This document shows positions 1-64,000 of a DNA stretch of 64,000 nt, piece after piece (position 1 is the first letter of the stretch; each line of letters begins with the position of its first letter). The notes under the pieces are model-generated. The model saw only the letters and a list, made by a program, of their open reading frames with translations. It had not been told where the DNA came from and searched no databases. Made by a program: the position numbers and the translations under genes. The DNA is from a virus (lineage: Duplodnaviria; Caudoviricetes). The stretch is taken from IMG/VR virus record IMGVR_UViG_3300032007_000001. One strand, 5' to 3'.

Positions 1-115
1 CAGTTAATTTTTCAATAGTTTCTAATAAACTGCTTTTTGTTTTTTCAATTTGTCCTTCGAGCACATTCATTTTATTAGATAAAATTTTTTGTGCTTTTAC
101 TGCAGACATAGACAT
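1..115 (-). CDS. Hypothetical protein, 5' part only (runs off window start)
   Basis: ATG at 115 preceded by AGGAG; frame MSMSAVKAQKILSNKMNVLEGQIEK... open to window edge. Confidence 0.6.
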   Translation of the reverse strand, partial: MSMSAVKAQKILSNKMNVLEGQIEKTKSSLLETIEKLT

Positions 116-145
116 AGTATATCAGCTCCTAAAAATATAAATAAA

Positions 146-175
146 AAAAGAAATGGCATAAAAACCATTTCTTTT
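146..175 (-). terminator. Intrinsic terminator after tape measure gene
   Basis: Inverted repeat AAAAGAAATGG / CCATTTCTTTT with T-run on minus strand. Confidence 0.7.
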
Positions 176-182
176 AATTTTT

Positions 183-3100
183 TTATTGTGGAGCCACAGC
201 TTCTTCCATAATTTGATGAGATTCTTCGGAGTTTCTAACATAATTGCCATATACATTTTCATGCACTTTGCTCATTGCATACGTCATGGCATTTATAACA
301 TATGCTTTAGATACTCCTCCACCAATAACATTAAGATTAACGTTAACATTATTTTTAGAATCTATATCATTTTGTTTTTTCCAGTCTTCTTCAGCTCTTT
401 CTGCATCTGACGTATCATATCTACCAGCACTAGAAGAATATGCATTTTCAGCACTTTGAGCTGCTCTATCTGTTGCTTCCATAGCGGCTTCATTGAACCA
501 TGTTGTTTTTCCAGTATATCCGTTTTCATCCCTGAATTTCTTTTCCATTTTTTCAATCATTTCTCTACCAGAAGAATGATATTGTACCATTTGACCGGTT
601 TTTTCATCATATGAAAAGAATCCTTGTTGATTGAAACCATATAAATCCTTATCTGTAACTCCAGAATTAAGATAGAAATCATCCAATACTCCTTGCGGAG
701 TCATAAAACGTTCTCTTTCTCTTCCTGACGCCGTTAATCCAGTAAGCATCATTCTGCCAGTAGCAATTCTATTATCCCAACCATTTCTATTCGCAAATTC
801 AAGTAAATTCTTTTGTTGCGTTCTAACTTGGTCTGTTGCTGTTTGTAATGCTTTTGATGGGTCTGCTAAACTTTTTATTCTTTCTTCTGGTGTTTGATTT
901 TGATTTGATTGTTGTTGTGTTTGACTAGCTATATTAGATGCTGCTGGTATGCCATTGATTGCATAATTATTTAAGTCTGGATTTTCTACAATTTGACCAT
1001 TTTTGGTCATTTCAAAATACATTTGGTCTCCAACTGTATCGCCAATATATTCTCCAGCTTTTATTGCTGCACCTTCAGCAAATCCAGAAACATCACCAAG
1101 ATTACCATATTTAGCAATAATATTGTTGCCATGATTAACTTCTACAACGCCACCAAGTTTTTCATCTTGATATGCTTTTAATACATTACCAGCGCCGATT
1201 GTACTGATTTTAGTTCCAGCATCAACGCTATATGTATTACCCATAATGCCGGCTTCTTTATTAACACCGGATAAAAGTTCTGCACTTGCAATGCCACTAA
1301 ATAATGGAAGTTTTTTAATGCCGGTCATATTTTCATTTGTTTTTTCGGCATTATCAACGTTATCTTTTACTTCTTTATCATTTATTGTAATTTTTTTAGG
1401 ATAATTTTCTGCAGCATGTTTACCAATTTCTTTAGCAGTTGTTTCTGTATGAGGAGCCAACAAAGTAGACAAATCTGAATGAAGATTTGCACTAACGGTA
1501 CCACCCGTTTGTTTGTTCTTAAATTCATCAATTAATTTATCTGTTATATCTTTTGCTAATTTGTCTGTGTCTCCAGATAATCTATATTTTGCATTATCAC
1601 TAACAAGTTCATATATTTTATCATAAATTTTTTGATTATCTTTTAATTTTCCAGTATTTGTACCAGTATAATATTCCATATCTGATAAAGATTCATCATT
1701 TAATATATCAGCAAATTCTCCAGCTAAATTTTGTGATGCTTTATCTTTACCATCTTCGTAATAATCTCTTGCCGTTTGATATTTTCCTTTGAATTGAGCA
1801 TTATTCAATCCACTTTGTGATAATCCTCTATTTATTGCTTCTTTTAATAATTCTGGATTATCCAATGTTTGTTGTGTTAATTGTTGTTTTTGTTCACCAA
1901 CAATATCACCAGCAACAATCGCAGCTGTTAAATCGCCATAACCTCTTGTTTTCAATTCTTTGAAAATTTGGTCCATATATTGTTGTTGGTCCTGCGTCAA
2001 TTTGGTCATGGTAGTACCATGTTTTTTCAATTGTTCTTCAGCCGCTCTAGCTCTATTATCATTACTATTAATTAAGCTATTTGTATCGTCTGTATATTTA
2101 TCTGATGCCCATTTAGATGCGTCTAAATAATCTTCACCCATCTTTTGGCCATCGTTATCGCCGATACCAAAAGCATCTTTCAAATAATCTCCAGCTTTAT
2201 CTCCTAAGAAACCACCAATAGCCATACCAGCCATTGTGCCAAGTGGTCCCCCAAGGCTTCCGATTGCACCACCAAGAACTGAACCAGCTGTAGCGGAGCC
2301 ACCAGAAATTAAGAATCTACCAAATCTTTCTCCTAATGTAAATTGATCAGGATTATTCATATATCCGCCAATTTCATTAAATCCAGCACCTATAAAGTTT
2401 GCTAATGCATTACCTTTAGCAAACGTTCCAAGTGTAGACATTGGAGCAGAAAGCGAACCACTTTTTGCCATTCCAATAATTCCACCAAGGAATCCTCCAC
2501 CAGCCGATACCATATCACCTAATGGAGCATTTGATGTTTGTGAAGAAAATTGTTGAGATAAACGTTTTTCTATTGCTGCTCTATCCAAATTATTAACTGA
2601 AACTTGAGATTCTGGACTAACGGTATCTAATCTTGTAGCAGCTTCTTGAATTCTTTGATTTGCTTCTTCAATTGAGCGTGCCATTCGTTCTTCTTCACTA
2701 TCGCCAGCTTCGCTTGGAGCTATTTGTTCAAATTTTGGCATAGCCCCAGTTCCGCCTTTTCCATTTTCAATTTGAACTTTTACATCGCCACTTGAAAATG
2801 TACTTTGCAGAGAAGAAATAACATCTCCAATATTGCTTGCTAAATAAGCACCGCCAGCAACCGCTGCGGCACCAAGAGCCAATTTTTTTCCTCTTGACAT
2901 ATTTTTAATGAATTTTGCTCCAGTACCAAGAGCTTTGGGGTCTCTTGTTATTCCATATTTTGCAAAATCTGTTGCTACATTTAATGCACCACGTCCAGCT
3001 GTATATGCTAGAGCTCCGCCAGCTAATAATCCTGGAAAATTGGTTGTAGCCAAATTTCCAAGAGCTTGTCCGGTTTCAGTACCAGCAAACTTTGTAAATG

Positions 3101-6100
3101 CTTCAATTACATGTTCAACAGCACCTACAACAGTGTTCAGACCTTTACCAAACGTATCAACTAAACTCTTTAATGGTTTATCTAAATCTTTTTCAATAAC
3201 TTCTCCAAGGTGCTTTTCTGCCATTGCTACAGCCGCCTGAGCTTGCGTTACTGCAGATAATTGAGAACCAGATGCTCTTATCTTTTCTGTAGCTTCTCTG
3301 GTTGCGTCAGTTAATCTTTGTTCTATTCCTTCTTTTTCTTCGTCTGCTTTCTTTAATAAATCAGCAAAACGTTCCATATCATTATTAAGATATGCGTCTG
3401 TAAGCATTGATACTGATGTTGGTGAATAACCGCGCTTACTTAATTGTTCAGAAACAAGCCATGCACCAAGTTGAGAACCTGGACCACCGCCAATCATTCC
3501 CATTAATCCTGTTTCAGCAAACAAACGTTGCGCCATCATTGGATAATAGCCTTCCATTGGCTTACCGTTGCTGTCAACCATTTGACGCCCAGAAACTATA
3601 TTTCCAAATATATCATTGCCTTGGCCAGACATCATTGCATAGAAAGCACTTGCTCCTGGGTCATTAAATCCCATTCCTCTTGCAGCATGAGCAGTATCTG
3701 AAAGAAGACGAGAAGCATCTTCTTGTCTTACGCCTTTGCTGACCATAGCTTTCATAGCGCCTTCTACTTCTTCAGCAGTTAAGCCATATTCACGCAATCC
3801 ACCAATTAAATTTGACATAGCATTGATATAATTGCTAACTGGAATACCTGCTTGCTGAGCAGTTTGCGCCATACGTACCATCATATAACTCGCTTCATCA
3901 GCTGCCATACCCATATCTTTATAGGTATTTTTCATAAATGATGCCACGTCATTATCACTTAATTGATATTGTTGAGCTATTGCAAATGTACTTTCCGTTA
4001 TACGAAACATATCATTTTGAGCATCGGTTGGTGAAGAACCATAATGTCCACCAACACCACGTCTCAAAGCTAAATTAAAGTTTTTAACTTGGTCAAGTCC
4101 AATTTGTCCGCCAGACGCTTTGAAATATTCATCGGCCATGTTATTTATCATATATGATGCTTGGCCACGATTCAAATCTGCACCCATAGCAAAATCAGCA
4201 CGTGCCAATTCATAACGAGATTTACCCATGTTACGATATTGATTAAAAGCGTTAGACCCAATTTTTGTCAAGTTGCTTAATGTTGGCGCAAGCATACCAA
4301 GACCCATCATTCCCATACCAGAGACAAAAGCACCATGTACAGAACTGAGTCCAGATACTGCCGATTTGACCATATCTCCTAAGTCAAAACCATCATCTTT
4401 TATATCTTTAATTTTTTCGGCTGTCTTCGATAATTCAGCTTCTAAACTTCTAAGATGTTCTAATGATTTATCTTTGGGGTCAAATTGAGAAATAGCTGCT
4501 ATGGCGGCACGTAAAGATTCCAATGCTGCATCAGATGACTTTAAGAACGAATCAAGCATTTGCTTGTCGTCCTCATCCAATAACTTATATTGTCCTCTTT
4601 TAAGATTTATGTTATTTAATCCTGCTAAATGAGCTTGGGCTGAATTTGTTGCAGCTGTATCTAAAAAGCCAATTTGAGCTCTAGCGGCTTCAACATCTCC
4701 AGCTTCTTTATATATTGGAAGATATTGCAGCGATTTACTAAGTTCAGATGCAGATACGCTACTAGCTCTAAATGCGTCTTGCATCTGATTTTGGAACTGT
4801 CCTCTATTTCCGAGGAAATTTCCAGCAACAGAACGATAAAACATCGGCAATGCATTTCTATCAGCTTTTAATGAACCAGCTGTAAAATGCATCATCGCGT
4901 CTTGCAATAAATTTTGTTCACTTGAAATTGCTTGGCCACCTTTTTCATAAAATCCTTGTGCCAAAGCAATGTTTGACTTATTATATTGTTCTGTTCCAGG
5001 CTGATTAGCTCTTGCTATATTTTCAACTAATTTTCTATTTGATTCTTCTATTAAGCTACTTAATTTTCCTTGGAAAATATTTTTTACATCATCAGCAGTA
5101 GACTTTAAGTTTTCTACTTCTTCTTCCAAGTAATGTATAGCATTTCTAAAATCGTCAGTGCCAGCTCTTTCACCAAGAACCTTGAAAGTATTTTTCATAT
5201 TTTCTTGGTTAACGATAGCTGTCTTTGCAAAACGGTCCATTTCGGATATTAGAGGAATTAGGTCATCTAAACCTAAATCTCCAACGTCTTCGTTATTTAA
5301 GTTTCCTATTAGTTCTGTTATTTGCTTAGAAGCATTTAATAGACTGGCTTGATTATCTGGATTTAATAGATTTTGTAAATTTTCTATATTATTATCTTTT
5401 ACTGCCTTTATAATTTCACTAATAGCAGAACTTGTATTGGCTGTAGTATAACCAGATAATTTTTCAAAAAAATCTTTTGCTACTTTTTCAGTAATTCCGT
5501 AATTCTTAAAAACTTCTTTATATTGAAGCGTTAATAAATCAATTAATTCTTTATTTTGTTCTGCAATTTCATTTGCTGTATCTAATTGTTTGGTTTGACT
5601 TGCTAATACTTCAGTTGTTTTATCTACACTATCTGCAACGTTTATTGTCGATTCGGATAAATTTTCAGCTGTTTTTGCAGTCTGTTGAATTGTACCTACG
5701 TATTGCTCTAATATATTTATTAAATTTTTTACTTCTTCGGGTTTGCAACTTTGAGAAACTACATCAATTAGATGACTTACGTCTTCCATTTGCGTTAAAA
5801 ATTTCTCAACAAATTCACTAGCTTTTGATTTTTCCAAACCTTCATTTAATGCAGTAATTATTGCGTTAACATCAACGCTGTTTATATCATCTTTTATTTT
5901 TTGTGTTGCATTATTAACTGTTTGAACTATCTCTTGTACTTTACTAGAAACACCAATATTTCTAAAATCATTAATTGCATTTTTAAGTTGCGTCACTTTA
6001 TCAGCAAGAGTTGAGATAGCTGAAACCGCATTTTGTGGAACGTCTTTTCCTTGGTCAATAAGTTTTTGCATCTTATTGATTATTTCGTCCATTTGTCGTT

Positions 6101-6431
6101 CGCATCTATCTACAGTTTCACTCATATCTCTAACGGACGAAATCATTCTAGTTTGTTGAGAATTCAAACCATTTGAAGGAGTTGCAATTTGAGAAGTACT
6201 TTCCATAGTTACAACAGAACCATGGTCTTCTCCAGAACGACCTGTAGATTCATTATTCGTTACACCAAGTTTAATTGAACCGTCGGCATTAAAATTGCTA
6301 GAATTTGGAGTAATATACCGACCACGTTGTTGCGTAGCTATATCATTTGCTTTTTGGTCAAAATTATCAGCAATTGTTCCTATTGTAACGTTTTTATTAC
6401 TTGTATTAAATTTTAACAATGTATTTTCCAA
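183..6431 (-). CDS. Tail tape measure protein with degenerate C-terminal M23-like domain
   Basis: 2082 aa, helical Ala/Gly-rich, GxxxG-rich stretches (AGSVLGGAIGSLGGPLGTMAGMAIGG), TTG start with GAGGTG RBS, follows chaperone-like gene. Confidence 0.8.
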   Translation of the reverse strand: MENTLLKFNTSNKNVTIGTIADNFDQKANDIATQQRGRYITPNSSNFNADGSIKLGVTNNESTGRSGEDHGSVVTMESTSQIATPSNGLNSQQTRMISSVRDMSETVDRCERQMDEIINKMQKLIDQGKDVPQNAVSAISTLADKVTQLKNAINDFRNIGVSSKVQEIVQTVNNATQKIKDDINSVDVNAIITALNEGLEKSKASEFVEKFLTQMEDVSHLIDVVSQSCKPEEVKNLINILEQYVGTIQQTAKTAENLSESTINVADSVDKTTEVLASQTKQLDTANEIAEQNKELIDLLTLQYKEVFKNYGITEKVAKDFFEKLSGYTTANTSSAISEIIKAVKDNNIENLQNLLNPDNQASLLNASKQITELIGNLNNEDVGDLGLDDLIPLISEMDRFAKTAIVNQENMKNTFKVLGERAGTDDFRNAIHYLEEEVENLKSTADDVKNIFQGKLSSLIEESNRKLVENIARANQPGTEQYNKSNIALAQGFYEKGGQAISSEQNLLQDAMMHFTAGSLKADRNALPMFYRSVAGNFLGNRGQFQNQMQDAFRASSVSASELSKSLQYLPIYKEAGDVEAARAQIGFLDTAATNSAQAHLAGLNNINLKRGQYKLLDEDDKQMLDSFLKSSDAALESLRAAIAAISQFDPKDKSLEHLRSLEAELSKTAEKIKDIKDDGFDLGDMVKSAVSGLSSVHGAFVSGMGMMGLGMLAPTLSNLTKIGSNAFNQYRNMGKSRYELARADFAMGADLNRGQASYMINNMADEYFKASGGQIGLDQVKNFNLALRRGVGGHYGSSPTDAQNDMFRITESTFAIAQQYQLSDNDVASFMKNTYKDMGMAADEASYMMVRMAQTAQQAGIPVSNYINAMSNLIGGLREYGLTAEEVEGAMKAMVSKGVRQEDASRLLSDTAHAARGMGFNDPGASAFYAMMSGQGNDIFGNIVSGRQMVDSNGKPMEGYYPMMAQRLFAETGLMGMIGGGPGSQLGAWLVSEQLSKRGYSPTSVSMLTDAYLNNDMERFADLLKKADEEKEGIEQRLTDATREATEKIRASGSQLSAVTQAQAAVAMAEKHLGEVIEKDLDKPLKSLVDTFGKGLNTVVGAVEHVIEAFTKFAGTETGQALGNLATTNFPGLLAGGALAYTAGRGALNVATDFAKYGITRDPKALGTGAKFIKNMSRGKKLALGAAAVAGGAYLASNIGDVISSLQSTFSSGDVKVQIENGKGGTGAMPKFEQIAPSEAGDSEEERMARSIEEANQRIQEAATRLDTVSPESQVSVNNLDRAAIEKRLSQQFSSQTSNAPLGDMVSAGGGFLGGIIGMAKSGSLSAPMSTLGTFAKGNALANFIGAGFNEIGGYMNNPDQFTLGERFGRFLISGGSATAGSVLGGAIGSLGGPLGTMAGMAIGGFLGDKAGDYLKDAFGIGDNDGQKMGEDYLDASKWASDKYTDDTNSLINSNDNRARAAEEQLKKHGTTMTKLTQDQQQYMDQIFKELKTRGYGDLTAAIVAGDIVGEQKQQLTQQTLDNPELLKEAINRGLSQSGLNNAQFKGKYQTARDYYEDGKDKASQNLAGEFADILNDESLSDMEYYTGTNTGKLKDNQKIYDKIYELVSDNAKYRLSGDTDKLAKDITDKLIDEFKNKQTGGTVSANLHSDLSTLLAPHTETTAKEIGKHAAENYPKKITINDKEVKDNVDNAEKTNENMTGIKKLPLFSGIASAELLSGVNKEAGIMGNTYSVDAGTKISTIGAGNVLKAYQDEKLGGVVEVNHGNNIIAKYGNLGDVSGFAEGAAIKAGEYIGDTVGDQMYFEMTKNGQIVENPDLNNYAINGIPAASNIASQTQQQSNQNQTPEERIKSLADPSKALQTATDQVRTQQKNLLEFANRNGWDNRIATGRMMLTGLTASGRERERFMTPQGVLDDFYLNSGVTDKDLYGFNQQGFFSYDEKTGQMVQYHSSGREMIEKMEKKFRDENGYTGKTTWFNEAAMEATDRAAQSAENAYSSSAGRYDTSDAERAEEDWKKQNDIDSKNNVNVNLNVIGGGVSKAYVINAMTYAMSKVHENVYGNYVRNSEESHQIMEEAVAPQ

Positions 6432-6443
6432 CTATCTCACCTC

Positions 6444-7343
6444 CTATTCAATTGGAGTTATAGTATCAAAATCTTCTTCTTGTTTATCTTTTTTATGCAT
6501 TTCATTATATTGATTAACATATTTTTCATTATTCATAACTCTATCAAAGAATTGTTCTGGAGTTTCATTAGAATCTCCCTTTTGGTCACTACTTGGAAGT
6601 TCTACGAATTCTTCTCCTTCTTCCATCATGGCTTTCAATTTCATATCAAAATCATCGTCAACAGTTGTACTTCCATAAGTAATTTGAGTATTACCATTCA
6701 TTTCTACATGTCCGCCATGATTTTGAATAGATTTATTAACACTTTCACTTTCTTTTATTTTTTTCCAAAGTTCTGGATTGACAAACATGCATAAATAATC
6801 TCTCTTTGCTTTTTCAAGCGTTTCATCATCGTTCATTTTTTCCTGCATGTTGTACCAATACCAAAGCCATTGGTAATCATTCATATCTTTTACTCGTTGT
6901 TCTGTTGGTAAAGCATGTGCATCTTGCATAACCAAAAATTTTATTCTATCAAAACTTGGTTTTGCAAAAGATTTTATAATTTCTTCATGCATTAATGCTT
7001 CGTTTTGAAGTTTTTCTAATTCTGTATATTCTTTGTAAAGGATTTTGAACATTTTTTCTGACATTTTATCGAACAATTTTTCAGATTGTTCTTCTTCAAT
7101 AGTTAAGCCATTTATTGATAAAAGTGCTTTCGTTAATACTTTATTTTCATAAGTACGTTGTTTAATGATATCTTCTGATTTCAAAAAAGAAACGAACGTA
7201 ACTATATCATCGTGCTCCTGCGGAGACAATGTACGAAATACCCACGTCTTATCAAATTTTTCAAATTCTTTTGTGGCATAACCTTGATAAATAAACTGTC
7301 TTATGAGTTGTTTCATCAATTCTTCGTTTTCCAAAACATTCAA
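6444..7343 (-). CDS. Putative tail assembly chaperone
   Basis: Immediately upstream of tape measure; WVFRTLS..EHD and M.DYQWLW motifs resemble tail assembly chaperones. Confidence 0.5.
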   Translation of the reverse strand: MNVLENEELMKQLIRQFIYQGYATKEFEKFDKTWVFRTLSPQEHDDIVTFVSFLKSEDIIKQRTYENKVLTKALLSINGLTIEEEQSEKLFDKMSEKMFKILYKEYTELEKLQNEALMHEEIIKSFAKPSFDRIKFLVMQDAHALPTEQRVKDMNDYQWLWYWYNMQEKMNDDETLEKAKRDYLCMFVNPELWKKIKESESVNKSIQNHGGHVEMNGNTQITYGSTTVDDDFDMKLKAMMEEGEEFVELPSSDQKGDSNETPEQFFDRVMNNEKYVNQYNEMHKKDKQEEDFDTITPIE

Positions 7344-7458
7344 TCCTTTACAATTTTACTCTAATAATTAAATAAAGCTAAAAACAAAAAAAGTAATAGA
7401 AAAGTTACTTAAATTTAATGAGAATTTTAATATTCTCATTTTTTTCATCCTAAAACTA

Positions 7459-7487
7459 TTTACACATAATTGAAATTATGATATAAT
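7459..7487 (+). promoter_or_regulatory. Sigma-A-type early promoter
   Basis: TTTACA-17 bp-TATAAT with TGn extension. Confidence 0.75.
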
Positions 7488-7501
7488 TACAATGAATTGA
7501 G

Positions 7502-7924
7502 GTGAAAATAGTGTACGATGACATCATCTATACAAATAAAGAATTTCATATGATTAATAAAGGGTATTTATACAATACGTTGCGTATAGCTCTTTTTAAT
7601 GTAAGTGTTGTCGACAATAAATTCTTCTCAATCAATTCATTAGAATTTCATTTTGATATGAATAACGAATTACAAGCTATTTCTTTGTATATCAATTTCA
7701 AAAAATGCAAAAAGAAAAATCTTGTACCATTGCAATTAACTCCAGCCCAATTTTTTGATAAAGAAAATAATTTTTTCTTTTGGAATACTATATATCGTTT
7801 TTTACCGTGTCCAAAACATTTTGAAAAATGGATAATTGATGACAGTAAAAAAGCAATAAATCCATTGATTAAAAAAGCAAACAATAATTTATTGCATTCG
7901 TTAAAAACATATTTTGGATTTTAA
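7502..7924 (+). CDS. Hypothetical early protein (distant member of local paralogue trio)
   Basis: 140-aa ORF after promoter; W....Y....CP motif similar to the next two genes. Confidence 0.6.
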   Translation: MKIVYDDIIYTNKEFHMINKGYLYNTLRIALFNVSVVDNKFFSINSLEFHFDMNNELQAISLYINFKKCKKKNLVPLQLTPAQFFDKENNFFFWNTIYRFLPCPKHFEKWIIDDSKKAINPLIKKANNNLLHSLKTYFGF

Positions 7925-8301
7925 TGGAGATGAATATTATGGATTTTCTATTGTATAAAAAATCAAAATACATAAAAATAAATTATCACAGTTTTGATTT
8001 TGGTGAAGGAAACGCTTATATAAAATTTACTGGTGTTTCTGTCAATATGTATTTTGACAGATTAAATAATATGAATATTCATACATTCTATAAAAAAGCA
8101 AGAGCTTGGTCATCTATATCTTTTCGTGCAAATGAAATAAGAAATCAGGAAAATATAGATTGGGACATCGAGGGCAAAATATATTCATGCCCAATGTCAA
8201 TAAAAAAAATAATGAAACAAAACGAAGATTTACTTAAAAAAATCCTTAAACAATCAGAAGAAGATTTTAAGCCGTTACTTATAAAAATGTATGGGTGTTA
8301 A
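7924..8301 (+). CDS. Hypothetical early protein (paralogue)
   Basis: Shares NAYI, ISF, WDI...Y.CPMSIKK and DF.P...K.YG with 8295..8669. Confidence 0.7.
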   Translation: MEMNIMDFLLYKKSKYIKINYHSFDFGEGNAYIKFTGVSVNMYFDRLNNMNIHTFYKKARAWSSISFRANEIRNQENIDWDIEGKIYSCPMSIKKIMKQNEDLLKKILKQSEEDFKPLLIKMYGC

Positions 8302-8669
8302 TTATGGATGATTTATTCTTTTTAAGAAGTTGCAAATGCGCAACATTATATTATAGCAATAAGGATTTTTATGCAAACAATGCATATATAGAAGTTTATC
8401 GTATATCTTTTGATTTTGAATTTAATACATTAGATAAATATACAATTAATTATAGATCAAAAAAATCCAATAGAAACTGTTGTATATCATTTTCTCCAGA
8501 ACAAAATTTGCATCCAGAAACAATAGGATGGGATATTATCAAAAACGTATATATGTGTCCAATGTCAATTAAAAAATTTTTAGAAAAAAATAAAGACAAT
8601 ATGGAAAAATTAATAGAACAAGCAAAAAAAGATTTTCAACCGCATTGTAAAAAATTTTATGGATATTAA
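8295..8669 (+). CDS. Hypothetical early protein (paralogue)
   Basis: Paralogue of 7924..8301; true start may be ATG at 8304. Confidence 0.7.
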   Translation: MLIMDDLFFLRSCKCATLYYSNKDFYANNAYIEVYRISFDFEFNTLDKYTINYRSKKSNRNCCISFSPEQNLHPETIGWDIIKNVYMCPMSIKKFLEKNKDNMEKLIEQAKKDFQPHCKKFYGY

Positions 8670-8671
8670 TT

Positions 8672-8691
8672 GGAGAGGCAATTGTCTCTCC
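8672..8691 (+). terminator. Intrinsic terminator
   Basis: GGAGAGGCAATTGTCTCTCC hairpin followed by T-rich tract. Confidence 0.65.
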
Positions 8692-8753
8692 TTAATTTTT
8701 TATCAAATATTAGTCTCGCAACAAAACTTTTTTAATTTTTTTACACAAAACTA

Positions 8754-8782
8754 TTTACATTTTCAGCATTCTGTGGTATAAT
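8754..8782 (+). promoter_or_regulatory. Sigma-A-type early promoter
   Basis: TTTACA-17 bp-TATAAT, TGn extension, strong AAGGAGG RBS downstream. Confidence 0.8.
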
Positions 8783-8811
8783 ATAACCATCAAAGGAAAG
8801 GAGGAAGCAAA

Positions 8812-10242
8812 ATGATTACCATCGAATTCGGAAACATCTACTGCCGGATGAATGGACTTGACAACTACCCGGTTATCAAGAATCGCATTGCTAAAATCCT
8901 TTCTTATACGACTGGTGGATTTGGTGCTCCCGCGATTACAAATTCTGTTTTCTCATATAAGAAAAACATGACTTACACTGGAGTTCTTCCTCACATCCTC
9001 AAAATCTTCAAAAAGGCTTCCATTCCTTTTCAGATGATAGACAAACGCGAAAAGCCCGAAAGCGGAGATTACTATAGCATCGCTGATGGTTTCCAGCTCA
9101 GAGATTACCAGCTCAAAGCTGTTATGAATACTTCTACTCGTACAGTCATCGGCGCAGCGACTGGCGCCGGCAAAACAATCATTATGGCAGCTCTTATTGC
9201 TCATGTAAACGTTAAAAAAGCAGTTGTTATCTCTCCGGAATTAGCGCTTGCTTATCAGACTAGAGACGAAATTGCAAACTTCCTCAACATTCATGTTGGT
9301 ATTCTTTCCGGTCAGGACCATGATATCGCCGATGTTATGGTAGTTACTCCTGAAGCTGCAATGAAAGAAAAGACCATCATGGAAAATGCAGAAGTTATCC
9401 TTTACGATGAGTGCCAGTTCCTTGGCGCAATGACGATTTTCAATACCGCTCTCCTTGCTAAAAAAGCTTATTACCGGTATGCACTTTCTGCTACTCCTTG
9501 GAGAGACGGTGAAGATGATATTCTGATTCACGCGGCAGTAAATGTTCCCAATCCGAAAGCTTACATCACTGCTTCTGATTTGATTAAGAATGGGAAACTT
9601 ACTCCTTGCAATATCTACTTTGTAGAACAAAAAGATGTATGCGGATGGAAAGGTAACTATAATGCTACTTATGAAGCTGCTATCGTAAATAATGAAGAAC
9701 GCAACAACAAAGCATTGAATATCATTAAACTGGCGAATGAAAAAAATTGGGGAGCGGTACTGATTCTCCTTACTCGCATCGACCATGGCAACAAAATGCT
9801 TGCAAAAATCCGCGAGCAATTCAATACCAAAAACTTCAATTACATTTACAATGACGTAGAATATGTTATCAACGAAGCAGAATATGTTCATGGTGGAGTT
9901 GAATTGGACCGCAGGAATGCAGTTCTTCAAGCAGCTCGCGAAGGCAAAGTAAAATATGTAATTGGAAGTTCAATTTTTGATGCCGGAATTTCGGTCTCGT
10001 GCCTCAACGTGTTGATTCTCCTTGGTTCTGGTAAATCTTCTACTCGCGCGTTCCAGAGAATTGGCCGAGTTCTTCGCCTTAGCGAAGGCAAAGAAAGAGC
10101 ATATGTATTCGATTTCATGGATGAAAACAATACCTTCAAAAAACATGCAATCACTCGCAAAATGCTCTATAGCACGGAAAAAGAATTCAAAAACAACATG
10201 TACCTCATGGACGAAAACCTCACAATTAAAAACAAAATGTAA
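8812..10242 (+). CDS. Superfamily 2 DNA helicase (UvsW/RadD-like)
   Basis: Q motif LRDYQ, Walker A AATGAGKT, DECQ, motif III SAT, motif VI QRIGRVLR. Confidence 0.9.
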   Translation: MITIEFGNIYCRMNGLDNYPVIKNRIAKILSYTTGGFGAPAITNSVFSYKKNMTYTGVLPHILKIFKKASIPFQMIDKREKPESGDYYSIADGFQLRDYQLKAVMNTSTRTVIGAATGAGKTIIMAALIAHVNVKKAVVISPELALAYQTRDEIANFLNIHVGILSGQDHDIADVMVVTPEAAMKEKTIMENAEVILYDECQFLGAMTIFNTALLAKKAYYRYALSATPWRDGEDDILIHAAVNVPNPKAYITASDLIKNGKLTPCNIYFVEQKDVCGWKGNYNATYEAAIVNNEERNNKALNIIKLANEKNWGAVLILLTRIDHGNKMLAKIREQFNTKNFNYIYNDVEYVINEAEYVHGGVELDRRNAVLQAAREGKVKYVIGSSIFDAGISVSCLNVLILLGSGKSSTRAFQRIGRVLRLSEGKERAYVFDFMDENNTFKKHAITRKMLYSTEKEFKNNMYLMDENLTIKNKM

Positions 10243-10267
10243 AAGAGAGGAACAAATCCTCTCTTTT
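10241..10267 (+). terminator. Intrinsic terminator
   Basis: AAAAGAGAGGA / TCCTCTCTTTT inverted repeat right after helicase stop. Confidence 0.75.
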
Positions 10268-10271
10268 ATTA

Positions 10272-10300
10272 TTTACAAAACTTTAAAAATAATATATAAT
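10272..10300 (+). promoter_or_regulatory. Sigma-A-type early promoter
   Basis: TTTACA-17 bp-TATAAT. Confidence 0.7.
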
Positions 10301-10330
10301 TCAAACAAAAAAACAAAGGAGAGAAAAATT

Positions 10331-10705
10331 ATGTCCAATAAAATTAAACAACTAAATGAAAATTCTTTTTTCTATGATGGTGCTACGTATGGTATTCAAT
10401 TCATTAATTCAGATGGAAAAAGCAATATAAATTTCGAAATAAATATTTATAAAAACTATAATATGGAAACAAAACCAATAAAAATCGATATGTTTAACAA
10501 TAACAATCATAAAGGATTAGAATGTTTTGATAAAAATTTGAAAGATTTCATTCTTGACATGATTAGCATGATTATTTGCAAAAAAGATAATGAATATATA
10601 GAAGAAGTAATTATGAAAAACAATAAAGAAGAAATTGAAAATGAAGATATTGAAATATATAAGCCAACAGATGATTGGGGAAAAAGCATTATGAACATGT
10701 TCTAA
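10331..10705 (+). CDS. Hypothetical protein (124 aa, MSNKIKQLNE...)
   Basis: ATG at 10331 with AAGGAG RBS, own promoter and terminator; upstream part of the ORF-track call is spurious overlap with the helicase. Confidence 0.7.
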   Translation: MSNKIKQLNENSFFYDGATYGIQFINSDGKSNINFEINIYKNYNMETKPIKIDMFNNNNHKGLECFDKNLKDFILDMISMIICKKDNEYIEEVIMKNNKEEIENEDIEIYKPTDDWGKSIMNMF

Positions 10706-10721
10706 AATTAAAAAATTTTTC

Positions 10722-10750
10722 AAGAGAGGAAAATTCATTCCTCTCTTTTT
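10722..10750 (+). terminator. Intrinsic terminator
   Basis: AAGAGAGGAA / TTCCTCTCTT hairpin plus T-run. Confidence 0.7.
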
Positions 10751-10786
10751 TATTTTGTTTTTAACTGAATATAAAGAATGGTATAA

Positions 10787-10967
10787 ATGTCAATCAACTT
10801 AAACGATATAATAAATTATGGAAGCGCTACATTCAAAGTCGTAAAAACAGCTACATCAGAAGACATCAGATGCATCAAGAACGACATAATTATATGCTGG
10901 CAGTTCAATAACATCTGCTCCGTGTAGAGTAAAAGTTTGGAAAATTGGTAAAATAAAAAGCACCTAA
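10787..10967 (+). pseudogene. Collapsed tail-fibre gene remnant (N-terminal peptide joined out of frame to C-terminal tail)
   Basis: ATG 10787 encodes MSINLNDIINYGSATFKVVKTATSEDI; a second frame ends SAPCRVKVWKIGKIKST* at 10967, matching both ends of fibre 47142..49097. Confidence 0.8.
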
Positions 10968-10981
10968 ATTGGTGCTTTTTT
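10955..10981. terminator. Bidirectional intrinsic terminator
   Basis: AAAAAGCACC / GGTGCTTTTT between convergent genes. Confidence 0.7.
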
Positions 10982-10983
10982 AA

Positions 10984-11319
10984 TTAATCATTTTGAATTT
11001 TTCTATATTCTTCGTCATACCAATCATTTAAGTCATTTATTTCTTGTTTTAATTCTTCTTGAAGTTCTGTATCTCCTAATAACTGTGCTTCACTAAAACA
11101 TTTAAGCAATTCATCTTTACTTTGATTATATTGATTGTCCAATTCGTTTATCATGTTTGATTTATCTTTAATCCAAGTACCGTCTTCTTTTGCAACGTAA
11201 TCGCCATCTGTTGGACGTTCTGATTGCATTAAAATTTCATTATTTGATGGCGAATAATTAACATCATCATTTACAATCGTTTGTTGTGCTTGACCAATAA
11301 TTGCATAAATTTTAGACAT
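10984..11319 (-). CDS. Tail fibre-associated/assembly protein
   Basis: Follows collar-fibre gene; C-terminal helical domain LD.QY...K..L.....D...LD.WYD.EY shared with 46068 and 53824. Confidence 0.6.
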   Translation of the reverse strand: MSKIYAIIGQAQQTIVNDDVNYSPSNNEILMQSERPTDGDYVAKEDGTWIKDKSNMINELDNQYNQSKDELLKCFSEAQLLGDTELQEELKQEINDLNDWYDEEYRKIQND

Positions 11320-11337
11320 ATATATCTCTCCCTTTTT

Positions 11338-11943
11338 TTAAAAAGCTTTTATAATATATTTCATTGTTAAAGATTTCGGTTGAACAGTATCTACAGAATC
11401 AGAATAAATTGAATTATAAAAAGAAGCATCTATCTTAAATCCATATCGTGGTTCTCCTCCTGTAAAATCACTTTTCCCACGCAAATAAGAATAGGATGAA
11501 GTTGGTACAGCTTCAATGGCTCCAGACCCGCTCCAATCAGATGGGTCGCACCATTGACAATCTCCAATTAACTTAAATTCGCCTTTTATATTTGGTAATC
11601 CGGCATTTTTATTTGTACCAGGTACCGAACTTCCTTCTATAAATTTATCTATCAAATTGGGTAAATTAAACGTTGTTGATTCATCACCAGAACCGTATGT
11701 TGTTCCTATTATATTATATAATTTACTATATGTTGTTCTTGATATAGCCGAACCATCACATAATAAATAACTATATGGAATAGTATTCCCACAAAATGGA
11801 AAAATAACTCCAATAGGAACATAATTGTATGAAACCAAATCTAATTGATTTTGAATATTTACAATATCATTATTTGTGGCTATTTTTACAACCTTAAATG
11901 CTGCATTTCCATATGTAATTATATCGTTTAGATTTATAGACAT
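11338..11943 (-). CDS. Tail fibre protein with tail collar domain
   Basis: PIGVIFPF...YLLCDGSAISRTTYSKLY..IGTTYG.GD..TTFNLPNL collar; GLPNI...TVQPKS tip; shared MSINLNDII N-terminus. Confidence 0.85.
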   Translation of the reverse strand: MSINLNDIITYGNAAFKVVKIATNNDIVNIQNQLDLVSYNYVPIGVIFPFCGNTIPYSYLLCDGSAISRTTYSKLYNIIGTTYGSGDESTTFNLPNLIDKFIEGSSVPGTNKNAGLPNIKGEFKLIGDCQWCDPSDWSGSGAIEAVPTSSYSYLRGKSDFTGGEPRYGFKIDASFYNSIYSDSVDTVQPKSLTMKYIIKAF

Positions 11944-11967
11944 ACAATCATTCCATTATTTTGGATA

Positions 11968-12549
11968 TTAATTATTTTCTGGCCAAATAATTGCATTTAC
12001 TTCTTCTTTTGTTTCCGCTGCCAAAACGTTGTCTCTTAATTGATTATATTGAACATGTAAAGCATTTGAACGAATAGCTGCTTGAGTATTAATACCAGCA
12101 AAATCTTCAACTGTCATTGTAACACTTTGATTATCAGCTGTAGTCCAAAGAATTTCTCCGGCTCCAGCGTCCTCAAGAGATTGCCTTGCTATACTTAATC
12201 TATCTCTAGACTTATCGTCATAATCAAAAGTATTTCCATTATAAGAAATAACATCAATTTCTTTCATATCTCTTGTGTTTTTTAATTCCATTATTTTTTG
12301 TTGTTTGACTTCTTCTAATGTAAGTTCGCGTTCAATTATTTCTTGTTTTTGTGGAATTTCTGCATATTCCCATTTGTTTCCATCCCATACAACGTTAAAT
12401 CCTTCTTTGGATTCTAATGGTTGAATCAATGTACAATTTGCTGGAATAAGAAAAATATCTTTTCCTGCTTTTTTTGTTTCCAATGGGTCAATCTGGCATT
12501 GCATTTCGGCAATAAAAATACCATTATCATCATACCTATAGGCAATCAT
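11968..12549 (-). CDS. Tail fibre assembly protein (DUF4376-like C-terminus)
   Basis: IDPLE..LIPANCT..P, WDG.KWEY, then FDYD..SR..WTTADN and AET.EEV.AI.W motifs. Confidence 0.7.
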   Translation of the reverse strand: MIAYRYDDNGIFIAEMQCQIDPLETKKAGKDIFLIPANCTLIQPLESKEGFNVVWDGNKWEYAEIPQKQEIIERELTLEEVKQQKIMELKNTRDMKEIDVISYNGNTFDYDDKSRDRLSIARQSLEDAGAGEILWTTADNQSVTMTVEDFAGINTQAAIRSNALHVQYNQLRDNVLAAETKEEVNAIIWPENN

Positions 12550-12679
12550 TTTTATTTCTCCTTATATATTTAATCATATTTATTTTATACATTTAGCGGC
12601 GTGCAATTTTTTTGATGAATAAAAAAATAATATTTTTCTATAAGAAAATGTACTAACTGTTCACATTTCACGAGATAAA

Positions 12680-12705
12680 AATGGGAGGTTTTTCGACCTC
12701 CCATT
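12680..12705 (-). terminator. Intrinsic terminator
   Basis: AATGGGAGGT / ACCTCCCATT hairpin after 12710..13570. Confidence 0.7.
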
Positions 12706-12709
12706 ATTT

Positions 12710-13570
12710 TTATGCAAGTAAGAAATATATTCTAACACCGTAACTATTTGTTGCAGGTCCATACGCAGAATTTCCATCTGACTTAACAGCTGCAAAACTA
12801 TTTGAATTATATACAGACCTTAACCAATAACTAACATTTTTGTCGTTTCCTGAGAACATCAATCTTCTGTTGTTTCTAAATACTGAAAATTGTTTATTGC
12901 CATCTCTTGTGTCAAATCCAGAAGAACTAAATGGTGCATATCCATATACCATTGCTTCATTTAAGATATTAGCCGTTACACTTTTTTTACTAACATTTGT
13001 TGTTACACCAGACGTAACTTGGTCGGTTAAATATTCATCATGTACGATAACGTGGTTTACGCCAAAAGCACTAACAATGGCTGTTGAATATAATGGCATC
13101 ATGGTTGTCCACATTGCTGAACCAACATATCCATCAGCAGTTGTATCTGTACCATTCATTACTGATTTACCAACATTAAATTCAGATACCATAACAACAT
13201 GATTTTTCGTAAGTTCTGTATCACCGGTATTAATAAAATAATTACAGTCGGCAACTACCCATTTTATATCATCATATGTTGTTCCGTTTACAGTAATAGA
13301 TTTTACAATATAATCGCCAGGGTAAATATTTTTGAACGTACCATTTGAAATATTTGCCGACATTCTGTTTGCATCAAAATCAGCAGTTATATCTTTTCCT
13401 CTATAAATAGAATTATGTGCAGCAGCATTATTGAAAAGTGCATTATCTAATTTAGTATCAACTGCATTGACTTCGTTTCTTACATCAGCAATATCTTTTG
13501 TTGTTGCCAATCTAACAACAAGAAATCTTGCAGTACCATCTGTAATTATATCGTTTAAGTTTACTGCCAT
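12710..13570 (-). CDS. Receptor-binding-like protein with C-type-lectin-like (DUF6273-type) C-terminus
   Basis: HNSIYRGKDIT, YWLRSV...FAAV...G..... NSYGVR.YF ending; shared N-terminal peptide MAVNLNDIITDG. Confidence 0.65.
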   Translation of the reverse strand: MAVNLNDIITDGTARFLVVRLATTKDIADVRNEVNAVDTKLDNALFNNAAAHNSIYRGKDITADFDANRMSANISNGTFKNIYPGDYIVKSITVNGTTYDDIKWVVADCNYFINTGDTELTKNHVVMVSEFNVGKSVMNGTDTTADGYVGSAMWTTMMPLYSTAIVSAFGVNHVIVHDEYLTDQVTSGVTTNVSKKSVTANILNEAMVYGYAPFSSSGFDTRDGNKQFSVFRNNRRLMFSGNDKNVSYWLRSVYNSNSFAAVKSDGNSAYGPATNSYGVRIYFLLA

Positions 13571-13654
13571 GTTTACCTTCCTCTTTTAATCGTATTTTTT
13601 CTCTACTATCAATTTAATATTTTTTTTTAATGTTCATATCACAAATAAAAATTT

Positions 13655-13870
13655 TTATTTCTTTTCTTTTTTAATATCAACTTTTTTAATCTTAAATTTC
13701 CATTCTTCGTTTTCTTTATTCATTGCTTTTACTATTTTTGACAATTTATCTTTTATTTCTTTCATTTCTACAAACAAAGATGCTTCTTTTAAGTTTTCTA
13801 CCGGCTTTAATGTTTCTATATTAATTGGCACTTCTTTATTTTTATTAAATTTACCATATACAGCGTACAT
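13655..13870 (-). CDS. Hypothetical protein
   Basis: 71-aa ORF in operon. Confidence 0.55.
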   Translation of the reverse strand: MYAVYGKFNKNKEVPINIETLKPVENLKEASLFVEMKEIKDKLSKIVKAMNKENEEWKFKIKKVDIKKEKK

Positions 13871-13874
13871 TTTA

Positions 13875-14123
13875 TCATTCCTTTTCTTTATTTAATATGT
13901 TAATACAATTCATGCACGCTACATGTAATGCAGCAGACGCATTATTAATTTTTACTAAATCAGACATAAAATTTTTTCTATTTTCATCTGTCTCTTCATT
14001 TTGATATAATTGACTCATTTTTTCCAAAGATTTATTTAAGTCATTAATTTTTCCAGTCCATTCCATTACATCTTTTAACCATTCTTCCAATCCTAAAACA
14101 AGATTTGCTTTTAATCTTTTCAT
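13875..14123 (-). CDS. Hypothetical protein
   Basis: 82-aa ORF with GGAGG RBS. Confidence 0.6.
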   Translation of the reverse strand: MKRLKANLVLGLEEWLKDVMEWTGKINDLNKSLEKMSQLYQNEETDENRKNFMSDLVKINNASAALHVACMNCINILNKEKE

Positions 14124-14137
14124 TACTTTCCCTCCAA

Positions 14138-15007
14138 TTAATGCTGTTCATAATATTCTTTCCAAAATTTCTTAAATGCAACGCCAATGTTTCCAATACC
14201 ATTACACTTCGAACATAACGGCAAAGATTTTCTATCATGATTCAATTGTTTTTCTCTCATGTTTTTAAAATTGTTTATATATATATCGTATACATTTTCT
14301 TCATATATATTACCAATCGTATCTATTCTTTTCCAATCACTAGAACAATGATGAATAGTGCCGTCTGTATCTACTGTAACTTGATAAAACGGCATATAAC
14401 ATACAGTATCTGGTACTTCTCTTGGAGATATGTAAAATACATTACCAGCACGGTTATTTACTGGACTTGATAAATGTTCTATATACATGGGACGTATTTT
14501 TAATCTCTTATTATACCCATACCCATCATAATTTTCATATTTTGATGTAAAATAATCTTCATCTTCTCTACTATATACGGATATTTCGATTTCTTTTATA
14601 CATTTCATATTAACAATTTCGTCTGTTAACTTTACACCATTTGTAATCAAAATAATATAAGATTGTGGACATAAATCATTTAACATATTAACAATTTCAA
14701 TGAATTGTGGATGTAACGTTGGTTCTCCTAATCCAGAAATACTGAATCTTCCACAAAAATCTTTTCCTAATTGATTGCACAATAACTTTACTGTATCTAA
14801 TGACATAAAATCCGGTATTCCTTCAGGACGAACATATCCGTGACCTCTTGGGCAGCACCAACATTTTAAGTTACACACGTCTGATATACTTAATATTACT
14901 GTACACAATGCTGTTTTTTCATTTAATTCTACTTTTGATAAATAATCTTCTATAAATTTGAAATTCTTTATTTGCGGATTCTTAAATTTTTCCAAAAAAA
15001 ACACCAC
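14138..15007 (-). CDS. Radical SAM protein with SPASM/twitch domain
   Basis: CNLKCWCC (CxxxCxxC), GEPTLHP, TNG; C-terminal CYMPF...DG..HHC...IGN...CSKC. Confidence 0.9.
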   Translation of the reverse strand: MVFFLEKFKNPQIKNFKFIEDYLSKVELNEKTALCTVILSISDVCNLKCWCCPRGHGYVRPEGIPDFMSLDTVKLLCNQLGKDFCGRFSISGLGEPTLHPQFIEIVNMLNDLCPQSYIILITNGVKLTDEIVNMKCIKEIEISVYSREDEDYFTSKYENYDGYGYNKRLKIRPMYIEHLSSPVNNRAGNVFYISPREVPDTVCYMPFYQVTVDTDGTIHHCSSDWKRIDTIGNIYEENVYDIYINNFKNMREKQLNHDRKSLPLCSKCNGIGNIGVAFKKFWKEYYEQH

Positions 15008-15086
15008 CTATAGTAATTATATTTTTTGTACAACAAAATTTAATTTAATTAATTTTTGAAAATGATATAATGTATTTGGTGATTTT

Positions 15087-15413
15087 ATGAACTACATTTT
15101 AGATTCAACAATGTGCAACAAATATGTTGATTATTGTATATTTAGCAACACGAATAACAAAAGATTTTATATTGCTATTTATTTTTATCACAGAAATTAT
15201 GAAAATACAAAAGATTTTTATTTTTTCATCATGAAAAAGGAAAAACATTCTAAAACCCTAAAAATAGAAAAGCCATTTGATGTTCTTTCATTAAAAGATA
15301 TAAAAGAAAGTGATGTTTGGAAAAATTTTGATGAAAATGAATTTGATGATTTAAGAGTTCTTGTAAAAAATTTCTATAAGATAACAAAATTTGATATAAG
15401 ATATGGACTCTAA
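15087..15413 (+). CDS. Hypothetical early protein
   Basis: 108 aa; upstream TGATATAAT extended -10 and GGTG RBS. Confidence 0.55.
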   Translation: MNYILDSTMCNKYVDYCIFSNTNNKRFYIAIYFYHRNYENTKDFYFFIMKKEKHSKTLKIEKPFDVLSLKDIKESDVWKNFDENEFDDLRVLVKNFYKITKFDIRYGL

Positions 15414-15427
15414 AAAAAAGAGGAGAA

Positions 15428-15658
15428 TTACTTCTCCTCTTTTGTTATTTCTCTTAATAAATCAAAATTATTATCTTGAGAGTCTTTTAAGTCTTCATAA
15501 TATTTTCTGAAGAATTCCAATGCATCAAAATTATGTTTTTCTCCATATATTTTGATTTTTGATATGAATTCTTCATCTTCAATAAGAAGCTTCATATCAT
15601 TTATTGTTTCTTCATTTCTCTTTTTTGCTCTACTGATGATTTCATCAATATCAATCAT
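15428..15658 (-). CDS. Hypothetical protein
   Basis: 76-aa ORF overlapping upstream gene end. Confidence 0.6.
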   Translation of the reverse strand: MIDIDEIISRAKKRNEETINDMKLLIEDEEFISKIKIYGEKHNFDALEFFRKYYEDLKDSQDNNFDLLREITKEEK

Positions 15659-15944
15659 TCTTTTTCACCAGATTATCATCAATAATATTCTTATGTTGAA
15701 TCACTAATCCAGTGTCTTCTTGATACACTAATTCTTTTTCTTCATTTGTAATTGCTGTAATCAATGGACCAAACAAAGAACAAAAACTTTCAAGAAAAGC
15801 TTCGCAATCATTCTTCTTTTCAGAAATAATAAGTCTATGAGCGATTTGTTCGTCGTCAATATCTTCGCTCACTGTGACTTCTATTTTGAAAGAATCATTC
15901 ATTGCTTTCAGGACTTCTTTTAATTTGTTTTCTATATCGTTCAA
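15651..15944 (-). CDS. Hypothetical protein
   Basis: 97-aa acidic ORF, GGGGAG RBS. Confidence 0.6.
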   Translation of the reverse strand: MNDIENKLKEVLKAMNDSFKIEVTVSEDIDDEQIAHRLIISEKKNDCEAFLESFCSLFGPLITAITNEEKELVYQEDTGLVIQHKNIIDDNLVKKND

Positions 15945-15958
15945 TTAAATTCGCTCCC

Positions 15959-18900
15959 CTACTTTTTATTGATAATCTCATTTTTATTCCAATCGTACAT
16001 CAATCTTATGTTTGCATCAATTAATATACTTGTATCATTATATTCTAATTTGTACACATACAAATCGTTGGTATTTTCAAGAGACGTTATTGTAATTTCT
16101 TCGCACGTCTTATTACCATCATTATCTCTTGGCGTTATATCAGATACAAGATTATTAATCTTAACATACATCAATGGATATTCGTTTGTCTTTCCATCAG
16201 TCCAAACTTGAATCGTACAATCTCCGTCTTCTATGCTAAATTCATTTGCTATCCAATTATTGTTAATATAATTATTATTTTCTTCAATATCGGCAATGCT
16301 TAATGTATGAATCAATATTTTTCCATCATCAAATGACAATACATAAATATTAGTTTCATCATTAATTGTTGTTACGTTATTGTTTTGTTCAGATATTTGT
16401 TCTTCAATTTTCATTGGGTCAGTGAATGTAGCATTCAAGAAACTAAATTTTGAAGTATATAATTCAAAATCTTTTTCAACGATTGCGACGAAACTTGAAG
16501 CTGGAACAACATGCAAATATTCACATCTATTGAAAACAAACTGAGACAATTTATCTTCATCCAAGGCTGCATATGTCATTGAACGAGAGTTGGCATTATA
16601 AGAAGAATACGTTAAATGAACAGCATCAAGGTTATCACAATTTATTTTTATATCATTATAATAACCAACTAAGTTATCTTCTAAAAGAAATGAATTATAT
16701 GAAAACGTTTCACTTTTGTATTCTTCTGATTCCTTATCGTTATTAACAACATAATTAATAATCTTCAATGAATTTTCGTTATCTATGCATGCCACAAAAA
16801 ATCCATTTGCGCCTTTGTTATTATTATGAGAATTTTTCAATGCATTTCTTGGACAAGAATTAATTTTATTATCATGAAGTAATGTTGTTGGACCAGAATT
16901 TTTTTCACCGTCTTTATATTTAACATACATTACATCAGAATAATATCCATAATTCTTTTCATATGTAATTATAATTGAATTATCATAACATACTTTTACA
17001 TCTGGAAACATGATTTCATTTGTTAAATCATCTTTTTCTATCAAATGCAAATCTTCTATGTCAAATCCATCAATATCAGTTGCATAATAAATATTTTTCC
17101 CATAACTCATTACAATATGAAGATTATCATTGTTGTCTTTGTCTATAGAGCCATAAACATGATTTGCTTGTAATCCATAATCTTTTACAATATCTTGTTC
17201 ATCATCATTGACTCTATAAAGAATCCCTTTGTCTAACACATAAAAAGCATCTTCTGTCTTACAAAAAGTTCTTTCTCCAGGAATTCTTTGACCATATAAG
17301 GCTTCGAAATTCTCTGGTTCTGTAATTGCTCTTTGCGTTTCACTAATACCTTTATTATCTCCATACAAACATTCCAAATATATTTGATATTCAGTATGTT
17401 GCATAAGATGTTCTAAAATATAATTATTTATTGATGTTATTGGCTTAACTTCCCAATGTTTATTATCAAATGAATAGTGTACAAATAAATACTTTTCTAC
17501 ATTTTCATCTGTAATTCTGTCAATATCATCAAACAATAATTCTATATCATGAGAATTTATCTCGCCTATCGAGAACGTTTGAATTCCGTCTCCATCGGTA
17601 TTTACATATACTTCATTTGAAATGTCACCAAGATTGCTCTCTAAAGGCGTAACACTAATTGTATAATAACTGCCTTTATGCAAATCTTCCAAATCGAATG
17701 TTATGTTTTCTCCAACTTTTACAGTATTGTCAATAATGTCATTAACTTCGTGCGTTAATTCTGACAATAGATACGTTTTTTCTTCTTCACCAGAAATATT
17801 GATTTGAATATCGCTATAACTTTCATCAACTGAAAACTTAAGTTTGGCAATTGTTTTTGTCGTTTCAATAATTTCCAAATCTTTTACTGGTTTCTTGTTT
17901 GTTGTGATTGTTACTACATTTGAATAATTTCCAGTATAACGTAACGGGAATCCCAATCTGAATTGATATTCTGTATTATGTTTTAAGTTTGGAATTGTCA
18001 TTTTGTTATTATTGACAGGATATAAAATATTCTTCCAACTTAATCCATGGTCAACTGAATACTGGAACAATTTCCCTTCATTATAAGCAACATCATTCCA
18101 ATGCAAAACAACGCTATGGAAAGTATGACTTATTTCTTTTAATGTATTCGTTATTGTAACAACATTGGAAGTCATAATGATTCCGTATTTATTTTCATAC
18201 AAAAGACGATAATAATACGTCACATTATTTAATTTTTCTATTGTACAACCATCACTATCTTTGTCAACAACTTCTTTTGTATTAGCTTTATACCAATTAA
18301 TATTGTCTATACTTTCTTGCACAATTAATTGGTTGATGTTGTTAATTTTATGCCATTTTAATTTTACATCATCACCAAATTCTATTGTCAACGGTCTAAC
18401 TTCATTGGAATAACCGTCTGCAACGCCACCAGTAATATGTAAGCGATAACGTGTAATAGTTTGTGCAAATTTATATTTAATACTATCACTTGACACAGGA
18501 ATAGGTTGGATTTCACTCCAAGACTCTTTTGTGTACTGTAAAGTCTGTTTTATAATATTGTCTATTGGTTCCCAATAAATATCTGTTTCTGGGCCTTCCA
18601 ATTCATAAATTTTATCCAAATACTTTACATTTTCAACGTTATCTGTCGTTATGTATTTTATCCTAAATTTATAAATACCTTCAGAAAGATTGACCGGATG
18701 AGCCCAAACATCTGTAACGCTCAATGGTCTTACCAACGTTGCGTCTACATATCTATCATCATTCAATCTTTCCAGTGCTATAGCTTCAGCATTTCTTGCT
18801 TTTGTCCAAGATAATACAACTTCGGAATTTGTAAGTGATTCTATCTTAAAGTCGCTAACTGGAGCAAATACTTCTGCTATGGCAGTATCAATACGCAAGA

Positions 18901-20023
18901 AACATATATCATTCATATCCATAATGAGCGAATATATATTTCTATCCATGCACCAGCCACATACAACATTCCAATTATCATTAATTAAATCAGTTATGAC
19001 GTCCCAATCATTTGAATCATATTTTTTTACCAAATATTGGACCTTCATATTTTTTTGATTGTTGCTGGCTAATGCGTCACCCAATCCCTGAGAAACGTAA
19101 TTATAAAGAATATATAAATTATCGTTCTCATCACACATAATAAACGGATATTTATTATTTTCTGCTTTTTCACTTAAAATTTGAGTGTCAGTTGTTATTC
19201 CATTACAAATATTAAGATAACAAATTTCGCTAGTATCAAAATTATCTCTTGTTGTAAGCCAAGTTATATGAACGTTATTTAATGAATCGGCTACAATGCT
19301 TGGATGATAACTATTGATAAATTTATCTTTTGATTCTTTTACAGATAAAGTACTTAATCCAGAAAACGTTTTTTCAAAACTATCGAAAATTGTATATCTT
19401 ATTTGATTTTTTCCATATTCATTGTTTTCTTCCCAACAAATATTGAATGATGTATCTCCAACTTGCGTCAATTTTGCATTATGTTGGTCATAAATTGATT
19501 GCGCTATTGGCTGATTATAAACAACACTTTCTGAATTTAATTCATAAATTGCATAATAAACACCGTAAGTATTGTTGGCTCTTGCTTTATCATATACAAT
19601 GTGAATATAATTGTTTGACCAATCTACTTTTATATCTGTGACACGCGCATTTAGGCTATAATTCGAAAAGAAATCTTTCCATTCTTCGTCCCAGGCGTAA
19701 ACATCTTCACTATCTCTAAATAAACCATATTTAATATAACGAATTGTATCTACACCATAATCATTTGGACCATGAGCAAAGATGTAACGATTCTCACCAA
19801 TCGTTACAATTTTTGCGTCATATAACTTATATATATCAACAGGAAGATATTCATCTAAAAGCCACGTTTCACCGTCATCATAGCTTATCATTAAATCTAT
19901 CCAAACGGAATTTTCGCTTGAATTTGTCATTAATGCGTAGATTTCATCTTTATCGTTCTTATATATATAAGGTTGTGTTCCCGTTGAAGAAATAACCTTC
20001 TTAAAAACAAATTTATTACTCAT
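15959..20023 (-). CDS. Large beta-rich protein with BNR/Asp-box and fibronectin type III-like repeats, probably virion-associated
   Basis: SYDDGETW and YSVDHGLSW Asp-boxes; NLKHNTEYQFR, DLHKGSYYTI, HLMQHTEYQI FN3 signatures; 1354 aa. Confidence 0.65.
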   Translation of the reverse strand: MSNKFVFKKVISSTGTQPYIYKNDKDEIYALMTNSSENSVWIDLMISYDDGETWLLDEYLPVDIYKLYDAKIVTIGENRYIFAHGPNDYGVDTIRYIKYGLFRDSEDVYAWDEEWKDFFSNYSLNARVTDIKVDWSNNYIHIVYDKARANNTYGVYYAIYELNSESVVYNQPIAQSIYDQHNAKLTQVGDTSFNICWEENNEYGKNQIRYTIFDSFEKTFSGLSTLSVKESKDKFINSYHPSIVADSLNNVHITWLTTRDNFDTSEICYLNICNGITTDTQILSEKAENNKYPFIMCDENDNLYILYNYVSQGLGDALASNNQKNMKVQYLVKKYDSNDWDVITDLINDNWNVVCGWCMDRNIYSLIMDMNDICFLRIDTAIAEVFAPVSDFKIESLTNSEVVLSWTKARNAEAIALERLNDDRYVDATLVRPLSVTDVWAHPVNLSEGIYKFRIKYITTDNVENVKYLDKIYELEGPETDIYWEPIDNIIKQTLQYTKESWSEIQPIPVSSDSIKYKFAQTITRYRLHITGGVADGYSNEVRPLTIEFGDDVKLKWHKINNINQLIVQESIDNINWYKANTKEVVDKDSDGCTIEKLNNVTYYYRLLYENKYGIIMTSNVVTITNTLKEISHTFHSVVLHWNDVAYNEGKLFQYSVDHGLSWKNILYPVNNNKMTIPNLKHNTEYQFRLGFPLRYTGNYSNVVTITTNKKPVKDLEIIETTKTIAKLKFSVDESYSDIQINISGEEEKTYLLSELTHEVNDIIDNTVKVGENITFDLEDLHKGSYYTISVTPLESNLGDISNEVYVNTDGDGIQTFSIGEINSHDIELLFDDIDRITDENVEKYLFVHYSFDNKHWEVKPITSINNYILEHLMQHTEYQIYLECLYGDNKGISETQRAITEPENFEALYGQRIPGERTFCKTEDAFYVLDKGILYRVNDDEQDIVKDYGLQANHVYGSIDKDNNDNLHIVMSYGKNIYYATDIDGFDIEDLHLIEKDDLTNEIMFPDVKVCYDNSIIITYEKNYGYYSDVMYVKYKDGEKNSGPTTLLHDNKINSCPRNALKNSHNNNKGANGFFVACIDNENSLKIINYVVNNDKESEEYKSETFSYNSFLLEDNLVGYYNDIKINCDNLDAVHLTYSSYNANSRSMTYAALDEDKLSQFVFNRCEYLHVVPASSFVAIVEKDFELYTSKFSFLNATFTDPMKIEEQISEQNNNVTTINDETNIYVLSFDDGKILIHTLSIADIEENNNYINNNWIANEFSIEDGDCTIQVWTDGKTNEYPLMYVKINNLVSDITPRDNDGNKTCEEITITSLENTNDLYVYKLEYNDTSILIDANIRLMYDWNKNEIINKK

Positions 20024-20496
20024 GAACTTCTCCTATAAGTAATGAATTGATATGGTATTGTATCGTTGAAGTGTTCTGTTGTTTCTTGTATAAAATTCAT
20101 TTCATCTAAATTGGGAATAAATTTATTTCCTTTTTTTTCGTTTGAAAGAATTTTGGTAACATAAAACGTTTTAATGTATGGTAGAAATTGTTTATATATA
20201 CTTTCTCCACCAATAATATATACTTCGTTTTCATTAAAATATGAAAGTACTTTATCAATAGAATCGACAGTCAATGTATTCCAATATGAGAAATTTTTAT
20301 CTCTCGTAAGAACAACGTTAATTCTATTTGGTAAAGGTTTTTTTTGCAATGAATCAAATGTTTTTCTTCCCATAACGCAAACATGATTCATTGTAATTTC
20401 TTTGAAATGTTTCATATCATTTTTAATATGATACAACAACTCATTATCGTTTCCGATACACCAATTATTGTCTACTGCTACTATAGCGTTCATCAT
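20020..20496 (-). CDS. folA: Dihydrofolate reductase
   Basis: AIVAVD...IG..NELL, DMKHFK..T, MGRKTF.S..PLPNR.NVVLT, IIGG..IY. Confidence 0.95.
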
Positions 20497-22084
20497 TTTT
20501 CTCCATACATGCTTTTATAAATCCTAAAAATAAAGGATGCGGATTATTCGGTCTTGACTTAAATTCTGGGTGGAATTGACAACCAACAAAATAATTATTG
20601 TTATCCATTTCCAAAATTTCTACAAGATTTTCTTTTTCATATATCCCAATTGCTTTGAAACCATTATTTTCAAAATCATTTAAGTACTTATTGTTGAATT
20701 CAAATCTATGTCGATGACGTTCAGAAATCAAATCTTTTTTATATAAATCTTTTACTTTACTATTTTTAAGCTTGCAAGGATAGGAACCTAAACGTTGTGT
20801 TCCACCTTTTTCTTTTACGTCATTCTGCGATTCCATTAAATGAATTACTGGATTTTCGCAATTCTCATCAAACTCCAAACTATTAGCATCATTCAAATTC
20901 AATACATTTCTAGCAAATTCTATAGCCATGCATTGCAATCCTAAACATATCCCAAAACATGGAATATTGTTTTCTCTTGCATATTGAATAGCTTTTATTT
21001 TTCCTTCTATTCCTCTATCACCAAAACCTCCTGGAATCAAAATTCCGTCCATTCCATTAAATATATTATGAATGTTCATTTTATCGTCTTCGAGAAGTTC
21101 TGATGAAACGTAAGTAATATTCAAACGTTTTTCGTAATGTGTGCATGCATGTTTCAATGCTTCAGCTATTGATATATATGCATCTTGAAGATTAACATAT
21201 TTGCCAACTATTGCTATTCTGATATCAGAAGATGAATGAAGTTCATGATAAACGTACAATTCCAAATCTTCCAAATTAGCAGGAACAGCACTTAATTCTA
21301 ATTTATTCAAAACAATATTATCAAAATTTTCTTTTTGGAAAAGAATCGGCACTTCATAAATTGATTTTGCTGTAACATTTTTAATAATAGCGTCTTTATC
21401 AACATCACAAAACATAGCTATTTTTTCTTTCATTTCTTGCGAAATATTATTATCAGTTCTACAAACAATAATATCTGGTTGAATACCAATTGAACGTAAT
21501 TCTTTTACGCTATGCTGAGTTGGTTTTGTTTTAATTTCTCCAGCACCAGAAATATATGGAAGAAGTGTTACATGAATATATAAAACATCATTTTTACCAA
21601 CTTCTTTTTTTACCTGTCTTATTGCTTCGAGAAATGGAAGACTTTCAATATCGCCAACAGTCCCGCCAATTTCTGTAATAACTACATCATAATTGGATTT
21701 ATCATAAATATGAGATTTTATTTCATCTGTAACATGCGGAATTACTTGAACTGTTTTTCCAAGATAATCTCCTTTTCTTTCCTTTTTCAAAACAGATTCA
21801 TATATTTTACCTGTTGTTATGTTTGATTCTTTGGAAAGATTAATATTAATGAATCTCTCATAATGTCCCAAATCCAAATCAGCTTCATATCCGTCTTCTG
21901 TAACGAAAACTTCTCCATGCTGATATGGAGATAACGTACCTGGATCTATATTCAAATACGGGTCAAACTTTTGTATAACAACATTTAATCCACGTCTTTT
22001 CAAAAGCATTCCTAAAGATGCAGCTGTTATTCCTTTACCAAGCGATGATACAACTCCGCCTGTTACAAATATATATTTAGCCAA
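20465..22084 (-). CDS. pyrG: CTP synthase
   Basis: [35 protein letters not shown], GATase GICLG and QFHPE; TTG start. Confidence 0.97.
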
Positions 22085-22087
22085 AAC

Positions 22088-22912
22088 TTACACCGCCACT
22101 TCTATTTTCATTTGTTCGTTCTTTTCATAATTTATAAGCTTAAAATCTTCAGGTCTATAATCATAAAAATTATCATGATGATTGATTTCGAGTTTTGGTG
22201 CTGGATACGTTTTTCTTTGTATAAGTTCTTTTACTAACGGAATATGTCTATCATAAATGTGTGCATCAGCAATAACGTGAACCAATTCGCCTGGTTCTAA
22301 ATTAGAAACATGAGCAAACATATATACTAAACATGCATATTGCAAAACATTCCATGCATTTGCCGTTAAAATATCTTGACTTCTTTGATTCAAAATTGCA
22401 TTCAATTTGTTGCCTTTTACATTAAATGTCATTGAATATGCACAAGGATATAATGCCATTGAATGTAAATCTTCAAAATTATACATTGATGTAAGAATAC
22501 GGCGACTATTAGGATGATGTTTTAAATTATACAAAACATTATCTACTTGGTCCATCTCGCCTTCCGGAAAGATATATTTTTTATTTAATTGATAGCCATA
22601 CGCAGTACCAATAGTACCATCATCTTGACGCCAAGAATCCCAGATTTTACTATCTAACTCACTCAATTTATTGCTTTTCTTTTGCCAAATCCACAATAGT
22701 TCTGTTACACAAGATTTCAATGGAACTGGACGTAATGTCATAACTGGTGCTTCAATAGATAAATCATATCTATTAACAACGCAACTATTTTTAATAGTAT
22801 GTGCTGGAGTTCCATCTTCCCAATGAGCTCTTGTATCATCACTTTCATTCATATATCCATTTTCAAGTATATCTTCACACATATTAACAAAAATATCATC
22901 AAATTTGCTCAA
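22088..22912 (-). CDS. thyA: Thymidylate synthase
   Basis: ELLWIWQ, NSRRI, MALYPC, QRSQD, DAHIYDRH; start placed at TTG 22912 after AAGGA RBS. Confidence 0.95.
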   Translation of the reverse strand: MSKFDDIFVNMCEDILENGYMNESDDTRAHWEDGTPAHTIKNSCVVNRYDLSIEAPVMTLRPVPLKSCVTELLWIWQKKSNKLSELDSKIWDSWRQDDGTIGTAYGYQLNKKYIFPEGEMDQVDNVLYNLKHHPNSRRILTSMYNFEDLHSMALYPCAYSMTFNVKGNKLNAILNQRSQDILTANAWNVLQYACLVYMFAHVSNLEPGELVHVIADAHIYDRHIPLVKELIQRKTYPAPKLEINHHDNFYDYRPEDFKLINYEKNEQMKIEVAV

Positions 22913-22938
22913 TTCATATCCTTCTTTCTTTATAGAAA

Positions 22939-22967
22939 ATGGGAGCAAGTTTTTTGCTTGCTCCCAT
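22939..22967 (-). terminator. Hairpin / probable terminator after SSB gene
   Basis: ATGGGAGCAAG / CTTGCTCCCAT inverted repeat. Confidence 0.65.
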
Positions 22968-22979
22968 GTTTATTTATGT

Positions 22980-23651
22980 TTAATTGAAATTATCCCAATC
23001 TCCATCTGGTTCAGGAGCTTTTTTCTTAGGTGCTGGTGCTTCTTCTTCACCGATATCATCACCAGTTGCACCAAGAATTCTAAGGTTCATTGCTTTAATT
23101 TCTTCCACTGTATTGATTTTCACTGTTGCTTTTACGTCAACAGAATTCTTTACAGCTTCAATTTCTTCTTTTGTCAATGGAACTGGAGGCTTACCAACAG
23201 CTGTATATACTGTATTGAGCTTTTCGCCAGTTTTTGTAATGTTAATATCATATCCAGACGGGTCACCAAAATCTGGGTCCTTATACAAGGTTTGAATTTG
23301 CTGGAATACGCTCAACGGAAGAGAAGCAATCTTAACAGAAATCTTTCCGTCTTCATATCCTTCTTTTTTGGTCCAACTCGTCTTATCAATGACTTTTACG
23401 TTGAATGTACGCTTTGCTTTTCCACCTGCTTTGCAAATCGGACAATCATCACCAAGACAAACAATCTTATGCATTCTGCCTTCGTTGTCTCTTTCCCAAT
23501 GATTGAAGATTTCGCTTGGCTTACCAACAACACGAACAAGATTTGAACCAGGCATAATCTTGAAAAACATCGTTCCATCTTGGTCCATCCTGTTTGCGCC
23601 ACCAACTTCAGCGCCCCAATCCATACCGAAGTTTACACGTGATTCTGACAT
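22980..23651 (-). CDS. Single-stranded DNA-binding protein (T4 gp32-like)
   Basis: HW....C....CPIC zinc site, GYDINITKTG, acidic tail ending DGDWDNFN. Confidence 0.75.
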   Translation of the reverse strand: MSESRVNFGMDWGAEVGGANRMDQDGTMFFKIMPGSNLVRVVGKPSEIFNHWERDNEGRMHKIVCLGDDCPICKAGGKAKRTFNVKVIDKTSWTKKEGYEDGKISVKIASLPLSVFQQIQTLYKDPDFGDPSGYDINITKTGEKLNTVYTAVGKPPVPLTKEEIEAVKNSVDVKATVKINTVEEIKAMNLRILGATGDDIGEEEAPAPKKKAPEPDGDWDNFN

Positions 23652-23770
23652 AGTAAAACATCTCCTTATAACTTTTAATTTTCTACTAACATGAATACTA
23701 ATTTGATTCTAAATATTTGAATGCTTTTTGATTCTTTTGAGAAACATGTTAGAAGAGTTTTACAAAAAAG

Positions 23771-23814
23771 AAATAACCCAACAAAGGTGGGAAATAACCT
23801 TTTGTTGAGTTATT
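23771..23814 (-). terminator. Long hairpin / terminator
   Basis: AAATAACCCAACAAAGG pairs with CCTTTTGTTGAGTTATTT (imperfect). Confidence 0.55.
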
Positions 23815-23847
23815 TTATAAAAATTTTTCCTTATTAAATTTGAAATT

Positions 23848-24435
23848 TTAGTGATTTACAAAATTTTTTGCTATTTCTACATATTCTTTCGGTTCATCCT
23901 TATCCAATACGTTAATATCATCCATCGTTTCAATAAATTGCCATCTGCAATGTTCTCCATAAAAAATCTTATTGAATTTTGGTACTAAAATTGCTGGATT
24001 TTTTACGAAATTATTTCTAACTTCCTGATGTTTTGGGTCATATATAGACATAATTGAAAATGGCAAATCTCCCAAATATATGCCAATATGAACATTTTCA
24101 TCATAATCTTTTAAGTTTAATGAAATAATAACATACTTTCCAACATGGTTTTGTGTATTGTACCTATCATAAGAAATATCACTAACTATTTTATTTACTG
24201 TTATTGGATATTGAATAAACATTGGAACATAATCATCACAAATATAGTACATCGCTAAAATAAGTTCCAATTCACTTATTGCGTTAACTTCTGTTTTTAT
24301 TTCAGAATTCAATTTTTCTTTTAGTAGTTTGCATGACATTTGTTTTTTGCATGTAGAACAATTCTTTTGTTGAGGAATAATGTTTCCCTTATCATCGAAC
24401 TTTAGGTCAACATTCTTTATTTCCATCGTCTTCAT
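23848..24435 (-). CDS. Hypothetical phage protein
   Basis: 195 aa; CxxC near N-terminus; GIYLGDLP and NPAILVP motifs. Confidence 0.65.
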   Translation of the reverse strand: MKTMEIKNVDLKFDDKGNIIPQQKNCSTCKKQMSCKLLKEKLNSEIKTEVNAISELELILAMYYICDDYVPMFIQYPITVNKIVSDISYDRYNTQNHVGKYVIISLNLKDYDENVHIGIYLGDLPFSIMSIYDPKHQEVRNNFVKNPAILVPKFNKIFYGEHCRWQFIETMDDINVLDKDEPKEYVEIAKNFVNH

Positions 24436-25510
24436 CCTTTAAGCTTTTATGTTGTTTGAAAATAAGTGATTCTTCTTTTTTAAGTTTTTTATTGAATTCT
24501 TTCAATGTCTTTCTACTTTCATTTATTTCATTTTTCAATCCTTCTGCTTTAGCTTCGTATTCGTTTTTCTTTTCAATTAATGATTCAATCTGATTTTGCA
24601 ACTCATTTACATTATTTGTTACGATTTCCAAATCATTTTTTTTCCAAGCAATAAAAGCACTATGGTCTTCATTCATCTTTTTGAATTCTGACGATAATTG
24701 TTTTACATATTCTAATTGCATAATCGTTGCTTGTGCATTGATTGCATCATCAGAAAATCCAAATGAATTTCTCCAGAGAGTAAGAATAATATTGTCTGTA
24801 CTAACGGCAAAAAACACCATATCACTTATATTTAGAAAAAACCTTGTCGCTATATTATCAGATATTGAAGTATAAACTTCTACAGACTTTGCGAATGATT
24901 GAGAAAGTTCATCAACAATGGATATACGTTTATTATGATTTGCTTTGTAATGATTGTTATTGTTAACTCTTTCTTCCCATCTTTTTATACTATGAGAAGT
25001 TATATAGAAAATATTTCCATTTTTATTTACTGTATTTTCACATTCGAAAAATTTCTTAAGATATTCATCTGCTTGACGAAGTACCTTATGAATATAACGT
25101 TTGTGTTCTTCTTGATGTAAATTGTTTTCAACGAATTGGTCATATTCATCTTTTGATTTTACTTTGTTAGAAACAAAATCAATTTTAATAGAATCAATAG
25201 CTTCTTCTTTTAATGGTTTTACTATCAATTCGTTTTTATTATTTTTCTTGCAAAGAATACCAAACCAAAATTCATTAAATTTAATAATGTTTGTATTAAC
25301 ACAAGAATTCATAATTTTGTCTTTTAATTCTAAAAATTCTTGTGCTAATCTCATTTTTTCCATTGTCATAGGCATGCAATCGGCATCAGTAAACTGCAAG
25401 GCTTTAGCATGAACCAAAGCCTTGTTTATACCGTCCGTTTTCAATTTGCAGTCTAAGAATTTTTCAAGCGTTGTATCATCTAAATCTACAAGTCCAGTGG
25501 ACTTTTTCAT
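24407..25510 (-). CDS. Hypothetical protein with ITxHxxxRWxER motif and C-terminal coiled coil
   Basis: Start placed at ATG 25510 (MKKSTG) after AAGGATG; YITSHSIKRWEERV; heptad-rich end. Confidence 0.6.
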   Translation of the reverse strand: MKKSTGLVDLDDTTLEKFLDCKLKTDGINKALVHAKALQFTDADCMPMTMEKMRLAQEFLELKDKIMNSCVNTNIIKFNEFWFGILCKKNNKNELIVKPLKEEAIDSIKIDFVSNKVKSKDEYDQFVENNLHQEEHKRYIHKVLRQADEYLKKFFECENTVNKNGNIFYITSHSIKRWEERVNNNNHYKANHNKRISIVDELSQSFAKSVEVYTSISDNIATRFFLNISDMVFFAVSTDNIILTLWRNSFGFSDDAINAQATIMQLEYVKQLSSEFKKMNEDHSAFIAWKKNDLEIVTNNVNELQNQIESLIEKKNEYEAKAEGLKNEINESRKTLKEFNKKLKKEESLIFKQHKSLKDEDDGNKEC

Positions 25511-25538
25511 AGCTATTTCACATCCTTTCTTTTCTATT

Positions 25539-26717
25539 CTATTTAGAAGAAAGGATATTGTCAAGAGCCATTCTCTTTTCTATATATTTAAGCATTTCAT
25601 GTTTTTGTTTTTCATAACTTTCTTTAATTTTTTGAGTAAAAAAACCATTTGCTAATGACATCGGTAAGAAACAAAGCAAATCGTTTATAACAGCGAAATG
25701 TTGTTTATCGTAACCATTTTTTATAACAACAAAATCAGAACTATAAAATTCTGTTTTTACTTCACTCAAATCATTATTTGTATAATACAAAAAATAAAAT
25801 CCATTAGCAATTTTCTTTTTCTTTTTATTTTTATAAAATTTTTCTCTCGCTAATTGCATGTTATACAAATAATCATTAAACGATTCTGGATAAAATACTT
25901 TATTGTCTTTTATCATAAGAAAATTGAAATCATAATAAAAATTGCTTATCGAATTGTTTCTATTAAATGATGGGTATATATCAATACCATCATTTGATAG
26001 GATTTTTTTCATACTAAATCCAGTAATCTCATTGTATTTTCTACAATTTTTTATATATTTCGTTTTAACGTTAATAGCATTAAGAACATCCAACATCTTC
26101 ATATAAAAATCTGACTCAAATTGAACAAGATTCATGACAGTCAAAAAATCATGAATCGAAAAATTCGTAATATCTATTTTTTCAAAATAATCTTTCATTA
26201 CATACAAAATTGCAGTATAAGAGAAATTTTTTGTATTAAAAATAAATTCAAACGCTAACTTAAAATCTTGATATTTGCAGGGGAAAAAATAAATTTTTTT
26301 GCCATCTTTCTCAGCTAGTGTATAATCTTTCATAACAATCAAATCAGAAAGAGCTTCATTACAATACATAAATGAAAGTATAGAACAAAAAATATTTTTT
26401 ACATATTGATTGTTAACGTACATAGACTCATTATTAACATCTAGTGAATTTGTATTTGTAGATACTGTCCATGTATTCCAAGAAGAATAAGAACTATCAT
26501 TATATCGAATGATATAATTATTCTTCATATCATAATAAACGTTGCCTTCGTTATATATGTTGTTTTCGCTTTCTTCGGTTTTTACGTTTTGCAAAAAATC
26601 TGGCAAATATGAATGTTCTATTTTTGGTTGTTTAACATGAATATTAGCTACAGAATATCCAACATTGATATTATTTGGTGTTATGTTGGCCAATTTTTTT
26701 ATTGTTTTTGTTTTCAT
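25539..26717 (-). CDS. Hypothetical protein
   Basis: 392-aa ORF with GAGGTG RBS and own promoter. Confidence 0.65.
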   Translation of the reverse strand: MKTKTIKKLANITPNNINVGYSVANIHVKQPKIEHSYLPDFLQNVKTEESENNIYNEGNVYYDMKNNYIIRYNDSSYSSWNTWTVSTNTNSLDVNNESMYVNNQYVKNIFCSILSFMYCNEALSDLIVMKDYTLAEKDGKKIYFFPCKYQDFKLAFEFIFNTKNFSYTAILYVMKDYFEKIDITNFSIHDFLTVMNLVQFESDFYMKMLDVLNAINVKTKYIKNCRKYNEITGFSMKKILSNDGIDIYPSFNRNNSISNFYYDFNFLMIKDNKVFYPESFNDYLYNMQLAREKFYKNKKKKKIANGFYFLYYTNNDLSEVKTEFYSSDFVVIKNGYDKQHFAVINDLLCFLPMSLANGFFTQKIKESYEKQKHEMLKYIEKRMALDNILSSK

Positions 26718-26743
26718 ATTTATATCACCTCATTATATGATGA

Positions 26744-26772
26744 ATTATAACATAAAAAATAATTTTTGTAAA
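26744..26772 (-). promoter_or_regulatory. Sigma-A-type early promoter
   Basis: TTTACA-17 bp-TATAAT on minus strand. Confidence 0.7.
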
Positions 26773-26813
26773 TAAAAAAGAGCAACAAAAGTTGCTCTTA
26801 CTTTTTTGTTAAG

Positions 26814-27437
26814 TTATTTAATGTCTCCCCAATCAACTTCTGGAGCTCCAGACTTATAATCATTTCCTTCTTCAGCCAATCCGGCGTGATTGAAGTCCAA
26901 TGCATCTTTCTTTCTATATTCACCCAATTGAATCTGCATAGAAATGATAGAAGCCTGTCTAGAAATGACATCCCCAATTGCTTTAAGGTTACCTATTACG
27001 TTTGTAATTTCAGTCCTGAATGCCTCTATTTTTCCAAGTTGAAGTACTAAATTTGGATATTTAAGCATTGCTTCACCTTGACGCTTGTCTGCTGATTTTT
27101 GATTGCTTACTAAATTATTTGCAGCATATAGCATATCCAGTGTGCGTTTTCTTACAGCATATTCATGTTCAACATCATTTAAGATTTCGCTCAAACGATT
27201 TTTATATTGTTGAACGTGGTCCATCGTCTCAAGCAATTGGAACGTTGTTGGATTTTCATATGTTTGAACATCCATTTCTTCCATTTCATCGTGATATTTT
27301 GATAAATCCAATTTTGGCAAAGTAGAAACAATATCATATACTATTGATTCTAATTCATTAAAATCACATGCTTTTTTTGCATGAACTTTATCGATATTGT
27401 CCATTTTGTCATAAAAATCCTGCCTGTCATTAGCCAT
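26814..27437 (-). CDS. Helical protein, possible recombination mediator
   Basis: 207 aa, coiled-coil, directly downstream of sbcC; function inferred from context only. Confidence 0.4.
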   Translation of the reverse strand: MANDRQDFYDKMDNIDKVHAKKACDFNELESIVYDIVSTLPKLDLSKYHDEMEEMDVQTYENPTTFQLLETMDHVQQYKNRLSEILNDVEHEYAVRKRTLDMLYAANNLVSNQKSADKRQGEAMLKYPNLVLQLGKIEAFRTEITNVIGNLKAIGDVISRQASIISMQIQLGEYRKKDALDFNHAGLAEEGNDYKSGAPEVDWGDIK

Positions 27438-27452
27438 AACCTACACTCTCCT

Positions 27453-29492
27453 TCATAATATTGAAATTTGAGACCCTTTTATTGGGTCTTTTTCTATGAG
27501 AACTTTTGTATTAAAAGAATCCTGAAGTTCTCTTATATGCGTAATGCACATAACTTGCTTAAATATTGTACTAATTTTATGAAGTGTATCAATAAATTTT
27601 TGTCTTGCTGATGAATCTTGTGAACCAAGCCCCTCGTCAACAATAAAGAAATCAATCGTAGCTCCGGCACGTTTTGTCAAAAACTTGGCCAATCCAATAT
27701 GACATGAAAAATCTATCCTGAATTTTTCGCCGCCAGAATACGTTTCATAACTTCTCACATTGTTTCCATCATGAACCATAACATCCAATGTGTCTATATC
27801 TTTTTTGTTTCCCTTTTTATCAGTTTCAAATTTGATAAAAATTGAATTGTCGCTAAGCAATTTTAATATATTGTTTATTTCTTTTTCAATTTCTGGCAAA
27901 TCTTTTTTAATAATACTTTTTTGAATTCCTTTTTTAGAAAAAGCTACACTGACACTATCATAATCACTAAATTGCACTTTCAATTCATTGAGCTGTTTAT
28001 TCAATGATTTCAATAAGACTTGATTCCTTGCAATATCTTCTATTTGAGAATTTGCAACAGCAATTGTTTGTTCATTATTTGAAATTCTTCTTCTATAATC
28101 ATTTATTTCATCTTTTATTTGACTATCATTGAATGTCTTTTCTTCTATTTCATCAATTTGTATAGAAATGTTTTCGTCATACTGTTGTTGATATGTAGTC
28201 AAATTTTCTTTCAAATATTTTATATCATTAATTAATTTTTCTTTTGTTCGTTTGTTGTTTTCATTTATTTGTTTTTTACCTTGTAAATCCTTTTTTCTTT
28301 CTGAAATTGATTTGCCAGATGAAGACAATTCTCTTCCTTGTTCGTTAAGATTTTCTATTTCTTCATTATTTGAAGCTATCTTAACGTTCTTTTTCTTGAA
28401 CATCTCTTTTAATTCGCTCAAGTGGTTTTGCTTATGAGTTGGAGTTATTTCGTTTCCACAAAAATCGCAAATTGATTTATTATATTTATCTAAATCATCA
28501 TATTTTGTTCTTATCTCTCTTTTATCTTTTTCAAAGAATTCATTTTCTGTTTTTAATTTACTTATTTGTTCTTTTATATGTGAAATTTCATCTTTTTTCT
28601 CATCAATTTCTTTTTGACAATTTTCTATTTCATTATCATAATCAATATCTTCTACGTTTATATTTTTTAATTTATCATTGCTTATTTTCAAACGTTCATT
28701 TATAGAATCTATATTGTTTTTTAATTGTCTTCTTTGATTTATAATCAACTGATTTTTACTAATCAAAGATTCATATTCTATTTTTTCTTTTGTGATTCTT
28801 TCAAGTTCTTTATTTAAGTCATTTAATTGTTCATTTAGTTCTTCATTTTCTTTTTGTTTTTCTTTTATTGAATTTTTAATTTCGTTAATATCATCATTTT
28901 TGTCAGAAGCAAAATTGATTTTTGAAGTTAAATCATCAATTGCATTTTTGATTTCTTTTCTTTTTTCTTTTGCTTCTTTTTCATAATTTTCGTATTTTTT
29001 AATATCCAAAATCTGTGCAAGCGTTTCTTTTCTTTCATTTGGTTTTTTATTCATAAACCTTGCAGACATACCTTGCCCAACGCAAACAGTATCAAGAAAA
29101 ACATCATAATCCAACTTAATGACATTATTGATTTTCTTTTGCGTTTCAAGAATTTTTTCTGTTTGGTCATTACCATCAATATAAAATTCTAATTCTCTTG
29201 CACCATCACGAAATTTCCTCGAAATAATTAAATATTCCGTTCCATTCATTTCAAAACAAAATTGAATTTCAAAATGATTGCAATCATTATTTATAACAGA
29301 ATCCATTCCAGTACCTTTATTGTCAGTACAAGAATTCCTATAATATAATGCTGTTGTTATCATTTCAATAATAGAACTTTTTCCAGCTCCATTTTCTCCA
29401 ATAAGACAAAACAAATTTCCGAATTTTTCAAAATCTATTTCTGCATCTAAATAAGAACGATAACCATGAATTTTTAAGTATTTTGGCAGCAT
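27453..29492 (-). CDS. sbcC: SbcC/Rad50-like SMC ATPase
   Basis: Walker A GENGAGKSS, zinc hook CDFCG, signature YSGGE, Walker B FIVDEG, ITH switch. Confidence 0.92.
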   Translation of the reverse strand: MLPKYLKIHGYRSYLDAEIDFEKFGNLFCLIGENGAGKSSIIEMITTALYYRNSCTDNKGTGMDSVINNDCNHFEIQFCFEMNGTEYLIISRKFRDGARELEFYIDGNDQTEKILETQKKINNVIKLDYDVFLDTVCVGQGMSARFMNKKPNERKETLAQILDIKKYENYEKEAKEKRKEIKNAIDDLTSKINFASDKNDDINEIKNSIKEKQKENEELNEQLNDLNKELERITKEKIEYESLISKNQLIINQRRQLKNNIDSINERLKISNDKLKNINVEDIDYDNEIENCQKEIDEKKDEISHIKEQISKLKTENEFFEKDKREIRTKYDDLDKYNKSICDFCGNEITPTHKQNHLSELKEMFKKKNVKIASNNEEIENLNEQGRELSSSGKSISERKKDLQGKKQINENNKRTKEKLINDIKYLKENLTTYQQQYDENISIQIDEIEEKTFNDSQIKDEINDYRRRISNNEQTIAVANSQIEDIARNQVLLKSLNKQLNELKVQFSDYDSVSVAFSKKGIQKSIIKKDLPEIEKEINNILKLLSDNSIFIKFETDKKGNKKDIDTLDVMVHDGNNVRSYETYSGGEKFRIDFSCHIGLAKFLTKRAGATIDFFIVDEGLGSQDSSARQKFIDTLHKISTIFKQVMCITHIRELQDSFNTKVLIEKDPIKGSQISIL

Positions 29493-29533
29493 AAAAACAC
29501 CTCTAATGTTATTCTATGAAAAAAAAAGAAACC

Positions 29534-30292
29534 TCAAATGAGGCCTCTCTTTTCAAAGTTTTTCTTAAATGCTTCATAGTTGATGTCTTTTAAAAGTGCA
29601 AATACTACATTTTCTATGGTTGACGTTGAAAAAACATCCAAGAATAAATTGCTTACTGTATTTGGGTCCTGTGCAAATACTCCACAACCGAAAGCTCCAA
29701 GTATAAGAGTTTTGACATTGTTATCTTCTGCTGCCAATTTAATCAATTGCATTCTTTCTTTTAATGCTTTATCGTTTTCTTCAATTGTGAAGTTATTGTA
29801 TTTCTTAGCCACAGACCAATTTGGAGCTGCGCAAACAATTACATCATATTGTTTTGTATCTTTGCCCTTAAAGAATCTAATATCTTTACAATATAACAAA
29901 CGATTCCCATATAATCCTTTGTTTTTATGTTCATTATTATAAGAATAAAACTTGATTTGATTGCTCAATACATTATAAAGATAAGATGCATGACATAATG
30001 CTTCTTCTTGAGCGTTTGAACCGTCAAGAAATCTTCCTCCTGGATTACGATAAGAAGCAAAATCCAAAATACAAGCATTTTCATGATTAAATGCTTCACT
30101 TACAGTATCATTAATTTCCAATGTAATATTTGGCTTTTTTGCATTTTGATTTTCGCTTGCCGTTCTACTATCGAATACATTATATAATCTAACTTTAGCG
30201 TCTTTTATCTCGTCGCCGTATTTTTCTATCATTTCTTCATTGTGTTTTTCTGCCTGTGCTTTTAATTTATCTTTTCTGGAATAATAATTCAT
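29534..30292 (-). CDS. Microbial-type poly(ADP-ribose) glycohydrolase (TIGR02452/DUF2263-like macrodomain)
   Basis: FASYRNPGGRFLDGSNAQEEALC catalytic loop and LILGAFGCGVF. Confidence 0.85.
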   Translation of the reverse strand: MNYYSRKDKLKAQAEKHNEEMIEKYGDEIKDAKVRLYNVFDSRTASENQNAKKPNITLEINDTVSEAFNHENACILDFASYRNPGGRFLDGSNAQEEALCHASYLYNVLSNQIKFYSYNNEHKNKGLYGNRLLYCKDIRFFKGKDTKQYDVIVCAAPNWSVAKKYNNFTIEENDKALKERMQLIKLAAEDNNVKTLILGAFGCGVFAQDPNTVSNLFLDVFSTSTIENVVFALLKDINYEAFKKNFEKRGLI

Positions 30293-30306
30293 TATTTTCA
30301 CCCTTT

Positions 30307-30702
30307 TCAAATTTCGTTAAAATCATAATTATGCATCATATAATATGCTGGAAGATTAAAAAATCCAAGAGCATATATTTTTCTAGATACATTTAATTCT
30401 TCATCTTTTGACAATTTTGTCACAAATGGAGTATTATTTTGGTCTGTAAGAGACAAATTATCATTCTCATCAAAATGCAATCTCATATGAGTAAATGCAT
30501 ATTTATTGAAAATTTCCTTACCAATAAGATATTTTGCCGATTTTTTAGCGTTACCAATTCTTTGATACGTTAATCCGCTTCCAAAAATAAACGAATATAA
30601 ATCTTTTTTGTTCATTCGCTTCATGGCTGTTTTTAATTCGCCTTCAGAAGCAATTATACCATAATATACAAAACAATTACATTGAACTGGCTTCTTAAAC
30701 AT
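30307..30702 (-). CDS. Hypothetical protein
   Basis: 131-aa ORF overlapping sbcD end. Confidence 0.6.
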   Translation of the reverse strand: MFKKPVQCNCFVYYGIIASEGELKTAMKRMNKKDLYSFIFGSGLTYQRIGNAKKSAKYLIGKEIFNKYAFTHMRLHFDENDNLSLTDQNNTPFVTKLSKDEELNVSRKIYALGFFNLPAYYMMHNYDFNEI

Positions 30703-31837
30703 CTTCTATTTCCACCTTATTGACTATCTCTTTACATAATTTAATACGTTCATCCGAACGAGTTTGACCCTCATAATACTTTTCTATTGCCGAAAAAGTT
30801 GGCATCGAATTACTGATTTCATTATCTGTATTAACTTCATTTTTTATTTCATATCCTATTTTAAGCAAATATTGTATCTGTTTTTCTTCATAAAGATATG
30901 AAATAATCTTTTTTTCATTAATTTTAATATCATTATCCAATTTTAATTTAATTCTAACTATCGTATTTTTTAAGTTATGATTGGATAATTCATTAATAAT
31001 AATATCTTCTATCTTTTCAGCATCCGTTTCATTTGCAAAATCCATTTTTAATGTATAGAATTTTTGCGCAGAATTAATTGGTATTAACTTAAAATCTTCA
31101 ACTACATTATTGATAATTTCAAGATACACATACCCTTTTTCTTGTTTTTCTTCCGAAAAATCTATACGGTCAGCGCTTCCACAATAAAACATTAACGGGT
31201 CTTTATAAGAAAGTATTTGATGTTTATGAAGATGTCCAAGAATAACGGCTATGATATTTTTGTTTTCAAATATTTCTTTGTCTATTGCTGTTTCGTTATC
31301 AATAATATTCCAATCGTTCAAAAACGCATCTTTTATCGTTAAATGTCCAATAATAATATTATTTTTGTTTTCATCCAATTGATTGACACAATTGATTATT
31401 TCTTCTTTTGTATGATGTGTTGGAAGAAATACGAAATTATACGTTTCTTTTCCAAAAGTAACTTCTTTTTCTTTGAAAAAACGTGTTTGAATAATATTGG
31501 GAACTTCCAACGTATCAAACTGATGCAATCCTGACGAAAACGCATCCATTTTGGAAACGTCATGGTTTCCATCTAACACTAAAGTACATATATTATTATT
31601 GCTCAATTTTAAGAATGCTTCATTTACTTTATTGATAAGAGTTGGAGACATAAGACTCGTTTTGAACATATCTCCAGCAAAAACAACAACATCTATTTTC
31701 ATATCAATAGCATCATCTATGATTTTATTTAAGATTCTAATTGCTCTTGCTTCTCTTTGATAAATTCCTGTATTTGGGTCCAATTTGCAATAATTTTTTT
31801 GTCCGACATGCAAATCAGCAAAACATATTACTCTCAA
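30695..31837 (-). CDS. sbcD: SbcD/Mre11-like nuclease
   Basis: ADLHVG, AGDMF, GNHD, LGHLHKHQ, YCGS...DFSE metallophosphoesterase motifs; near sbcC. Confidence 0.9.
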   Translation of the reverse strand: MRVICFADLHVGQKNYCKLDPNTGIYQREARAIRILNKIIDDAIDMKIDVVVFAGDMFKTSLMSPTLINKVNEAFLKLSNNNICTLVLDGNHDVSKMDAFSSGLHQFDTLEVPNIIQTRFFKEKEVTFGKETYNFVFLPTHHTKEEIINCVNQLDENKNNIIIGHLTIKDAFLNDWNIIDNETAIDKEIFENKNIIAVILGHLHKHQILSYKDPLMFYCGSADRIDFSEEKQEKGYVYLEIINNVVEDFKLIPINSAQKFYTLKMDFANETDAEKIEDIIINELSNHNLKNTIVRIKLKLDNDIKINEKKIISYLYEEKQIQYLLKIGYEIKNEVNTDNEISNSMPTFSAIEKYYEGQTRSDERIKLCKEIVNKVEIEDV

Positions 31838-32418
31838 TGTTTTTTAATTCCTTTCTTCTTTTTCTTTTCTACAGGTTCACCATTCATAATGCAATATGTA
31901 ACGCAAGCAGATATTGAGTCTGTTACATCATCATTAAATTCTTTTAAGAAATGACTTTTCCCAAAAATTTCGATGATTTTATCTGCAACCTCTTTTTTCA
32001 TTTCTTTGCCAGTCTTTTTTGTGCCATCTTCATTTTTTGCTTTTATTCCACCAAGAACTTTTGATTTTAATGTCATAACAGCATAATATGTAATTGGCAA
32101 TTTTTCTTTTTTGGCAATCAATTGCATTACACCATGGAACATACTTAGTTTTTGAATTACTAATTTATTGGCTCCAACAAATGGTGCTTCTGCAGAAATC
32201 CCATTTGGATGATACGTTTCAATAATCTGTTTTAATTTATTTTCAAAAAATACAAGTGTTTCTCCTATATCCATCCCATTTCTTTCTATTGTACCGTAAT
32301 CTATCATTTTATATTTGTTTTCGCTAATATATTTTATTACACTCCAACCAGTTGATTGCGTTGAAATGTCCAATCCCAAAATAATAAAATTTTCAAATAA
32401 CAATGTAATACTCTCCAA
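31834..32418 (-). CDS. ruvC: RuvC-like Holliday junction resolvase
   Basis: ILGLDISTQSTGWSV, SAEAPF, DDVTDS catalytic acidic residues. Confidence 0.8.
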   Translation of the reverse strand: MESITLLFENFIILGLDISTQSTGWSVIKYISENKYKMIDYGTIERNGMDIGETLVFFENKLKQIIETYHPNGISAEAPFVGANKLVIQKLSMFHGVMQLIAKKEKLPITYYAVMTLKSKVLGGIKAKNEDGTKKTGKEMKKEVADKIIEIFGKSHFLKEFNDDVTDSISACVTYCIMNGEPVEKKKKKGIKKH

Positions 32419-32427
32419 TCATAAAAA

Positions 32428-32450
32428 GAGGTGCGATTTTCACGCACCTC
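32428..32450 (-). terminator. Intrinsic terminator
   Basis: GAGGTGCG / CGCACCTC hairpin with T-run on minus strand. Confidence 0.7.
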
Positions 32451-32456
32451 ATATTT

Positions 32457-33365
32457 TTAGAACGTTAATTTTACAATTAAAGAATTATCGTCTGTTTTTA
32501 TAGAGGATACGAATCTAAAATCGATTGTATGATTATTAATCAATTCGGGGTATGCCTCATCTTTATACATAACTTTATTATCTTCAACTGCTAAAATTTC
32601 AACTTTCGGCATCACACAAGCATTTGCGAAACCTTCACCCTGCGGAGTAAATACTTGATTAACATCAAAATCAATTGTAATTGAATATGCTGTTACATCA
32701 TCTTCTCCCTCTACAGATTCTGGAGTTCCAATTTCATCAAGCTTAAACGCAATTGTTTGAACAACACCATTTATTGGAACGTTGATTGAATATGTCGTCC
32801 CTTCATTTGAAACAGTTACTACAGAATTTGCTAAATAACTTGAATTTTCATTGTGACGCCAAATAAATGGATTTTGAATTTCACCAGTTCCAGGATTTGA
32901 TGAACCAGGATTGTTTTCTACAGCTGTTAATCTATTACTAATACTTGTAATTTGTTGATTTGCAGTTGTAAACTTTTCATCAATTTCATCAGCAAAATTA
33001 TGTAAATCAACGTTTCTTGCATAATCTATCATTTGCTGAGATAATCCATTTAATGACGTTGGCAGGAATGCAATTTTTTCTCTATTGCAAATTAATCCAT
33101 CACCATTTAATGGCATAAATTCATGTTGTAAAGCTTCAACAGTTAAAATATCGTTACTTAATTCATCTATATTTGCCACTGTGAATACAGCAACTTCTTC
33201 ATTACCATTTTCATTTTCAACATTCGCAAATACATAATCTCCAATTGAGATGTCATTCATTGAATAATTCATGTATGCGTCTGTGAAACGAATTGTTAAG
33301 TTATATTGATTTGATGAGATATTTTCTATATTTAAGATAGCTATTTTTCCATTAAAAATTTTCAC
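32457..33365 (-). CDS. Putative virion structural protein
   Basis: 302 aa, acidic, short coiled coil plus Pro/Gly linker, co-transcribed with fibre-like gene. Confidence 0.5.
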   Translation of the reverse strand: MKIFNGKIAILNIENISSNQYNLTIRFTDAYMNYSMNDISIGDYVFANVENENGNEEVAVFTVANIDELSNDILTVEALQHEFMPLNGDGLICNREKIAFLPTSLNGLSQQMIDYARNVDLHNFADEIDEKFTTANQQITSISNRLTAVENNPGSSNPGTGEIQNPFIWRHNENSSYLANSVVTVSNEGTTYSINVPINGVVQTIAFKLDEIGTPESVEGEDDVTAYSITIDFDVNQVFTPQGEGFANACVMPKVEILAVEDNKVMYKDEAYPELINNHTIDFRFVSSIKTDDNSLIVKLTF

Positions 33366-33377
33366 TTATCTCACCTC

Positions 33378-35873
33378 TCAATATGTAATTTTTACAACAA
33401 CTGGGGCTTGATTTCCGAAAGAAACTGCACATTCACAATAATGCGGATTATTGTCATCAGGATAGAATACATTCGTTCCTGGTTTTGTAGCTCCTTTCGA
33501 ACCCATCAATTGCATATAGAATACGTTGGCATAATTATAATCTAATGCATCTGTAACAGCTGAAGAAGAATCATAATCAATACTAATTCTATTGTTGCTT
33601 GGAATATCTTCAGCTGCAATGCTAAATCTTACAGACTGAACAAACTTACTCTTTGTAATTACAACATTTGCACCATTCTTTTCAAATGTAAGAGCATCTT
33701 CATCATATGCTAAGAATTTGCAACCGTTGCTTTCAAATTCCTGAAGTTCTTTTGGTTCAGCTGGTTCGCTCGAACCAGAACCTGCTGGCATATCGACATA
33801 TTCAAGTTTATCGTCTGTAGCATTATAAGAAATAACCTTGCCAGCACCAATGTTGCTTTCATCTATTTCTTTCGTACCAAGTAAACCATTGTTTATGTCA
33901 TTTGAATTTGCTTTACTAGATAAAAGTTCGTTAACTTCTGTTTTATTATATACATTTGCAACAAGATTATCAACTTCTGACTTAGTATAAGCATTGTCAG
34001 GAGTTAATAATGTTGGCTTATTAAGAACATTATCCCATGTAACCGAACCAGTGCTTGAACCGGAACCATTTGTCATGCAAATGAAGTTTCCGCCATAATA
34101 CAGATAGGTTGCTTTTCCAGTAACACCATCTGGGTCTCCAGCTGCATCCAATACAACGTAATGACCGCCTTCAACTCTTTCATCTTCTGGAATTGTAATT
34201 AAATCTGTATATGTATCAATTAATATGATATTGCTGCCTTCGCCTTTTACTTCATCAGGAATATATTCTACTGGAATTTTTCCTTCGTTATTTAATGGAG
34301 CATATCCATTAGCTTGGCCTTTCTTTGAAGAATCTTCTGGAGTAAAATCAAGTTTATCTTGTTTATTATCCCAAGCTTCAATTTGCGTATCGCTGACAAA
34401 TTTATGTGCAGTATCTGTAATGATACTTCCAGAAGTATGATTATGGTCAAGTAATGCTTTCGTTGATAATAAACTATCTACTTCTGTTTTTGTATAAACA
34501 TCCGCAGATACTCCACCAGAAATTAAAGCAAGTTTGCTATCAATAGCTTCCTTAGTATAAACTCTATCTTTATCAGCTTTACCATCTAATGCTTCATGAG
34601 TAGCGAGTGCATCAGCTTTATTACTTAACATTGCATCTAATGATATTCTTGTATAAGTACTCGTTACAACATTTTGCAAAAGAGAATCTATTTCTGATTT
34701 CTTATAAAAAGCATTTGGATTAAAAGCCTTAAGACTGTCAATATCCAATTCTGTGATAAGATTATTAACTTCTTCTTTATTGTAGTAAGAAGCTAAGAAT
34801 GTATCTATATCAAGTTTTGAATATGTTTGAGCAGCATTTGCTTTTACACCGAGGAATGAATCAATTTGTGCTCTTGTATATGTATCAAGCATTGTATCGC
34901 TCAAAGAACTCTTTGTTACGAAAATGCTGTTGATATCATCCTTAGAATATGTACTTTCTAAATCTAATTTGTTTTCTAATTTTTCAAGTACTTCTTCTTT
35001 TGTGAAGTAATTATTTAATTCTTCATTATCAACTTTATTATCAATTGATAAATATTTTGGGTCATTTGCAGCCACAGCAATAGCTTCGTCTTCTGTATCT
35101 GTTGTAAGTTTTACTGTGCCATATTCAAGCGTTGATGCATGAGTAATGGCAGATACAATATCACTGGCACCTAATGGCAACCAATTTGAACCATCATTTG
35201 TATATTGCCATTCGTCCAAATCTTCATTATACTTAATACCAACTTTTGGTTGCGAACCTCTGTTTACAAATAATCCGCAATGTTCTACTGGAACACCAGT
35301 ATCGTCAATATTTAATGTAAATGAAGCAGAAACTGTACCATTATAATTTGCTTTTCCATCTACAAGATTTTGAACATCTGATGACGAAAGTTTTTCATCT
35401 AATGCATCTTGTAAACCAGTAATAGCACTTATACTATGGCTGTTTTCTTTGTTACGATTTTGAAGCTGAGCGTGCTGTGAAGGATAACCTCCAACTGCAT
35501 ACATTGGTCTTGCATCATATACCATATCATTGGTAATCATATTGGTAGATGACTTAACATAAACCAATGCTATAGGTAACATGTTTTGCGTAAGAGTTGG
35601 ACATTCTGGATTGTTTGGTGCTGCAATACCGTTAACCAATACAACTCTTCCGGCTGAGTTTAATGCAACTATTACCCATTTTGCTCCAGATTTTGGAGCT
35701 GTAATTTTTGGAGAAACGCCTCCAGCATATTCTACTAACTTTTCATTGTTAATCCAATATGAACCTTCTCTTATTTTTATGGTCATATCTGGAGTATCGT
35801 TAGCAGAAGGCTGGAACATCATGTTTGCATAGTTGCCACGGCGAAAATCATCGCCCTTTGGTGGTCTATTCAC
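33378..35873 (-). CDS. Fibre-like virion protein with repeated Y(T/S/N)KxE(V/I)DxLL segments
   Basis: About ten YTKxEVD-type repeats; HSISAITGLQDALD, GTVKL, KGQANGYAPL, WDNVLNKP motifs; GTG start at 35873 after GAGGTG. Confidence 0.7.
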   Translation of the reverse strand: MNRPPKGDDFRRGNYANMMFQPSANDTPDMTIKIREGSYWINNEKLVEYAGGVSPKITAPKSGAKWVIVALNSAGRVVLVNGIAAPNNPECPTLTQNMLPIALVYVKSSTNMITNDMVYDARPMYAVGGYPSQHAQLQNRNKENSHSISAITGLQDALDEKLSSSDVQNLVDGKANYNGTVSASFTLNIDDTGVPVEHCGLFVNRGSQPKVGIKYNEDLDEWQYTNDGSNWLPLGASDIVSAITHASTLEYGTVKLTTDTEDEAIAVAANDPKYLSIDNKVDNEELNNYFTKEEVLEKLENKLDLESTYSKDDINSIFVTKSSLSDTMLDTYTRAQIDSFLGVKANAAQTYSKLDIDTFLASYYNKEEVNNLITELDIDSLKAFNPNAFYKKSEIDSLLQNVVTSTYTRISLDAMLSNKADALATHEALDGKADKDRVYTKEAIDSKLALISGGVSADVYTKTEVDSLLSTKALLDHNHTSGSIITDTAHKFVSDTQIEAWDNKQDKLDFTPEDSSKKGQANGYAPLNNEGKIPVEYIPDEVKGEGSNIILIDTYTDLITIPEDERVEGGHYVVLDAAGDPDGVTGKATYLYYGGNFICMTNGSGSSTGSVTWDNVLNKPTLLTPDNAYTKSEVDNLVANVYNKTEVNELLSSKANSNDINNGLLGTKEIDESNIGAGKVISYNATDDKLEYVDMPAGSGSSEPAEPKELQEFESNGCKFLAYDEDALTFEKNGANVVITKSKFVQSVRFSIAAEDIPSNNRISIDYDSSSAVTDALDYNYANVFYMQLMGSKGATKPGTNVFYPDDNNPHYCECAVSFGNQAPVVVKITY

Positions 35874-35994
35874 GTGAAAGTTCACCTCGTTATAACGATT
35901 TTTATGTTTTGTGCACAAACATTTTTTTCTTTATTACACTTTCAAAAATAGAATATAAAAATAGTCATTGAAAATTTTGTTTGTATGCAAAAAG

Positions 35995-36023
35995 TTTACG
36001 AAACGCAAAAATTTTGATATAAT
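35995..36023 (+). promoter_or_regulatory. Sigma-A-type promoter
   Basis: TTTACG-17 bp-TATAAT, TGn extension. Confidence 0.65.
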
Positions 36024-36047
36024 CAAATATACAACGAGGTGATAAAT

Positions 36048-36761
36048 ATGATTTTCGTAACCGGAGATTTACACGGAAGCAACGATATAGGGAAAATAAA
36101 TCCAAGAAGTAAATTCAGAAGAACATATAAAGATTTAACAAAAAAAGACTATCTTATTATTTGTGGCGATTTTGGAGTTATTTGGAGAGCTGCTCCAGAT
36201 GATGAAGAAAAGAGATTATTAAATTACTTAACAAATGAATGTCCATGGACAACGCTTTTTATTGACGGAAATCACGAAAATTTTGAAAGATTAAAGCAAT
36301 ATAAAGTTAGTACATGGAAAGGCGGAAAAATACAAAAAATAACAGATAGCGTATACCACCTGTTAAGAGGAGAAATATTCAAAATAGAAAACAAAACATT
36401 CTTTACATTTGGCGGAGGAAAATCTTACGACCAAGATATGAGAACACCTTATGTAAGTTGGTGGCCAGATGAAATCCCAAATTACGAAGAATTTAAGAAT
36501 GGATTTGAAAATTTATTAAAACACAAAAAAACAGTTGATTACTTCATAACTCATACATGTTCTAGAGAAGTTATGAATTTATTCATCAAAAAGAAAGTAT
36601 TTTATGATATTTGGGAAGATAGCACATTTACAACAATCGGTTCACTTGCTGATTTTGCAACGATAAAAAAACATTGGTTTTTCGGACATTTTCATAAAGA
36701 CGTTCAATTGGATGAAAAAATAACATGTTTATATAACAAAGTCATAAAATTGGACGATTAA
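36048..36761 (+). CDS. Calcineurin-like metallophosphoesterase
   Basis: TGDLHG, CGDFG, DGNHE, ITHT, FGHFH motifs. Confidence 0.9.
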   Translation: MIFVTGDLHGSNDIGKINPRSKFRRTYKDLTKKDYLIICGDFGVIWRAAPDDEEKRLLNYLTNECPWTTLFIDGNHENFERLKQYKVSTWKGGKIQKITDSVYHLLRGEIFKIENKTFFTFGGGKSYDQDMRTPYVSWWPDEIPNYEEFKNGFENLLKHKKTVDYFITHTCSREVMNLFIKKKVFYDIWEDSTFTTIGSLADFATIKKHWFFGHFHKDVQLDEKITCLYNKVIKLDD

Positions 36762-36763
36762 AA

Positions 36764-36785
36764 AAGAGTGGCATAAACCACTCTT
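36764..36785. terminator. Probable bidirectional terminator
   Basis: AAGAGTGG / CCACTCTT between convergent genes. Confidence 0.6.
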
Positions 36786-37068
36786 ATATTTTGTCATTTT
36801 TACTGAAAGAAACATCTCCAGTATTTTCATTTATAATCATGATAATTGAACCGAAATCCTGAGTATTTTGAAATAGCCCATTCAAAAACCCAAGCATACC
36901 TAAACTAAATTTATTTTTCTCCTCATGTACATTTGTATATCTATCATTTACTATAGAATCATTACACAATTCTCTGTGCAAACATAATTTTTTTATGCAT
37001 TCGTTATCTTTTCTTGCAAGAGAATTCAAAAAATCTATAGTATCATCAATCGAAACAACTGGCCTCAT
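36784..37068 (-). CDS. Hypothetical phage protein
   Basis: 94 aa, directly after dnaE-C; IDFLNSL and LGMLGFLNGLF motifs. Confidence 0.6.
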   Translation of the reverse strand: MRPVVSIDDTIDFLNSLARKDNECIKKLCLHRELCNDSIVNDRYTNVHEEKNKFSLGMLGFLNGLFQNTQDFGSIIMIINENTGDVSFSKNDKI

Positions 37069-37069
37069 G

Positions 37070-39508
37070 CTATACTCCTTTTACGGATTTTGCGGTAATG
37101 CCTCCAAATCCCTTTTCGCCATCTATTATGATGAGATTTCCAGGCTGCAATAATTCCATATTCCTTACATACATGTTACCCCATACAATCACCCTGATTG
37201 TTTCCAATGGACCCAATAAATACAAACGATAATAATTTTTTCCTTTAGCTGTTTTCCTCGTTTCAATATTTTTAATAATTCCGCCAGTTTCTACCATTTC
37301 ACCATCTTTATATTCATCTAACATATGAATTCCAGGATGTTCCATCGGATGACGAATAAAAGATACTTCAAATTTTGTCATTTCTTCTATATATGCTTTA
37401 TTTTTATTGAATCTTACATTTTTCATTGTTTCTTTTGCTTTATCAAATGCATATGTAAATTTATCTATTTCTTCTACTTTTACATTATCTTTTTTGAATA
37501 TGCCTTTAGGCTTACATCTCGTTGCTTCTACTTCTTCAATTGTCTTTCCAAACCTTTCAAGCATGTTTTCTGGAACAACAACAAAACCCTTTTTAGCTTT
37601 TTCTTCTATTAAATCTCCTTCATCAAACTCGTCCAATAATGGTTGACATACTGTGGACAAATCAACTAAATAATTAGGAATTGATTTCTTTTCATTGCTT
37701 TCTCTATATGCATTCAGCCATATCATAATTTGTTTGCGATTCATATACACAAGACATTTATCATCTTTATCAATTACATTAAAAAATTCTCTATCATCTT
37801 CGTTTATTTGACTTGCATTTACTTCCAATGGCACATTATCAAATGCACCAATTTCCATACATACTTCTACGTTCTTTTTATTATGTCCTTGTGCACCTGT
37901 TTTCTCATAAAATTCTTGAATCGTATTAAATGGCTGAGCTGACATTATATCATTGCATCCGGCTTCGCCCAATCCCTTTATGCATTTCAATCCCATTCTT
38001 ATTTCATTCGTTTCAACGTTTTCAATTTCTGCATTGAATTTTGAAATTGAAATATCTGGAGGATTGATTTGCATACCAAAAGCTCTTGCTTCTTGCATAC
38101 ATGTTCCATAATGTTCCATTGGTTCATTATTAAAAAGAACAGTAAAAAATACTAATGGATAATTTGCTTTTACCCATGCACACCAAAAACTAATATACGA
38201 ATAACACATACTGTGACTCTTGTTAAAGAGATAAGCAGAATTATCAATAATAGATTTTGCTATAAATTCACATGCTTCTTTAGGTATTCCTCGTTTTGTA
38301 CCTGATTCAACTGCTTCTTTTTGGAATTGTTCTACCAATGGCTTGTTTTTAGGTTTATCAGGCTTTTCCAAAGCTCTTCTAAATATATCTGCTTCACCAA
38401 AGTCAATGCCTAATAATTCTGCTATTAGACCCATAACCTGTTCTTGATAAACTATACCTCCCATTGTTGGAGCTAATATTTTATCAAATGATGGCCATAT
38501 TTTTCTTAATTTACTTGGGTCTTTTTTAGCTGCGCAATATTCATCCAATCCAGAAGTACCTGGACGAATAAAAGCATTGACAGCTGAAAGTTCTTCCATA
38601 TTTCTTGGCTTAATTTTTTGTATAACTGGTTTTGCAGCTATTCCATCCATCTGGAAAACACCGCGAAGATATTTAGCATCACATATTAAATCCCAAGTCT
38701 TTTCATCATTTATTGGAATTGACATTGTGTGATATTCTTTATTGTAATACTTATTTATCAATTCTAATTCATCATATATGATATCCATTGTCCGTAAACG
38801 AAGAATATCATATTTCATTCCGCCAATTTGTTCAATTTCGTCTTTGCAATAAGCAGATTTATACCATGTATTTCCCGATTTTGTTTCTGCTGCTGGAACT
38901 ACTGGTGTTAAATCTGTTATTTCAAATTCTTCTGGTGCAATAATAATTCCAGCTGGATGTTGGCTAACTGATTTCGGAAGATTTAAGAATAATTTCATGT
39001 AATCTTTAATATGATATTGCTCATATTTTTTGAAAAAATCTACAATTTCAGGTATATCTTTTATATCATCAAATTTTTTAGCATCAGCATCTATTTTTTT
39101 AGCGGCTTTATCAACTTCATCTAATGGAATATCAAAAACTCTAGCTATATCTCTTATTGCAGCTCTTGGCTTCATATATTGAAACGTGGAGATATTGCAA
39201 CAATGATTTTGTCCAAACGTTTTATTTATGTAGTCATATATTTCATCACTTCGTTGATAAGAACTATCATTATCAATATCTGGCACGTGGCCTTTACGCT
39301 TTGGATTTAAGAAACGTTCAAAAATCAAATCATATTCCATTGGGTCAACTTGTGTAATATCCAATGCATAATTCAAAAGAGCTCCAGCACCGGAATTATG
39401 TACCACAAGCCCATCTATATTATATGAATGTACATTTTCAACTTCTAAATCATAAATTTTTCCTTTATACTGAAATGTTTCTTTTTTTGTCAGCCTTTTA
39501 TATTTCAT
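37070..39508 (-). CDS. dnaE: DNA polymerase III alpha, C-terminal fragment, with N-terminal split-intein C-half
   Basis: After 38-aa IntC: SGAGALL...FERFLNP.R...PDIDND, HPAG, KYDIL, GVFQ, RPG, YQEQVM, FNKSHS, C-terminal OB fold. Confidence 0.95.
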   Translation of the reverse strand: MKYKRLTKKETFQYKGKIYDLEVENVHSYNIDGLVVHNSGAGALLNYALDITQVDPMEYDLIFERFLNPKRKGHVPDIDNDSSYQRSDEIYDYINKTFGQNHCCNISTFQYMKPRAAIRDIARVFDIPLDEVDKAAKKIDADAKKFDDIKDIPEIVDFFKKYEQYHIKDYMKLFLNLPKSVSQHPAGIIIAPEEFEITDLTPVVPAAETKSGNTWYKSAYCKDEIEQIGGMKYDILRLRTMDIIYDELELINKYYNKEYHTMSIPINDEKTWDLICDAKYLRGVFQMDGIAAKPVIQKIKPRNMEELSAVNAFIRPGTSGLDEYCAAKKDPSKLRKIWPSFDKILAPTMGGIVYQEQVMGLIAELLGIDFGEADIFRRALEKPDKPKNKPLVEQFQKEAVESGTKRGIPKEACEFIAKSIIDNSAYLFNKSHSMCYSYISFWCAWVKANYPLVFFTVLFNNEPMEHYGTCMQEARAFGMQINPPDISISKFNAEIENVETNEIRMGLKCIKGLGEAGCNDIMSAQPFNTIQEFYEKTGAQGHNKKNVEVCMEIGAFDNVPLEVNASQINEDDREFFNVIDKDDKCLVYMNRKQIMIWLNAYRESNEKKSIPNYLVDLSTVCQPLLDEFDEGDLIEEKAKKGFVVVPENMLERFGKTIEEVEATRCKPKGIFKKDNVKVEEIDKFTYAFDKAKETMKNVRFNKNKAYIEEMTKFEVSFIRHPMEHPGIHMLDEYKDGEMVETGGIIKNIETRKTAKGKNYYRLYLLGPLETIRVIVWGNMYVRNMELLQPGNLIIIDGEKGFGGITAKSVKGV
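39395..39508 (-). other. Split intein C-fragment (IntC, 38 aa)
   Basis: MKYKRLTKKETFQYKGKIYDLEVENVHSYNIDGLVVHN followed by Ser+1; block F YDLEV and terminal HN. Confidence 0.93.
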
Positions 39509-39511
39509 AAT

Positions 39512-39652
39512 TTATTCCTTTTCTTTACTTTCATAAAGTGATTTAAGTTCAAGTAACCATTTTTTTAATTGTAAATGCTCGTCTATACATTCTTTACAAG
39601 TCATTGTTTTAACTTTATCATCTATATGTGCAATGGCTTCTTCTAAAGACAT
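39512..39652 (-). CDS. Small hypothetical protein (46 aa, MSLEEAIAHI...CKEC...HLQLKKWLLELK)
   Basis: Translated by hand; AAAGGAG RBS; ends 3 nt before dnaE-C start. Confidence 0.65.
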   Translation of the reverse strand: MSLEEAIAHIDDKVKTMTCKECIDEHLQLKKWLLELKSLYESKEKE

Positions 39653-39748
39653 ACTAACAACTCCTTTCGTTATATGTTATTTTATAAAATTAAAGAATAA
39701 AAATTTTTCTAAAATAAAATCGAATAACATATTCTGGAGGAAATAAGG

Positions 39749-40690
39749 TTGAAAGAAAAATCAAAATTAAATAAAACAATAGATATATCAATAGAAGAAG
39801 GCAAGCAATATCTCGAACGTTGTATAAAAATAGAACATCAAGTAACCATAAATGATATTCTTAACAAAACAATAATAGGCAATACATTTGATGTATTAAA
39901 AAATCTGCCAAGCAATTTCGTCGATTTACTTATTGTAGACCCTCCATATAATATAAACAAAGATTTTCATGGACAAAAATTCAAAAAAGAATCTGATGAA
40001 AGTTATGAAGAATATACAGAAACTTGGATTAATACTGTAGAACATACATTAAAAGATAATGCTTCCATATATGTATGTTGTGATTGGAAATCAACATCAT
40101 CAATTTATAGAGCTTTGAAAAAACATTTTATTGTTCAGAATCGTATCACGTGGCAAAGAGAAAAAGGCCGTGGAGCTTTAATGAATTGGAAAAATGGCAT
40201 GGAGGATATTTGGTTTGCTACGAAATCTAAAAATTATACATTCAATGTAAACGATGTAAAAATAAGAAGAAAAGTAATGGCTACATATAAAGTAGATGGA
40301 AAACCCAAAGACTGGGAAGAGACCGAGGACGGAAATTTTAGAAATACATATCCATCTAATTTTTGGGACGATATTTCTATACCATATTGGTCAATGCCAG
40401 AAAACACAGCTCATCCAACTCAAAAACCAGAAAAACTTCTAGCAAAACTTATTCTTGCTAGTTCAAATAAAGATGATATTATCCTTGACCCATTTGTTGG
40501 TTCTGGTTCAACATCTGTAACTGCTAAGAAATTGGGAAGATATTATGTAGGAATAGAAATGAATCAACAATATTGTGTATGGGCTGAAAAGCGTATAGAA
40601 ATGGCAGACAAAGATATTGGAATTCAAGGATATGTCGATAATATATTTTGGGAAAGAAATACAACACCAGTACAGAAGAAAAAAGAATAG
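39749..40690 (+). CDS. Orphan DNA methyltransferase, N4-C/N6-A beta class
   Basis: Motif IV DPPY precedes HPTQKP and motif I DPFVGSGST; GGAGG RBS with TTG start. Confidence 0.9.
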   Translation: MKEKSKLNKTIDISIEEGKQYLERCIKIEHQVTINDILNKTIIGNTFDVLKNLPSNFVDLLIVDPPYNINKDFHGQKFKKESDESYEEYTETWINTVEHTLKDNASIYVCCDWKSTSSIYRALKKHFIVQNRITWQREKGRGALMNWKNGMEDIWFATKSKNYTFNVNDVKIRRKVMATYKVDGKPKDWEETEDGNFRNTYPSNFWDDISIPYWSMPENTAHPTQKPEKLLAKLILASSNKDDIILDPFVGSGSTSVTAKKLGRYYVGIEMNQQYCVWAEKRIEMADKDIGIQGYVDNIFWERNTTPVQKKKE

Positions 40691-40776
40691 AACAAATTTG
40701 TCTATAATAAACATGTTATTTTGCACTATTTTCTTTTAGTGTAAAAAATTTAATTTTATAAAAGAGGTCTTAAAAA

Positions 40777-41016
40777 ATGAAAAAGGAAACTATTGCCGCT
40801 ATTCTTGGATTTTTTGTTTGGGGATTGTTTTACGTTGAAAGAAGCAAGAAGATTTTCATGGCAATCGCCGGATTGTGCGTAGCAAGTTATGTATTAGTCA
40901 ACTTTGTTTCGCCAACCGCTGGTCTTATTGTAAATATTGCTGGTGCTTATCTTGGGCATAAGTGGATGAAGGAAAAGCTTGATGCTGAAGGCGAAACTAC
41001 AATGATCGAAGAGTAA
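40777..41016 (+). CDS. Small membrane protein
   Basis: 79 aa with two to three hydrophobic segments; GAGG RBS. Confidence 0.7.
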   Translation: MKKETIAAILGFFVWGLFYVERSKKIFMAIAGLCVASYVLVNFVSPTAGLIVNIAGAYLGHKWMKEKLDAEGETTMIEE

Positions 41017-41022
41017 AAAATT

Positions 41023-41050
41023 AAAAGACGGTCTAAATTGACCGTCTTTT
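41023..41050 (+). terminator. Intrinsic terminator
   Basis: AAAAGACGGTC / GACCGTCTTTT. Confidence 0.75.
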
Positions 41051-41106
41051 TTTATGTCACAAAATCAATCTATGTCTTATATTCCCTTAAAAAATTATAA
41101 AAACTA

Positions 41107-41135
41107 TTTACATTTCTTCAAATTTGTTATATAAT
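41107..41135 (+). promoter_or_regulatory. Sigma-A-type early promoter
   Basis: TTTACA-17 bp-TATAAT. Confidence 0.75.
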
Positions 41136-41162
41136 ATTGATAAATCAAAGGAGGTAGGCTAT

Positions 41163-41498
41163 ATGAATTATCTTGTATTCAAATTATCCATGCCTCATTG
41201 TGGGTCATGGAATAACAAATGGTCGTTGGAAAATGAAAATTTTACAATTGCAAAACGTTTTCGAAAATGTGATTTTGAAAAACTTCCCAATATAGTCGGA
41301 AAATATCATGAATATCGTTGGGATGATGGTTGGACAGCTGTTGTTAACGTACAACATCTTACAAATAGCAAAGATGTAAAACAACTAACCAAAAATTCAA
41401 AAGGCTTTTGTGGTTATGATTGGATGATTGACTCTTTACTAAAATTTGGAAAAATTATGCCAGAACAAGAACAAAAAAAGTATATGAAAGGAGAATAA
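41163..41498 (+). CDS. Hypothetical phage protein
   Basis: ATG 41163 after AAGGAGGT; Trp-rich motifs GSWNNKWS, YRWDDGW, GFCGYDWM. Confidence 0.7.
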   Translation: MNYLVFKLSMPHCGSWNNKWSLENENFTIAKRFRKCDFEKLPNIVGKYHEYRWDDGWTAVVNVQHLTNSKDVKQLTKNSKGFCGYDWMIDSLLKFGKIMPEQEQKKYMKGE

Positions 41499-41500
41499 TT

Positions 41501-41866
41501 ATGAACTTCATACATGTAACCGAAAAAGATAAAAGTGTTTTGAAGGATTTGTACGACGATTCGGCGCTTACGATTGAAGGATTGGACTATGAAGATGAGT
41601 CAATGCAAGATTTTGTTGACATCGTTGACGGATGTGTTGGATTAAAAACAAACAACATTTACGTTATTTCTGGCAAAGTTATGAATAAAGTCTATCGTCT
41701 TACTGGAGACAATCGTTATCCCGATGATTTGCACATCGTTTCTATCAAACTTTCTGATATGAAAAACCCCAGTGAAATTATCATGAAGCGATTTGAATTC
41801 GGTGGAAGATGGTTTGACGACATTGTAGATAACAACAAACGCAGAGAAAAAGAAAAACATGGATAA
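41501..41866 (+). CDS. Hypothetical phage protein
   Basis: 121 aa with AAGGAG RBS; RWFDDIVDNN. Confidence 0.7.
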   Translation: MNFIHVTEKDKSVLKDLYDDSALTIEGLDYEDESMQDFVDIVDGCVGLKTNNIYVISGKVMNKVYRLTGDNRYPDDLHIVSIKLSDMKNPSEIIMKRFEFGGRWFDDIVDNNKRREKEKHG

Positions 41867-41870
41867 ATTA

Positions 41871-41895
41871 AAAGGCCAACAGTATGTTGGCCTTT
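41871..41895. terminator. Bidirectional terminator
   Basis: AAAGGCCAAC / GTTGGCCTTT between convergent genes. Confidence 0.75.
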
Positions 41896-41899
41896 TTAA

Positions 41900-42235
41900 T
41901 TATTTTGCAACCATTTCCCATGATTTTTCAAATTCTTCTCTTAATTCATCGATGCAATCCTCACAATCGTTTTCAAACAAAGAAATCATTCTTTCGTAAG
42001 AATGGCTTTCAGCTTCCATTGATTTTATAATAGATTTCATTTTTTTACGAATATCATCTATATCGCTTTCGTCTGTTGCTGTTTCAAATTTATTGAATAA
42101 ATCATTAACATCTTTTTCAAAATCTTCTGCATCTTTTTTTGAAAGTTCAAGGAATTTTTGCATTAAAGACTTAAATTTATCAAATTTGCTAGCAGCCAAT
42201 TTATCCATTTCTGCTTGTTTTTTTAAGTGTTTCAT
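41900..42235 (-). CDS. Helical acidic protein with MKHLKKQAE leader
   Basis: 111 aa, AGGAG RBS. Confidence 0.65.
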   Translation of the reverse strand: MKHLKKQAEMDKLAASKFDKFKSLMQKFLELSKKDAEDFEKDVNDLFNKFETATDESDIDDIRKKMKSIIKSMEAESHSYERMISLFENDCEDCIDELREEFEKSWEMVAK

Positions 42236-42342
42236 ATCTATGCTCCTGTTAAAAAATTTTTTTTACAATCTATTTCTAAAATATTTTGAATGGTTTATTA
42301 AATATTTTAATTAAGAGAAATTTTTTTATAGGAGTAAAAACT

Positions 42343-42987
42343 ATGTTTGTAAAAAGATATATAGAAGCTTCCAAAAAAGAAGCTAGCCAAATTAAAAATA
42401 TTATAAAAAGAAGAATGTTCTTAGCTTTCCGCATGAAGATAGCTGGAATAGTAGAAGACTTAAAGACATTTGACAAATTTCAAAAATATTTCGTCACTAA
42501 AGAAGAAGCAGAACAAAAAGTAAAAGAACTAAAAGAAAAAGGTTCTGAAAACGAACAAGACTTCAAAGATGCTGAAACCTGGTATGAAATCAATAATAAT
42601 ATACAAGAAGTATACGTTTACAGCACAGATGGAGATGAAATATCTCTTGGAAAATGTTGTATGGTAGAATTCAATCAAGGTAATGTATTATCAGGTATGA
42701 AAAAATACGTTGTTTTGGCTGGAATATACAGAGTGGACGAAAAAGGCAAAAAAGAAACACCAATGATAGCATATAAAGACTATATTGATTTAAGAATTGA
42801 AGATGCTATAGAAAAATTAGCAAGTGAAGGAATGTTCGGTTACGGAAAAACGTATAAATGCATGAGAACATATAAAGCTAATTTTAATCAAATATCCGGT
42901 TATGCAAAGAAAGTATTGGAACATGACCAAAAATTGAAACAGCAAAAAGAGCGTCAAGAACAAGAAAATGAAAAAAATGTTGCGTGA
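42343..42987 (+). CDS. Hypothetical protein, module copy 1 gene A
   Basis: ATG 42343 after AGGAG; paralogue of 43623..44237 (MFxKRYIEASKKEA...). Confidence 0.75.
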   Translation: MFVKRYIEASKKEASQIKNIIKRRMFLAFRMKIAGIVEDLKTFDKFQKYFVTKEEAEQKVKELKEKGSENEQDFKDAETWYEINNNIQEVYVYSTDGDEISLGKCCMVEFNQGNVLSGMKKYVVLAGIYRVDEKGKKETPMIAYKDYIDLRIEDAIEKLASEGMFGYGKTYKCMRTYKANFNQISGYAKKVLEHDQKLKQQKERQEQENEKNVA

Positions 42988-43010
42988 CGTAAAAAAATGC
43001 ATAAAAACCA

Positions 43011-43039
43011 TTTACACGACGCACGAAATATGGTATAAT
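43011..43039 (+). promoter_or_regulatory. Sigma-A-type early promoter
   Basis: TTTACA-17 bp-TATAAT, TGn extension. Confidence 0.75.
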
Positions 43040-43065
43040 CAACCTCAAGGAAGAGGTGAATAACA

Positions 43066-43554
43066 ATGAAAAAAATCCAAAAACAACTGACAAGGCTAAT
43101 TGGATTTATAAACTATTTCATAAGGAGAGATAGCGAAAATTTCATTGCTATTCAGTTCGACAGAGATAAAGACGTTGGAAATATTGGCGAATATTTTCTC
43201 AACATAATCTCTGGAAACATCGATATTTTTTTTGAGAAAAAAAGACTTGAACCAGAAGAGATTGATTATACGATTAAGATTGTTTGTGAAAAAGCAGATG
43301 AAGATGATATTATTATCGATTCGTCCAAGCTTTTCAATAAAAGAGAAGCAACGATTACTTTCAAAGTAAGAAATATAAAAAGAATTGAAATTTTGCTTGC
43401 TTATAAACTACGAGACTGGGCATATCAATTTGCAAAATGGAGAGAAAATCGTCCAGCAAAATTAGTAATGTGCATACCACCAGAGCAAGACGACAAAAAT
43501 TATAGAGAACATATGAATGAATACATTAAAAATAAAATAGAAAGAAACATCTAA
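43066..43554 (+). CDS. Hypothetical protein, module copy 1 gene B
   Basis: Paralogue of 44294..44773 (MCxPPEQDDxxYREHMNEYIKNKIE). Confidence 0.75.
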   Translation: MKKIQKQLTRLIGFINYFIRRDSENFIAIQFDRDKDVGNIGEYFLNIISGNIDIFFEKKRLEPEEIDYTIKIVCEKADEDDIIIDSSKLFNKREATITFKVRNIKRIEILLAYKLRDWAYQFAKWRENRPAKLVMCIPPEQDDKNYREHMNEYIKNKIERNI

Positions 43555-43577
43555 AAGTGGTTTTAAGAACCACTTTT
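43553..43577 (+). terminator. Intrinsic terminator
   Basis: AAAAGTGGTT / AACCACTTTT. Confidence 0.7.
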
Positions 43578-43622
43578 TATTTTTATTTTTTTAATGAAAA
43601 TAATTTGTAGGAGCAAAGAATC

Positions 43623-44237
43623 ATGTTTATAAAAAGATATATAGAAGCTAGCAAAAAAGAAGCTGAAGGAATTAAAAATATTATCAAAAAAAGAATGTTT
43701 CTAGCTTATAGATTAAAAATAGCAGACATTATGAATGATTTAAAAACATTTGATAAATTTAAGAAATATTTCGTTGAAAAAAATGAGGCTGATGAAAAAC
43801 TAAAAGAATTGCAAGAACAACAAAAAAATGATGAAAATGTAAGAATAGATAGCAAAGATATAGATTGGTACGAGCCAATGAACAAAATAAGAGAATTTTA
43901 CGTTTATAGTTTAGATAAAGATGAAGTAAATATCGGAAAATGTTATTTATTGGATTTTATGAGAAGAGGATACGATGATTTTGTAACGCTTGGCGGCTTA
44001 TATAAAACAGATAGTTCAGGTAAAGAAATTGGAAGTATAATAGGATATAAAATCATGGAAAAACAAGATATTAATGGAAGTATACCAATAATTCAAAATG
44101 AAGGTATAAAAGGATATGGTAAAACATATTATCCAATGAATAACATAACAGCTACATTTTCACAAATTCAAAACTTTGCAAAAACAAAATTGAAAAAGAT
44201 ATTGGAAGAAAAACAAAATCAGCAACAAAGTGCATAA
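43623..44237 (+). CDS. Hypothetical protein, module copy 2 gene A
   Basis: Paralogue of 42343..42987. Confidence 0.75.
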   Translation: MFIKRYIEASKKEAEGIKNIIKKRMFLAYRLKIADIMNDLKTFDKFKKYFVEKNEADEKLKELQEQQKNDENVRIDSKDIDWYEPMNKIREFYVYSLDKDEVNIGKCYLLDFMRRGYDDFVTLGGLYKTDSSGKEIGSIIGYKIMEKQDINGSIPIIQNEGIKGYGKTYYPMNNITATFSQIQNFAKTKLKKILEEKQNQQQSA

Positions 44238-44242
44238 AACTA

Positions 44243-44271
44243 TTTACATTTCGATGATTTTATGATATAAT
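44243..44271 (+). promoter_or_regulatory. Sigma-A-type early promoter
   Basis: TTTACA-17 bp-TATAAT, TGn extension. Confidence 0.75.
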
Positions 44272-44293
44272 CTCAACAAAAGAGGTGATAATC

Positions 44294-44773
44294 ATGAAAT
44301 CATTAGAAGAAAAAATGCAAGAAATTATCAATTTTATTGACATTTTCTTTCATAGAAAAAATGGAAATTGGATAGCTGTAGATTATATTCCAGAAGAGGA
44401 TATAAATGATGTAGCTTGGCTTTACGTTGTTGCTTTAATGGGAAATAATATTTGTTCCGAATCAAGATGTTATAAAAAAAGGATTTATGATTATCATATC
44501 AATTTTAAATGTAAAAAAGCAGAAGAAAATGATATTATTTTAAATAAAGACAGATTGTTTAGCGAAAAATCAGCAGATATTATTTTTATGATAAAAGACT
44601 CTGATGTATTCAAGGATTTATATGTCAATATATTCAATCCATGGTTTAAGAAATATTATATCACGCAAGGGCCAATTGAAATGATTATGTGTGTTCCTCC
44701 AGAACAAGACGATCCAGATTACAGAGAACACATGAACGAATATATTAAAAACAAAATAGAAGGAAAAATTTAA
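44294..44773 (+). CDS. Hypothetical protein, module copy 2 gene B
   Basis: ATG 44294 after GAGGTG; paralogue of 43066..43554. Confidence 0.75.
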   Translation: MKSLEEKMQEIINFIDIFFHRKNGNWIAVDYIPEEDINDVAWLYVVALMGNNICSESRCYKKRIYDYHINFKCKKAEENDIILNKDRLFSEKSADIIFMIKDSDVFKDLYVNIFNPWFKKYYITQGPIEMIMCVPPEQDDPDYREHMNEYIKNKIEGKI

Positions 44774-44777
44774 GAAC

Positions 44778-44808
44778 AAAAGCAGTGGTACAATGGTCCA
44801 CTGCTTTT
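44778..44808 (+). terminator. Intrinsic terminator
   Basis: AAAAGCAGTGG / CCACTGCTTTT. Confidence 0.75.
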
Positions 44809-44898
44809 TTATTGTATTTAACAAAATATAAAAGTTTTTCATTTTCTATAATTAATTAGGAAGATATGAATGAAAATTATAGAAGGTGAAAAACTTTT

Positions 44899-45279
44899 AT
44901 GTCTATAAACCTAAATGATATATTGACATACGGTGGCGCTAAATTTCAAGTCGTAAAAGCAGCTACATCAAAAGATATAAATACATTAAACAATAAAATA
45001 AACGAACTTTCAACAATTTTTAGAAAAAACTCCACAGCATATGCTGTTGGGTCTATTGTTTTTTCTGCTTCGCTTCCTTCTGGTTTCGTATTAGAATGTA
45101 CGACTGCTGGAACAACAGCATCAACCGAACCAACAATTAATAATGTTACTGAAGGAAATACAATATCTGACGGAACAGTTACATGGACATATAGATGTTT
45201 ACTTATGGCGAAAACAGCATTAGCAATTAACGGGAATGTTCTTGTTTTTAGTAATGGTACAAGAATTTGGGTAGAGTGA
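44899..45279 (+). CDS. Short tail-fibre adaptor-like protein
   Basis: Shared N-terminal peptide plus RKNSTAY.VG...LECTTAGTT..TEP...DGTVTW domain also at the start of 47142 and 52067. Confidence 0.7.
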   Translation: MSINLNDILTYGGAKFQVVKAATSKDINTLNNKINELSTIFRKNSTAYAVGSIVFSASLPSGFVLECTTAGTTASTEPTINNVTEGNTISDGTVTWTYRCLLMAKTALAINGNVLVFSNGTRIWVE

Positions 45280-45285
45280 TATATC

Positions 45286-46050
45286 ATGGCAATACTAGTC
45301 AAACAACTTCATGTATTAAATCAAAATTCAGAACAAGAAGATTTTGAAATTGCAACCACAGCTGAGGAAACTGGAAATACAGAAAATTTTATGACTTGTA
45401 TGGTTGACGGTGAAACGGTATATGCTGGGCTTGATACAGATACTACAGTTTCTAGTTTCCTAGTTCAAAAAGCTGGAATAAATTATGCAGTCAAACATAC
45501 TGGAACTCCTCCATATGTTCCTGGAAGCGAATCTTATACTGTAGCAGGAACCTATACATTTACTGCGCCTTATACTGCTGATTATACAATAGAAATAGCC
45601 GGTGGCGGTGGTGGTGGAGGAGGAACGTGTACTTGGACTGGTCAAAGCTTAAAATCTGGAAGCAGTTCAGCTTATGGAGGAACTGGTGGAAATGGAGCAT
45701 TAGAAACGATAGTTGCTTCTTTGATTGCTGAAGAAACGTATTCTGTTGTTGTCGGCGCTGGTGGGTCAAGTGGGTCTAATTATTCTTGGAACGAACGTAT
45801 TACGAAGGTTGGACAATACTCCGCATCTGCTGGTTCTGGACAACAAGGAGGTACATCTTCTTTTGATAACACAACGGCTATTGGCGGTTTGGGTGGTGGC
45901 GGCGGAGGATTAACAATTCTTGCTGTCCAACTGCAATATTACGGTAGAGCAGCAACTACTGGTTCAAATGGAACTTCTTACGGCAATGGTGGTCAAGGAG
46001 GAGCTGGAGCCACAAATGGCAGTCCAGGCTGGGTAACAATAACATGGTGA
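45286..46050 (+). CDS. Glycine-rich tail fibre / receptor-binding protein
   Basis: AGTYTFTAP...IAGGGGGGGG...VVVGAGG...GSPGWVTITW glycine-rich domain. Confidence 0.75.
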   Translation: MAILVKQLHVLNQNSEQEDFEIATTAEETGNTENFMTCMVDGETVYAGLDTDTTVSSFLVQKAGINYAVKHTGTPPYVPGSESYTVAGTYTFTAPYTADYTIEIAGGGGGGGGTCTWTGQSLKSGSSSAYGGTGGNGALETIVASLIAEETYSVVVGAGGSSGSNYSWNERITKVGQYSASAGSGQQGGTSSFDNTTAIGGLGGGGGGLTILAVQLQYYGRAATTGSNGTSYGNGGQGGAGATNGSPGWVTITW

Positions 46051-46067
46051 GAAAGGAAAAATAAATA

Positions 46068-46457
46068 ATGAATAAATTTGCACAATTACTATATGGCAAG
46101 GTTGTTTATATTTATGAAACGACACTTGAAAAAAAAGATTTACCAAGAATATTCAAACCATCTGCTTATTGGGTAGATGTAACCGGACAAGATGTTGAAA
46201 TGGGCGATATTGCATCTTTTGACAAAAATCTTGGTATTATTTTTACAAAACCAGAACAAGATGAAATGACTGAACTGGAAAAAAATAAATATCAGCTTAC
46301 AGAACAATATGAAACAGATAAAGATATAATCATAAAATATTATATTGATGCTATTCTACATGATGATACAAAAACCATGGAAGAATTAAAACGAGAAATG
46401 GCAAAGCTTGATGAACAATTTGACAATGATTATAATACATTAAAGAGCAATGAATAA
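46068..46457 (+). CDS. Tail fibre-associated/assembly protein
   Basis: Follows fibre gene; shared C-terminal helical domain with 10984 and 53824. Confidence 0.6.
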   Translation: MNKFAQLLYGKVVYIYETTLEKKDLPRIFKPSAYWVDVTGQDVEMGDIASFDKNLGIIFTKPEQDEMTELEKNKYQLTEQYETDKDIIIKYYIDAILHDDTKTMEELKREMAKLDEQFDNDYNTLKSNE

Positions 46458-46527
46458 AAAGTAACAAATTTGTAATACCTTCTTTTATATTTTGTTTTTA
46501 GAACAAATCAAAAAGAAGGTGATAATT

Positions 46528-47079
46528 ATGATGTCTGATAATTCTACAACTGAAGATATTGTTGGGAAAGATAAAACCGAAGTAATAAAAGAAAGCACAA
46601 AAGAAAAGAAAAATAAAAAAATCAACAAATTTCGCGCATGCGTAAAATATCTTGATTTAATTATGTCGCTTTTCAAAAAATATATGTTAGAACTTTTGTG
46701 TATGTCATTTTTTATTATATTCGATTTATGGGTATTTGGTTATCTTATGAATGGATTATATGGCTACAAATTTGATTTGACTTCAAGCGTTCAAGCGATT
46801 GGAGCAATTAGTTCTGCTGGTATTTTAACGGCCATTAAATATACTATTGATAGTACTAAAAACACAGTGCTTGGTGAGTCTCCAGAGAAACGTGTGAGGG
46901 AATCAATCAATCGGTTTATCAATGGAGACAAATTTGTTGACGAACATACATCAACGGAATGCGAAGATGTTAAAAGAACAAATGCTTTACAAGAAAGCAA
47001 TACTACGAAAACTAGAAGAACATCAATAAATAATCCATTAATCAATAATCCAGATGAACAATATAAAGATGGTAAATAA
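46528..47079 (+). CDS. Membrane protein, possible holin
   Basis: Two hydrophobic helices, charged termini, located in tail-fibre cluster; start at ATG 46528 after AAGGTG. Confidence 0.45.
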   Translation: MMSDNSTTEDIVGKDKTEVIKESTKEKKNKKINKFRACVKYLDLIMSLFKKYMLELLCMSFFIIFDLWVFGYLMNGLYGYKFDLTSSVQAIGAISSAGILTAIKYTIDSTKNTVLGESPEKRVRESINRFINGDKFVDEHTSTECEDVKRTNALQESNTTKTRRTSINNPLINNPDEQYKDGK

Positions 47080-47084
47080 AATAC

Positions 47085-47108
47085 AAAAGACCATTAATTT
47101 GGTCTTTT
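47085..47108 (+). terminator. Intrinsic terminator
   Basis: AAAAGACCA / TGGTCTTTT. Confidence 0.65.
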
Positions 47109-47141
47109 TATTTTGAATAAAATAAAAAGAGGTGTTAATCA

Positions 47142-49097
47142 ATGACAATGAACATAAATGACACAATCAATTATGGGAATGCAAAATTTAAGATAGTAAA
47201 AAATGCAACGAGCAATGATATTGATTTAATTAACAATAAAATTAATTCAATTGACAAAAATAGAAAAAACTCTACTACATATAGTGTCGGCGACGTTGTA
47301 TTTTGTTCATCTCTTCCATCTAGTCTTGTATTAGAATGTACTATAGCTGGTACAACATCATCAACAGAACCTTCTTTTTCAGGAGCCGAAGAAAATAATA
47401 CTATAACTGATGGTACTGTAATATGGACATATCGTGGTCTTCTTTCTGGTTCTGGTGGAAATCTTAATATAGTAGAACTTTCTCAATCTGAATATAACCA
47501 ACTTTCTCAATCAGAGAAAAAAGATACATCAAAGATTTACCTTATCACAGATGCAAATCCTTCTGATACTAATCAAACAAATGGAGTTCCTTTAGGAGCC
47601 ATAGTTCCTTATGTGGCAGAAACACAGAATCCACCAGCTGGATTCTTATTCTGTGATGGTTCAGCTGTAAGTCGTTTAATTTACTCAGACTTGTTCGGGG
47701 CTATCGGCATAACATACGGGACTGGTGACGGTTCAACAACATTTAACTTACCAGATTTGACTGGCGGCGAATTCCTTGAAGGTTCTGATACAGCAGGCAC
47801 TAGCCATGAGGCGGGATTGCCTAATATTGAGGGCAGTTTTCTCCCTGGTTCTGATGTTGACGCTGGGTTCGGCCTCAATTCAATAAGCAATGGAGCATTC
47901 TCTTATAATCAGTTAAGTGGTACTGGAAACTTTCTTACTAATGGTGGGGGAGGTCAGATTCGAGGGTCTTTAGACTTCGATGCTTCTGACAGTAACGCAA
48001 TCTATGGTAACTCCGATACCGTCCAGCCCAAATCCCTAACAGTTCGTTACCTTATAAAATATCTACCAAATGTAATCGACTCTGAAATATCAGCAGCTGA
48101 TGCAGCTTCTCAGGCAAAAGCGGCGGCCCAAGCAGCTGAAGCTTATGCAGGTTCAGCAGGAATACCTATTGGAACTTTATTTCCATTTGCAGCTAATACA
48201 CAGGACCCGCCGACAGGATATCTGTTCTGCGACGGTTCGGCGGTTTCACGCACGATGTACCCCGACCTGTTCAGTGTGCTTGGCACAACTTGGGGCGATG
48301 GTGACGGCAGTACGACGTTCAATCTGCCACGTTCAGAAGACCTCGTTTTGCAGGGCGCGTCATCGACGAATCCTGTGGGAACGTATAAGGAGGCGGGGTT
48401 GCCTAATATTACGGGAAGCACTGTGGCTCATGCTGATTCTGCGTCTTCTAAACCAGCACCCACTGGAGCTTTTTATACAGGTGGCACCGCTACTGTTTCA
48501 ACTTATGGTTCAGATGCTTCTCGTGGGAAACAAATGTTTGATGCTTCTCGTTGTTCTGCAATCTACGGGGCGTCCGATACCGTCCAGCCTCCTGCCGCTT
48601 GCGTGAAATTCATCATCAAAGCCTACGACGGTGTAACGCCGGGGAGTGCGGGGATTGATTTGTCGCAGTATGCTTCCGAGCTTGGCAACAAGGCTTCCCG
48701 TGGATTGGACAATCTGACCGACGCAGGAGAAGACCATTTTCTTGGTGACGATAATTTCTGCATTATCTATCCAAATGGTGGGACTGCGGCGAATCCTGCG
48801 AATATCGCAGTAAATAACATTTACTTGGAAACGAATCCGTTTCCGAACTATCACATAGCGACGATTTTGCAGATTTTTTACAATAGTAAATGGTTTGAAA
48901 CGGGGTGGGTGTATTCTTCCTCCAACGGCAGTTCTTACGGCACAAGGGTTGAGGAATGCAACGGACAAATCCGCATTGTAACGGGAAATCAGTCTTTAAC
49001 ACGTGGGCGTTCAAACAATGGAACGGATGATGATTTAGGAAGTTCGTCTGCTCCCTGCCGCGTAAAAGTTTGGAAAATTGGCAAAATCCAATCATAA
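47142..49097 (+). CDS. Tail fibre protein with two collar domains
   Basis: Two P.G.I.P...CDGSAVSR..Y.DLF...GDGSTTFNLP collars, two GLPNI...FDAS tips, C-terminal IIYPNGG...PCRVKVWKIGK. Confidence 0.88.
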   Translation: MTMNINDTINYGNAKFKIVKNATSNDIDLINNKINSIDKNRKNSTTYSVGDVVFCSSLPSSLVLECTIAGTTSSTEPSFSGAEENNTITDGTVIWTYRGLLSGSGGNLNIVELSQSEYNQLSQSEKKDTSKIYLITDANPSDTNQTNGVPLGAIVPYVAETQNPPAGFLFCDGSAVSRLIYSDLFGAIGITYGTGDGSTTFNLPDLTGGEFLEGSDTAGTSHEAGLPNIEGSFLPGSDVDAGFGLNSISNGAFSYNQLSGTGNFLTNGGGGQIRGSLDFDASDSNAIYGNSDTVQPKSLTVRYLIKYLPNVIDSEISAADAASQAKAAAQAAEAYAGSAGIPIGTLFPFAANTQDPPTGYLFCDGSAVSRTMYPDLFSVLGTTWGDGDGSTTFNLPRSEDLVLQGASSTNPVGTYKEAGLPNITGSTVAHADSASSKPAPTGAFYTGGTATVSTYGSDASRGKQMFDASRCSAIYGASDTVQPPAACVKFIIKAYDGVTPGSAGIDLSQYASELGNKASRGLDNLTDAGEDHFLGDDNFCIIYPNGGTAANPANIAVNNIYLETNPFPNYHIATILQIFYNSKWFETGWVYSSSNGSSYGTRVEECNGQIRIVTGNQSLTRGRSNNGTDDDLGSSSAPCRVKVWKIGKIQS

Positions 49098-49130
49098 GAA
49101 ATAAATATATCAATAAGGAGGTATCCAATA

Positions 49131-51011
49131 ATGCCTAAGTTAATGTATAACGACAATGAAATAGGCGGTATTGGTAGCAACTCAGATTCTTTACCAGTTG
49201 GTTCTATTATACCTTTTGGTTCTCTTACATCTATCCCAAAAGGTTTTTTATCTTGTGACGGAACAGCTGTATCAAGAGAAACTTATAACGAATTATTTGA
49301 TATTATAGGTACTCAATACGGAGAAGGAAATGGGACTACTACATTCAATTTACCTGATTTAGTAGATGCTGCTATCATGAATGGGGACTATGATAAGACA
49401 GAATTTATTACAGCTGGAAGCGACACATTTACCGCTCCTAAGACTGGCTACTACAAAATCACCGTAAAAGGTGCTGGTGGCGGCGGATGGGGAGGCAAGT
49501 CTGAAAGTGGAGGATTTTATTACGGAGGACTTGGAGGAGCAGAGGGTGGAACAACAATAGCTTATGAATACATGACTTTGGGTGACATTGCTGTTATAAT
49601 CATCGGTGCTGGAGGAACAGGAGGACCAGCAGGAGCAGGAAGTGCTCCAAGTGCCGGAGAAGATAGTTCCGTTACTGTTAATCATAATACATATACTGGC
49701 GGTGGTGGTTCTATTAACGCTAGAGGCTTTACTTACGGTGGTAGTGGAACGGTCCCGGGAGAATCTGGGCCAGCTGGTCAACGCGCCTATAACTTATATG
49801 CATATGGTGGTTGTGGCGGTGGTAACGGTGGCGGGGCTGGTTCTTATGACACAGTAGCGAATGATGGAATAAATGGCGGCGGTGGCGGCGGAGGTGGAGC
49901 TTCTGGAAGTTCTTATACTTTCGCAGGAGGCAAAGGCGGCGACGGCTTCGCCACTTTCGAATACATCGGAACTGTCTCAAACTACGTCATCAAAGCTTAT
50001 CTCTCCTCAATCTCAATCGGAGACACACTCGTCACTCTCACACAAGCCCAATACGATGCCTTATCCACTAACGAAAAGAACGATGCACGCAAGTTGTATG
50101 TGATAACGGATTCTGGAGATGCTGCTAATATAGCAGACAACATGCCAGTAGGACTTATCTTACCTTATGCTGCTAATGCTGATAATCCAATAGGATTTCT
50201 TACTTGCGACGGTTCAGCGGTGAGTAGAACGATGTACCCAGACCTCTTCGCTTTAATCGGCACAACGTATGGCGAGGGTGATGGGGAAACTACATTTAAT
50301 TTGCCAGACTTAGGGTTTATTGATGGAGAAGAAGCCGCTATCTATGGGGACGGGTATGCGCTCGGTTTGGAATCTAATTTACCGTCTAAAGCTGGACTTA
50401 ACCTGAATTATGGTAGCAATACCTATTTGTATTGGAATCAAAACTCGTCTGATTTAGCTGAAGGAAGAATGGGTCTGGCTGTAAAGAATTCTACTGATTC
50501 TCCATCAGGCTCTCATATTTATACCGACCTTACTTCTGCGGTTTCCAATAAAGCCCGTTATATCATCAAAGCCTTCAACGGAGCTACAAAGAATAGCGCT
50601 CTTGTTGATATGACGCAGGTTGGTAATGCTTTGAATAGCAAGTTTGATTTTGGTTCTGACTTTACCATCATTTATCCGAATGGTGGAACAGCAGAAATTC
50701 CGGCTAATGTAACAAAAAATAGCAGGTATGTTATGGACAATCCTTTTCCTGGATATATTGTAAATTGCATAGCTGAAGTTTTGTATAATGGAGAATGGGG
50801 AGACCCAAAGTTTGCATCTGATACAAACAATGAACGCGGTGTGATAGCTACGCAATTTAATGATAATACGATAGTGGTTCAAACGGCGCAAATATATGTA
50901 TTCACTCAATCAGGAAATTCCGGTAATCCCTTTGGATTTTCTGGGTCAGCTCAAACAACACTTCCATGTAGAGTCAAAGTCTGGAAAATCGGCAAAATCC
51001 CAACAACCTAA
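49131..51011 (+). CDS. Tail fibre protein: two collar domains plus glycine-rich domain
   Basis: Collar, Gly-rich GAGGGG domain, LTQAQYDALS motif, second collar, IIYPNGG...PCRVKVWKIGK. Confidence 0.85.
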   Translation: MPKLMYNDNEIGGIGSNSDSLPVGSIIPFGSLTSIPKGFLSCDGTAVSRETYNELFDIIGTQYGEGNGTTTFNLPDLVDAAIMNGDYDKTEFITAGSDTFTAPKTGYYKITVKGAGGGGWGGKSESGGFYYGGLGGAEGGTTIAYEYMTLGDIAVIIIGAGGTGGPAGAGSAPSAGEDSSVTVNHNTYTGGGGSINARGFTYGGSGTVPGESGPAGQRAYNLYAYGGCGGGNGGGAGSYDTVANDGINGGGGGGGGASGSSYTFAGGKGGDGFATFEYIGTVSNYVIKAYLSSISIGDTLVTLTQAQYDALSTNEKNDARKLYVITDSGDAANIADNMPVGLILPYAANADNPIGFLTCDGSAVSRTMYPDLFALIGTTYGEGDGETTFNLPDLGFIDGEEAAIYGDGYALGLESNLPSKAGLNLNYGSNTYLYWNQNSSDLAEGRMGLAVKNSTDSPSGSHIYTDLTSAVSNKARYIIKAFNGATKNSALVDMTQVGNALNSKFDFGSDFTIIYPNGGTAEIPANVTKNSRYVMDNPFPGYIVNCIAEVLYNGEWGDPKFASDTNNERGVIATQFNDNTIVVQTAQIYVFTQSGNSGNPFGFSGSAQTTLPCRVKVWKIGKIPTT

Positions 51012-51034
51012 TATAAAAGGAGGTCAAAACAGTC

Positions 51035-52045
51035 ATGTCTAAAATAATATATAAATCAGAAATGGTTGGTGGACAAGCTATTGGAATCCCAATAGGGTCT
51101 ATCATACCTTTTTCATCAAGCTCAACTCTCCCCAATGGCTTCCTTGCTTGTGAGGGACAGGCTATCTCAAGAACCATGTATAAAGATTTATTCCAAGTCA
51201 TCGGGACTATTTATGGTGAAGGTGATGGAAACACTACTTTTAATATTCCTAATCTTTCAAGTGGTGAGTTCCTTGAGGGTTCTACTGTTGCTGGTGTGAG
51301 TAAGAGCGCAGGGTTACCGAATATTGAAGGTAGCGCACGCAATAGTGGCTTTGGTGTTATCGGAAATGCAAATGGAGATTCAACAGGGGCTTTTACAGCA
51401 GGACCTTCACCATTGCTTTCTTATCCAAGCGGTGGTAGCGGTAATCTATATTCGTTGACTCTTGACGCTTCTCGTTCTTCCGAAATCTATGGCGCGTCAG
51501 ACACTGTCCAACCTAAATCTGTAACGGTTCATTACATAATCAAAGCCTTCGATGACATAACTCCTAATAGTGCTTTATTAGACGTGACTCAGTATGCTTC
51601 TGATCTCGCTAACAGAGCTTCAAGGTCATTAGATAGCCTAACTCCAGAAGGTGAAGACCACTTCCTCGAACAGGACTTTACCATCATCTATCCGAACGGT
51701 GGGAGCGAGGGAAACCCTGCAAATGTAACAACTAATAGCCGATACGTTGAAACAAATCCTTTCCCTGGATATGCTATCGCATGTGTGCTTGAGGTCAAAT
51801 ATAACAACGAATGGGGACGTCCAGGTAGCCTTATTTCTGAATGGGGTAATGGTTCACAGAGAAACTTTTATCGTGGTGTGGACGCTATCCAGTTAAATGA
51901 CAATAATATTATCATACAAACCGCAACTGATAGTATTATGTCTCCTGCGAATCATGGGCTTGCCCCCTTTAATAATTCTGACCATGTTACTACATTACCT
52001 TGTCGCGTTAAGGTATGGAAAATCGGGAAAGTTGTAAGGACATGA
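51035..52045 (+). CDS. Tail fibre protein with one collar domain
   Basis: Collar, GLPNI...LDAS tip, IIYPNGG...PCRVKVWKIGK. Confidence 0.85.
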   Translation: MSKIIYKSEMVGGQAIGIPIGSIIPFSSSSTLPNGFLACEGQAISRTMYKDLFQVIGTIYGEGDGNTTFNIPNLSSGEFLEGSTVAGVSKSAGLPNIEGSARNSGFGVIGNANGDSTGAFTAGPSPLLSYPSGGSGNLYSLTLDASRSSEIYGASDTVQPKSVTVHYIIKAFDDITPNSALLDVTQYASDLANRASRSLDSLTPEGEDHFLEQDFTIIYPNGGSEGNPANVTTNSRYVETNPFPGYAIACVLEVKYNNEWGRPGSLISEWGNGSQRNFYRGVDAIQLNDNNIIIQTATDSIMSPANHGLAPFNNSDHVTTLPCRVKVWKIGKVVRT

Positions 52046-52066
52046 AAATATATATGGTGATACAAT

Positions 52067-53824
52067 ATGACTATTAGTATAAATGATATAATCAATTATG
52101 GAAATGCAAAATTCAAAGTAGTAAAAACAGCTACAAGTAACGATATAAATTTTGTTGTTGATAGAATCAATGCAATCGACAAAAACAGAAAAAATTCAAC
52201 AGTATATTCATTAGGAGATATTGCTTTCTCGCCAAACCTACCGTCCTCGCTGTTGCTTGAATGCACGACAGCCGGAACGACGGCAGCAACAGAGCCAGAT
52301 TTTTCAGACGCAGCAGAATGTGGTACGGTCAACGACGGAACGGCTGTCTGGACATACAAGAAACTTCTGAGCAGTGGTGGTAGCGCAGGCGGCGACGGTA
52401 TCCCGCTCGCGGCAATCATTCCGTGGGATAGCGACAGCAACGTAATTCCGCCCGGATTCTTGGAGTGTAACGGTCAAGCTGTATCGCGTGCCGATTACGC
52501 TGACCTTTTTGGCGTAATCGGCACGAAGTACGGTAGCGGTGACGGCTTGACCACGTTCAATGTTCCCGATTACACGGACGGCGTATTCCTTGAAGGTTCG
52601 GACACTGCGGGAACGGAACACGCTCCGGGTTTGCCGAATATTGAAGGCGAGTTTGCCAGTGTTTTTTATAACAATTATGTATATGGAACAGGGGCATTTG
52701 TGAAAGGAGAAGTACACGGCAATCTCGGCGGCGGCGGCGTAGACGGATATAAAATGTCATTTGATGCTTCACAGTCTAACGCCATCTATGGCAACAGCGA
52801 TACCGTCCAGCCGAAATCCTCGACCACGCGATACCTCATAAAATTCATTCCGTCTGTCCCCGAATCCGAGGCAAGCGCGGCGGCATCTGCATCTGTGGCA
52901 CAGGCGGCGGCACAGGCGGCTGAATCCTACGCTGGGAGCGCTGGTATTCCTGTGAGCACTATGTTCCCGTATGCGGCAAACTCTGTCGACCCGCCAATGG
53001 GTTATCTGTTCTGCGATGGTAGCGCTGTTAGCCGTACCATGTACCCTGATTTGTTTGATGCCATTGGAACGACATACGGCACAGGCGACGGCTCTACGAC
53101 GTTTAATCTCCCGACAGCAAACGACGCGAGATATCTAGTCGGTTCGAATGTAGCTGGTACGATGCTGGCGGCAGGCGTGCCGAATATCGATGGGAATTTG
53201 GCAATCGACGCAAATATGCTTCACCCAACAAATAGTCTATGTGGTGCTTTTTATTCCGAAAGTACGCCTTCACAGGGAACGTGGTCTGCACCAACATCTT
53301 ACAGCGGAAATAGTTATTCTGTAAAATTTGACGCCTCTCAATCCAACGCCATTTACGGCAACAGCGACACTGTAACGCCGAAGTCTTTGTCTACGCGCTA
53401 TATCATCAAGGCGTATGACGGCGTAACTCCAGGTAGTGCTGGCATTGACTTGACGCATTATGCGTCTGCACTGAACTGCAAAGCAGACCGAGATTTGAGT
53501 AATCTTAGTAATGCTGGTAAGGCAAAAATTTCTTCTGATAATTTTCTTCCGGCGTATAATTCAATAATATCCATTACACAACAACAAATACTTGATGGAT
53601 ATACTGCACCTACGAATGGGTTTGTTATTTTATCCTTTTCATTATACGACAATGCTATATTAACTATTGATAACATACCTATTGGCATTGGATATACATA
53701 CAATGGACAAGAAGTTGACCCATCCACTTTTTTAATTTCCGAAGGAGAAGTTATTAAAGCGTCCGCAATATCTCTGTTTAGGTCTGCAAATTTTGTTCCT
53801 ATGAAAAGCGAGGTAAGTGTCTGA
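52067..53824 (+). CDS. Tail fibre protein with two collar domains (paralogue of 47142)
   Basis: Shared N-terminus, two collars and tips, different C-terminal domain (YTAPTNG...FVPMK). Confidence 0.88.
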   Translation: MTISINDIINYGNAKFKVVKTATSNDINFVVDRINAIDKNRKNSTVYSLGDIAFSPNLPSSLLLECTTAGTTAATEPDFSDAAECGTVNDGTAVWTYKKLLSSGGSAGGDGIPLAAIIPWDSDSNVIPPGFLECNGQAVSRADYADLFGVIGTKYGSGDGLTTFNVPDYTDGVFLEGSDTAGTEHAPGLPNIEGEFASVFYNNYVYGTGAFVKGEVHGNLGGGGVDGYKMSFDASQSNAIYGNSDTVQPKSSTTRYLIKFIPSVPESEASAAASASVAQAAAQAAESYAGSAGIPVSTMFPYAANSVDPPMGYLFCDGSAVSRTMYPDLFDAIGTTYGTGDGSTTFNLPTANDARYLVGSNVAGTMLAAGVPNIDGNLAIDANMLHPTNSLCGAFYSESTPSQGTWSAPTSYSGNSYSVKFDASQSNAIYGNSDTVTPKSLSTRYIIKAYDGVTPGSAGIDLTHYASALNCKADRDLSNLSNAGKAKISSDNFLPAYNSIISITQQQILDGYTAPTNGFVILSFSLYDNAILTIDNIPIGIGYTYNGQEVDPSTFLISEGEVIKASAISLFRSANFVPMKSEVSV

Positions 53825-54168
53825 TGTATGCAAAAATAATAAATGAAACAACAAAAGAGTGCCAAGTCGGCATTGGAACTAATACTGCGTTTTATAAGTC
53901 GCTTGGTATGCGAGACATAGAAGTGGAACGTGGGATAGATGGCGCATGGTATGTAAAAGGATACGCGCTGCAGAAGTTACCAACAGACGAACTTCTTGCT
54001 AAACTTGACACAGAGTACACGCGGCAGAAAACCATGCTCATAGAACAATTTACAGACGATACACTTCACAATGACTCTGAAGCAATAGAAGCAGATAAAG
54101 CCTCAATGGCAGAACTCGATGCTTGGTATGATACTGAATATCAAAAACTTCAAGAAAATGAGAAGTAA
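53824..54168 (+). CDS. Tail fibre assembly-like protein
   Basis: Overlaps fibre stop; DGAWYVKGYA and shared C-terminal helical domain. Confidence 0.65.
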   Translation: MYAKIINETTKECQVGIGTNTAFYKSLGMRDIEVERGIDGAWYVKGYALQKLPTDELLAKLDTEYTRQKTMLIEQFTDDTLHNDSEAIEADKASMAELDAWYDTEYQKLQENEK

Positions 54169-54170
54169 CC

Positions 54171-54305
54171 ATGTCTATTGTAAAGAAGTGTTGTATTTTT
54201 TGTCGAAAAGAACTTCGTGAAAACAGTACATGCCAGAATCCCGAATGTGTTCGTTATATTCCAGACGAGAATAAAGAAACATCTTCAGATAAAGAAGAAA
54301 AATAA
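54171..54305 (+). CDS. Small Cys-rich (zinc-ribbon-like) protein, 44 aa
   Basis: Hand translation MSIVKKCCIFCRKELRENSTCQNPECVRY...; CxxC-x9-C-x4-C. Confidence 0.55.
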   Translation: MSIVKKCCIFCRKELRENSTCQNPECVRYIPDENKETSSDKEEK

Positions 54306-54402
54306 TAAATAGAATAATATTTACAAAATAAAAATTTTCAACTTAAAAAATCATCTTCTTATATTTTATATATGAAATAAAAATTAAAGAAGGTGATATA
54401 CT

Positions 54403-55011
54403 GTGATATGGTTTCCTTATGCTATTCTTAATTTTATCGTTATGGTTTTTTGTTATTTAACGAATTGGTTTGTGTGTTTATTTGCAGATGAATGTGGTGA
54501 ATTACCTCATATCTTTAGAATGTGGCAAACATGGGATGATTCAACAGATTGCGGATTCTTGGTCAAAACAGTTGTACCAAAATTCTTAAGATATGATTTC
54601 GATAGACACTATGAAGAATATGAAAGTACAACACCAGATTTAGAAAAAGTTGGCAGAAAACGTTGGTTTGTAAGACTTAAAGACCCAAATTTCACAACAA
54701 AAGAAAAAATACAAAGATATTTCTGCAGAGTATGGTGGTTAACTAGAAATTGCAGTTATGGATTTGCATTTTGGTGTTTTGGTTTTATTGTCGAACCACA
54801 AAATATGGTATGGATAAAATATACTGATGACTATCGTTTGGGATATGATAAATCGAGAAACATTTTAATTCGTCCATGGGTATTGAAAAGCAATAGAAGA
54901 ATCAATAAATATATGATATGGGAAGTTTTCCTTGGTTGGAAAATTTCAAATGAACATGATACTCCAATGCAATGCATGATAGCAACAAGACCAACAATTA
55001 GATTTGAATAA
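54403..55011 (+). CDS. Trp-rich phage protein with N-terminal hydrophobic segment
   Basis: WQTWDDS.D, RY..RV.WL.RN..YGF and LGWK motifs; GTG start after AAGGTG. Confidence 0.65.
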   Translation: MIWFPYAILNFIVMVFCYLTNWFVCLFADECGELPHIFRMWQTWDDSTDCGFLVKTVVPKFLRYDFDRHYEEYESTTPDLEKVGRKRWFVRLKDPNFTTKEKIQRYFCRVWWLTRNCSYGFAFWCFGFIVEPQNMVWIKYTDDYRLGYDKSRNILIRPWVLKSNRRINKYMIWEVFLGWKISNEHDTPMQCMIATRPTIRFE

Positions 55012-55014
55012 ACG

Positions 55015-55042
55015 AAAGAGTGGAGAGATTTCTCCACTCTTT
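55015..55042. terminator. Intrinsic terminator between convergent genes
   Basis: AAAGAGTGGAGA / TCTCCACTCTTT. Confidence 0.75.
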
Positions 55043-55077
55043 TATAAAAAATTAAATTTCTCTATTCTACAACGTAA

Positions 55078-55251
55078 TTACCTTAAATCACATGTTCCCC
55101 AATTTCCTCCAGCATTATCACTAGAAGAATCAGTTGCGCCATAATCACTATAAGTATTATGGTTTCCATACCAAAGTGGGCCTTCCCACACTTTTTTATG
55201 TTTTTCTTTTTCTTTTTTCTTTAAGCGTTTTATTACTTTTTTAGATTCCAA
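55078..55251 (-). CDS. Small basic-then-polar protein, 57 aa
   Basis: Hand translation MESKKVIKRLKKKEKEKHKKVWEGPLWYG...; TTG start after AAGGATG. Confidence 0.45.
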   Translation of the reverse strand: MESKKVIKRLKKKEKEKHKKVWEGPLWYGNHNTYSDYGATDSSSDNAGGNWGTCDLR

Positions 55252-55302
55252 ATTATCACATCCTTAGTTCATTATGGAATCACAAACAATAAAATTGCAA
55301 TA

Positions 55303-55818
55303 TTATTTAATTAAATCAATCTTAAAATTATCTGGCCATAATTTAATATAATATGAAATGCGAGTTTCGCAAGGTTCTTCATGTGTATATGAACGTTCTT
55401 CTTCTTCATCATATTCTTCTACTTCATATGTATCTCTTTCAATATCATATGTAAATTCATGCTGTTCCAAACCTTCACCAAAACCGTCACTGCATTGACC
55501 TTCAATCCAATCTTTAAGTTTTTCAATTTCTTGGTCATTTAAGATGCGATTTGTTGTTACTGTGGAAATCAATTTACCATTTTCCAATTTCATCGAAATA
55601 CCAGTAGCAAAATCAAAATCATCTCTAATAACTTCATTTAAGTATTCAACATCTTCACTTTGCATAAATGCGTTCAATTCATCTTCATCAAACTTAGAAT
55701 AATCTTCTTCGTATGCATCTTCTTCACCAGTTTCTTGGCAATAAGATTCAACATTCATAACATAATTACTTTCAAAAGTATAAACATTGTTTTCTGCTTT
55801 TTTAATAAGATGTTTCAT
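55303..55818 (-). CDS. Acidic hypothetical protein with MKHLIKKAE leader
   Basis: GGAGG RBS; motif WIEGQCSDGFGEGLEQ. Confidence 0.65.
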   Translation of the reverse strand: MKHLIKKAENNVYTFESNYVMNVESYCQETGEEDAYEEDYSKFDEDELNAFMQSEDVEYLNEVIRDDFDFATGISMKLENGKLISTVTTNRILNDQEIEKLKDWIEGQCSDGFGEGLEQHEFTYDIERDTYEVEEYDEEEERSYTHEEPCETRISYYIKLWPDNFKIDLIK

Positions 55819-55860
55819 TGAAAAAATCCTCCATTATAACTTAAAAATAAATTATATCAC

Positions 55861-56682
55861 TCAATAATGTATATTGCTTGATTTATTGTTATCTTTATAT
55901 TGAAATACTGGTCTAAAAGACGATAAATAATCGAATTTTACAGTTGTTGATTGTTGATGTTTAGCATGATTAGATGAAGAACTAGCTGTCCAATTATAAG
56001 TTAATGTGTATGTATCTTTTAATTTCGCAATTGTTTCTTTTTTAGTACAGTTTGTTAAAAAAGATTTTTGCTGATATTCATAATACTTAAATTCCATGTT
56101 TGTAATGTTCTTTACCCAAAAATCTCCAATTATGTTAATTCCTAATAATAGCTGTTTGGCTGGATATGAATATGTGCATATATTACTGTTAATATTATCT
56201 TGTAAACAATTTGCAATAACATTAATAGTATATTCATATGATGTTGTATTTTCTTTAGAAACATTCCCATTACAAAGACTATTTCCGTATTCCGGATATT
56301 TAGCAATGATACTATTTTTATTTTTCATAATATTCCATCCAGCCGATGTCATTGGATTTACAACATTATCGTTTCCTCTTCTATACATACCAAAAGCACA
56401 GTAAATTGAATGTGATGGCGTAATAGCAAAATTCCAAACAGCATCGTTGTATTTTGTTATTGACCCGTTTAATGTACTATTTATTAAATATTTTTCTAAT
56501 TCATCTTTAGATAAAATTCTAACGTTTATTTGATTTACTGAAAAAGTGTCTTCGTCACTATCAGCTTCTAAAAGTGTATCTAAGGCGTTTTGTATATTTG
56601 GATTAGATGTGTTATATCCATTAGAAGATAAGATATCTAAGATTTGTGTTTTAACTTCATTAATTGTAGAAATAGGAATCAC
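55861..56682 (-). CDS. Variable-core paralogue 5 (RILS/NSTLNG...FRPVF family)
   Basis: VRILSKDELEKYLINSTLNGSI...AVW and SFRPVFQYKDNNKSSNIHY. Confidence 0.75.
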   Translation of the reverse strand: MIPISTINEVKTQILDILSSNGYNTSNPNIQNALDTLLEADSDEDTFSVNQINVRILSKDELEKYLINSTLNGSITKYNDAVWNFAITPSHSIYCAFGMYRRGNDNVVNPMTSAGWNIMKNKNSIIAKYPEYGNSLCNGNVSKENTTSYEYTINVIANCLQDNINSNICTYSYPAKQLLLGINIIGDFWVKNITNMEFKYYEYQQKSFLTNCTKKETIAKLKDTYTLTYNWTASSSSNHAKHQQSTTVKFDYLSSFRPVFQYKDNNKSSNIHY

Positions 56683-56692
56683 CTACTTAAAT

Positions 56693-57358
56693 TTAATAAT
56701 ATATATTTGTAGACTTTTTATTATCTGCGAAATTAAAAACTGGTCTAAATGAAAGATTTATGTTAGCTGTAACGATAGTATAGTAATCTCCCCATTTTCC
56801 TCGCGCATATACTTGTGCCGCTTCTGCATTTACATTCAATGTTTTGTCTGCGTATTGAGTTACAGACTTTGTAGCAATATTACCTGATGATAAATAAGAC
56901 CCTTGACTTGCACTACTATAACATTTCAGAAGTATGTTTCTTATTATTGAATATTTGAATTGTTTATTTTGGTTATGAGATGATAATTCTCCATACATTT
57001 CAATTGTATATCTAGCATAATGAAGATAAGTAGACTGGTCAACATAATTAATAGCGTATGTGATTGATGTGTCTTGACTATATCCTGGATTTGATTGTCA
57101 AGCACCGCATGCACTATATGTATTTGGTTTATCATCATAATGTCACACATTAATATTTGTAGCACTAATACTTCCGTCTAATGTACTATTTTTTATAAAT
57201 TTGTCATATTCTAAATTAGACAAGGTTCTAACGCTAATAGAACTTTTTTTAATGGCAATATCATTTTTTTGCAAATCGGTCAATTGGTTTTTTAACGATG
57301 AATTTAAGTCAGAATTAATAGGCCGAGTATATAATTCATCTGAAATATAATGTGACAT
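56693..57358 (-). pseudogene. Variable-core paralogue 4, interrupted by two in-frame TGA codons
   Basis: Single frame of 222 codons; TGA at 57143-57145 (aligned with W of paralogues) and 57098-57100; ends SFRPVFNFADNKKSTNIYY. Confidence 0.75.
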
Positions 57359-57370
57359 ATTGACCTTTCA

Positions 57371-58084
57371 TTATGAAAAAATATTAGTAGACTTATTGTT
57401 ATCCACATATAAAAATGCTGGTCTAAAAGAATTATGGATATTATAAGTGTGAGTTATTGTCCATTGGTTATGACCATTATTATATACATTGGTTGGTCCA
57501 TATTGATTAGAAAACGTTGCGATTGATTTACTTATATTTTGCAATTTAGAAAAAGTATGAAAAAAAGTATATGTGCTATAGTCGTAATAGCCGTAAGAAC
57601 CCTGATATGTAAATACAAAATCCGTAACCTGTTCTATTGGAAAATATGCTATACCCGTGTTAGATGTATTATTTGAAAGAATTTCACTATATATGGTAGT
57701 TGATGGAATTGTCATTTTTATACCATTTCCAGTTGTATCTCTCAATACAGAACTAACAGGATAATGTAATTTTGATGCTATACTTGCATTACAATCATTC
57801 CAATGATTCTGACTTGCATAAGCATAATGTAAGCCTCCAGCAAGCCCTTGGTAATGCCACACATTTATATTTTTCTTTGTTACAGAACCATTAAGCGTGC
57901 TATTTACTATATATTTATCATATTCGCTTAAAGATAAAATTCTAACAAAAATTGAATTATAATTAAGACTTATTTCATCACTGGTTTGAGAATTTACGAT
58001 TAAATCTCTGGATTGTTGAAATTCTTCAAGTGTATTCGCATTTATCAGTTGATTATATAATTCATTTGAAATAACATAAGACAT
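57371..58084 (-). CDS. Variable-core paralogue 3
   Basis: VRILSLSEYDKYIVNSTLNGSV...NVWHY and SFRPAFLYVDNNKSTNIFS; ATG 58084 after AGGTG. Confidence 0.75.
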   Translation of the reverse strand: MSYVISNELYNQLINANTLEEFQQSRDLIVNSQTSDEISLNYNSIFVRILSLSEYDKYIVNSTLNGSVTKKNINVWHYQGLAGGLHYAYASQNHWNDCNASIASKLHYPVSSVLRDTTGNGIKMTIPSTTIYSEILSNNTSNTGIAYFPIEQVTDFVFTYQGSYGYYDYSTYTFFHTFSKLQNISKSIATFSNQYGPTNVYNNGHNQWTITHTYNIHNSFRPAFLYVDNNKSTNIFS

Positions 58085-58089
58085 ACATT

Positions 58090-58911
58090 TCACCTAAAAA
58101 TATTATCTGATTTATTGTTATCCTTAAAGTTGAAAACCGGACGGAAAGACGGCATATATCTGATATCATAATTATAGTTAAGTGGATAATGTGAATAAGA
58201 ATAATAAGGCTCAATATAAAAATTATATCTTTTAGCTAAAACAGAATTTTCATTTGTTTTATTAGTAAGTATTATAACTTCCTTATCAGTAAGTTTATAA
58301 TAAAATCCACTTAAATTTAACTTTGTATTCTCATCTGCTCCTCCGACGCCATATACAAATTCAAAATCATAAGTATTGTCTCCACCTACACTATTTTGCA
58401 ACAATGTATTATTTTGTAATAAACTTGTGTAAATTATAATATCAGAAATTACATTATAATCAGATATATAACCATACCTTCCATAATCAACCTGATAACG
58501 TGTTCCCCCTATTTCTGGATTACATACGAGAACCTGTTGATTTACATGCGATAATGCTATTTTAGAGTCAAAGGGGAATTTTACAATATAATTGTTGTTA
58601 TTACACACTCCGCCTTGTTGTTTTGCATTTGACTTGCGTGAAAGTTGGAAAAAAGCATAAAAAACACCCTTAATTTTACCAGTATACTGATAATGAAAAA
58701 CTTCGTTGTTACCAGCTAGAATAGAGCCGTTTAATGTGCTATTAAATATATATTTTTCATATTCTTCTTTAGATAATATTCTTATAAGAATTTTATTGTT
58801 TAAATTCTTATTATCTACATTAGAATTATTATTTAATATATCTAATGCTTCTTTAGATATTAAAGAAGCAAGATTATTATATTGTTCATCTGTTAAATTA
58901 ATTGTTTTCAT
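58090..58911 (-). CDS. Variable-core paralogue 2
   Basis: IRILSKEEYEKYIFNSTLNGSI...VFHY and SFRPVFNFKDNNKSDNIFR. Confidence 0.75.
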   Translation of the reverse strand: MKTINLTDEQYNNLASLISKEALDILNNNSNVDNKNLNNKILIRILSKEEYEKYIFNSTLNGSILAGNNEVFHYQYTGKIKGVFYAFFQLSRKSNAKQQGGVCNNNNYIVKFPFDSKIALSHVNQQVLVCNPEIGGTRYQVDYGRYGYISDYNVISDIIIYTSLLQNNTLLQNSVGGDNTYDFEFVYGVGGADENTKLNLSGFYYKLTDKEVIILTNKTNENSVLAKRYNFYIEPYYSYSHYPLNYNYDIRYMPSFRPVFNFKDNNKSDNIFR

Positions 58912-58922
58912 ATTATATCAAC

Positions 58923-59596
58923 TCAATAGCAAATATTTTGAGATTTATTATTATCTTGATAAGTAAAAACTGGACGGAAACCCAATATAATATCATATGT
59001 ATAATAAGGGTCCATATTTAACCCAGTGTATTTTGGTGTTCGTTGATTTAAGTTTTTTATAAAATTTTTATTGGCTTGAAACGAAGTTTCAATATTAACA
59101 CTGTGATATTTGTCTTTACCGTAATAAGTTGGGAAAAAATATCTATAACTGATTTTTTTGTTTTTCTTGATATACAATTATTATTTTCATTATTTTCACT
59201 TAATTCATATATAAATACTAAGTGACCAAAAGCTCCTTTTATATCACTTGTACGTATTCTATAAATATTAGGATTATTATATAATTTACTATTGTGTGCA
59301 TCCTTGTCACCAGTATAGTACCATACAAGTGCTGACGCACCATCTCTATCACAAAAATGAAATACGCTATCGCTTCGTTTGTTTATTGCGCCATTACAAG
59401 TGTTATTCATTAAATATCTATCATATTCACTATTAGATAAAATCCTAATTGCGAATATATTATTATTTAATTTTTCATTATTGTTCTCTTTAAAAGAAGC
59501 AATAAATAAAGTTTTACTTTCTTCATTAGAAAATGAAGAAAGTAATTGGTTATATGTTTCGTTTGAAATGTTTGCCGTATACGACACAATCATCAC
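58923..59596 (-). pseudogene. Variable-core paralogue 1, split by a single-base frameshift
   Basis: ORF 59057..59596 has IRILSNSEYDRYLMN; overlapping ORF 58923..59177 has GFRPVFTYQDNNKSQNI; total 674 nt, one short of in-frame; A7 and T6 runs in overlap. Confidence 0.7.
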
Positions 59597-59718
59597 CAGA
59601 AAATATTAGTTAATTTATTGTTATAAACTACATCTACTACAAATGGATGTACCACAACACCCTCTATCCCATAGCTATAAGCTAAGCATTTAGAACTACT
59701 TTTTTGTAGAATTTTCAT

Positions 59719-60006
59719 TTAATTACCATATTCATATAAATATCTTTTCATAATTTCAAACCTAACGGTTTCTATTTCTTTTTCCAATTTAAAAATATAT
59801 CTATTATACTCAGAATAATTGTTCAAAATAAATAATGAAAAAAATTCTTTTTTATTTTTCAAATTAAAAATAGAATCTAAAACAGAAATGCCTTCTTTTG
59901 ATAAAAAAGATGATTCCATCGTAATGACGAAACCATCTGCATCAAACGATATTAAAATTTTAATACCAAAACTTTTCTTATTAAATCTTTTTATAAAAGC
60001 ACTCAT
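59719..60006 (-). CDS. Hypothetical protein
   Basis: 95 aa, ATGA overlap with upstream gene. Confidence 0.5.
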   Translation of the reverse strand: MSAFIKRFNKKSFGIKILISFDADGFVITMESSFLSKEGISVLDSIFNLKNKKEFFSLFILNNYSEYNRYIFKLEKEIETVRFEIMKRYLYEYGN

Positions 60007-60776
60007 ATAAACTTCGCCATCTTAGCACATACATCGTATATATATGCATTTTCTTCATCGTAAAGATAATACATAGACCTTACATAATTGAAAAATTCCA
60101 ATATGTTAAGCAAATAATGACATTGCCTATTTGCTTCTCCGAAATACTCAAGATTTATCCTATATGTATTATGTACACCGTCTCTTCCATTCATATATTT
60201 TGTGTCCATTGTATCGCAATCGTTCATGTGATTATATGCTTCTCTTAAATTGACAAACATATAATGCCCATGACAATGGTCAAAAGCACTAAAGAATGGC
60301 GTATCACTAAAAATAAGCAAAAACGGATTTTCACACGTACTTAAATAATGATTTATTTCTCTATCATTGAATGCTGCTTCTCTAACAGCCGTTTTTCCAT
60401 TTTTCAATTGAAATTGACGAATTGCTGTAGGACCAAGCATTTTTACGTCAACACCAACTCTAAACCTTGAAGAAAAATCTATAGCACTATAATCAACGTT
60501 TGGGTGGTTCTTTGTAAACGTATATACATTTACATCACCATTGTACTTAAATACACTTCCGAAAAAATAATTTTTCGAAAAAGATATTTCTCCAATTCTT
60601 CCTTCTATTAAAGCTTTACATTTCCGGTCAGCTTGTTCTGGTCTTAAATTATTGACATAATTATAGATACCAGTTGTATGGTCCTTAAAAATTGGAGAAT
60701 TATTTATTAACGTCTGCATATATTCAGAACAATATTTTTGCAGCAATTCTTTTTGTAACCAATGCATTTTCATCAC
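60003..60776 (-). CDS. Possible PD-(D/E)xK nuclease-fold protein
   Basis: GRIGE helix followed by IDF...GVDVK pattern. Confidence 0.4.
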   Translation of the reverse strand: MMKMHWLQKELLQKYCSEYMQTLINNSPIFKDHTTGIYNYVNNLRPEQADRKCKALIEGRIGEISFSKNYFFGSVFKYNGDVNVYTFTKNHPNVDYSAIDFSSRFRVGVDVKMLGPTAIRQFQLKNGKTAVREAAFNDREINHYLSTCENPFLLIFSDTPFFSAFDHCHGHYMFVNLREAYNHMNDCDTMDTKYMNGRDGVHNTYRINLEYFGEANRQCHYLLNILEFFNYVRSMYYLYDEENAYIYDVCAKMAKFI

Positions 60777-60815
60777 CCATTTTATATTTTACCATAAAAA
60801 TGCTTTTTTGGTTTA

Positions 60816-61256
60816 TTATTTTGAAAAATTTTTTATAATTTTTGATGCTAATTTTCCATCAAACATGCCAGCATAATTTTCTTTTAATTTATTCATTACC
60901 AATCCAATTATTTTCTTATCGTTAATATCAAAGTCTTTTATATAATTTTGAATAACCTCTGTCAGTTCTTCTTCAGTTAACTGCTTTGGAATATACTTTT
61001 GAAGCAATTTAATTTTATCTTCATATTCTAAGACTCTAGATGGGTCTTTTTTCTTTAGTAAATCAATGACTTCTTCTGATTTAGACTGAAAATTCTTCAT
61101 TATCTTAATAGCTTCTTCGTCTGTTGTTTGACGATTGCCATTGTTTTTACCAAACATCACAACATCAGAATATATCGTTGAAAGAAATGTCACCACGTCT
61201 TTTCTTTTGGCCTTTCTAGCCTCGTCCAAATCTTTCTTAATAGTATCTACTATCAC
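60816..61256 (-). CDS. GatB/YqeY domain protein
   Basis: IKKDL.EARKA, TTDEEAI, KYIPKQLTEEEL, IG.VM..LK..Y.G.FDGK.AS. Confidence 0.85.
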   Translation of the reverse strand: MIVDTIKKDLDEARKAKRKDVVTFLSTIYSDVVMFGKNNGNRQTTDEEAIKIMKNFQSKSEEVIDLLKKKDPSRVLEYEDKIKLLQKYIPKQLTEEELTEVIQNYIKDFDINDKKIIGLVMNKLKENYAGMFDGKLASKIIKNFSK

Positions 61257-61672
61257 TTGTATATCTCCTCTCTAATCTTTTCCAAATCACCATGTATAAT
61301 GATAGGAGAAAAACCGTGTATCTCATCATATAATATTCCTGGTGGGATATCATTATAGAGATAAATCTTCTTCTTTTTCATAAATGCTTCATATATTTCT
61401 ATGAACGTTGAACCGCCAATATAATTTTTTTGATTCTTAGTGGAAAAATTCAATACTAATACAGCATCAACTTCTCTAATTCTTGCTCTTGACAAATAAA
61501 ACATTGATTTTTTAAATAACTGATGCGTATCATTTTCCCAACTTTTATCTTCAGCAGTTGGATTATCATAATTATTAGGAAGAAGAACAGTATGCCCAGA
61601 TTGAATCAATTGTCTTTGTATATCTGGTATTACGTTATAAAATCTTTTGCTGCATATAATCCAAATTTTCAT
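61253..61672 (-). CDS. Nucleoside 2-deoxyribosyltransferase-like protein
   Basis: KI.I..S.RFY, I.EVDAVLVLN, YIGGSTFIEI..A...KKKIYL. Confidence 0.6.
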   Translation of the reverse strand: MKIWIICSKRFYNVIPDIQRQLIQSGHTVLLPNNYDNPTAEDKSWENDTHQLFKKSMFYLSRARIREVDAVLVLNFSTKNQKNYIGGSTFIEIYEAFMKKKKIYLYNDIPPGILYDEIHGFSPIIIHGDLEKIREEIYK

Positions 61673-61676
61673 AATA

Positions 61677-62042
61677 TCATTCCTTTACAAATTCTTTACA
61701 CTGGAAACCATTTTCGTTTAGCCATTCCGCTACTATATGTCTATGACAAAAATCAATTGGTTTTTCATAACACAATAATGCTATATCTTGATTATTTGAC
61801 ATTTTCATTAAATCGTCAATTACATTTTTGATAATCAATGGCTTTAATCTCTCTTCTTTGAAACGTTTAGTATATAAATCATTGTTTCCAGTTTCTTTCC
61901 ATTGTTTGAAAATATCCCATGATGGAGCTAATTTTTTATATTCTAACCCGTTATAAAAATCAGGAGATTTGCCGCATATTGCTATTGTTACAATATTTTT
62001 TGGTAAATGTCTCATATATCCAAAATAAGATGTATAAATCAT
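61677..62042 (-). CDS. DUF488-family protein
   Basis: MIYTSYF, KLAPSW, ALLCYEKP.DFCHRHIVAEWL. Confidence 0.8.
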   Translation of the reverse strand: MIYTSYFGYMRHLPKNIVTIAICGKSPDFYNGLEYKKLAPSWDIFKQWKETGNNDLYTKRFKEERLKPLIIKNVIDDLMKMSNNQDIALLCYEKPIDFCHRHIVAEWLNENGFQCKEFVKE

Positions 62043-62057
62043 CTATAAACCTCCATT

Positions 62058-62171
62058 TTATTTATGTGATTTTTCATTTTTAGTGAAAATATAACAATTA
62101 TTGAAATAAAATCCTAATGCAATAGCAACCATAAAAAATACAAAACAAATAGCTGCAGCTTGCGCATTCAT
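62058..62171 (-). CDS. Small single-pass membrane protein, 37 aa
   Basis: Hand translation MNAQAAAICFVFFMVAIALGFYF...; GGAG RBS directly after dnaE-N stop. Confidence 0.5.
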   Translation of the reverse strand: MNAQAAAICFVFFMVAIALGFYFNNCYIFTKNEKSHK

Positions 62172-62184
62172 TGCAATCACTCCA

Positions 62185-62487
62185 TTATTCTACTTCACAA
62201 ACAACATCATTAATTTCCAATTTATCTGCTTCTATCCACTGCGGAATTCTTACGTTGTTATCAAAATCATAACTTTTGATTGCTAAAATTTTATGGTCTT
62301 TCGTAATGCCATTTATTTTTTTATCTTCAAATTCAAAACTTAATAATTCTTCGTCAACATCATATACAAATTTATTGATTACTTCATGCAAACAATTATC
62401 ACTAGCATAAACATAATCACCAATCTTTATATCTTTTAATTTATTTTTTCCATCTAAAGTTCTAACAATATTATTACCACATATACA
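62185..62487 (-). other. Split intein N-fragment (IntN, 100 aa)
   Basis: Starts with Cys1 (CICGNNIVRT), IKIGDYV, block B TKDH, WIEADKLEINDVV, then stop. Confidence 0.93.
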
Positions 62488-63687
62488 CCCACGACCTGGG
62501 CCGTTAGCCATTTTTGCTTTGTATCTTATGAACGAAATGATAGAATCATACAATATAAAATACGTTTCAAATCCCATATCTTGTATAACTTTCATTTCAT
62601 GCATTGCGCGCATTCTATCTTTTTTAGATTGGCAATTTTTTCTTGTTAGACCATTCAAAAAAAGATATGTAAGATATTTTGTTTTTTCCAAATCTTTTTC
62701 ATTAATTGATTTAGATAATTCTTTCCAATCATTAAAAGCGTCATCATCTTTTGGTATCTTAACGCTTGGTAAATAATGTTTATCTGAAGAAAATTCAGTC
62801 ATACATTGTTTGGCTATATTTTCTGTATTTTCTACAGCTTCTAATATAGCTTTTTGGTCCAATTTTTCATGACCGTCTCTCTTAAATGCTTCCAATACTT
62901 CTTCTTTGGACATTATATAATAAGTATTGCCACCATAAGTCCAACGTTCTGGATTTGACATTTTGTCTTTACTTTGCATGCATAAAAGAACATCATGTGC
63001 TTCTTTATTTTCTTTTACAAGATAATGTGCGTCTGTTGTTGCTACCAATGGAATCCCCATTTCTTTTGAAAGAGAAATCAAAACTTCATTAACTTTCGCT
63101 TGGTCTTCCATTGCAGTTGGCTGTATCTCTAAATAAAAATTCTCATGAAATAATTTATTATAATAAGCTATCCATTTTTTAGCAGATTCTATATCATCTT
63201 TTTTTATACATTGTGGTATGCGACCAGCAACACATGCAGAAGTTGCAATTAAATTATCAGTTCCAACTTCTTCTAAACATTTATCATCAATTCTTGGCTT
63301 ATAGTAAAAACCTTTTGTAGCACCAAGCGAAGCCAATTTTGAAATTTTCTTATAACCCTCCATATTTTTGGAAAGTATAATCATATGTTCATTTCTATAA
63401 CTTCTATAATGTTCTATATCTTTATTCAACATATCATCAGTGACATAAAATTCCTCACCGACAATAGGCATAACGTTGTTTTTCGTTGCTTCGTTATAAT
63501 GAAACATAACAGCATATAGATTGCCATGGTCTGTTATGCAGCTATACGCTTGATGATTTTCGTTATATTGATTATTAAAATCTTCTGTCAATTTCTTATT
63601 TGTTTTTACCAAGTCTTCAACTCTCAAACACGAATCCAATAGAGAATATTGAGAATGAACATGTAAATTCACAAACATATTTGGCAT
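62185..63687 (-). CDS. dnaE: DNA polymerase III alpha, N-terminal fragment (PHP domain), with C-terminal split-intein N-half
   Basis: LHVHSQYSLLD, ITDHGN, GFYYKPRID, ATTDAHY, MGFETYFIL, ends GPGRG then 100-aa IntN; ATG 63687 after GAGGTG. Confidence 0.95.
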   Translation of the reverse strand: MPNMFVNLHVHSQYSLLDSCLRVEDLVKTNKKLTEDFNNQYNENHQAYSCITDHGNLYAVMFHYNEATKNNVMPIVGEEFYVTDDMLNKDIEHYRSYRNEHMIILSKNMEGYKKISKLASLGATKGFYYKPRIDDKCLEEVGTDNLIATSACVAGRIPQCIKKDDIESAKKWIAYYNKLFHENFYLEIQPTAMEDQAKVNEVLISLSKEMGIPLVATTDAHYLVKENKEAHDVLLCMQSKDKMSNPERWTYGGNTYYIMSKEEVLEAFKRDGHEKLDQKAILEAVENTENIAKQCMTEFSSDKHYLPSVKIPKDDDAFNDWKELSKSINEKDLEKTKYLTYLFLNGLTRKNCQSKKDRMRAMHEMKVIQDMGFETYFILYDSIISFIRYKAKMANGPGRGCICGNNIVRTLDGKNKLKDIKIGDYVYASDNCLHEVINKFVYDVDEELLSFEFEDKKINGITKDHKILAIKSYDFDNNVRIPQWIEADKLEINDVVCEVE

Positions 63688-63734
63688 AAAAACACCTCTG
63701 GATATATTATATAAAATAAAATGGTGATTTTGGA

Positions 63735-64000
63735 ATGATAGATAAAACAAATCATAGCGTTTTTTTAACAAATAAAGATGTTATATTTTATAGTGAATAC
63801 GAATGTAACAACTGCGAAATAAAATACTATAATAATGACTTTGTTACATTCGTTTTCAATGGAATATTTAGATTAAAAGTTATAATAGCTTTTAATTTTA
63901 TAGAACCAAGTATAAATTATAGCCAAAATTCTCCACCTATCATGGAATCTTTCAATAATATTGAAAATTTTAAGTTGTTTTTATCTGAACATATATCTAT
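63735..64000 (+). CDS. Hypothetical protein, 5' part only (runs off window end)
   Basis: ATG 63735 after GGTG; frame open to edge. Confidence 0.5.
   Translation, partial: MIDKTNHSVFLTNKDVIFYSEYECNNCEIKYYNNDFVTFVFNGIFRLKVIIAFNFIEPSINYSQNSPPIMESFNNIENFKLFLSEHIS

Follow-up and report, generated by a model that had tools for sequence, protein, structure and literature searches.

A jumbo-phage replicative DNA polymerase encoded by two distant genes that carry the halves of a probable split intein at the GRG/S site

Results and discussion

In the 504-kb record of an uncultured jumbo phage, dnaE is present as two genes. Both lie in the window (the whole stretch of 64,000 nucleotides analysed, to which all positions refer) and have the following parts.

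62185-63687, minus strand: dnaE-N gene, coding for an N-extein of 400 aa (PHP domain, beginning of the palm, GPGRG at the end), the 100-aa IntN and a stop (ORF, Pfam, homologues)
62188-62487, minus strand: IntN, 100 aa, with Cys1, block B TKDH and a net charge of -8 (sequence, profile matches, alignment to the phage G intein)
37070-39508, minus strand: dnaE-C gene, coding for the 38-aa IntC and then a 774-aa C-extein from Ser+1 (ORF, Pfam, homologues that start with IntC)
39395-39508, minus strand: IntC, 38 aa, with a basic N-terminus, block F YDLEV...H and block G VVHN (sequence, Pfam, profile matches)

The dnaE-N ORF starts with MPNMF and runs to GPGRG, which is followed by CICGNN...TKDH...CEVE and the stop codon; Cys1 is residue 401, directly after GPGRG. 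Homologues of dnaE-N (497-532 aa) have the same kind of ending. A TTG start at 63771, which would lengthen dnaE-N, was rejected as it was without homologue support. The dnaE-C ORF reads MKYKRL...YDLEV...VVHN and then SGAGALL, and its C-extein contains the rest of the palm with PDIDND, the fingers, HhH and the C-terminal region. The exteins add up to 400 + 774 = 1174 aa. These coordinates, motifs and lengths, and the junction GPGRG/SGAG, had been put forward in a sequence-only reading of the window and were all reproduced from the ORFs.

The Pfam family PF07733 is divided at the break: the N half matches profile positions 7-70 and the C half positions 66-259. PHP is in the N half, and the finger and HhH (Pfam HHH_6) are in the C half, giving after joining the domain order of a C-family DNA polymerase III alpha: PHP, palm (PF07733), finger, HhH. 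The neighbourhood of dnaE-N contains hydroxymethyl-cytosine nucleotide genes and that of dnaE-C contains SbcCD and CTP synthase.

The whole genome has one IntN and one IntC. A search with two Pfam families found neither PolA nor PolB in the 504-kb record, leaving DnaE as the only detectable polymerase. Genes of jumbo phages are frequently interrupted by selfish elements (PMC12880540, PMC7824862), and dnaE might accordingly be broken and decaying, with replication carried out by a host or other enzyme. This is extremely unlikely, as the frames of both halves are open over their full length and keep PHP, palm, finger and HhH intact, the halves are 68-95% identical to those of relatives, the arrangement is kept across divergent phages, and PolA and PolB were not found.

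The residues of a class-1 intein are complete in the two halves: Cys1, the block B Thr and His, the block F Asp and His, the terminal His-Asn, and Ser+1. IntN is acidic (21 D+E against 13 K+R, net -8), while IntC has a net charge of +2, with +4 in its first ten residues. The block B Thr and His were kept in 36/36 split IntN sequences and Cys1 in all 31 sequences whose alignment covers position 1. In IntC, the D, H, HN and Ser+1 were unchanged in every relative read (about 12 IntC sequences). This retention of catalytic residues spans IntN and IntC relatives down to about 36% identity; the closest relative (P0006) has 95%/90% identity. In a comparison with a relative of 416 kb, the intein halves and the exteins showed similar conservation (IntN 64%, its extein 76%; IntC 84%, its extein 68%).

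Split inteins bind tightly, and docking alone could yield an assembled enzyme, so the intein halves might be no more than a non-covalent clasp that holds the polymerase halves together without splicing. However, keeping the nucleophiles and the other catalytic residues over 36 IntN and about 12 IntC sequences would not be expected without selection for the chemistry, and the break falls inside the conserved GRGS motif. A clasp is very unlikely on these grounds.

The assignment of IntN and IntC to the HINT fold came from profiles and from a model of a relative. IntN gave profile matches to the gp41-1 intein (E 2e-4), a BIL domain, PI-SceI and hedgehog HINT, and could be aligned to the N part of the contiguous intein of phage G. 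IntC matched positions 120-155 of 155 of Pfam Intein_splicing, and its profile found the KlbA, DnaB, DnaX and RecA inteins of the PDB at their C-termini. Only profiles succeeded here: no significant intein match came up in the PDB when IntN or the whole phage G intein was used as a single sequence. An AF2 model of the contiguous relative P0153 (pLDDT 85) could be superimposed on gp41-1 with TM 0.84-0.86 and an rmsd of 2.2 Å, and also matched NpuDnaB, NpuDnaE and others. The model is of the relative and not of the window pair, to which P0153 has an identity over aligned positions of 32% (N-terminal row) and 43% (C-terminal row). The window break maps to loop residues 167-169 of this model, before the long C-terminal hairpin. 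As in a naturally split intein, each half has a gene, a stop and a start of its own, and the break lies between block B/N4 and block F. The profile matches and the P0153 model indicate that the two halves belong to the HINT fold.

The joined junction, GPGRG followed by SGAG, is the same as in DnaEs that have no intein, for example GPGRGSGAGS in Streptomyces phage Jay2Jay. (Streptomyces phage DnaEs seemed to match part of IntC, but this was discarded as spurious; the Jay2Jay DnaE has 1094 aa and no intein.) The site used by the cyanobacterial DnaE intein is uninterrupted here and reads AYLFNKSHS, confirming the sequence-only reading on this point. The allele is thus not the cyanobacterial one, which lies before CFNKS and has Cys+1; here the site is GRG/S and the residue Ser+1.

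Contiguous inteins at GRG/S were found in Bacillus phage G, in Methanobacterium virus PhiF1 and in metagenomic DnaEs that make up dozens of clusters; at least 28 representative clusters have split forms. The related loci were obtained with an alignment as query, a single N-half sequence having returned nothing. A search for contiguous and split relatives had been suggested with the sequence-only reading, and both kinds of allele were found. Phage G, the closest isolate overall, has in gp329 a contiguous 245-aa intein at GRG/S that scores above the Pfam Intein_splicing cut-off. The insertion site GPGRG/C...HN/S is the same in phage G gp329, PhiF1 ORF57 and Lactococcus phage 949 ORF116, and these inteins are homologous to that of the window in the splicing regions at both termini. 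The contiguous inteins (245 aa in phage G, 357 aa in PhiF1) are in one piece, whereas that of the window is broken at the linker position; the mini-inteins P0153, P0167, P0186 and P0031, also at GRG/S, run uninterrupted across this point. The intein had been described as independently split. That it is a split intein at a non-cyanobacterial site, GRG/S, holds, but since contiguous and split relatives occupy the same site, it did not arise in this genome in isolation.

The nearest parallel in host protein is the Ssp/Npu DnaE intein of cyanobacteria (dnaE-n, dnaE-c), in which PolIII alpha is likewise encoded by dispersed, separately transcribed halves. The two systems share an acidic IntN of about 100 aa, a basic IntC of about 36-38 aa, class 1 chemistry and a break at the endonuclease-insertion loop. 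They differ in the site, which is in the finger domain before CFNKS in cyanobacteria (PMC4760082) and in the palm motif GRG/S here. They also differ in the +1 residue (Cys there, Ser here) and in the carrier, a bacterium there and a phage here. Relatedness is low, NpuDnaE having 25% identity to P0153 in the structural alignment.

In 2009, Dassa et al. (PMC2677866) already reported DnaE split inteins outside the cyanobacterial site, among fractured genes with split inteins: three GOS DnaE loci, gp41-1, NrdJ-1 and IMPDH-1. Like the present locus, those are replication genes of phage type in which a split intein interrupts the protein at a non-cyanobacterial site, and among PDB entries gp41-1 matches best by both profile and fold. 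The layout of such fractured genes, with a free-standing endonuclease between adjacent halves, is exactly that of the distant relative L028, in which a free-standing endonuclease-like gene separates the halves. The window differs from it, with 22.7 kb between the halves and no endonuclease detected there. Natural split inteins also join the replicative PolB of Nanoarchaeum equitans and of phages MIJ3 and Aes123 (PMC2677866, PMC6892783, PMC11923092). Those polymerases are of family B, not C, and their inteins are of other families; unlike in the window, the halves are adjacent in MIJ3 and Aes123.

The interval between the halves contains about 30 unrelated genes in all, including a plus-strand block (39749-55011) and a minus-strand paralogue array. 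Its main features are listed below.

39509-62184: the interval between the halves, 22,676 bp from the ORF coordinates (ORF list, Pfam, sequence)
39512-39652, minus strand: 46-aa ORF (ORF list)
39749-40690, plus strand: N6/N4 DNA methylase (Pfam)
47142-53824, plus strand: three tail-fibre paralogues with Collar domains (Pfam)
60816-61256, minus strand: YqeY (Pfam)
61677-62042, minus strand: DUF488 (Pfam)

Homing endonuclease families were absent from the 22.7-kb interval in the ORF list and Pfam results. Scans for sigma-70 promoters and terminators gave hits at the level of chance in AT-rich DNA. In related phages the gaps are 1.6 kb (with a homing-endonuclease gene), 5.5, 7.3, 7.9 and 13.7 kb, against 22.7 kb in the window; the 13.7-kb gap (L004, L005) was computed from record coordinates. 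The 416-kb relative has endonuclease-like genes beside the broken ends, and in one relative the C half is ahead of the N half.

As the record comes from one metagenomic assembly only, the halves could in principle be contiguous in the real genome, a misassembly that the sequence-only reading had named as one possible refutation. The N half has a stop codon, though, and the C half its own ribosome-binding site and ATG. The same break is found in at least four independent assemblies (ENA ERZ3810914, ERZ1029112 and ERZ28573574, JGI 3300011005 and 3300011008, and several IMG/VR contigs), with gaps that differ between them and the reversed order in one. An artefact is not supported, and its probability is practically nil.

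Proposed mechanism

Each of the two genes bears half of an intact intein, so DnaE is in all likelihood assembled from two polypeptides once these have been translated. From anatomy, conservation, homology and arrangement we infer that the halves associate and splice and that the phage needs them to do so. Two separate transcription units would each supply one polypeptide of the C-family replicative polymerase, and the acidic IntN and the IntC with its basic N-terminus would associate to form a HINT fold. An N-S acyl shift at Cys1 would then give a thioester, which would be attacked by Ser+1. Cyclisation of the terminal Asn, assisted by the penultimate His, and an O-N shift would follow, leaving a finished peptide bond between GPGRG and SGAG. 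Since the chain is broken within the conserved G-S motif, about 40 residues ahead of the catalytic PDIDxD, neither half is expected to be active by itself.

As to origin, a contiguous intein at GRG/S was probably first broken at its endonuclease-insertion loop, the halves being driven apart later as other genes inserted between them. It is very probable that the pair is a functional class-1 split intein, descended from such a contiguous intein, which trans-splices DnaE into a protein of 1174 aa. An extension of this, that the halves belong to differently timed transcription units and trans-splicing acts as an AND gate, delaying the polymerase until both programmes are on, is unlikely; if true, it would couple replication to the supply of modified nucleotides.

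Conclusions

On all the sequence tests, the only detectable polymerase of this phage appears to depend on trans-splicing of separately encoded halves. The principle is known from cyanobacterial DnaE and from the fractured genes, DnaE included, of Dassa et al. (PMC2677866); relative to these, the family is new and the layout extreme.

The family is a well-populated one of natural split inteins with Ser+1, strongly complementary charges and the canonical 100+38 split, and its sequence similarity to solved inteins is low (27% identity or less when P0153 is aligned structurally). Its many natural variants and contiguous mini-intein cousins make its members candidates for orthogonal protein ligation.

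Split inteins with Ser+1 are already known, namely gp41-1, NrdJ-1 and IMPDH-1. The suggestion of a new orthogonal Ser+1 tool is for this reason best narrowed: its value would be that of another, probably orthogonal, family and not of new chemistry.

For annotation, the locus is a warning that two distant half-size 'DnaE-like' genes may be one enzyme. The related phages make up a natural series that begins with an adjacent fractured gene and reaches a separation of 22.7 kb, with one reversed order; this series shows a split intein releasing an essential gene from colinearity.

The two DnaE halves

The sequence-only reading had described a replicative DnaE divided between two distant genes by a split intein at the site GRG|S, and the position of each ORF was borne out:

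62185-63687, minus strand, DnaE-N (N-extein followed by IntN, the N half of the intein)
37070-39508, minus strand, DnaE-C (IntC, the C half of the intein, followed by the C-extein)
47142-53824, plus strand, three paralogous tail-fibre genes with Phage Tail Collar domains, inside the interval between the polymerase halves

DnaE-N starts with the ATG at 63687 (MPNMF...); a longer frame from a TTG was rejected because the homologues begin at this same ATG. Cys1 is residue 401 and DnaE-N therefore comprises a 400-aa N-extein, ending in GPGRG, and a 100-aa IntN in which 21 residues are acidic and 13 basic. DnaE-C opens with the 38-aa IntC, which carries five basic side chains in residues 1-10 and ends in VVHN, followed by Ser and then 774 aa of extein. 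The Pfam PolIII alpha palm family is parted at exactly this point, DnaE-N matching its positions 7-70 and DnaE-C its positions 66-259, with PHP upstream and the fingers and HhH downstream. Joining gives GPGRG-SGAG, as found in intein-less DnaEs, e.g. that of Streptomyces phage Jay2Jay. The site of the cyanobacterial intein had been read as uninterrupted, and FNKSHS is indeed intact in DnaE-C.

The window corresponds to bases 225438-289437 in a 504,279-bp IMG/VR virus record rated complete by CheckV, whose closest isolate is Bacillus phage G. The only PF07733 matches in the record are DnaE-N and DnaE-C, no PolA or PolB family member was found in its 504,279 bp, and the whole genome holds a single IntN and a single IntC of this type. 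The genes are 22,676 bp apart. As this interval contains blocks on opposite strands (a DNA methylase and the three Collar-domain paralogues on the plus strand, YqeY and DUF488 on the minus strand), one transcript cannot reasonably span both halves, and each has its own ribosome-binding site. By reading, a 37-codon hydrophobic ORF (MNAQAAAICFVFF..., 62054-62167, minus strand) starts 18 bases past the DnaE-N stop codon.

The insertion site is the G-S motif, some 40 residues before PDIDND; in PolIII alpha, whose palm is a Pol-beta-like nucleotidyltransferase, this motif contacts the incoming nucleotide. With the break inside this motif, neither half should be active alone. Judged from the sequence, the most likely course would be association of the two intein halves, assisted by charge, and then class-1 trans-splicing to yield a 1174-aa DnaE.

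Identity and fold of the intein

IntC alone matched the final 36 positions of Pfam Intein_splicing and the C-termini of solved inteins, and almost all matches of a five-sequence IntC profile were intein C-termini (KlbA, NpuDnaB, DnaX, RecA, PI-PkoII). IntN alone gave only sub-threshold HINT matches; a four-sequence IntN profile matched the gp41-1 intein (E 2e-4), a bacterial intein-like domain, PI-SceI and hedgehog HINT.

A structural model was made for P0153, a contiguous mini-intein relative from the same site (134-aa intein), the two halves from the window being rows in the alignment. The mean pLDDT was 85, and Foldseek placed the model among inteins, with gp41-1 first (TM 0.84-0.86 at 2.2 Å), followed by NpuDnaB, Prp8, NrdJ-1, NpuDnaE and Ssp DnaE, at sequence identities of no more than 27%. 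The end of IntN maps to residue 168 of the model, in the loop preceding the long C-terminal hairpin, and this is where the larger inteins of the GRG|S site have their extra domain. Npu DnaE and gp41-1 are broken at the equivalent place.

Split relatives

A search of 1.84 billion representative proteins with an IntN profile gave 689 matches at E ≤ 0.001. Both split and contiguous relatives were found at GRG|S: among the best 150 of the 689, the protein ends right after IntN at GxGRG in at least 28 clusters, an approximate figure as some of these ends may be contig ends, and at least 57 clusters have contiguous inteins at GxGRG. All 36 split IntN sequences compared (median net charge -9) have the block B Thr and His, and Cys1 is present in all 31 of those aligned at position 1. 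Likewise, no IntC that was read has lost the block F Asp or His, the terminal HN or Ser+1.

In independent assemblies the N halves are 497-532 aa long and end in IntN, the C halves begin with IntC, and the gaps are of graded length.

Distance between IntN and IntC in split-DnaE loci
L028 (304-kb contig): 1.6 kb; a 517-aa gene inside it combines a treble-clef zinc finger with a homing-endonuclease-associated repeat
L024: 5.5 kb
L020-L023 (four contigs): 7.3 kb
L019: 7.9 kb
380-420 kb contigs from three samples: 13.7 kb; endonuclease-like genes adjoin both broken ends
Window: 22.7 kb; no endonuclease detected in the gap
L009 (63-kb contig): reversed order, C half first and N half 7.6 kb downstream

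The layout of L028 is that of a classical fractured gene. The possibility that the halves are contiguous and their separation a misassembly was ruled out, since the same break recurs in independent assemblies; in P0006, from a fourth assembly (95% extein identity), the genes following DnaE-N are ordered as they are in the window. Between the window and a 416-kb relative, IntN is 64% identical and its extein 76%; IntC is 84% identical and its extein 68%.

In L019 a second, partial IntN-like copy (L019:12648-12881) lies downstream of the true IntN at a distance of about 1.2 kb; it shows 59% identity over residues 24-100 and lacks Cys1. The DnaE of L028 has a second break besides the split intein: the piece after the intein is a 79-aa protein (L028:13041-13280) of IntC and about 43 aa of extein, and the remainder (L028:19885-21447) lies 6.6 kb further on, past two C5 methylases and an IMPDH/GMP-reductase-like gene.

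Contiguous and other inteins

In phage G gp329, GPGRG is followed by a 245-aa intein (CFVPGQ...AVHN), above the Pfam Intein_splicing cut-off, and then SAAG; the gp329 annotation in the phage G record does not mention an intein. The phage G gene is additionally divided among three ORFs, the first of which is followed by a homing endonuclease gene (L001:1246-12009; gp329, gp330, gp331, gp339), and breaks in it have been ascribed to self-splicing introns (PMC7824862).

In ORF57 of Methanobacterium virus PhiF1 (L012:4785-8315) the same motif holds a contiguous intein of 357 aa, whose N-terminal region is close to the window's IntN. As PhiF1 is an archaeal virus, the allele is shared across the divide between bacterial and archaeal viruses. 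In Lactococcus phage 949, ORF116 has a C-junction of the same type (VVHN, then S); a pattern search of it found no GxGRG motif and the N-junction was not located. Mini-inteins occupy the GRG|S site in the metagenomic DnaEs P0031, P0153, P0167 and P0186. In P0167 an IntN-like end (...INDDIIDI) runs straight into an IntC-like start (KKYQRR...), making it a fused form of the window's two-gene intein.

Other intein-like sequences were seen in these genomes. Elsewhere in the window's own genome, outside the window itself, a 375-aa free-standing ORF (L016:694-1821; G000:C1 about 168293-169420) has an intein splicing domain enclosing an HNH endonuclease and terminates exactly in ...IIVHN and a stop, with no in-frame extein visible on either side; it could represent an orphan intein or else a homing endonuclease of the HINT type. 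The deaminase region of the same genome (G000 292692-293111) has an Intein_splicing match. On the contig of P0006, the closest relative (ENA ERZ1029112), a 159-aa ORF (6131-6610 of the listed layout) that weakly matches Intein_splicing lies directly before a 170-aa dCMP deaminase (6615-7127). The deaminase intein, too, may exist in one piece in some genomes and broken in others.

Relation to known split polymerases

In cyanobacteria, a dnaE split into dispersed halves is a classical case. A 2009 study described phage-like DnaE with split inteins at other sites, the halves being separated by an endonuclease gene (PMC2677866), insertion sites a-g of bacterial PolIII alpha have been catalogued (PMC4760082) and split PolB inteins are known from jumbo phages (PMC6892783). 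A non-exhaustive literature search, which took in the main text of PMC2677866, found no description of GRG|S as a split site and no paper on a dispersed split DnaE in a phage. The kind of arrangement is thus already known and the window adds another case; the finding is of value for the size of the family, for its graded series of arrangements and for how extreme the separation is in the window.

Follow-up and report, generated by a model that had tools for sequence, protein, structure and literature searches.

The window, the whole 64,000-nucleotide stretch analysed, carries at 55861-59596 five consecutive head-to-tail genes, all on the minus strand, as delineated by ORF listing and alignment:

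58923-59596, minus strand: gene A, a frame-disrupted family member
58090-58911, minus strand: gene B, intact, 273 aa
57371-58093, minus strand: gene C, intact, 240 aa
56693-57358, minus strand: gene D, 221 codons with two in-frame TGA
55861-56682, minus strand: gene E, intact, 273 aa, with a core of 168 aa
57848-57946, minus strand: N motif of gene C, aa 50-82, VRILSLSEYDKYIVNSTLNGSVTKKNINVWHYQ
57374-57430, minus strand: C motif of gene C, aa 222-240, SFRPAFLYVDNNKSTNIFS

Following a leader of ~45 aa, an N motif, (V/I)R(I/T)LSxxE(Y/L)xK(Y/F)..N(S/N)T..G(S/A)I....V(W/F), occurs in all five genes (in shorthand form, IRILSxxEYxKY..NGS..NVWH), and all five end on a C motif, SFRP(V/A)Fx(Y/F)xDNxKSxNI (in shorthand, FRPVFxYxDNNKSxNI), with the stop 3-4 residues later and gene A's copy in its second frame; family-wide, the C motif reads (F/Y)RP(V/A/I)FxYxDNxKSxNI. 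The original prediction of five paralogues sharing both motifs was confirmed by the listing and alignment, and a family HMM scored the window pieces at E-values of 1e-18 to 1e-60. Gene C, the protein modelled both alone and in complex, has a start that overlaps the gene B stop and an alternative start at M4 (237 aa).

Between the motifs lie cores of 118-179 aa, the longest in gene B (179 aa), whose best full-length relative outside its own genome in a search among 5.8 billion proteins is 36% identical. The cores had been described as completely different; pairwise they are unalignable (local alignment z-scores of 0.6, 0.9 and 3.0 for the three intact genes), but the description was overstated, as the cores have in common a mid-core motif, E(L/I)xxNNxxN, with a later K, and match one another as profiles (below). 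Their expected richness in Y, N, S, T and G was recovered (44.8% of core residues compared to 30.8% in long ORFs), with individual enrichments of 1.9x for Y, 1.8x for W and 1.4x for T/N/S, a composition typical of binding surfaces. The idea of a constant frame around a large variable region rich in aromatic and polar residues was thus supported.

Two of the five genes had been proposed to be switched off, and this was borne out. In gene A, a 1-nt loss at a T6 run (59134-59139), followed by CCC, changes the frame; read with an X at the break, the protein shares 46-48% identity along its full length with the paralogues at G000:30689-31369 and 44991-45644 (G000 denotes the 504-kb phage genome) and terminates on TGA at the normal family end position. 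Gene D, otherwise intact over its 221 codons, is interrupted by two in-frame TGA codons, 57143-57145 and 57098-57100, both at Trp positions, the first falling on the conserved W of NVWH. It is likely a pseudogene, or expressed only via stop-codon leakage, and a search for a suppressor tRNA that would account for the TGA codons found none. An alternative code in which TGA encodes Trp was rejected for gene D: 188 of 602 long ORFs end on TGA, and the rate of the pattern 'long ORF, stop, long ORF' is alike for all three stops, which argues against reassignment.

Counted genome-wide by HMM, the family comprises 29 ORF pieces in the 504-kb genome, corresponding to 26 genes (23 intact) in eight clusters, of which the window array is one; relatives form 221 clusters among 1.84 billion representative proteins. 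Pairwise BLASTP among 122 family cores detected similarity (E<1e-3) in just 55 of the 7381 combinations. When the family was divided into independent halves and core-only profiles were made from each, these matched one another at 88-92% probability (E about 1e-6; reversed-profile controls, 0.1-0.2%), a profile-level alignability that the original prediction had itself set against unrelated, interchangeable inserts. In three closer paralogue pairs, similarity is even across the N motif, core and C motif, and the recombination breakpoints expected at the motifs are absent. Because these pairs are evenly similar throughout, the sequences indicate duplication and divergence rather than cassette replacement. 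Identical motif residues use the same codon at a rate of 0.594 (0.569 expected), which is saturation, so the motifs appear to be held by protein-level selection and not by recent conversion.

Two constant blocks span gene junctions within the array:

58727-58973, minus strand: constant junction block A/B, with the gene A C motif, an 11-nt spacer, and the gene B leader and N motif
57852-58106, minus strand: constant junction block B/C, with a counterpart at the junction G000:162818-163074 (73% identity over 259 nt)

The A/B block has a counterpart at the junction G000:60715-60965 (73% identity over 256 nt), and its central 93 nt have one at G000:130242-130334 (88% identity); the cores on either side cannot be aligned. 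Such blocks may give some opportunity for unequal recombination. There was no RVT_1 match in the whole 504-kb genome, no near-identical template/variable repeat (TR/VR) pair when the clusters were compared all against all by blastn, and no sign of an invertase or of inverted repeats at the window array. Since the genome is without a reverse transcriptase, the repertoire appears to be germline-encoded without retrohoming, as had been proposed, and would have originated through ancient duplications, deep divergence and the gain and loss of genes, with no mutagenic retroelement.

The genes had been assigned to a C-type-lectin/FGE-like scaffold, similar to the targets of diversity-generating retroelements (DGR), in which unrelated insert cassettes are swapped by recombination at the two motifs. 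Comparable known proteins are the variable proteins of DGR with the C-type-lectin fold (Mtd of Bordetella phage BPP-1, TvpA) and FGE-sulfatase/DUF1566 domains. These share with the present family a constant frame and a variable Tyr/Asn/Ser-rich binding surface, and their RLPTxxEW and GFR(C/V) elements resemble the 'R-L-x-x-x-x-E' strand-helix and terminal 'F-R-P' strand found here. This resemblance formed the top segment when 31 fused-domain sequences (below) were compared with 30 FGE proteins by hhalign (lIRxLSxxEf with GfRLpTdAEW), but it spans a single 12-column segment at 0.6% probability. The sole structural hint came from a shape search of the ESM Atlas, which returned FGE-sulfatase clusters in three of ten rows (residues 46-229, 48-229 and 1-229; TM 0.28-0.45); searches of both C-half models against the PDB (Foldseek, VIA wide) and BFVD gave nothing above noise and no solved C-type-lectin fold. 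The Pfam FGE-sulfatase model (PF03781) matches one of 136 members (E 0.021; 14.9 bits compared to a cut-off of 23.3), amid equally weak unrelated matches, and neither it nor Lcl_C (DUF1566, PF07603) was listed in the Pfam scans of the window genes or matched in the genome. Swapping of cassettes would fit the concentration of nucleotide similarity between paralogues in the blocks of C motif, spacer, leader and N motif (≤88% over 93 nt, cores unaligned) and an array content that is wholly different between related phages; the profile-level homology of the cores, the even similarity of the closer pairs and the saturated motif codons run against it. Unlike DGR systems, in which one gene is mutable at a dozen variable codons, this genome has neither a reverse transcriptase nor a TR/VR pair and carries many germline genes with a variable part of 90-180 aa, and significant sequence or solved-structure similarity to DGR or FGE proteins was not found. 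The lectin-like fold is therefore unsupported by Pfam, hhalign and PDB fold searches, the notion of unrelated inserts did not hold, and the reading as a whole is quite improbable.

The identity of the domain was better approached through its distant relatives. Proteins that the family profile retrieved from other phages and from Bacillota prophages (E 1e-8 to 1e-17, the match covering their C-halves) carry an extra well-conserved N-terminal half of ~100 aa fused to the C-half module. Against phrog_30895, the fused proteins score E-values of 1e-17 to 1e-24; the window genes themselves, scanned directly with hmmscan, score weakly (E 2e-4 to 4e-4) and over the N motif alone. PHROG 30895 includes gp047 of Brevibacillus phage Sundance (NC_028749 50065-50760, annotated 'putative cell adhesion domain protein'), a fused form encoded between tail-module genes, as well as proteins of Paenibacillus, Viridibacillus and Bacillus prophages, all homologous to the family. 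As in the family, their C-halves have IR.L(S/T)..(E)W.KYI ... VW(H/N) and a terminal (G/S)FRP(V/A).(E/F)Y strand. In prophages, the N-half and C-half are separated by an F5/8 type C (discoidin) domain or by a WD40-like beta-propeller, or the complete two-half unit forms the C-terminal end of a 1366-aa protein with CE2_N repeats. No Pfam family matched, and PDB sequence searches with the family profile and with a 607-aa two-domain protein of this phage found nothing; the complete two-half domain is without a Pfam or solved-structure counterpart, which is true of the 221-cluster family and its fused ancestors alike. A feature search of the ESM Atlas gave no usable match for gene C. With the fused protein P0121, the same search returned unnamed viral clusters only, with DUF6273 at 0.84.

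All five window genes lack an N-half on the same chain and have a two-helix leader in its place, based on alignment and modelling. An HMM of the N-half (signature M.AP.T.G.L....M.IGDYI.C.Y ... G.FYF.K...G.L.ADR) matched only two places in the 504-kb genome, the 607-aa protein at 63108-64931, which contains two complete two-half domains, and a gene that encodes the N-half alone:

G000:61538-62173: constant half (N-half-only gene), single copy, outside the window, 211-aa protein

The constant-half domain occupies ~125 aa of this protein, and its C-half partners are ~230 aa; the gene lies about 220 kb from the window array. Where PHROG 30895 proteins unite both halves in a single chain, some with an inserted discoidin or propeller domain, this phage has a lone C-half with a new helical leader in 26 copies.

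Prediction of the complex between the constant half and gene C gave ipSAE values of 0.83, 0.83 and 0.84 (best of three controls, 0.00), with ≥76% of contacts in common among runs and a partner pLDDT of ≥63. The ipSAE mark is reached by 58 of 80 solved complexes compared to two of 110 mismatched pairs, counts that are rough since custom alignments were used. The predicted interface joins N-half residues 95-113 with gene C residues 46-53, 61-81 and 220-231, the gene C segments corresponding to the two conserved motifs; contacts are predicted at 46-53, 61-71 and 75-81, and those of lowest error link the terminal strand (aa 220-231) to constant-half residues 96-107. The constant half is thus predicted to dock onto gene C via precisely the two conserved motifs, and what were originally called scaffold ends, in a note that missed the half-domain nature of these genes, become a predicted docking surface for a separate constant half. 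As split-domain halves tend to pass by likeness to the fused form, the modelled score speaks for complementarity and not for continued binding by these particular copies.

The C-halves may instead fold and act alone as small self-sufficient binders, with the conserved ends serving as a folding nucleus and the N-half contact a relic of the fused ancestor. The AlphaFold2 monomer of gene C is compact with confident ends (N motif modelled as strand, helix and loop at pLDDT 91-94), the new leader replaces the N-half in every copy, and the clusters lie dispersed at a great distance from the N-half gene, all of which would fit. This alternative is nonetheless unlikely, as both motifs fall on the predicted interface, prophage forms with large inserted domains show that the halves assemble as one unit, and the N-half-only gene has been kept in a second phage, represented by Logan contig L022, at 75-83% identity and in the same position inside the family cluster, where C-half genes are ≤35% identical.

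The best explanation, held with modest confidence, is that the array is part of a 26-copy lineage-specific expansion of variable half-domains that dock by fixed motifs onto one constant half. Each gene would encode a short two-helix leader and, behind it, the variable C-terminal half of a bipartite phage binding domain, whose presumed ancestral arrangement persists in PHROG 30895 as one chain, in tail modules or ending carbohydrate-binding proteins; the well-conserved N-half would be encoded once and alone (G000:61538-62173). The N-terminal strand-helix and the C-terminal FRP strand would form the surface docking onto the constant half, leaving the Tyr/Trp/Asn/Ser/Thr-rich beta core as an exposed variable face, probably binding host surface ligands. 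Because the ends are the predicted interface, this split-domain model would explain why they are frozen and the middles free. That one invariant half pairs non-covalently with any of ~23 variable halves, in the manner of light and heavy chains, is plausible but somewhat short of an even chance; a single constant gene serving 23 partners would require strong expression.

Three routes by which phages broaden or switch host recognition are known: mutagenic retrohoming, DNA inversion, and the carriage of several whole tail fibres. In Mu (G segment, Gin) and P1 (C segment, Cin), inversion fuses reading frames to give two alternatives; as in the family, the genome stores variable receptor-binding alternatives for a single constant part, but here constant and variable parts are encoded as separate polypeptides with a predicted non-covalent association, and there are ~23 alternatives. 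K1-5/SP6, CBA120 and Klebsiella phage PhiK64-1 mount large trimeric tailspikes on adaptors through conserved N-terminal anchors. These phages likewise keep many alternative host-binding proteins side by side with conserved docking segments; unlike their tailspikes, the family has docking elements at both ends of a ~230-aa protein, predicted to complete a split domain. If correct, the model would constitute a fourth route, a split binding domain with one constant half and the other multiplied into dozens of diverged versions, and would give a giant phage a standing surface-binding repertoire with neither a mutagenic retroelement nor DNA inversion. The two partners are small (~125-aa domain and ~230 aa), making binding directly testable in vitro, and, should the model hold, might offer a modular scaffold for engineered binders.

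The genomic context of the family is mixed. Six of the eight clusters lie among non-structural genes (phosphoesterase, NrdD, DHH phosphoesterase, TnpB and M48 peptidase), and the window array runs in the same direction as YqeY-like and replication genes, so that virion location is not implied by context. The array also adjoins four tail-collar fibre genes, from which it is separated by a terminator-like element:

55015-55042, unstranded: terminator-like hairpin, 12 pairs, between the minus-strand operon of the array and the convergent plus-strand tail-fibre genes

A sigma-70 promoter scan did not rise above shuffles in this AT-rich DNA. The location of most clusters among nucleotide-metabolism, repair and mobile-element genes, the orientation of the array, and a Pfam scan in which no signal-peptide or membrane family was matched would suit variable binders, such as decoys or inhibitors, acting inside the infected cell in host takeover or counter-defence and not on the particle. 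This is improbable given that fused relatives are encoded within tail modules or attached to carbohydrate-binding or discoidin domains, that the cluster with the N-half gene is followed by a CBM96 protein and multi-domain proteins with weak virion/tail-fibre PHROG matches, and that tail-collar fibre genes adjoin the array. By analogy with the tail-module relatives and the CBM and discoidin links, the most likely function of the half-domain family is that of an adhesin, and we infer ligand binding and a place on the virion.

Searches of a phage collection with the array (DNA) and gene B (protein) returned no match, and a search of IMG/VR for syntenic copies of the array found one distant locus only. 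The gene upstream of the array (257-aa product) has relatives that are 85%, 74% and 54% identical on contigs of 1-2 kb; the contig of the 85%-identical neighbour, the one examined, ends before the array. On L022, the layout is the same as in this genome (members, N-half gene, members, multi-domain protein) and the flanking genes are colinear and 55-75% identical, yet no family member there is >35% identical to any member in the 504-kb phage and copy number differs (7 compared to 3). Array content, which would have been invariant had the original prediction failed on this point, thus turns over between related phages.

Five head-to-tail genes, here called A–E in order of transcription, span 55861–59596 on the minus strand in the ORF listing, separated by gaps of 9–12 nt or overlapping by 4 nt. 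Each encoded protein has four parts: a leader of ~45 aa, an N motif (IRILSxxEYxKYIxNSTLNGSIxxxxxNVWH), a core of 118–179 aa, and a terminal C motif (SFRPVFxYxDNNKSxNI). The original prediction of a five-paralogue array with fixed ends, cores rich in Y, N, S, and T, and two disrupted genes was borne out by the ORF listing, the motif alignment, and a composition count. In gene A the frame shifts within a T6 run (59134–59139); with an X placed at the break, the gene can be aligned over its full length to two paralogues (46–48% identity). The 221 codons of gene D are intact apart from two in-frame TGA codons (57143–57145 and 57098–57100), one of which falls on the conserved Trp of NVWH. Both TGA codons occur at Trp positions, accounting for 2/3 of the Trp codons of gene D, and TGA is otherwise a stop in the genome; the two codons could stem from G-to-A decay, from leaky read-through, or from a recent exchange involving a relative in which TGA encodes Trp. 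The 504,279-bp megaphage record (G000; the window is bases 225438–289437; G+C, 29.7%) uses the standard genetic code, as TGA terminates 188 of 602 long ORFs, interrupted frames are not in excess, and no suppressor tRNA was found in the genome. The phage also encodes 17 tRNAs, a tmRNA with the tag DNDYVAIAA (G000:C1:6105-6468), and an anaerobic ribonucleotide reductase, NrdD (G000:C1:112167-113726), compatible with an anaerobic host.

An HMM count of family members, proposed with the original prediction, was made by iterated search of all ORFs and returned 29 pieces corresponding to 26 genes genome-wide (23 intact, 3 broken); a family profile run against 1.84 billion cluster representatives retrieved 221 relatives. 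The genes form eight clusters at ~28–35, 41–46, 60–63, 108–110, 129, 144, 159–163, and 281–285 kb, the last being the window array, for which no gene matched a Pfam family. Downstream (3′) of the solitary gene at 129579-130286, ~48 nt (G000:C1:130287-130334) share 88% identity with the gene B spacer and first codons and appear to be what is left of an adjacent family gene since lost. Immediately upstream of the largest cluster (159–163 kb) is a TnpB/IS605 OrfB-type gene (OrfB_IS605 and Cas12f1-like TNB; G000:C1:157946-159151, in stretch L047).

In more distant relatives from the profile search (P0105–P0151), the N-terminus is longer by ~100 aa, and the consensus of this extension, termed the N-half, is strong (MxAPATNGKLC..MxIGDYIxCxY...GYFYFxKVDKGLLxADRxVQxxISWxxLN); the variable part encoded by genes A–E is the C-half. 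These fused relatives match phrog_30895, and gp047 of Brevibacillus phage Sundance, located within the tail module, is a fused form. Twelve Bacillota genomes supplied further arrangements, in which an F5/8 type C domain or a WD40-like propeller separates the N-half from the C-half, or the whole two-half unit ends a 1366-aa protein that contains CE2_N repeats of carbohydrate-binding type. Because large domains are inserted between them, the sequences imply that the halves come together in space as one unit. Exactly one N-half-only gene is present in the megaphage (G000:61538-62173; L017:1294-1929; 211 aa), within the 60–63 kb cluster, and is followed by a gene for a 607-aa protein with two complete two-half domains (G000:C1:63108-64931). 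The same layout occurs in L022, a 23.8-kb Logan contig of a related phage from another sample: three members, the N-half gene, four members, and a three-domain protein. The constant-half protein (G000:C1:61538-62173) consists of a domain of ~125 aa and a low-complexity Thr-rich tail of ~85 aa that might serve as a linker, glycosylation site, or strand donor; the L022 phage shares part of this tail. Next after the 607-aa protein, and in identical order in L022, come a 512-aa RCC1-like protein and a CBM96 protein (G000:C1:64939-67988, in stretch L024), and the three may represent an adhesion gene set.

Complex predictions pairing the N-half (alignment A4) with gene C (alignment A3) scored 0.83, 0.83, and 0.84, compared to 0.00 for the best of three controls. 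Among solved complexes, 58 of 80 attained this mark, as did 2 of 110 mismatched pairs, a calibration that is only rough as own alignments were supplied; the score is a model confidence rather than a measurement, and split-domain halves may also pass through likeness to the fused form. Neither sequence nor fold search found a solved relative that the predictor could have remembered. The runs had at least 76% of contacts in common (partner pLDDT at least 63), placing N-half residues 95–113 (the LLIADR..ISW segment) against gene C residues 46–53, 61–81, and 220–231, corresponding to the N motif and FRP strand. The fixed ends are thus predicted to be the docking interface with the constant half, which would offer a simple reason for frozen ends around a variable middle.

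The claim that the cores lack alignable similarity held for pairwise comparisons (z-scores 0.6–3.0 among the three intact window genes; BLASTP E < 1e-3 for just 55 of 7381 core pairs), but not at the profile level. Core-only profiles of two family halves, chosen so that no BLASTP-detectable pair spanned both, matched each other at 88–89% probability (E 2–3e-6, over 39–83 columns; reversed controls, 0.2%; random halves, about 92%), and the family alignment contains a common mid-core motif, E(L/I)xxNNxxN. In three closer pairs (53%, 53%, and 46–48% identity), similarity was uniform over the N motif, core, and C motif, and only the leader was much more diverged. The shared motif, the profile match, and this even similarity show that the cores are very old, deeply diverged homologues rather than foreign cassettes.

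Array content is not conserved between related phages, in line with the original prediction. Flanking genes are colinear between the megaphage and L022 (55–75% identity; N-half, 75%), whereas all L022 family members are ≤35% identical to those of the megaphage and number seven compared to three. Similarly, the best full-length relative of gene B outside its own genome is 36% identical (among 5.8 billion proteins), while the upstream neighbour of its array has relatives at 85% and 74%. Identical motif residues in paralogues use the same codon at a frequency of 0.594 (0.569 expected), i.e. saturation, so the motifs are maintained at the protein level. Nucleotide similarity is concentrated in continuous blocks, each spanning a C motif, the spacer behind it, and the leader and N motif of the gene that follows (~250 nt, 68–73% identity, locally 88% over 93 nt); both window junctions belong to such blocks, which could be a substrate for occasional unequal exchange. 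Diversification without retrohoming agrees with the lack of any detected reverse transcriptase in the genome, and in place of the proposed swapping of unrelated cassettes, the repertoire would have arisen as genes were duplicated, diverged deeply, and were gained or lost, with recombination playing some part.

The proposed likeness to the C-type-lectin/FGE fold was retained at the motif level and was not supported statistically. In an AlphaFold2 model of gene C (built with 136 sequences; mean pLDDT 74), two leader helices precede a strand (49–52), a helix (55–63), and a beta-rich body whose last strand is 225–228. Fold searches of PDB and BFVD gave no result above noise, and an ESM-Atlas shape search returned FGE-sulfatase clusters in 3 of 10 rows (TM 0.28–0.45). 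PF03781 matched only one of 136 relatives, a fused one (E 0.021), beside equally weak unrelated matches, and hhalign of 31 fused domains against 30 FGE proteins aligned a single segment, lIRxLSxxEf with GfRLpTdAEW, at 0.6% probability. Across 224 jumbo phages, one survey recorded no domains of the FGE type (C-type-lectin fold; PMC7824862).

Six of the eight family clusters are located among non-structural genes, making an intracellular role possible, but fused relatives are found in tail modules and attached to carbohydrate-binding domains. Together with the CBM96 neighbour and the fibre genes beside the array, these fusions point to adhesion as the role of the family. The N-half cluster is followed by the CBM96 protein and multi-domain proteins that weakly match virion or tail-fibre PHROGs, and the window array adjoins, with a terminator between:

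47142-53824, plus strand: a run of four tail-collar fibre genes (Pfam Collar; a pair of Collar domains in each of two genes)

The fibre genes have a G+C of 0.42–0.47, compared to about 0.29 elsewhere in the window, and may owe this to Gly/Ala-rich repeats or to a separate origin. On the minus strand, an ORF at 62185-63771, putatively DNA polymerase III alpha-like judging by its translation, ends in a segment that opens with GPGRGCICGNN...IKIGDYV and resembles the beginning of an intein or Hint domain.
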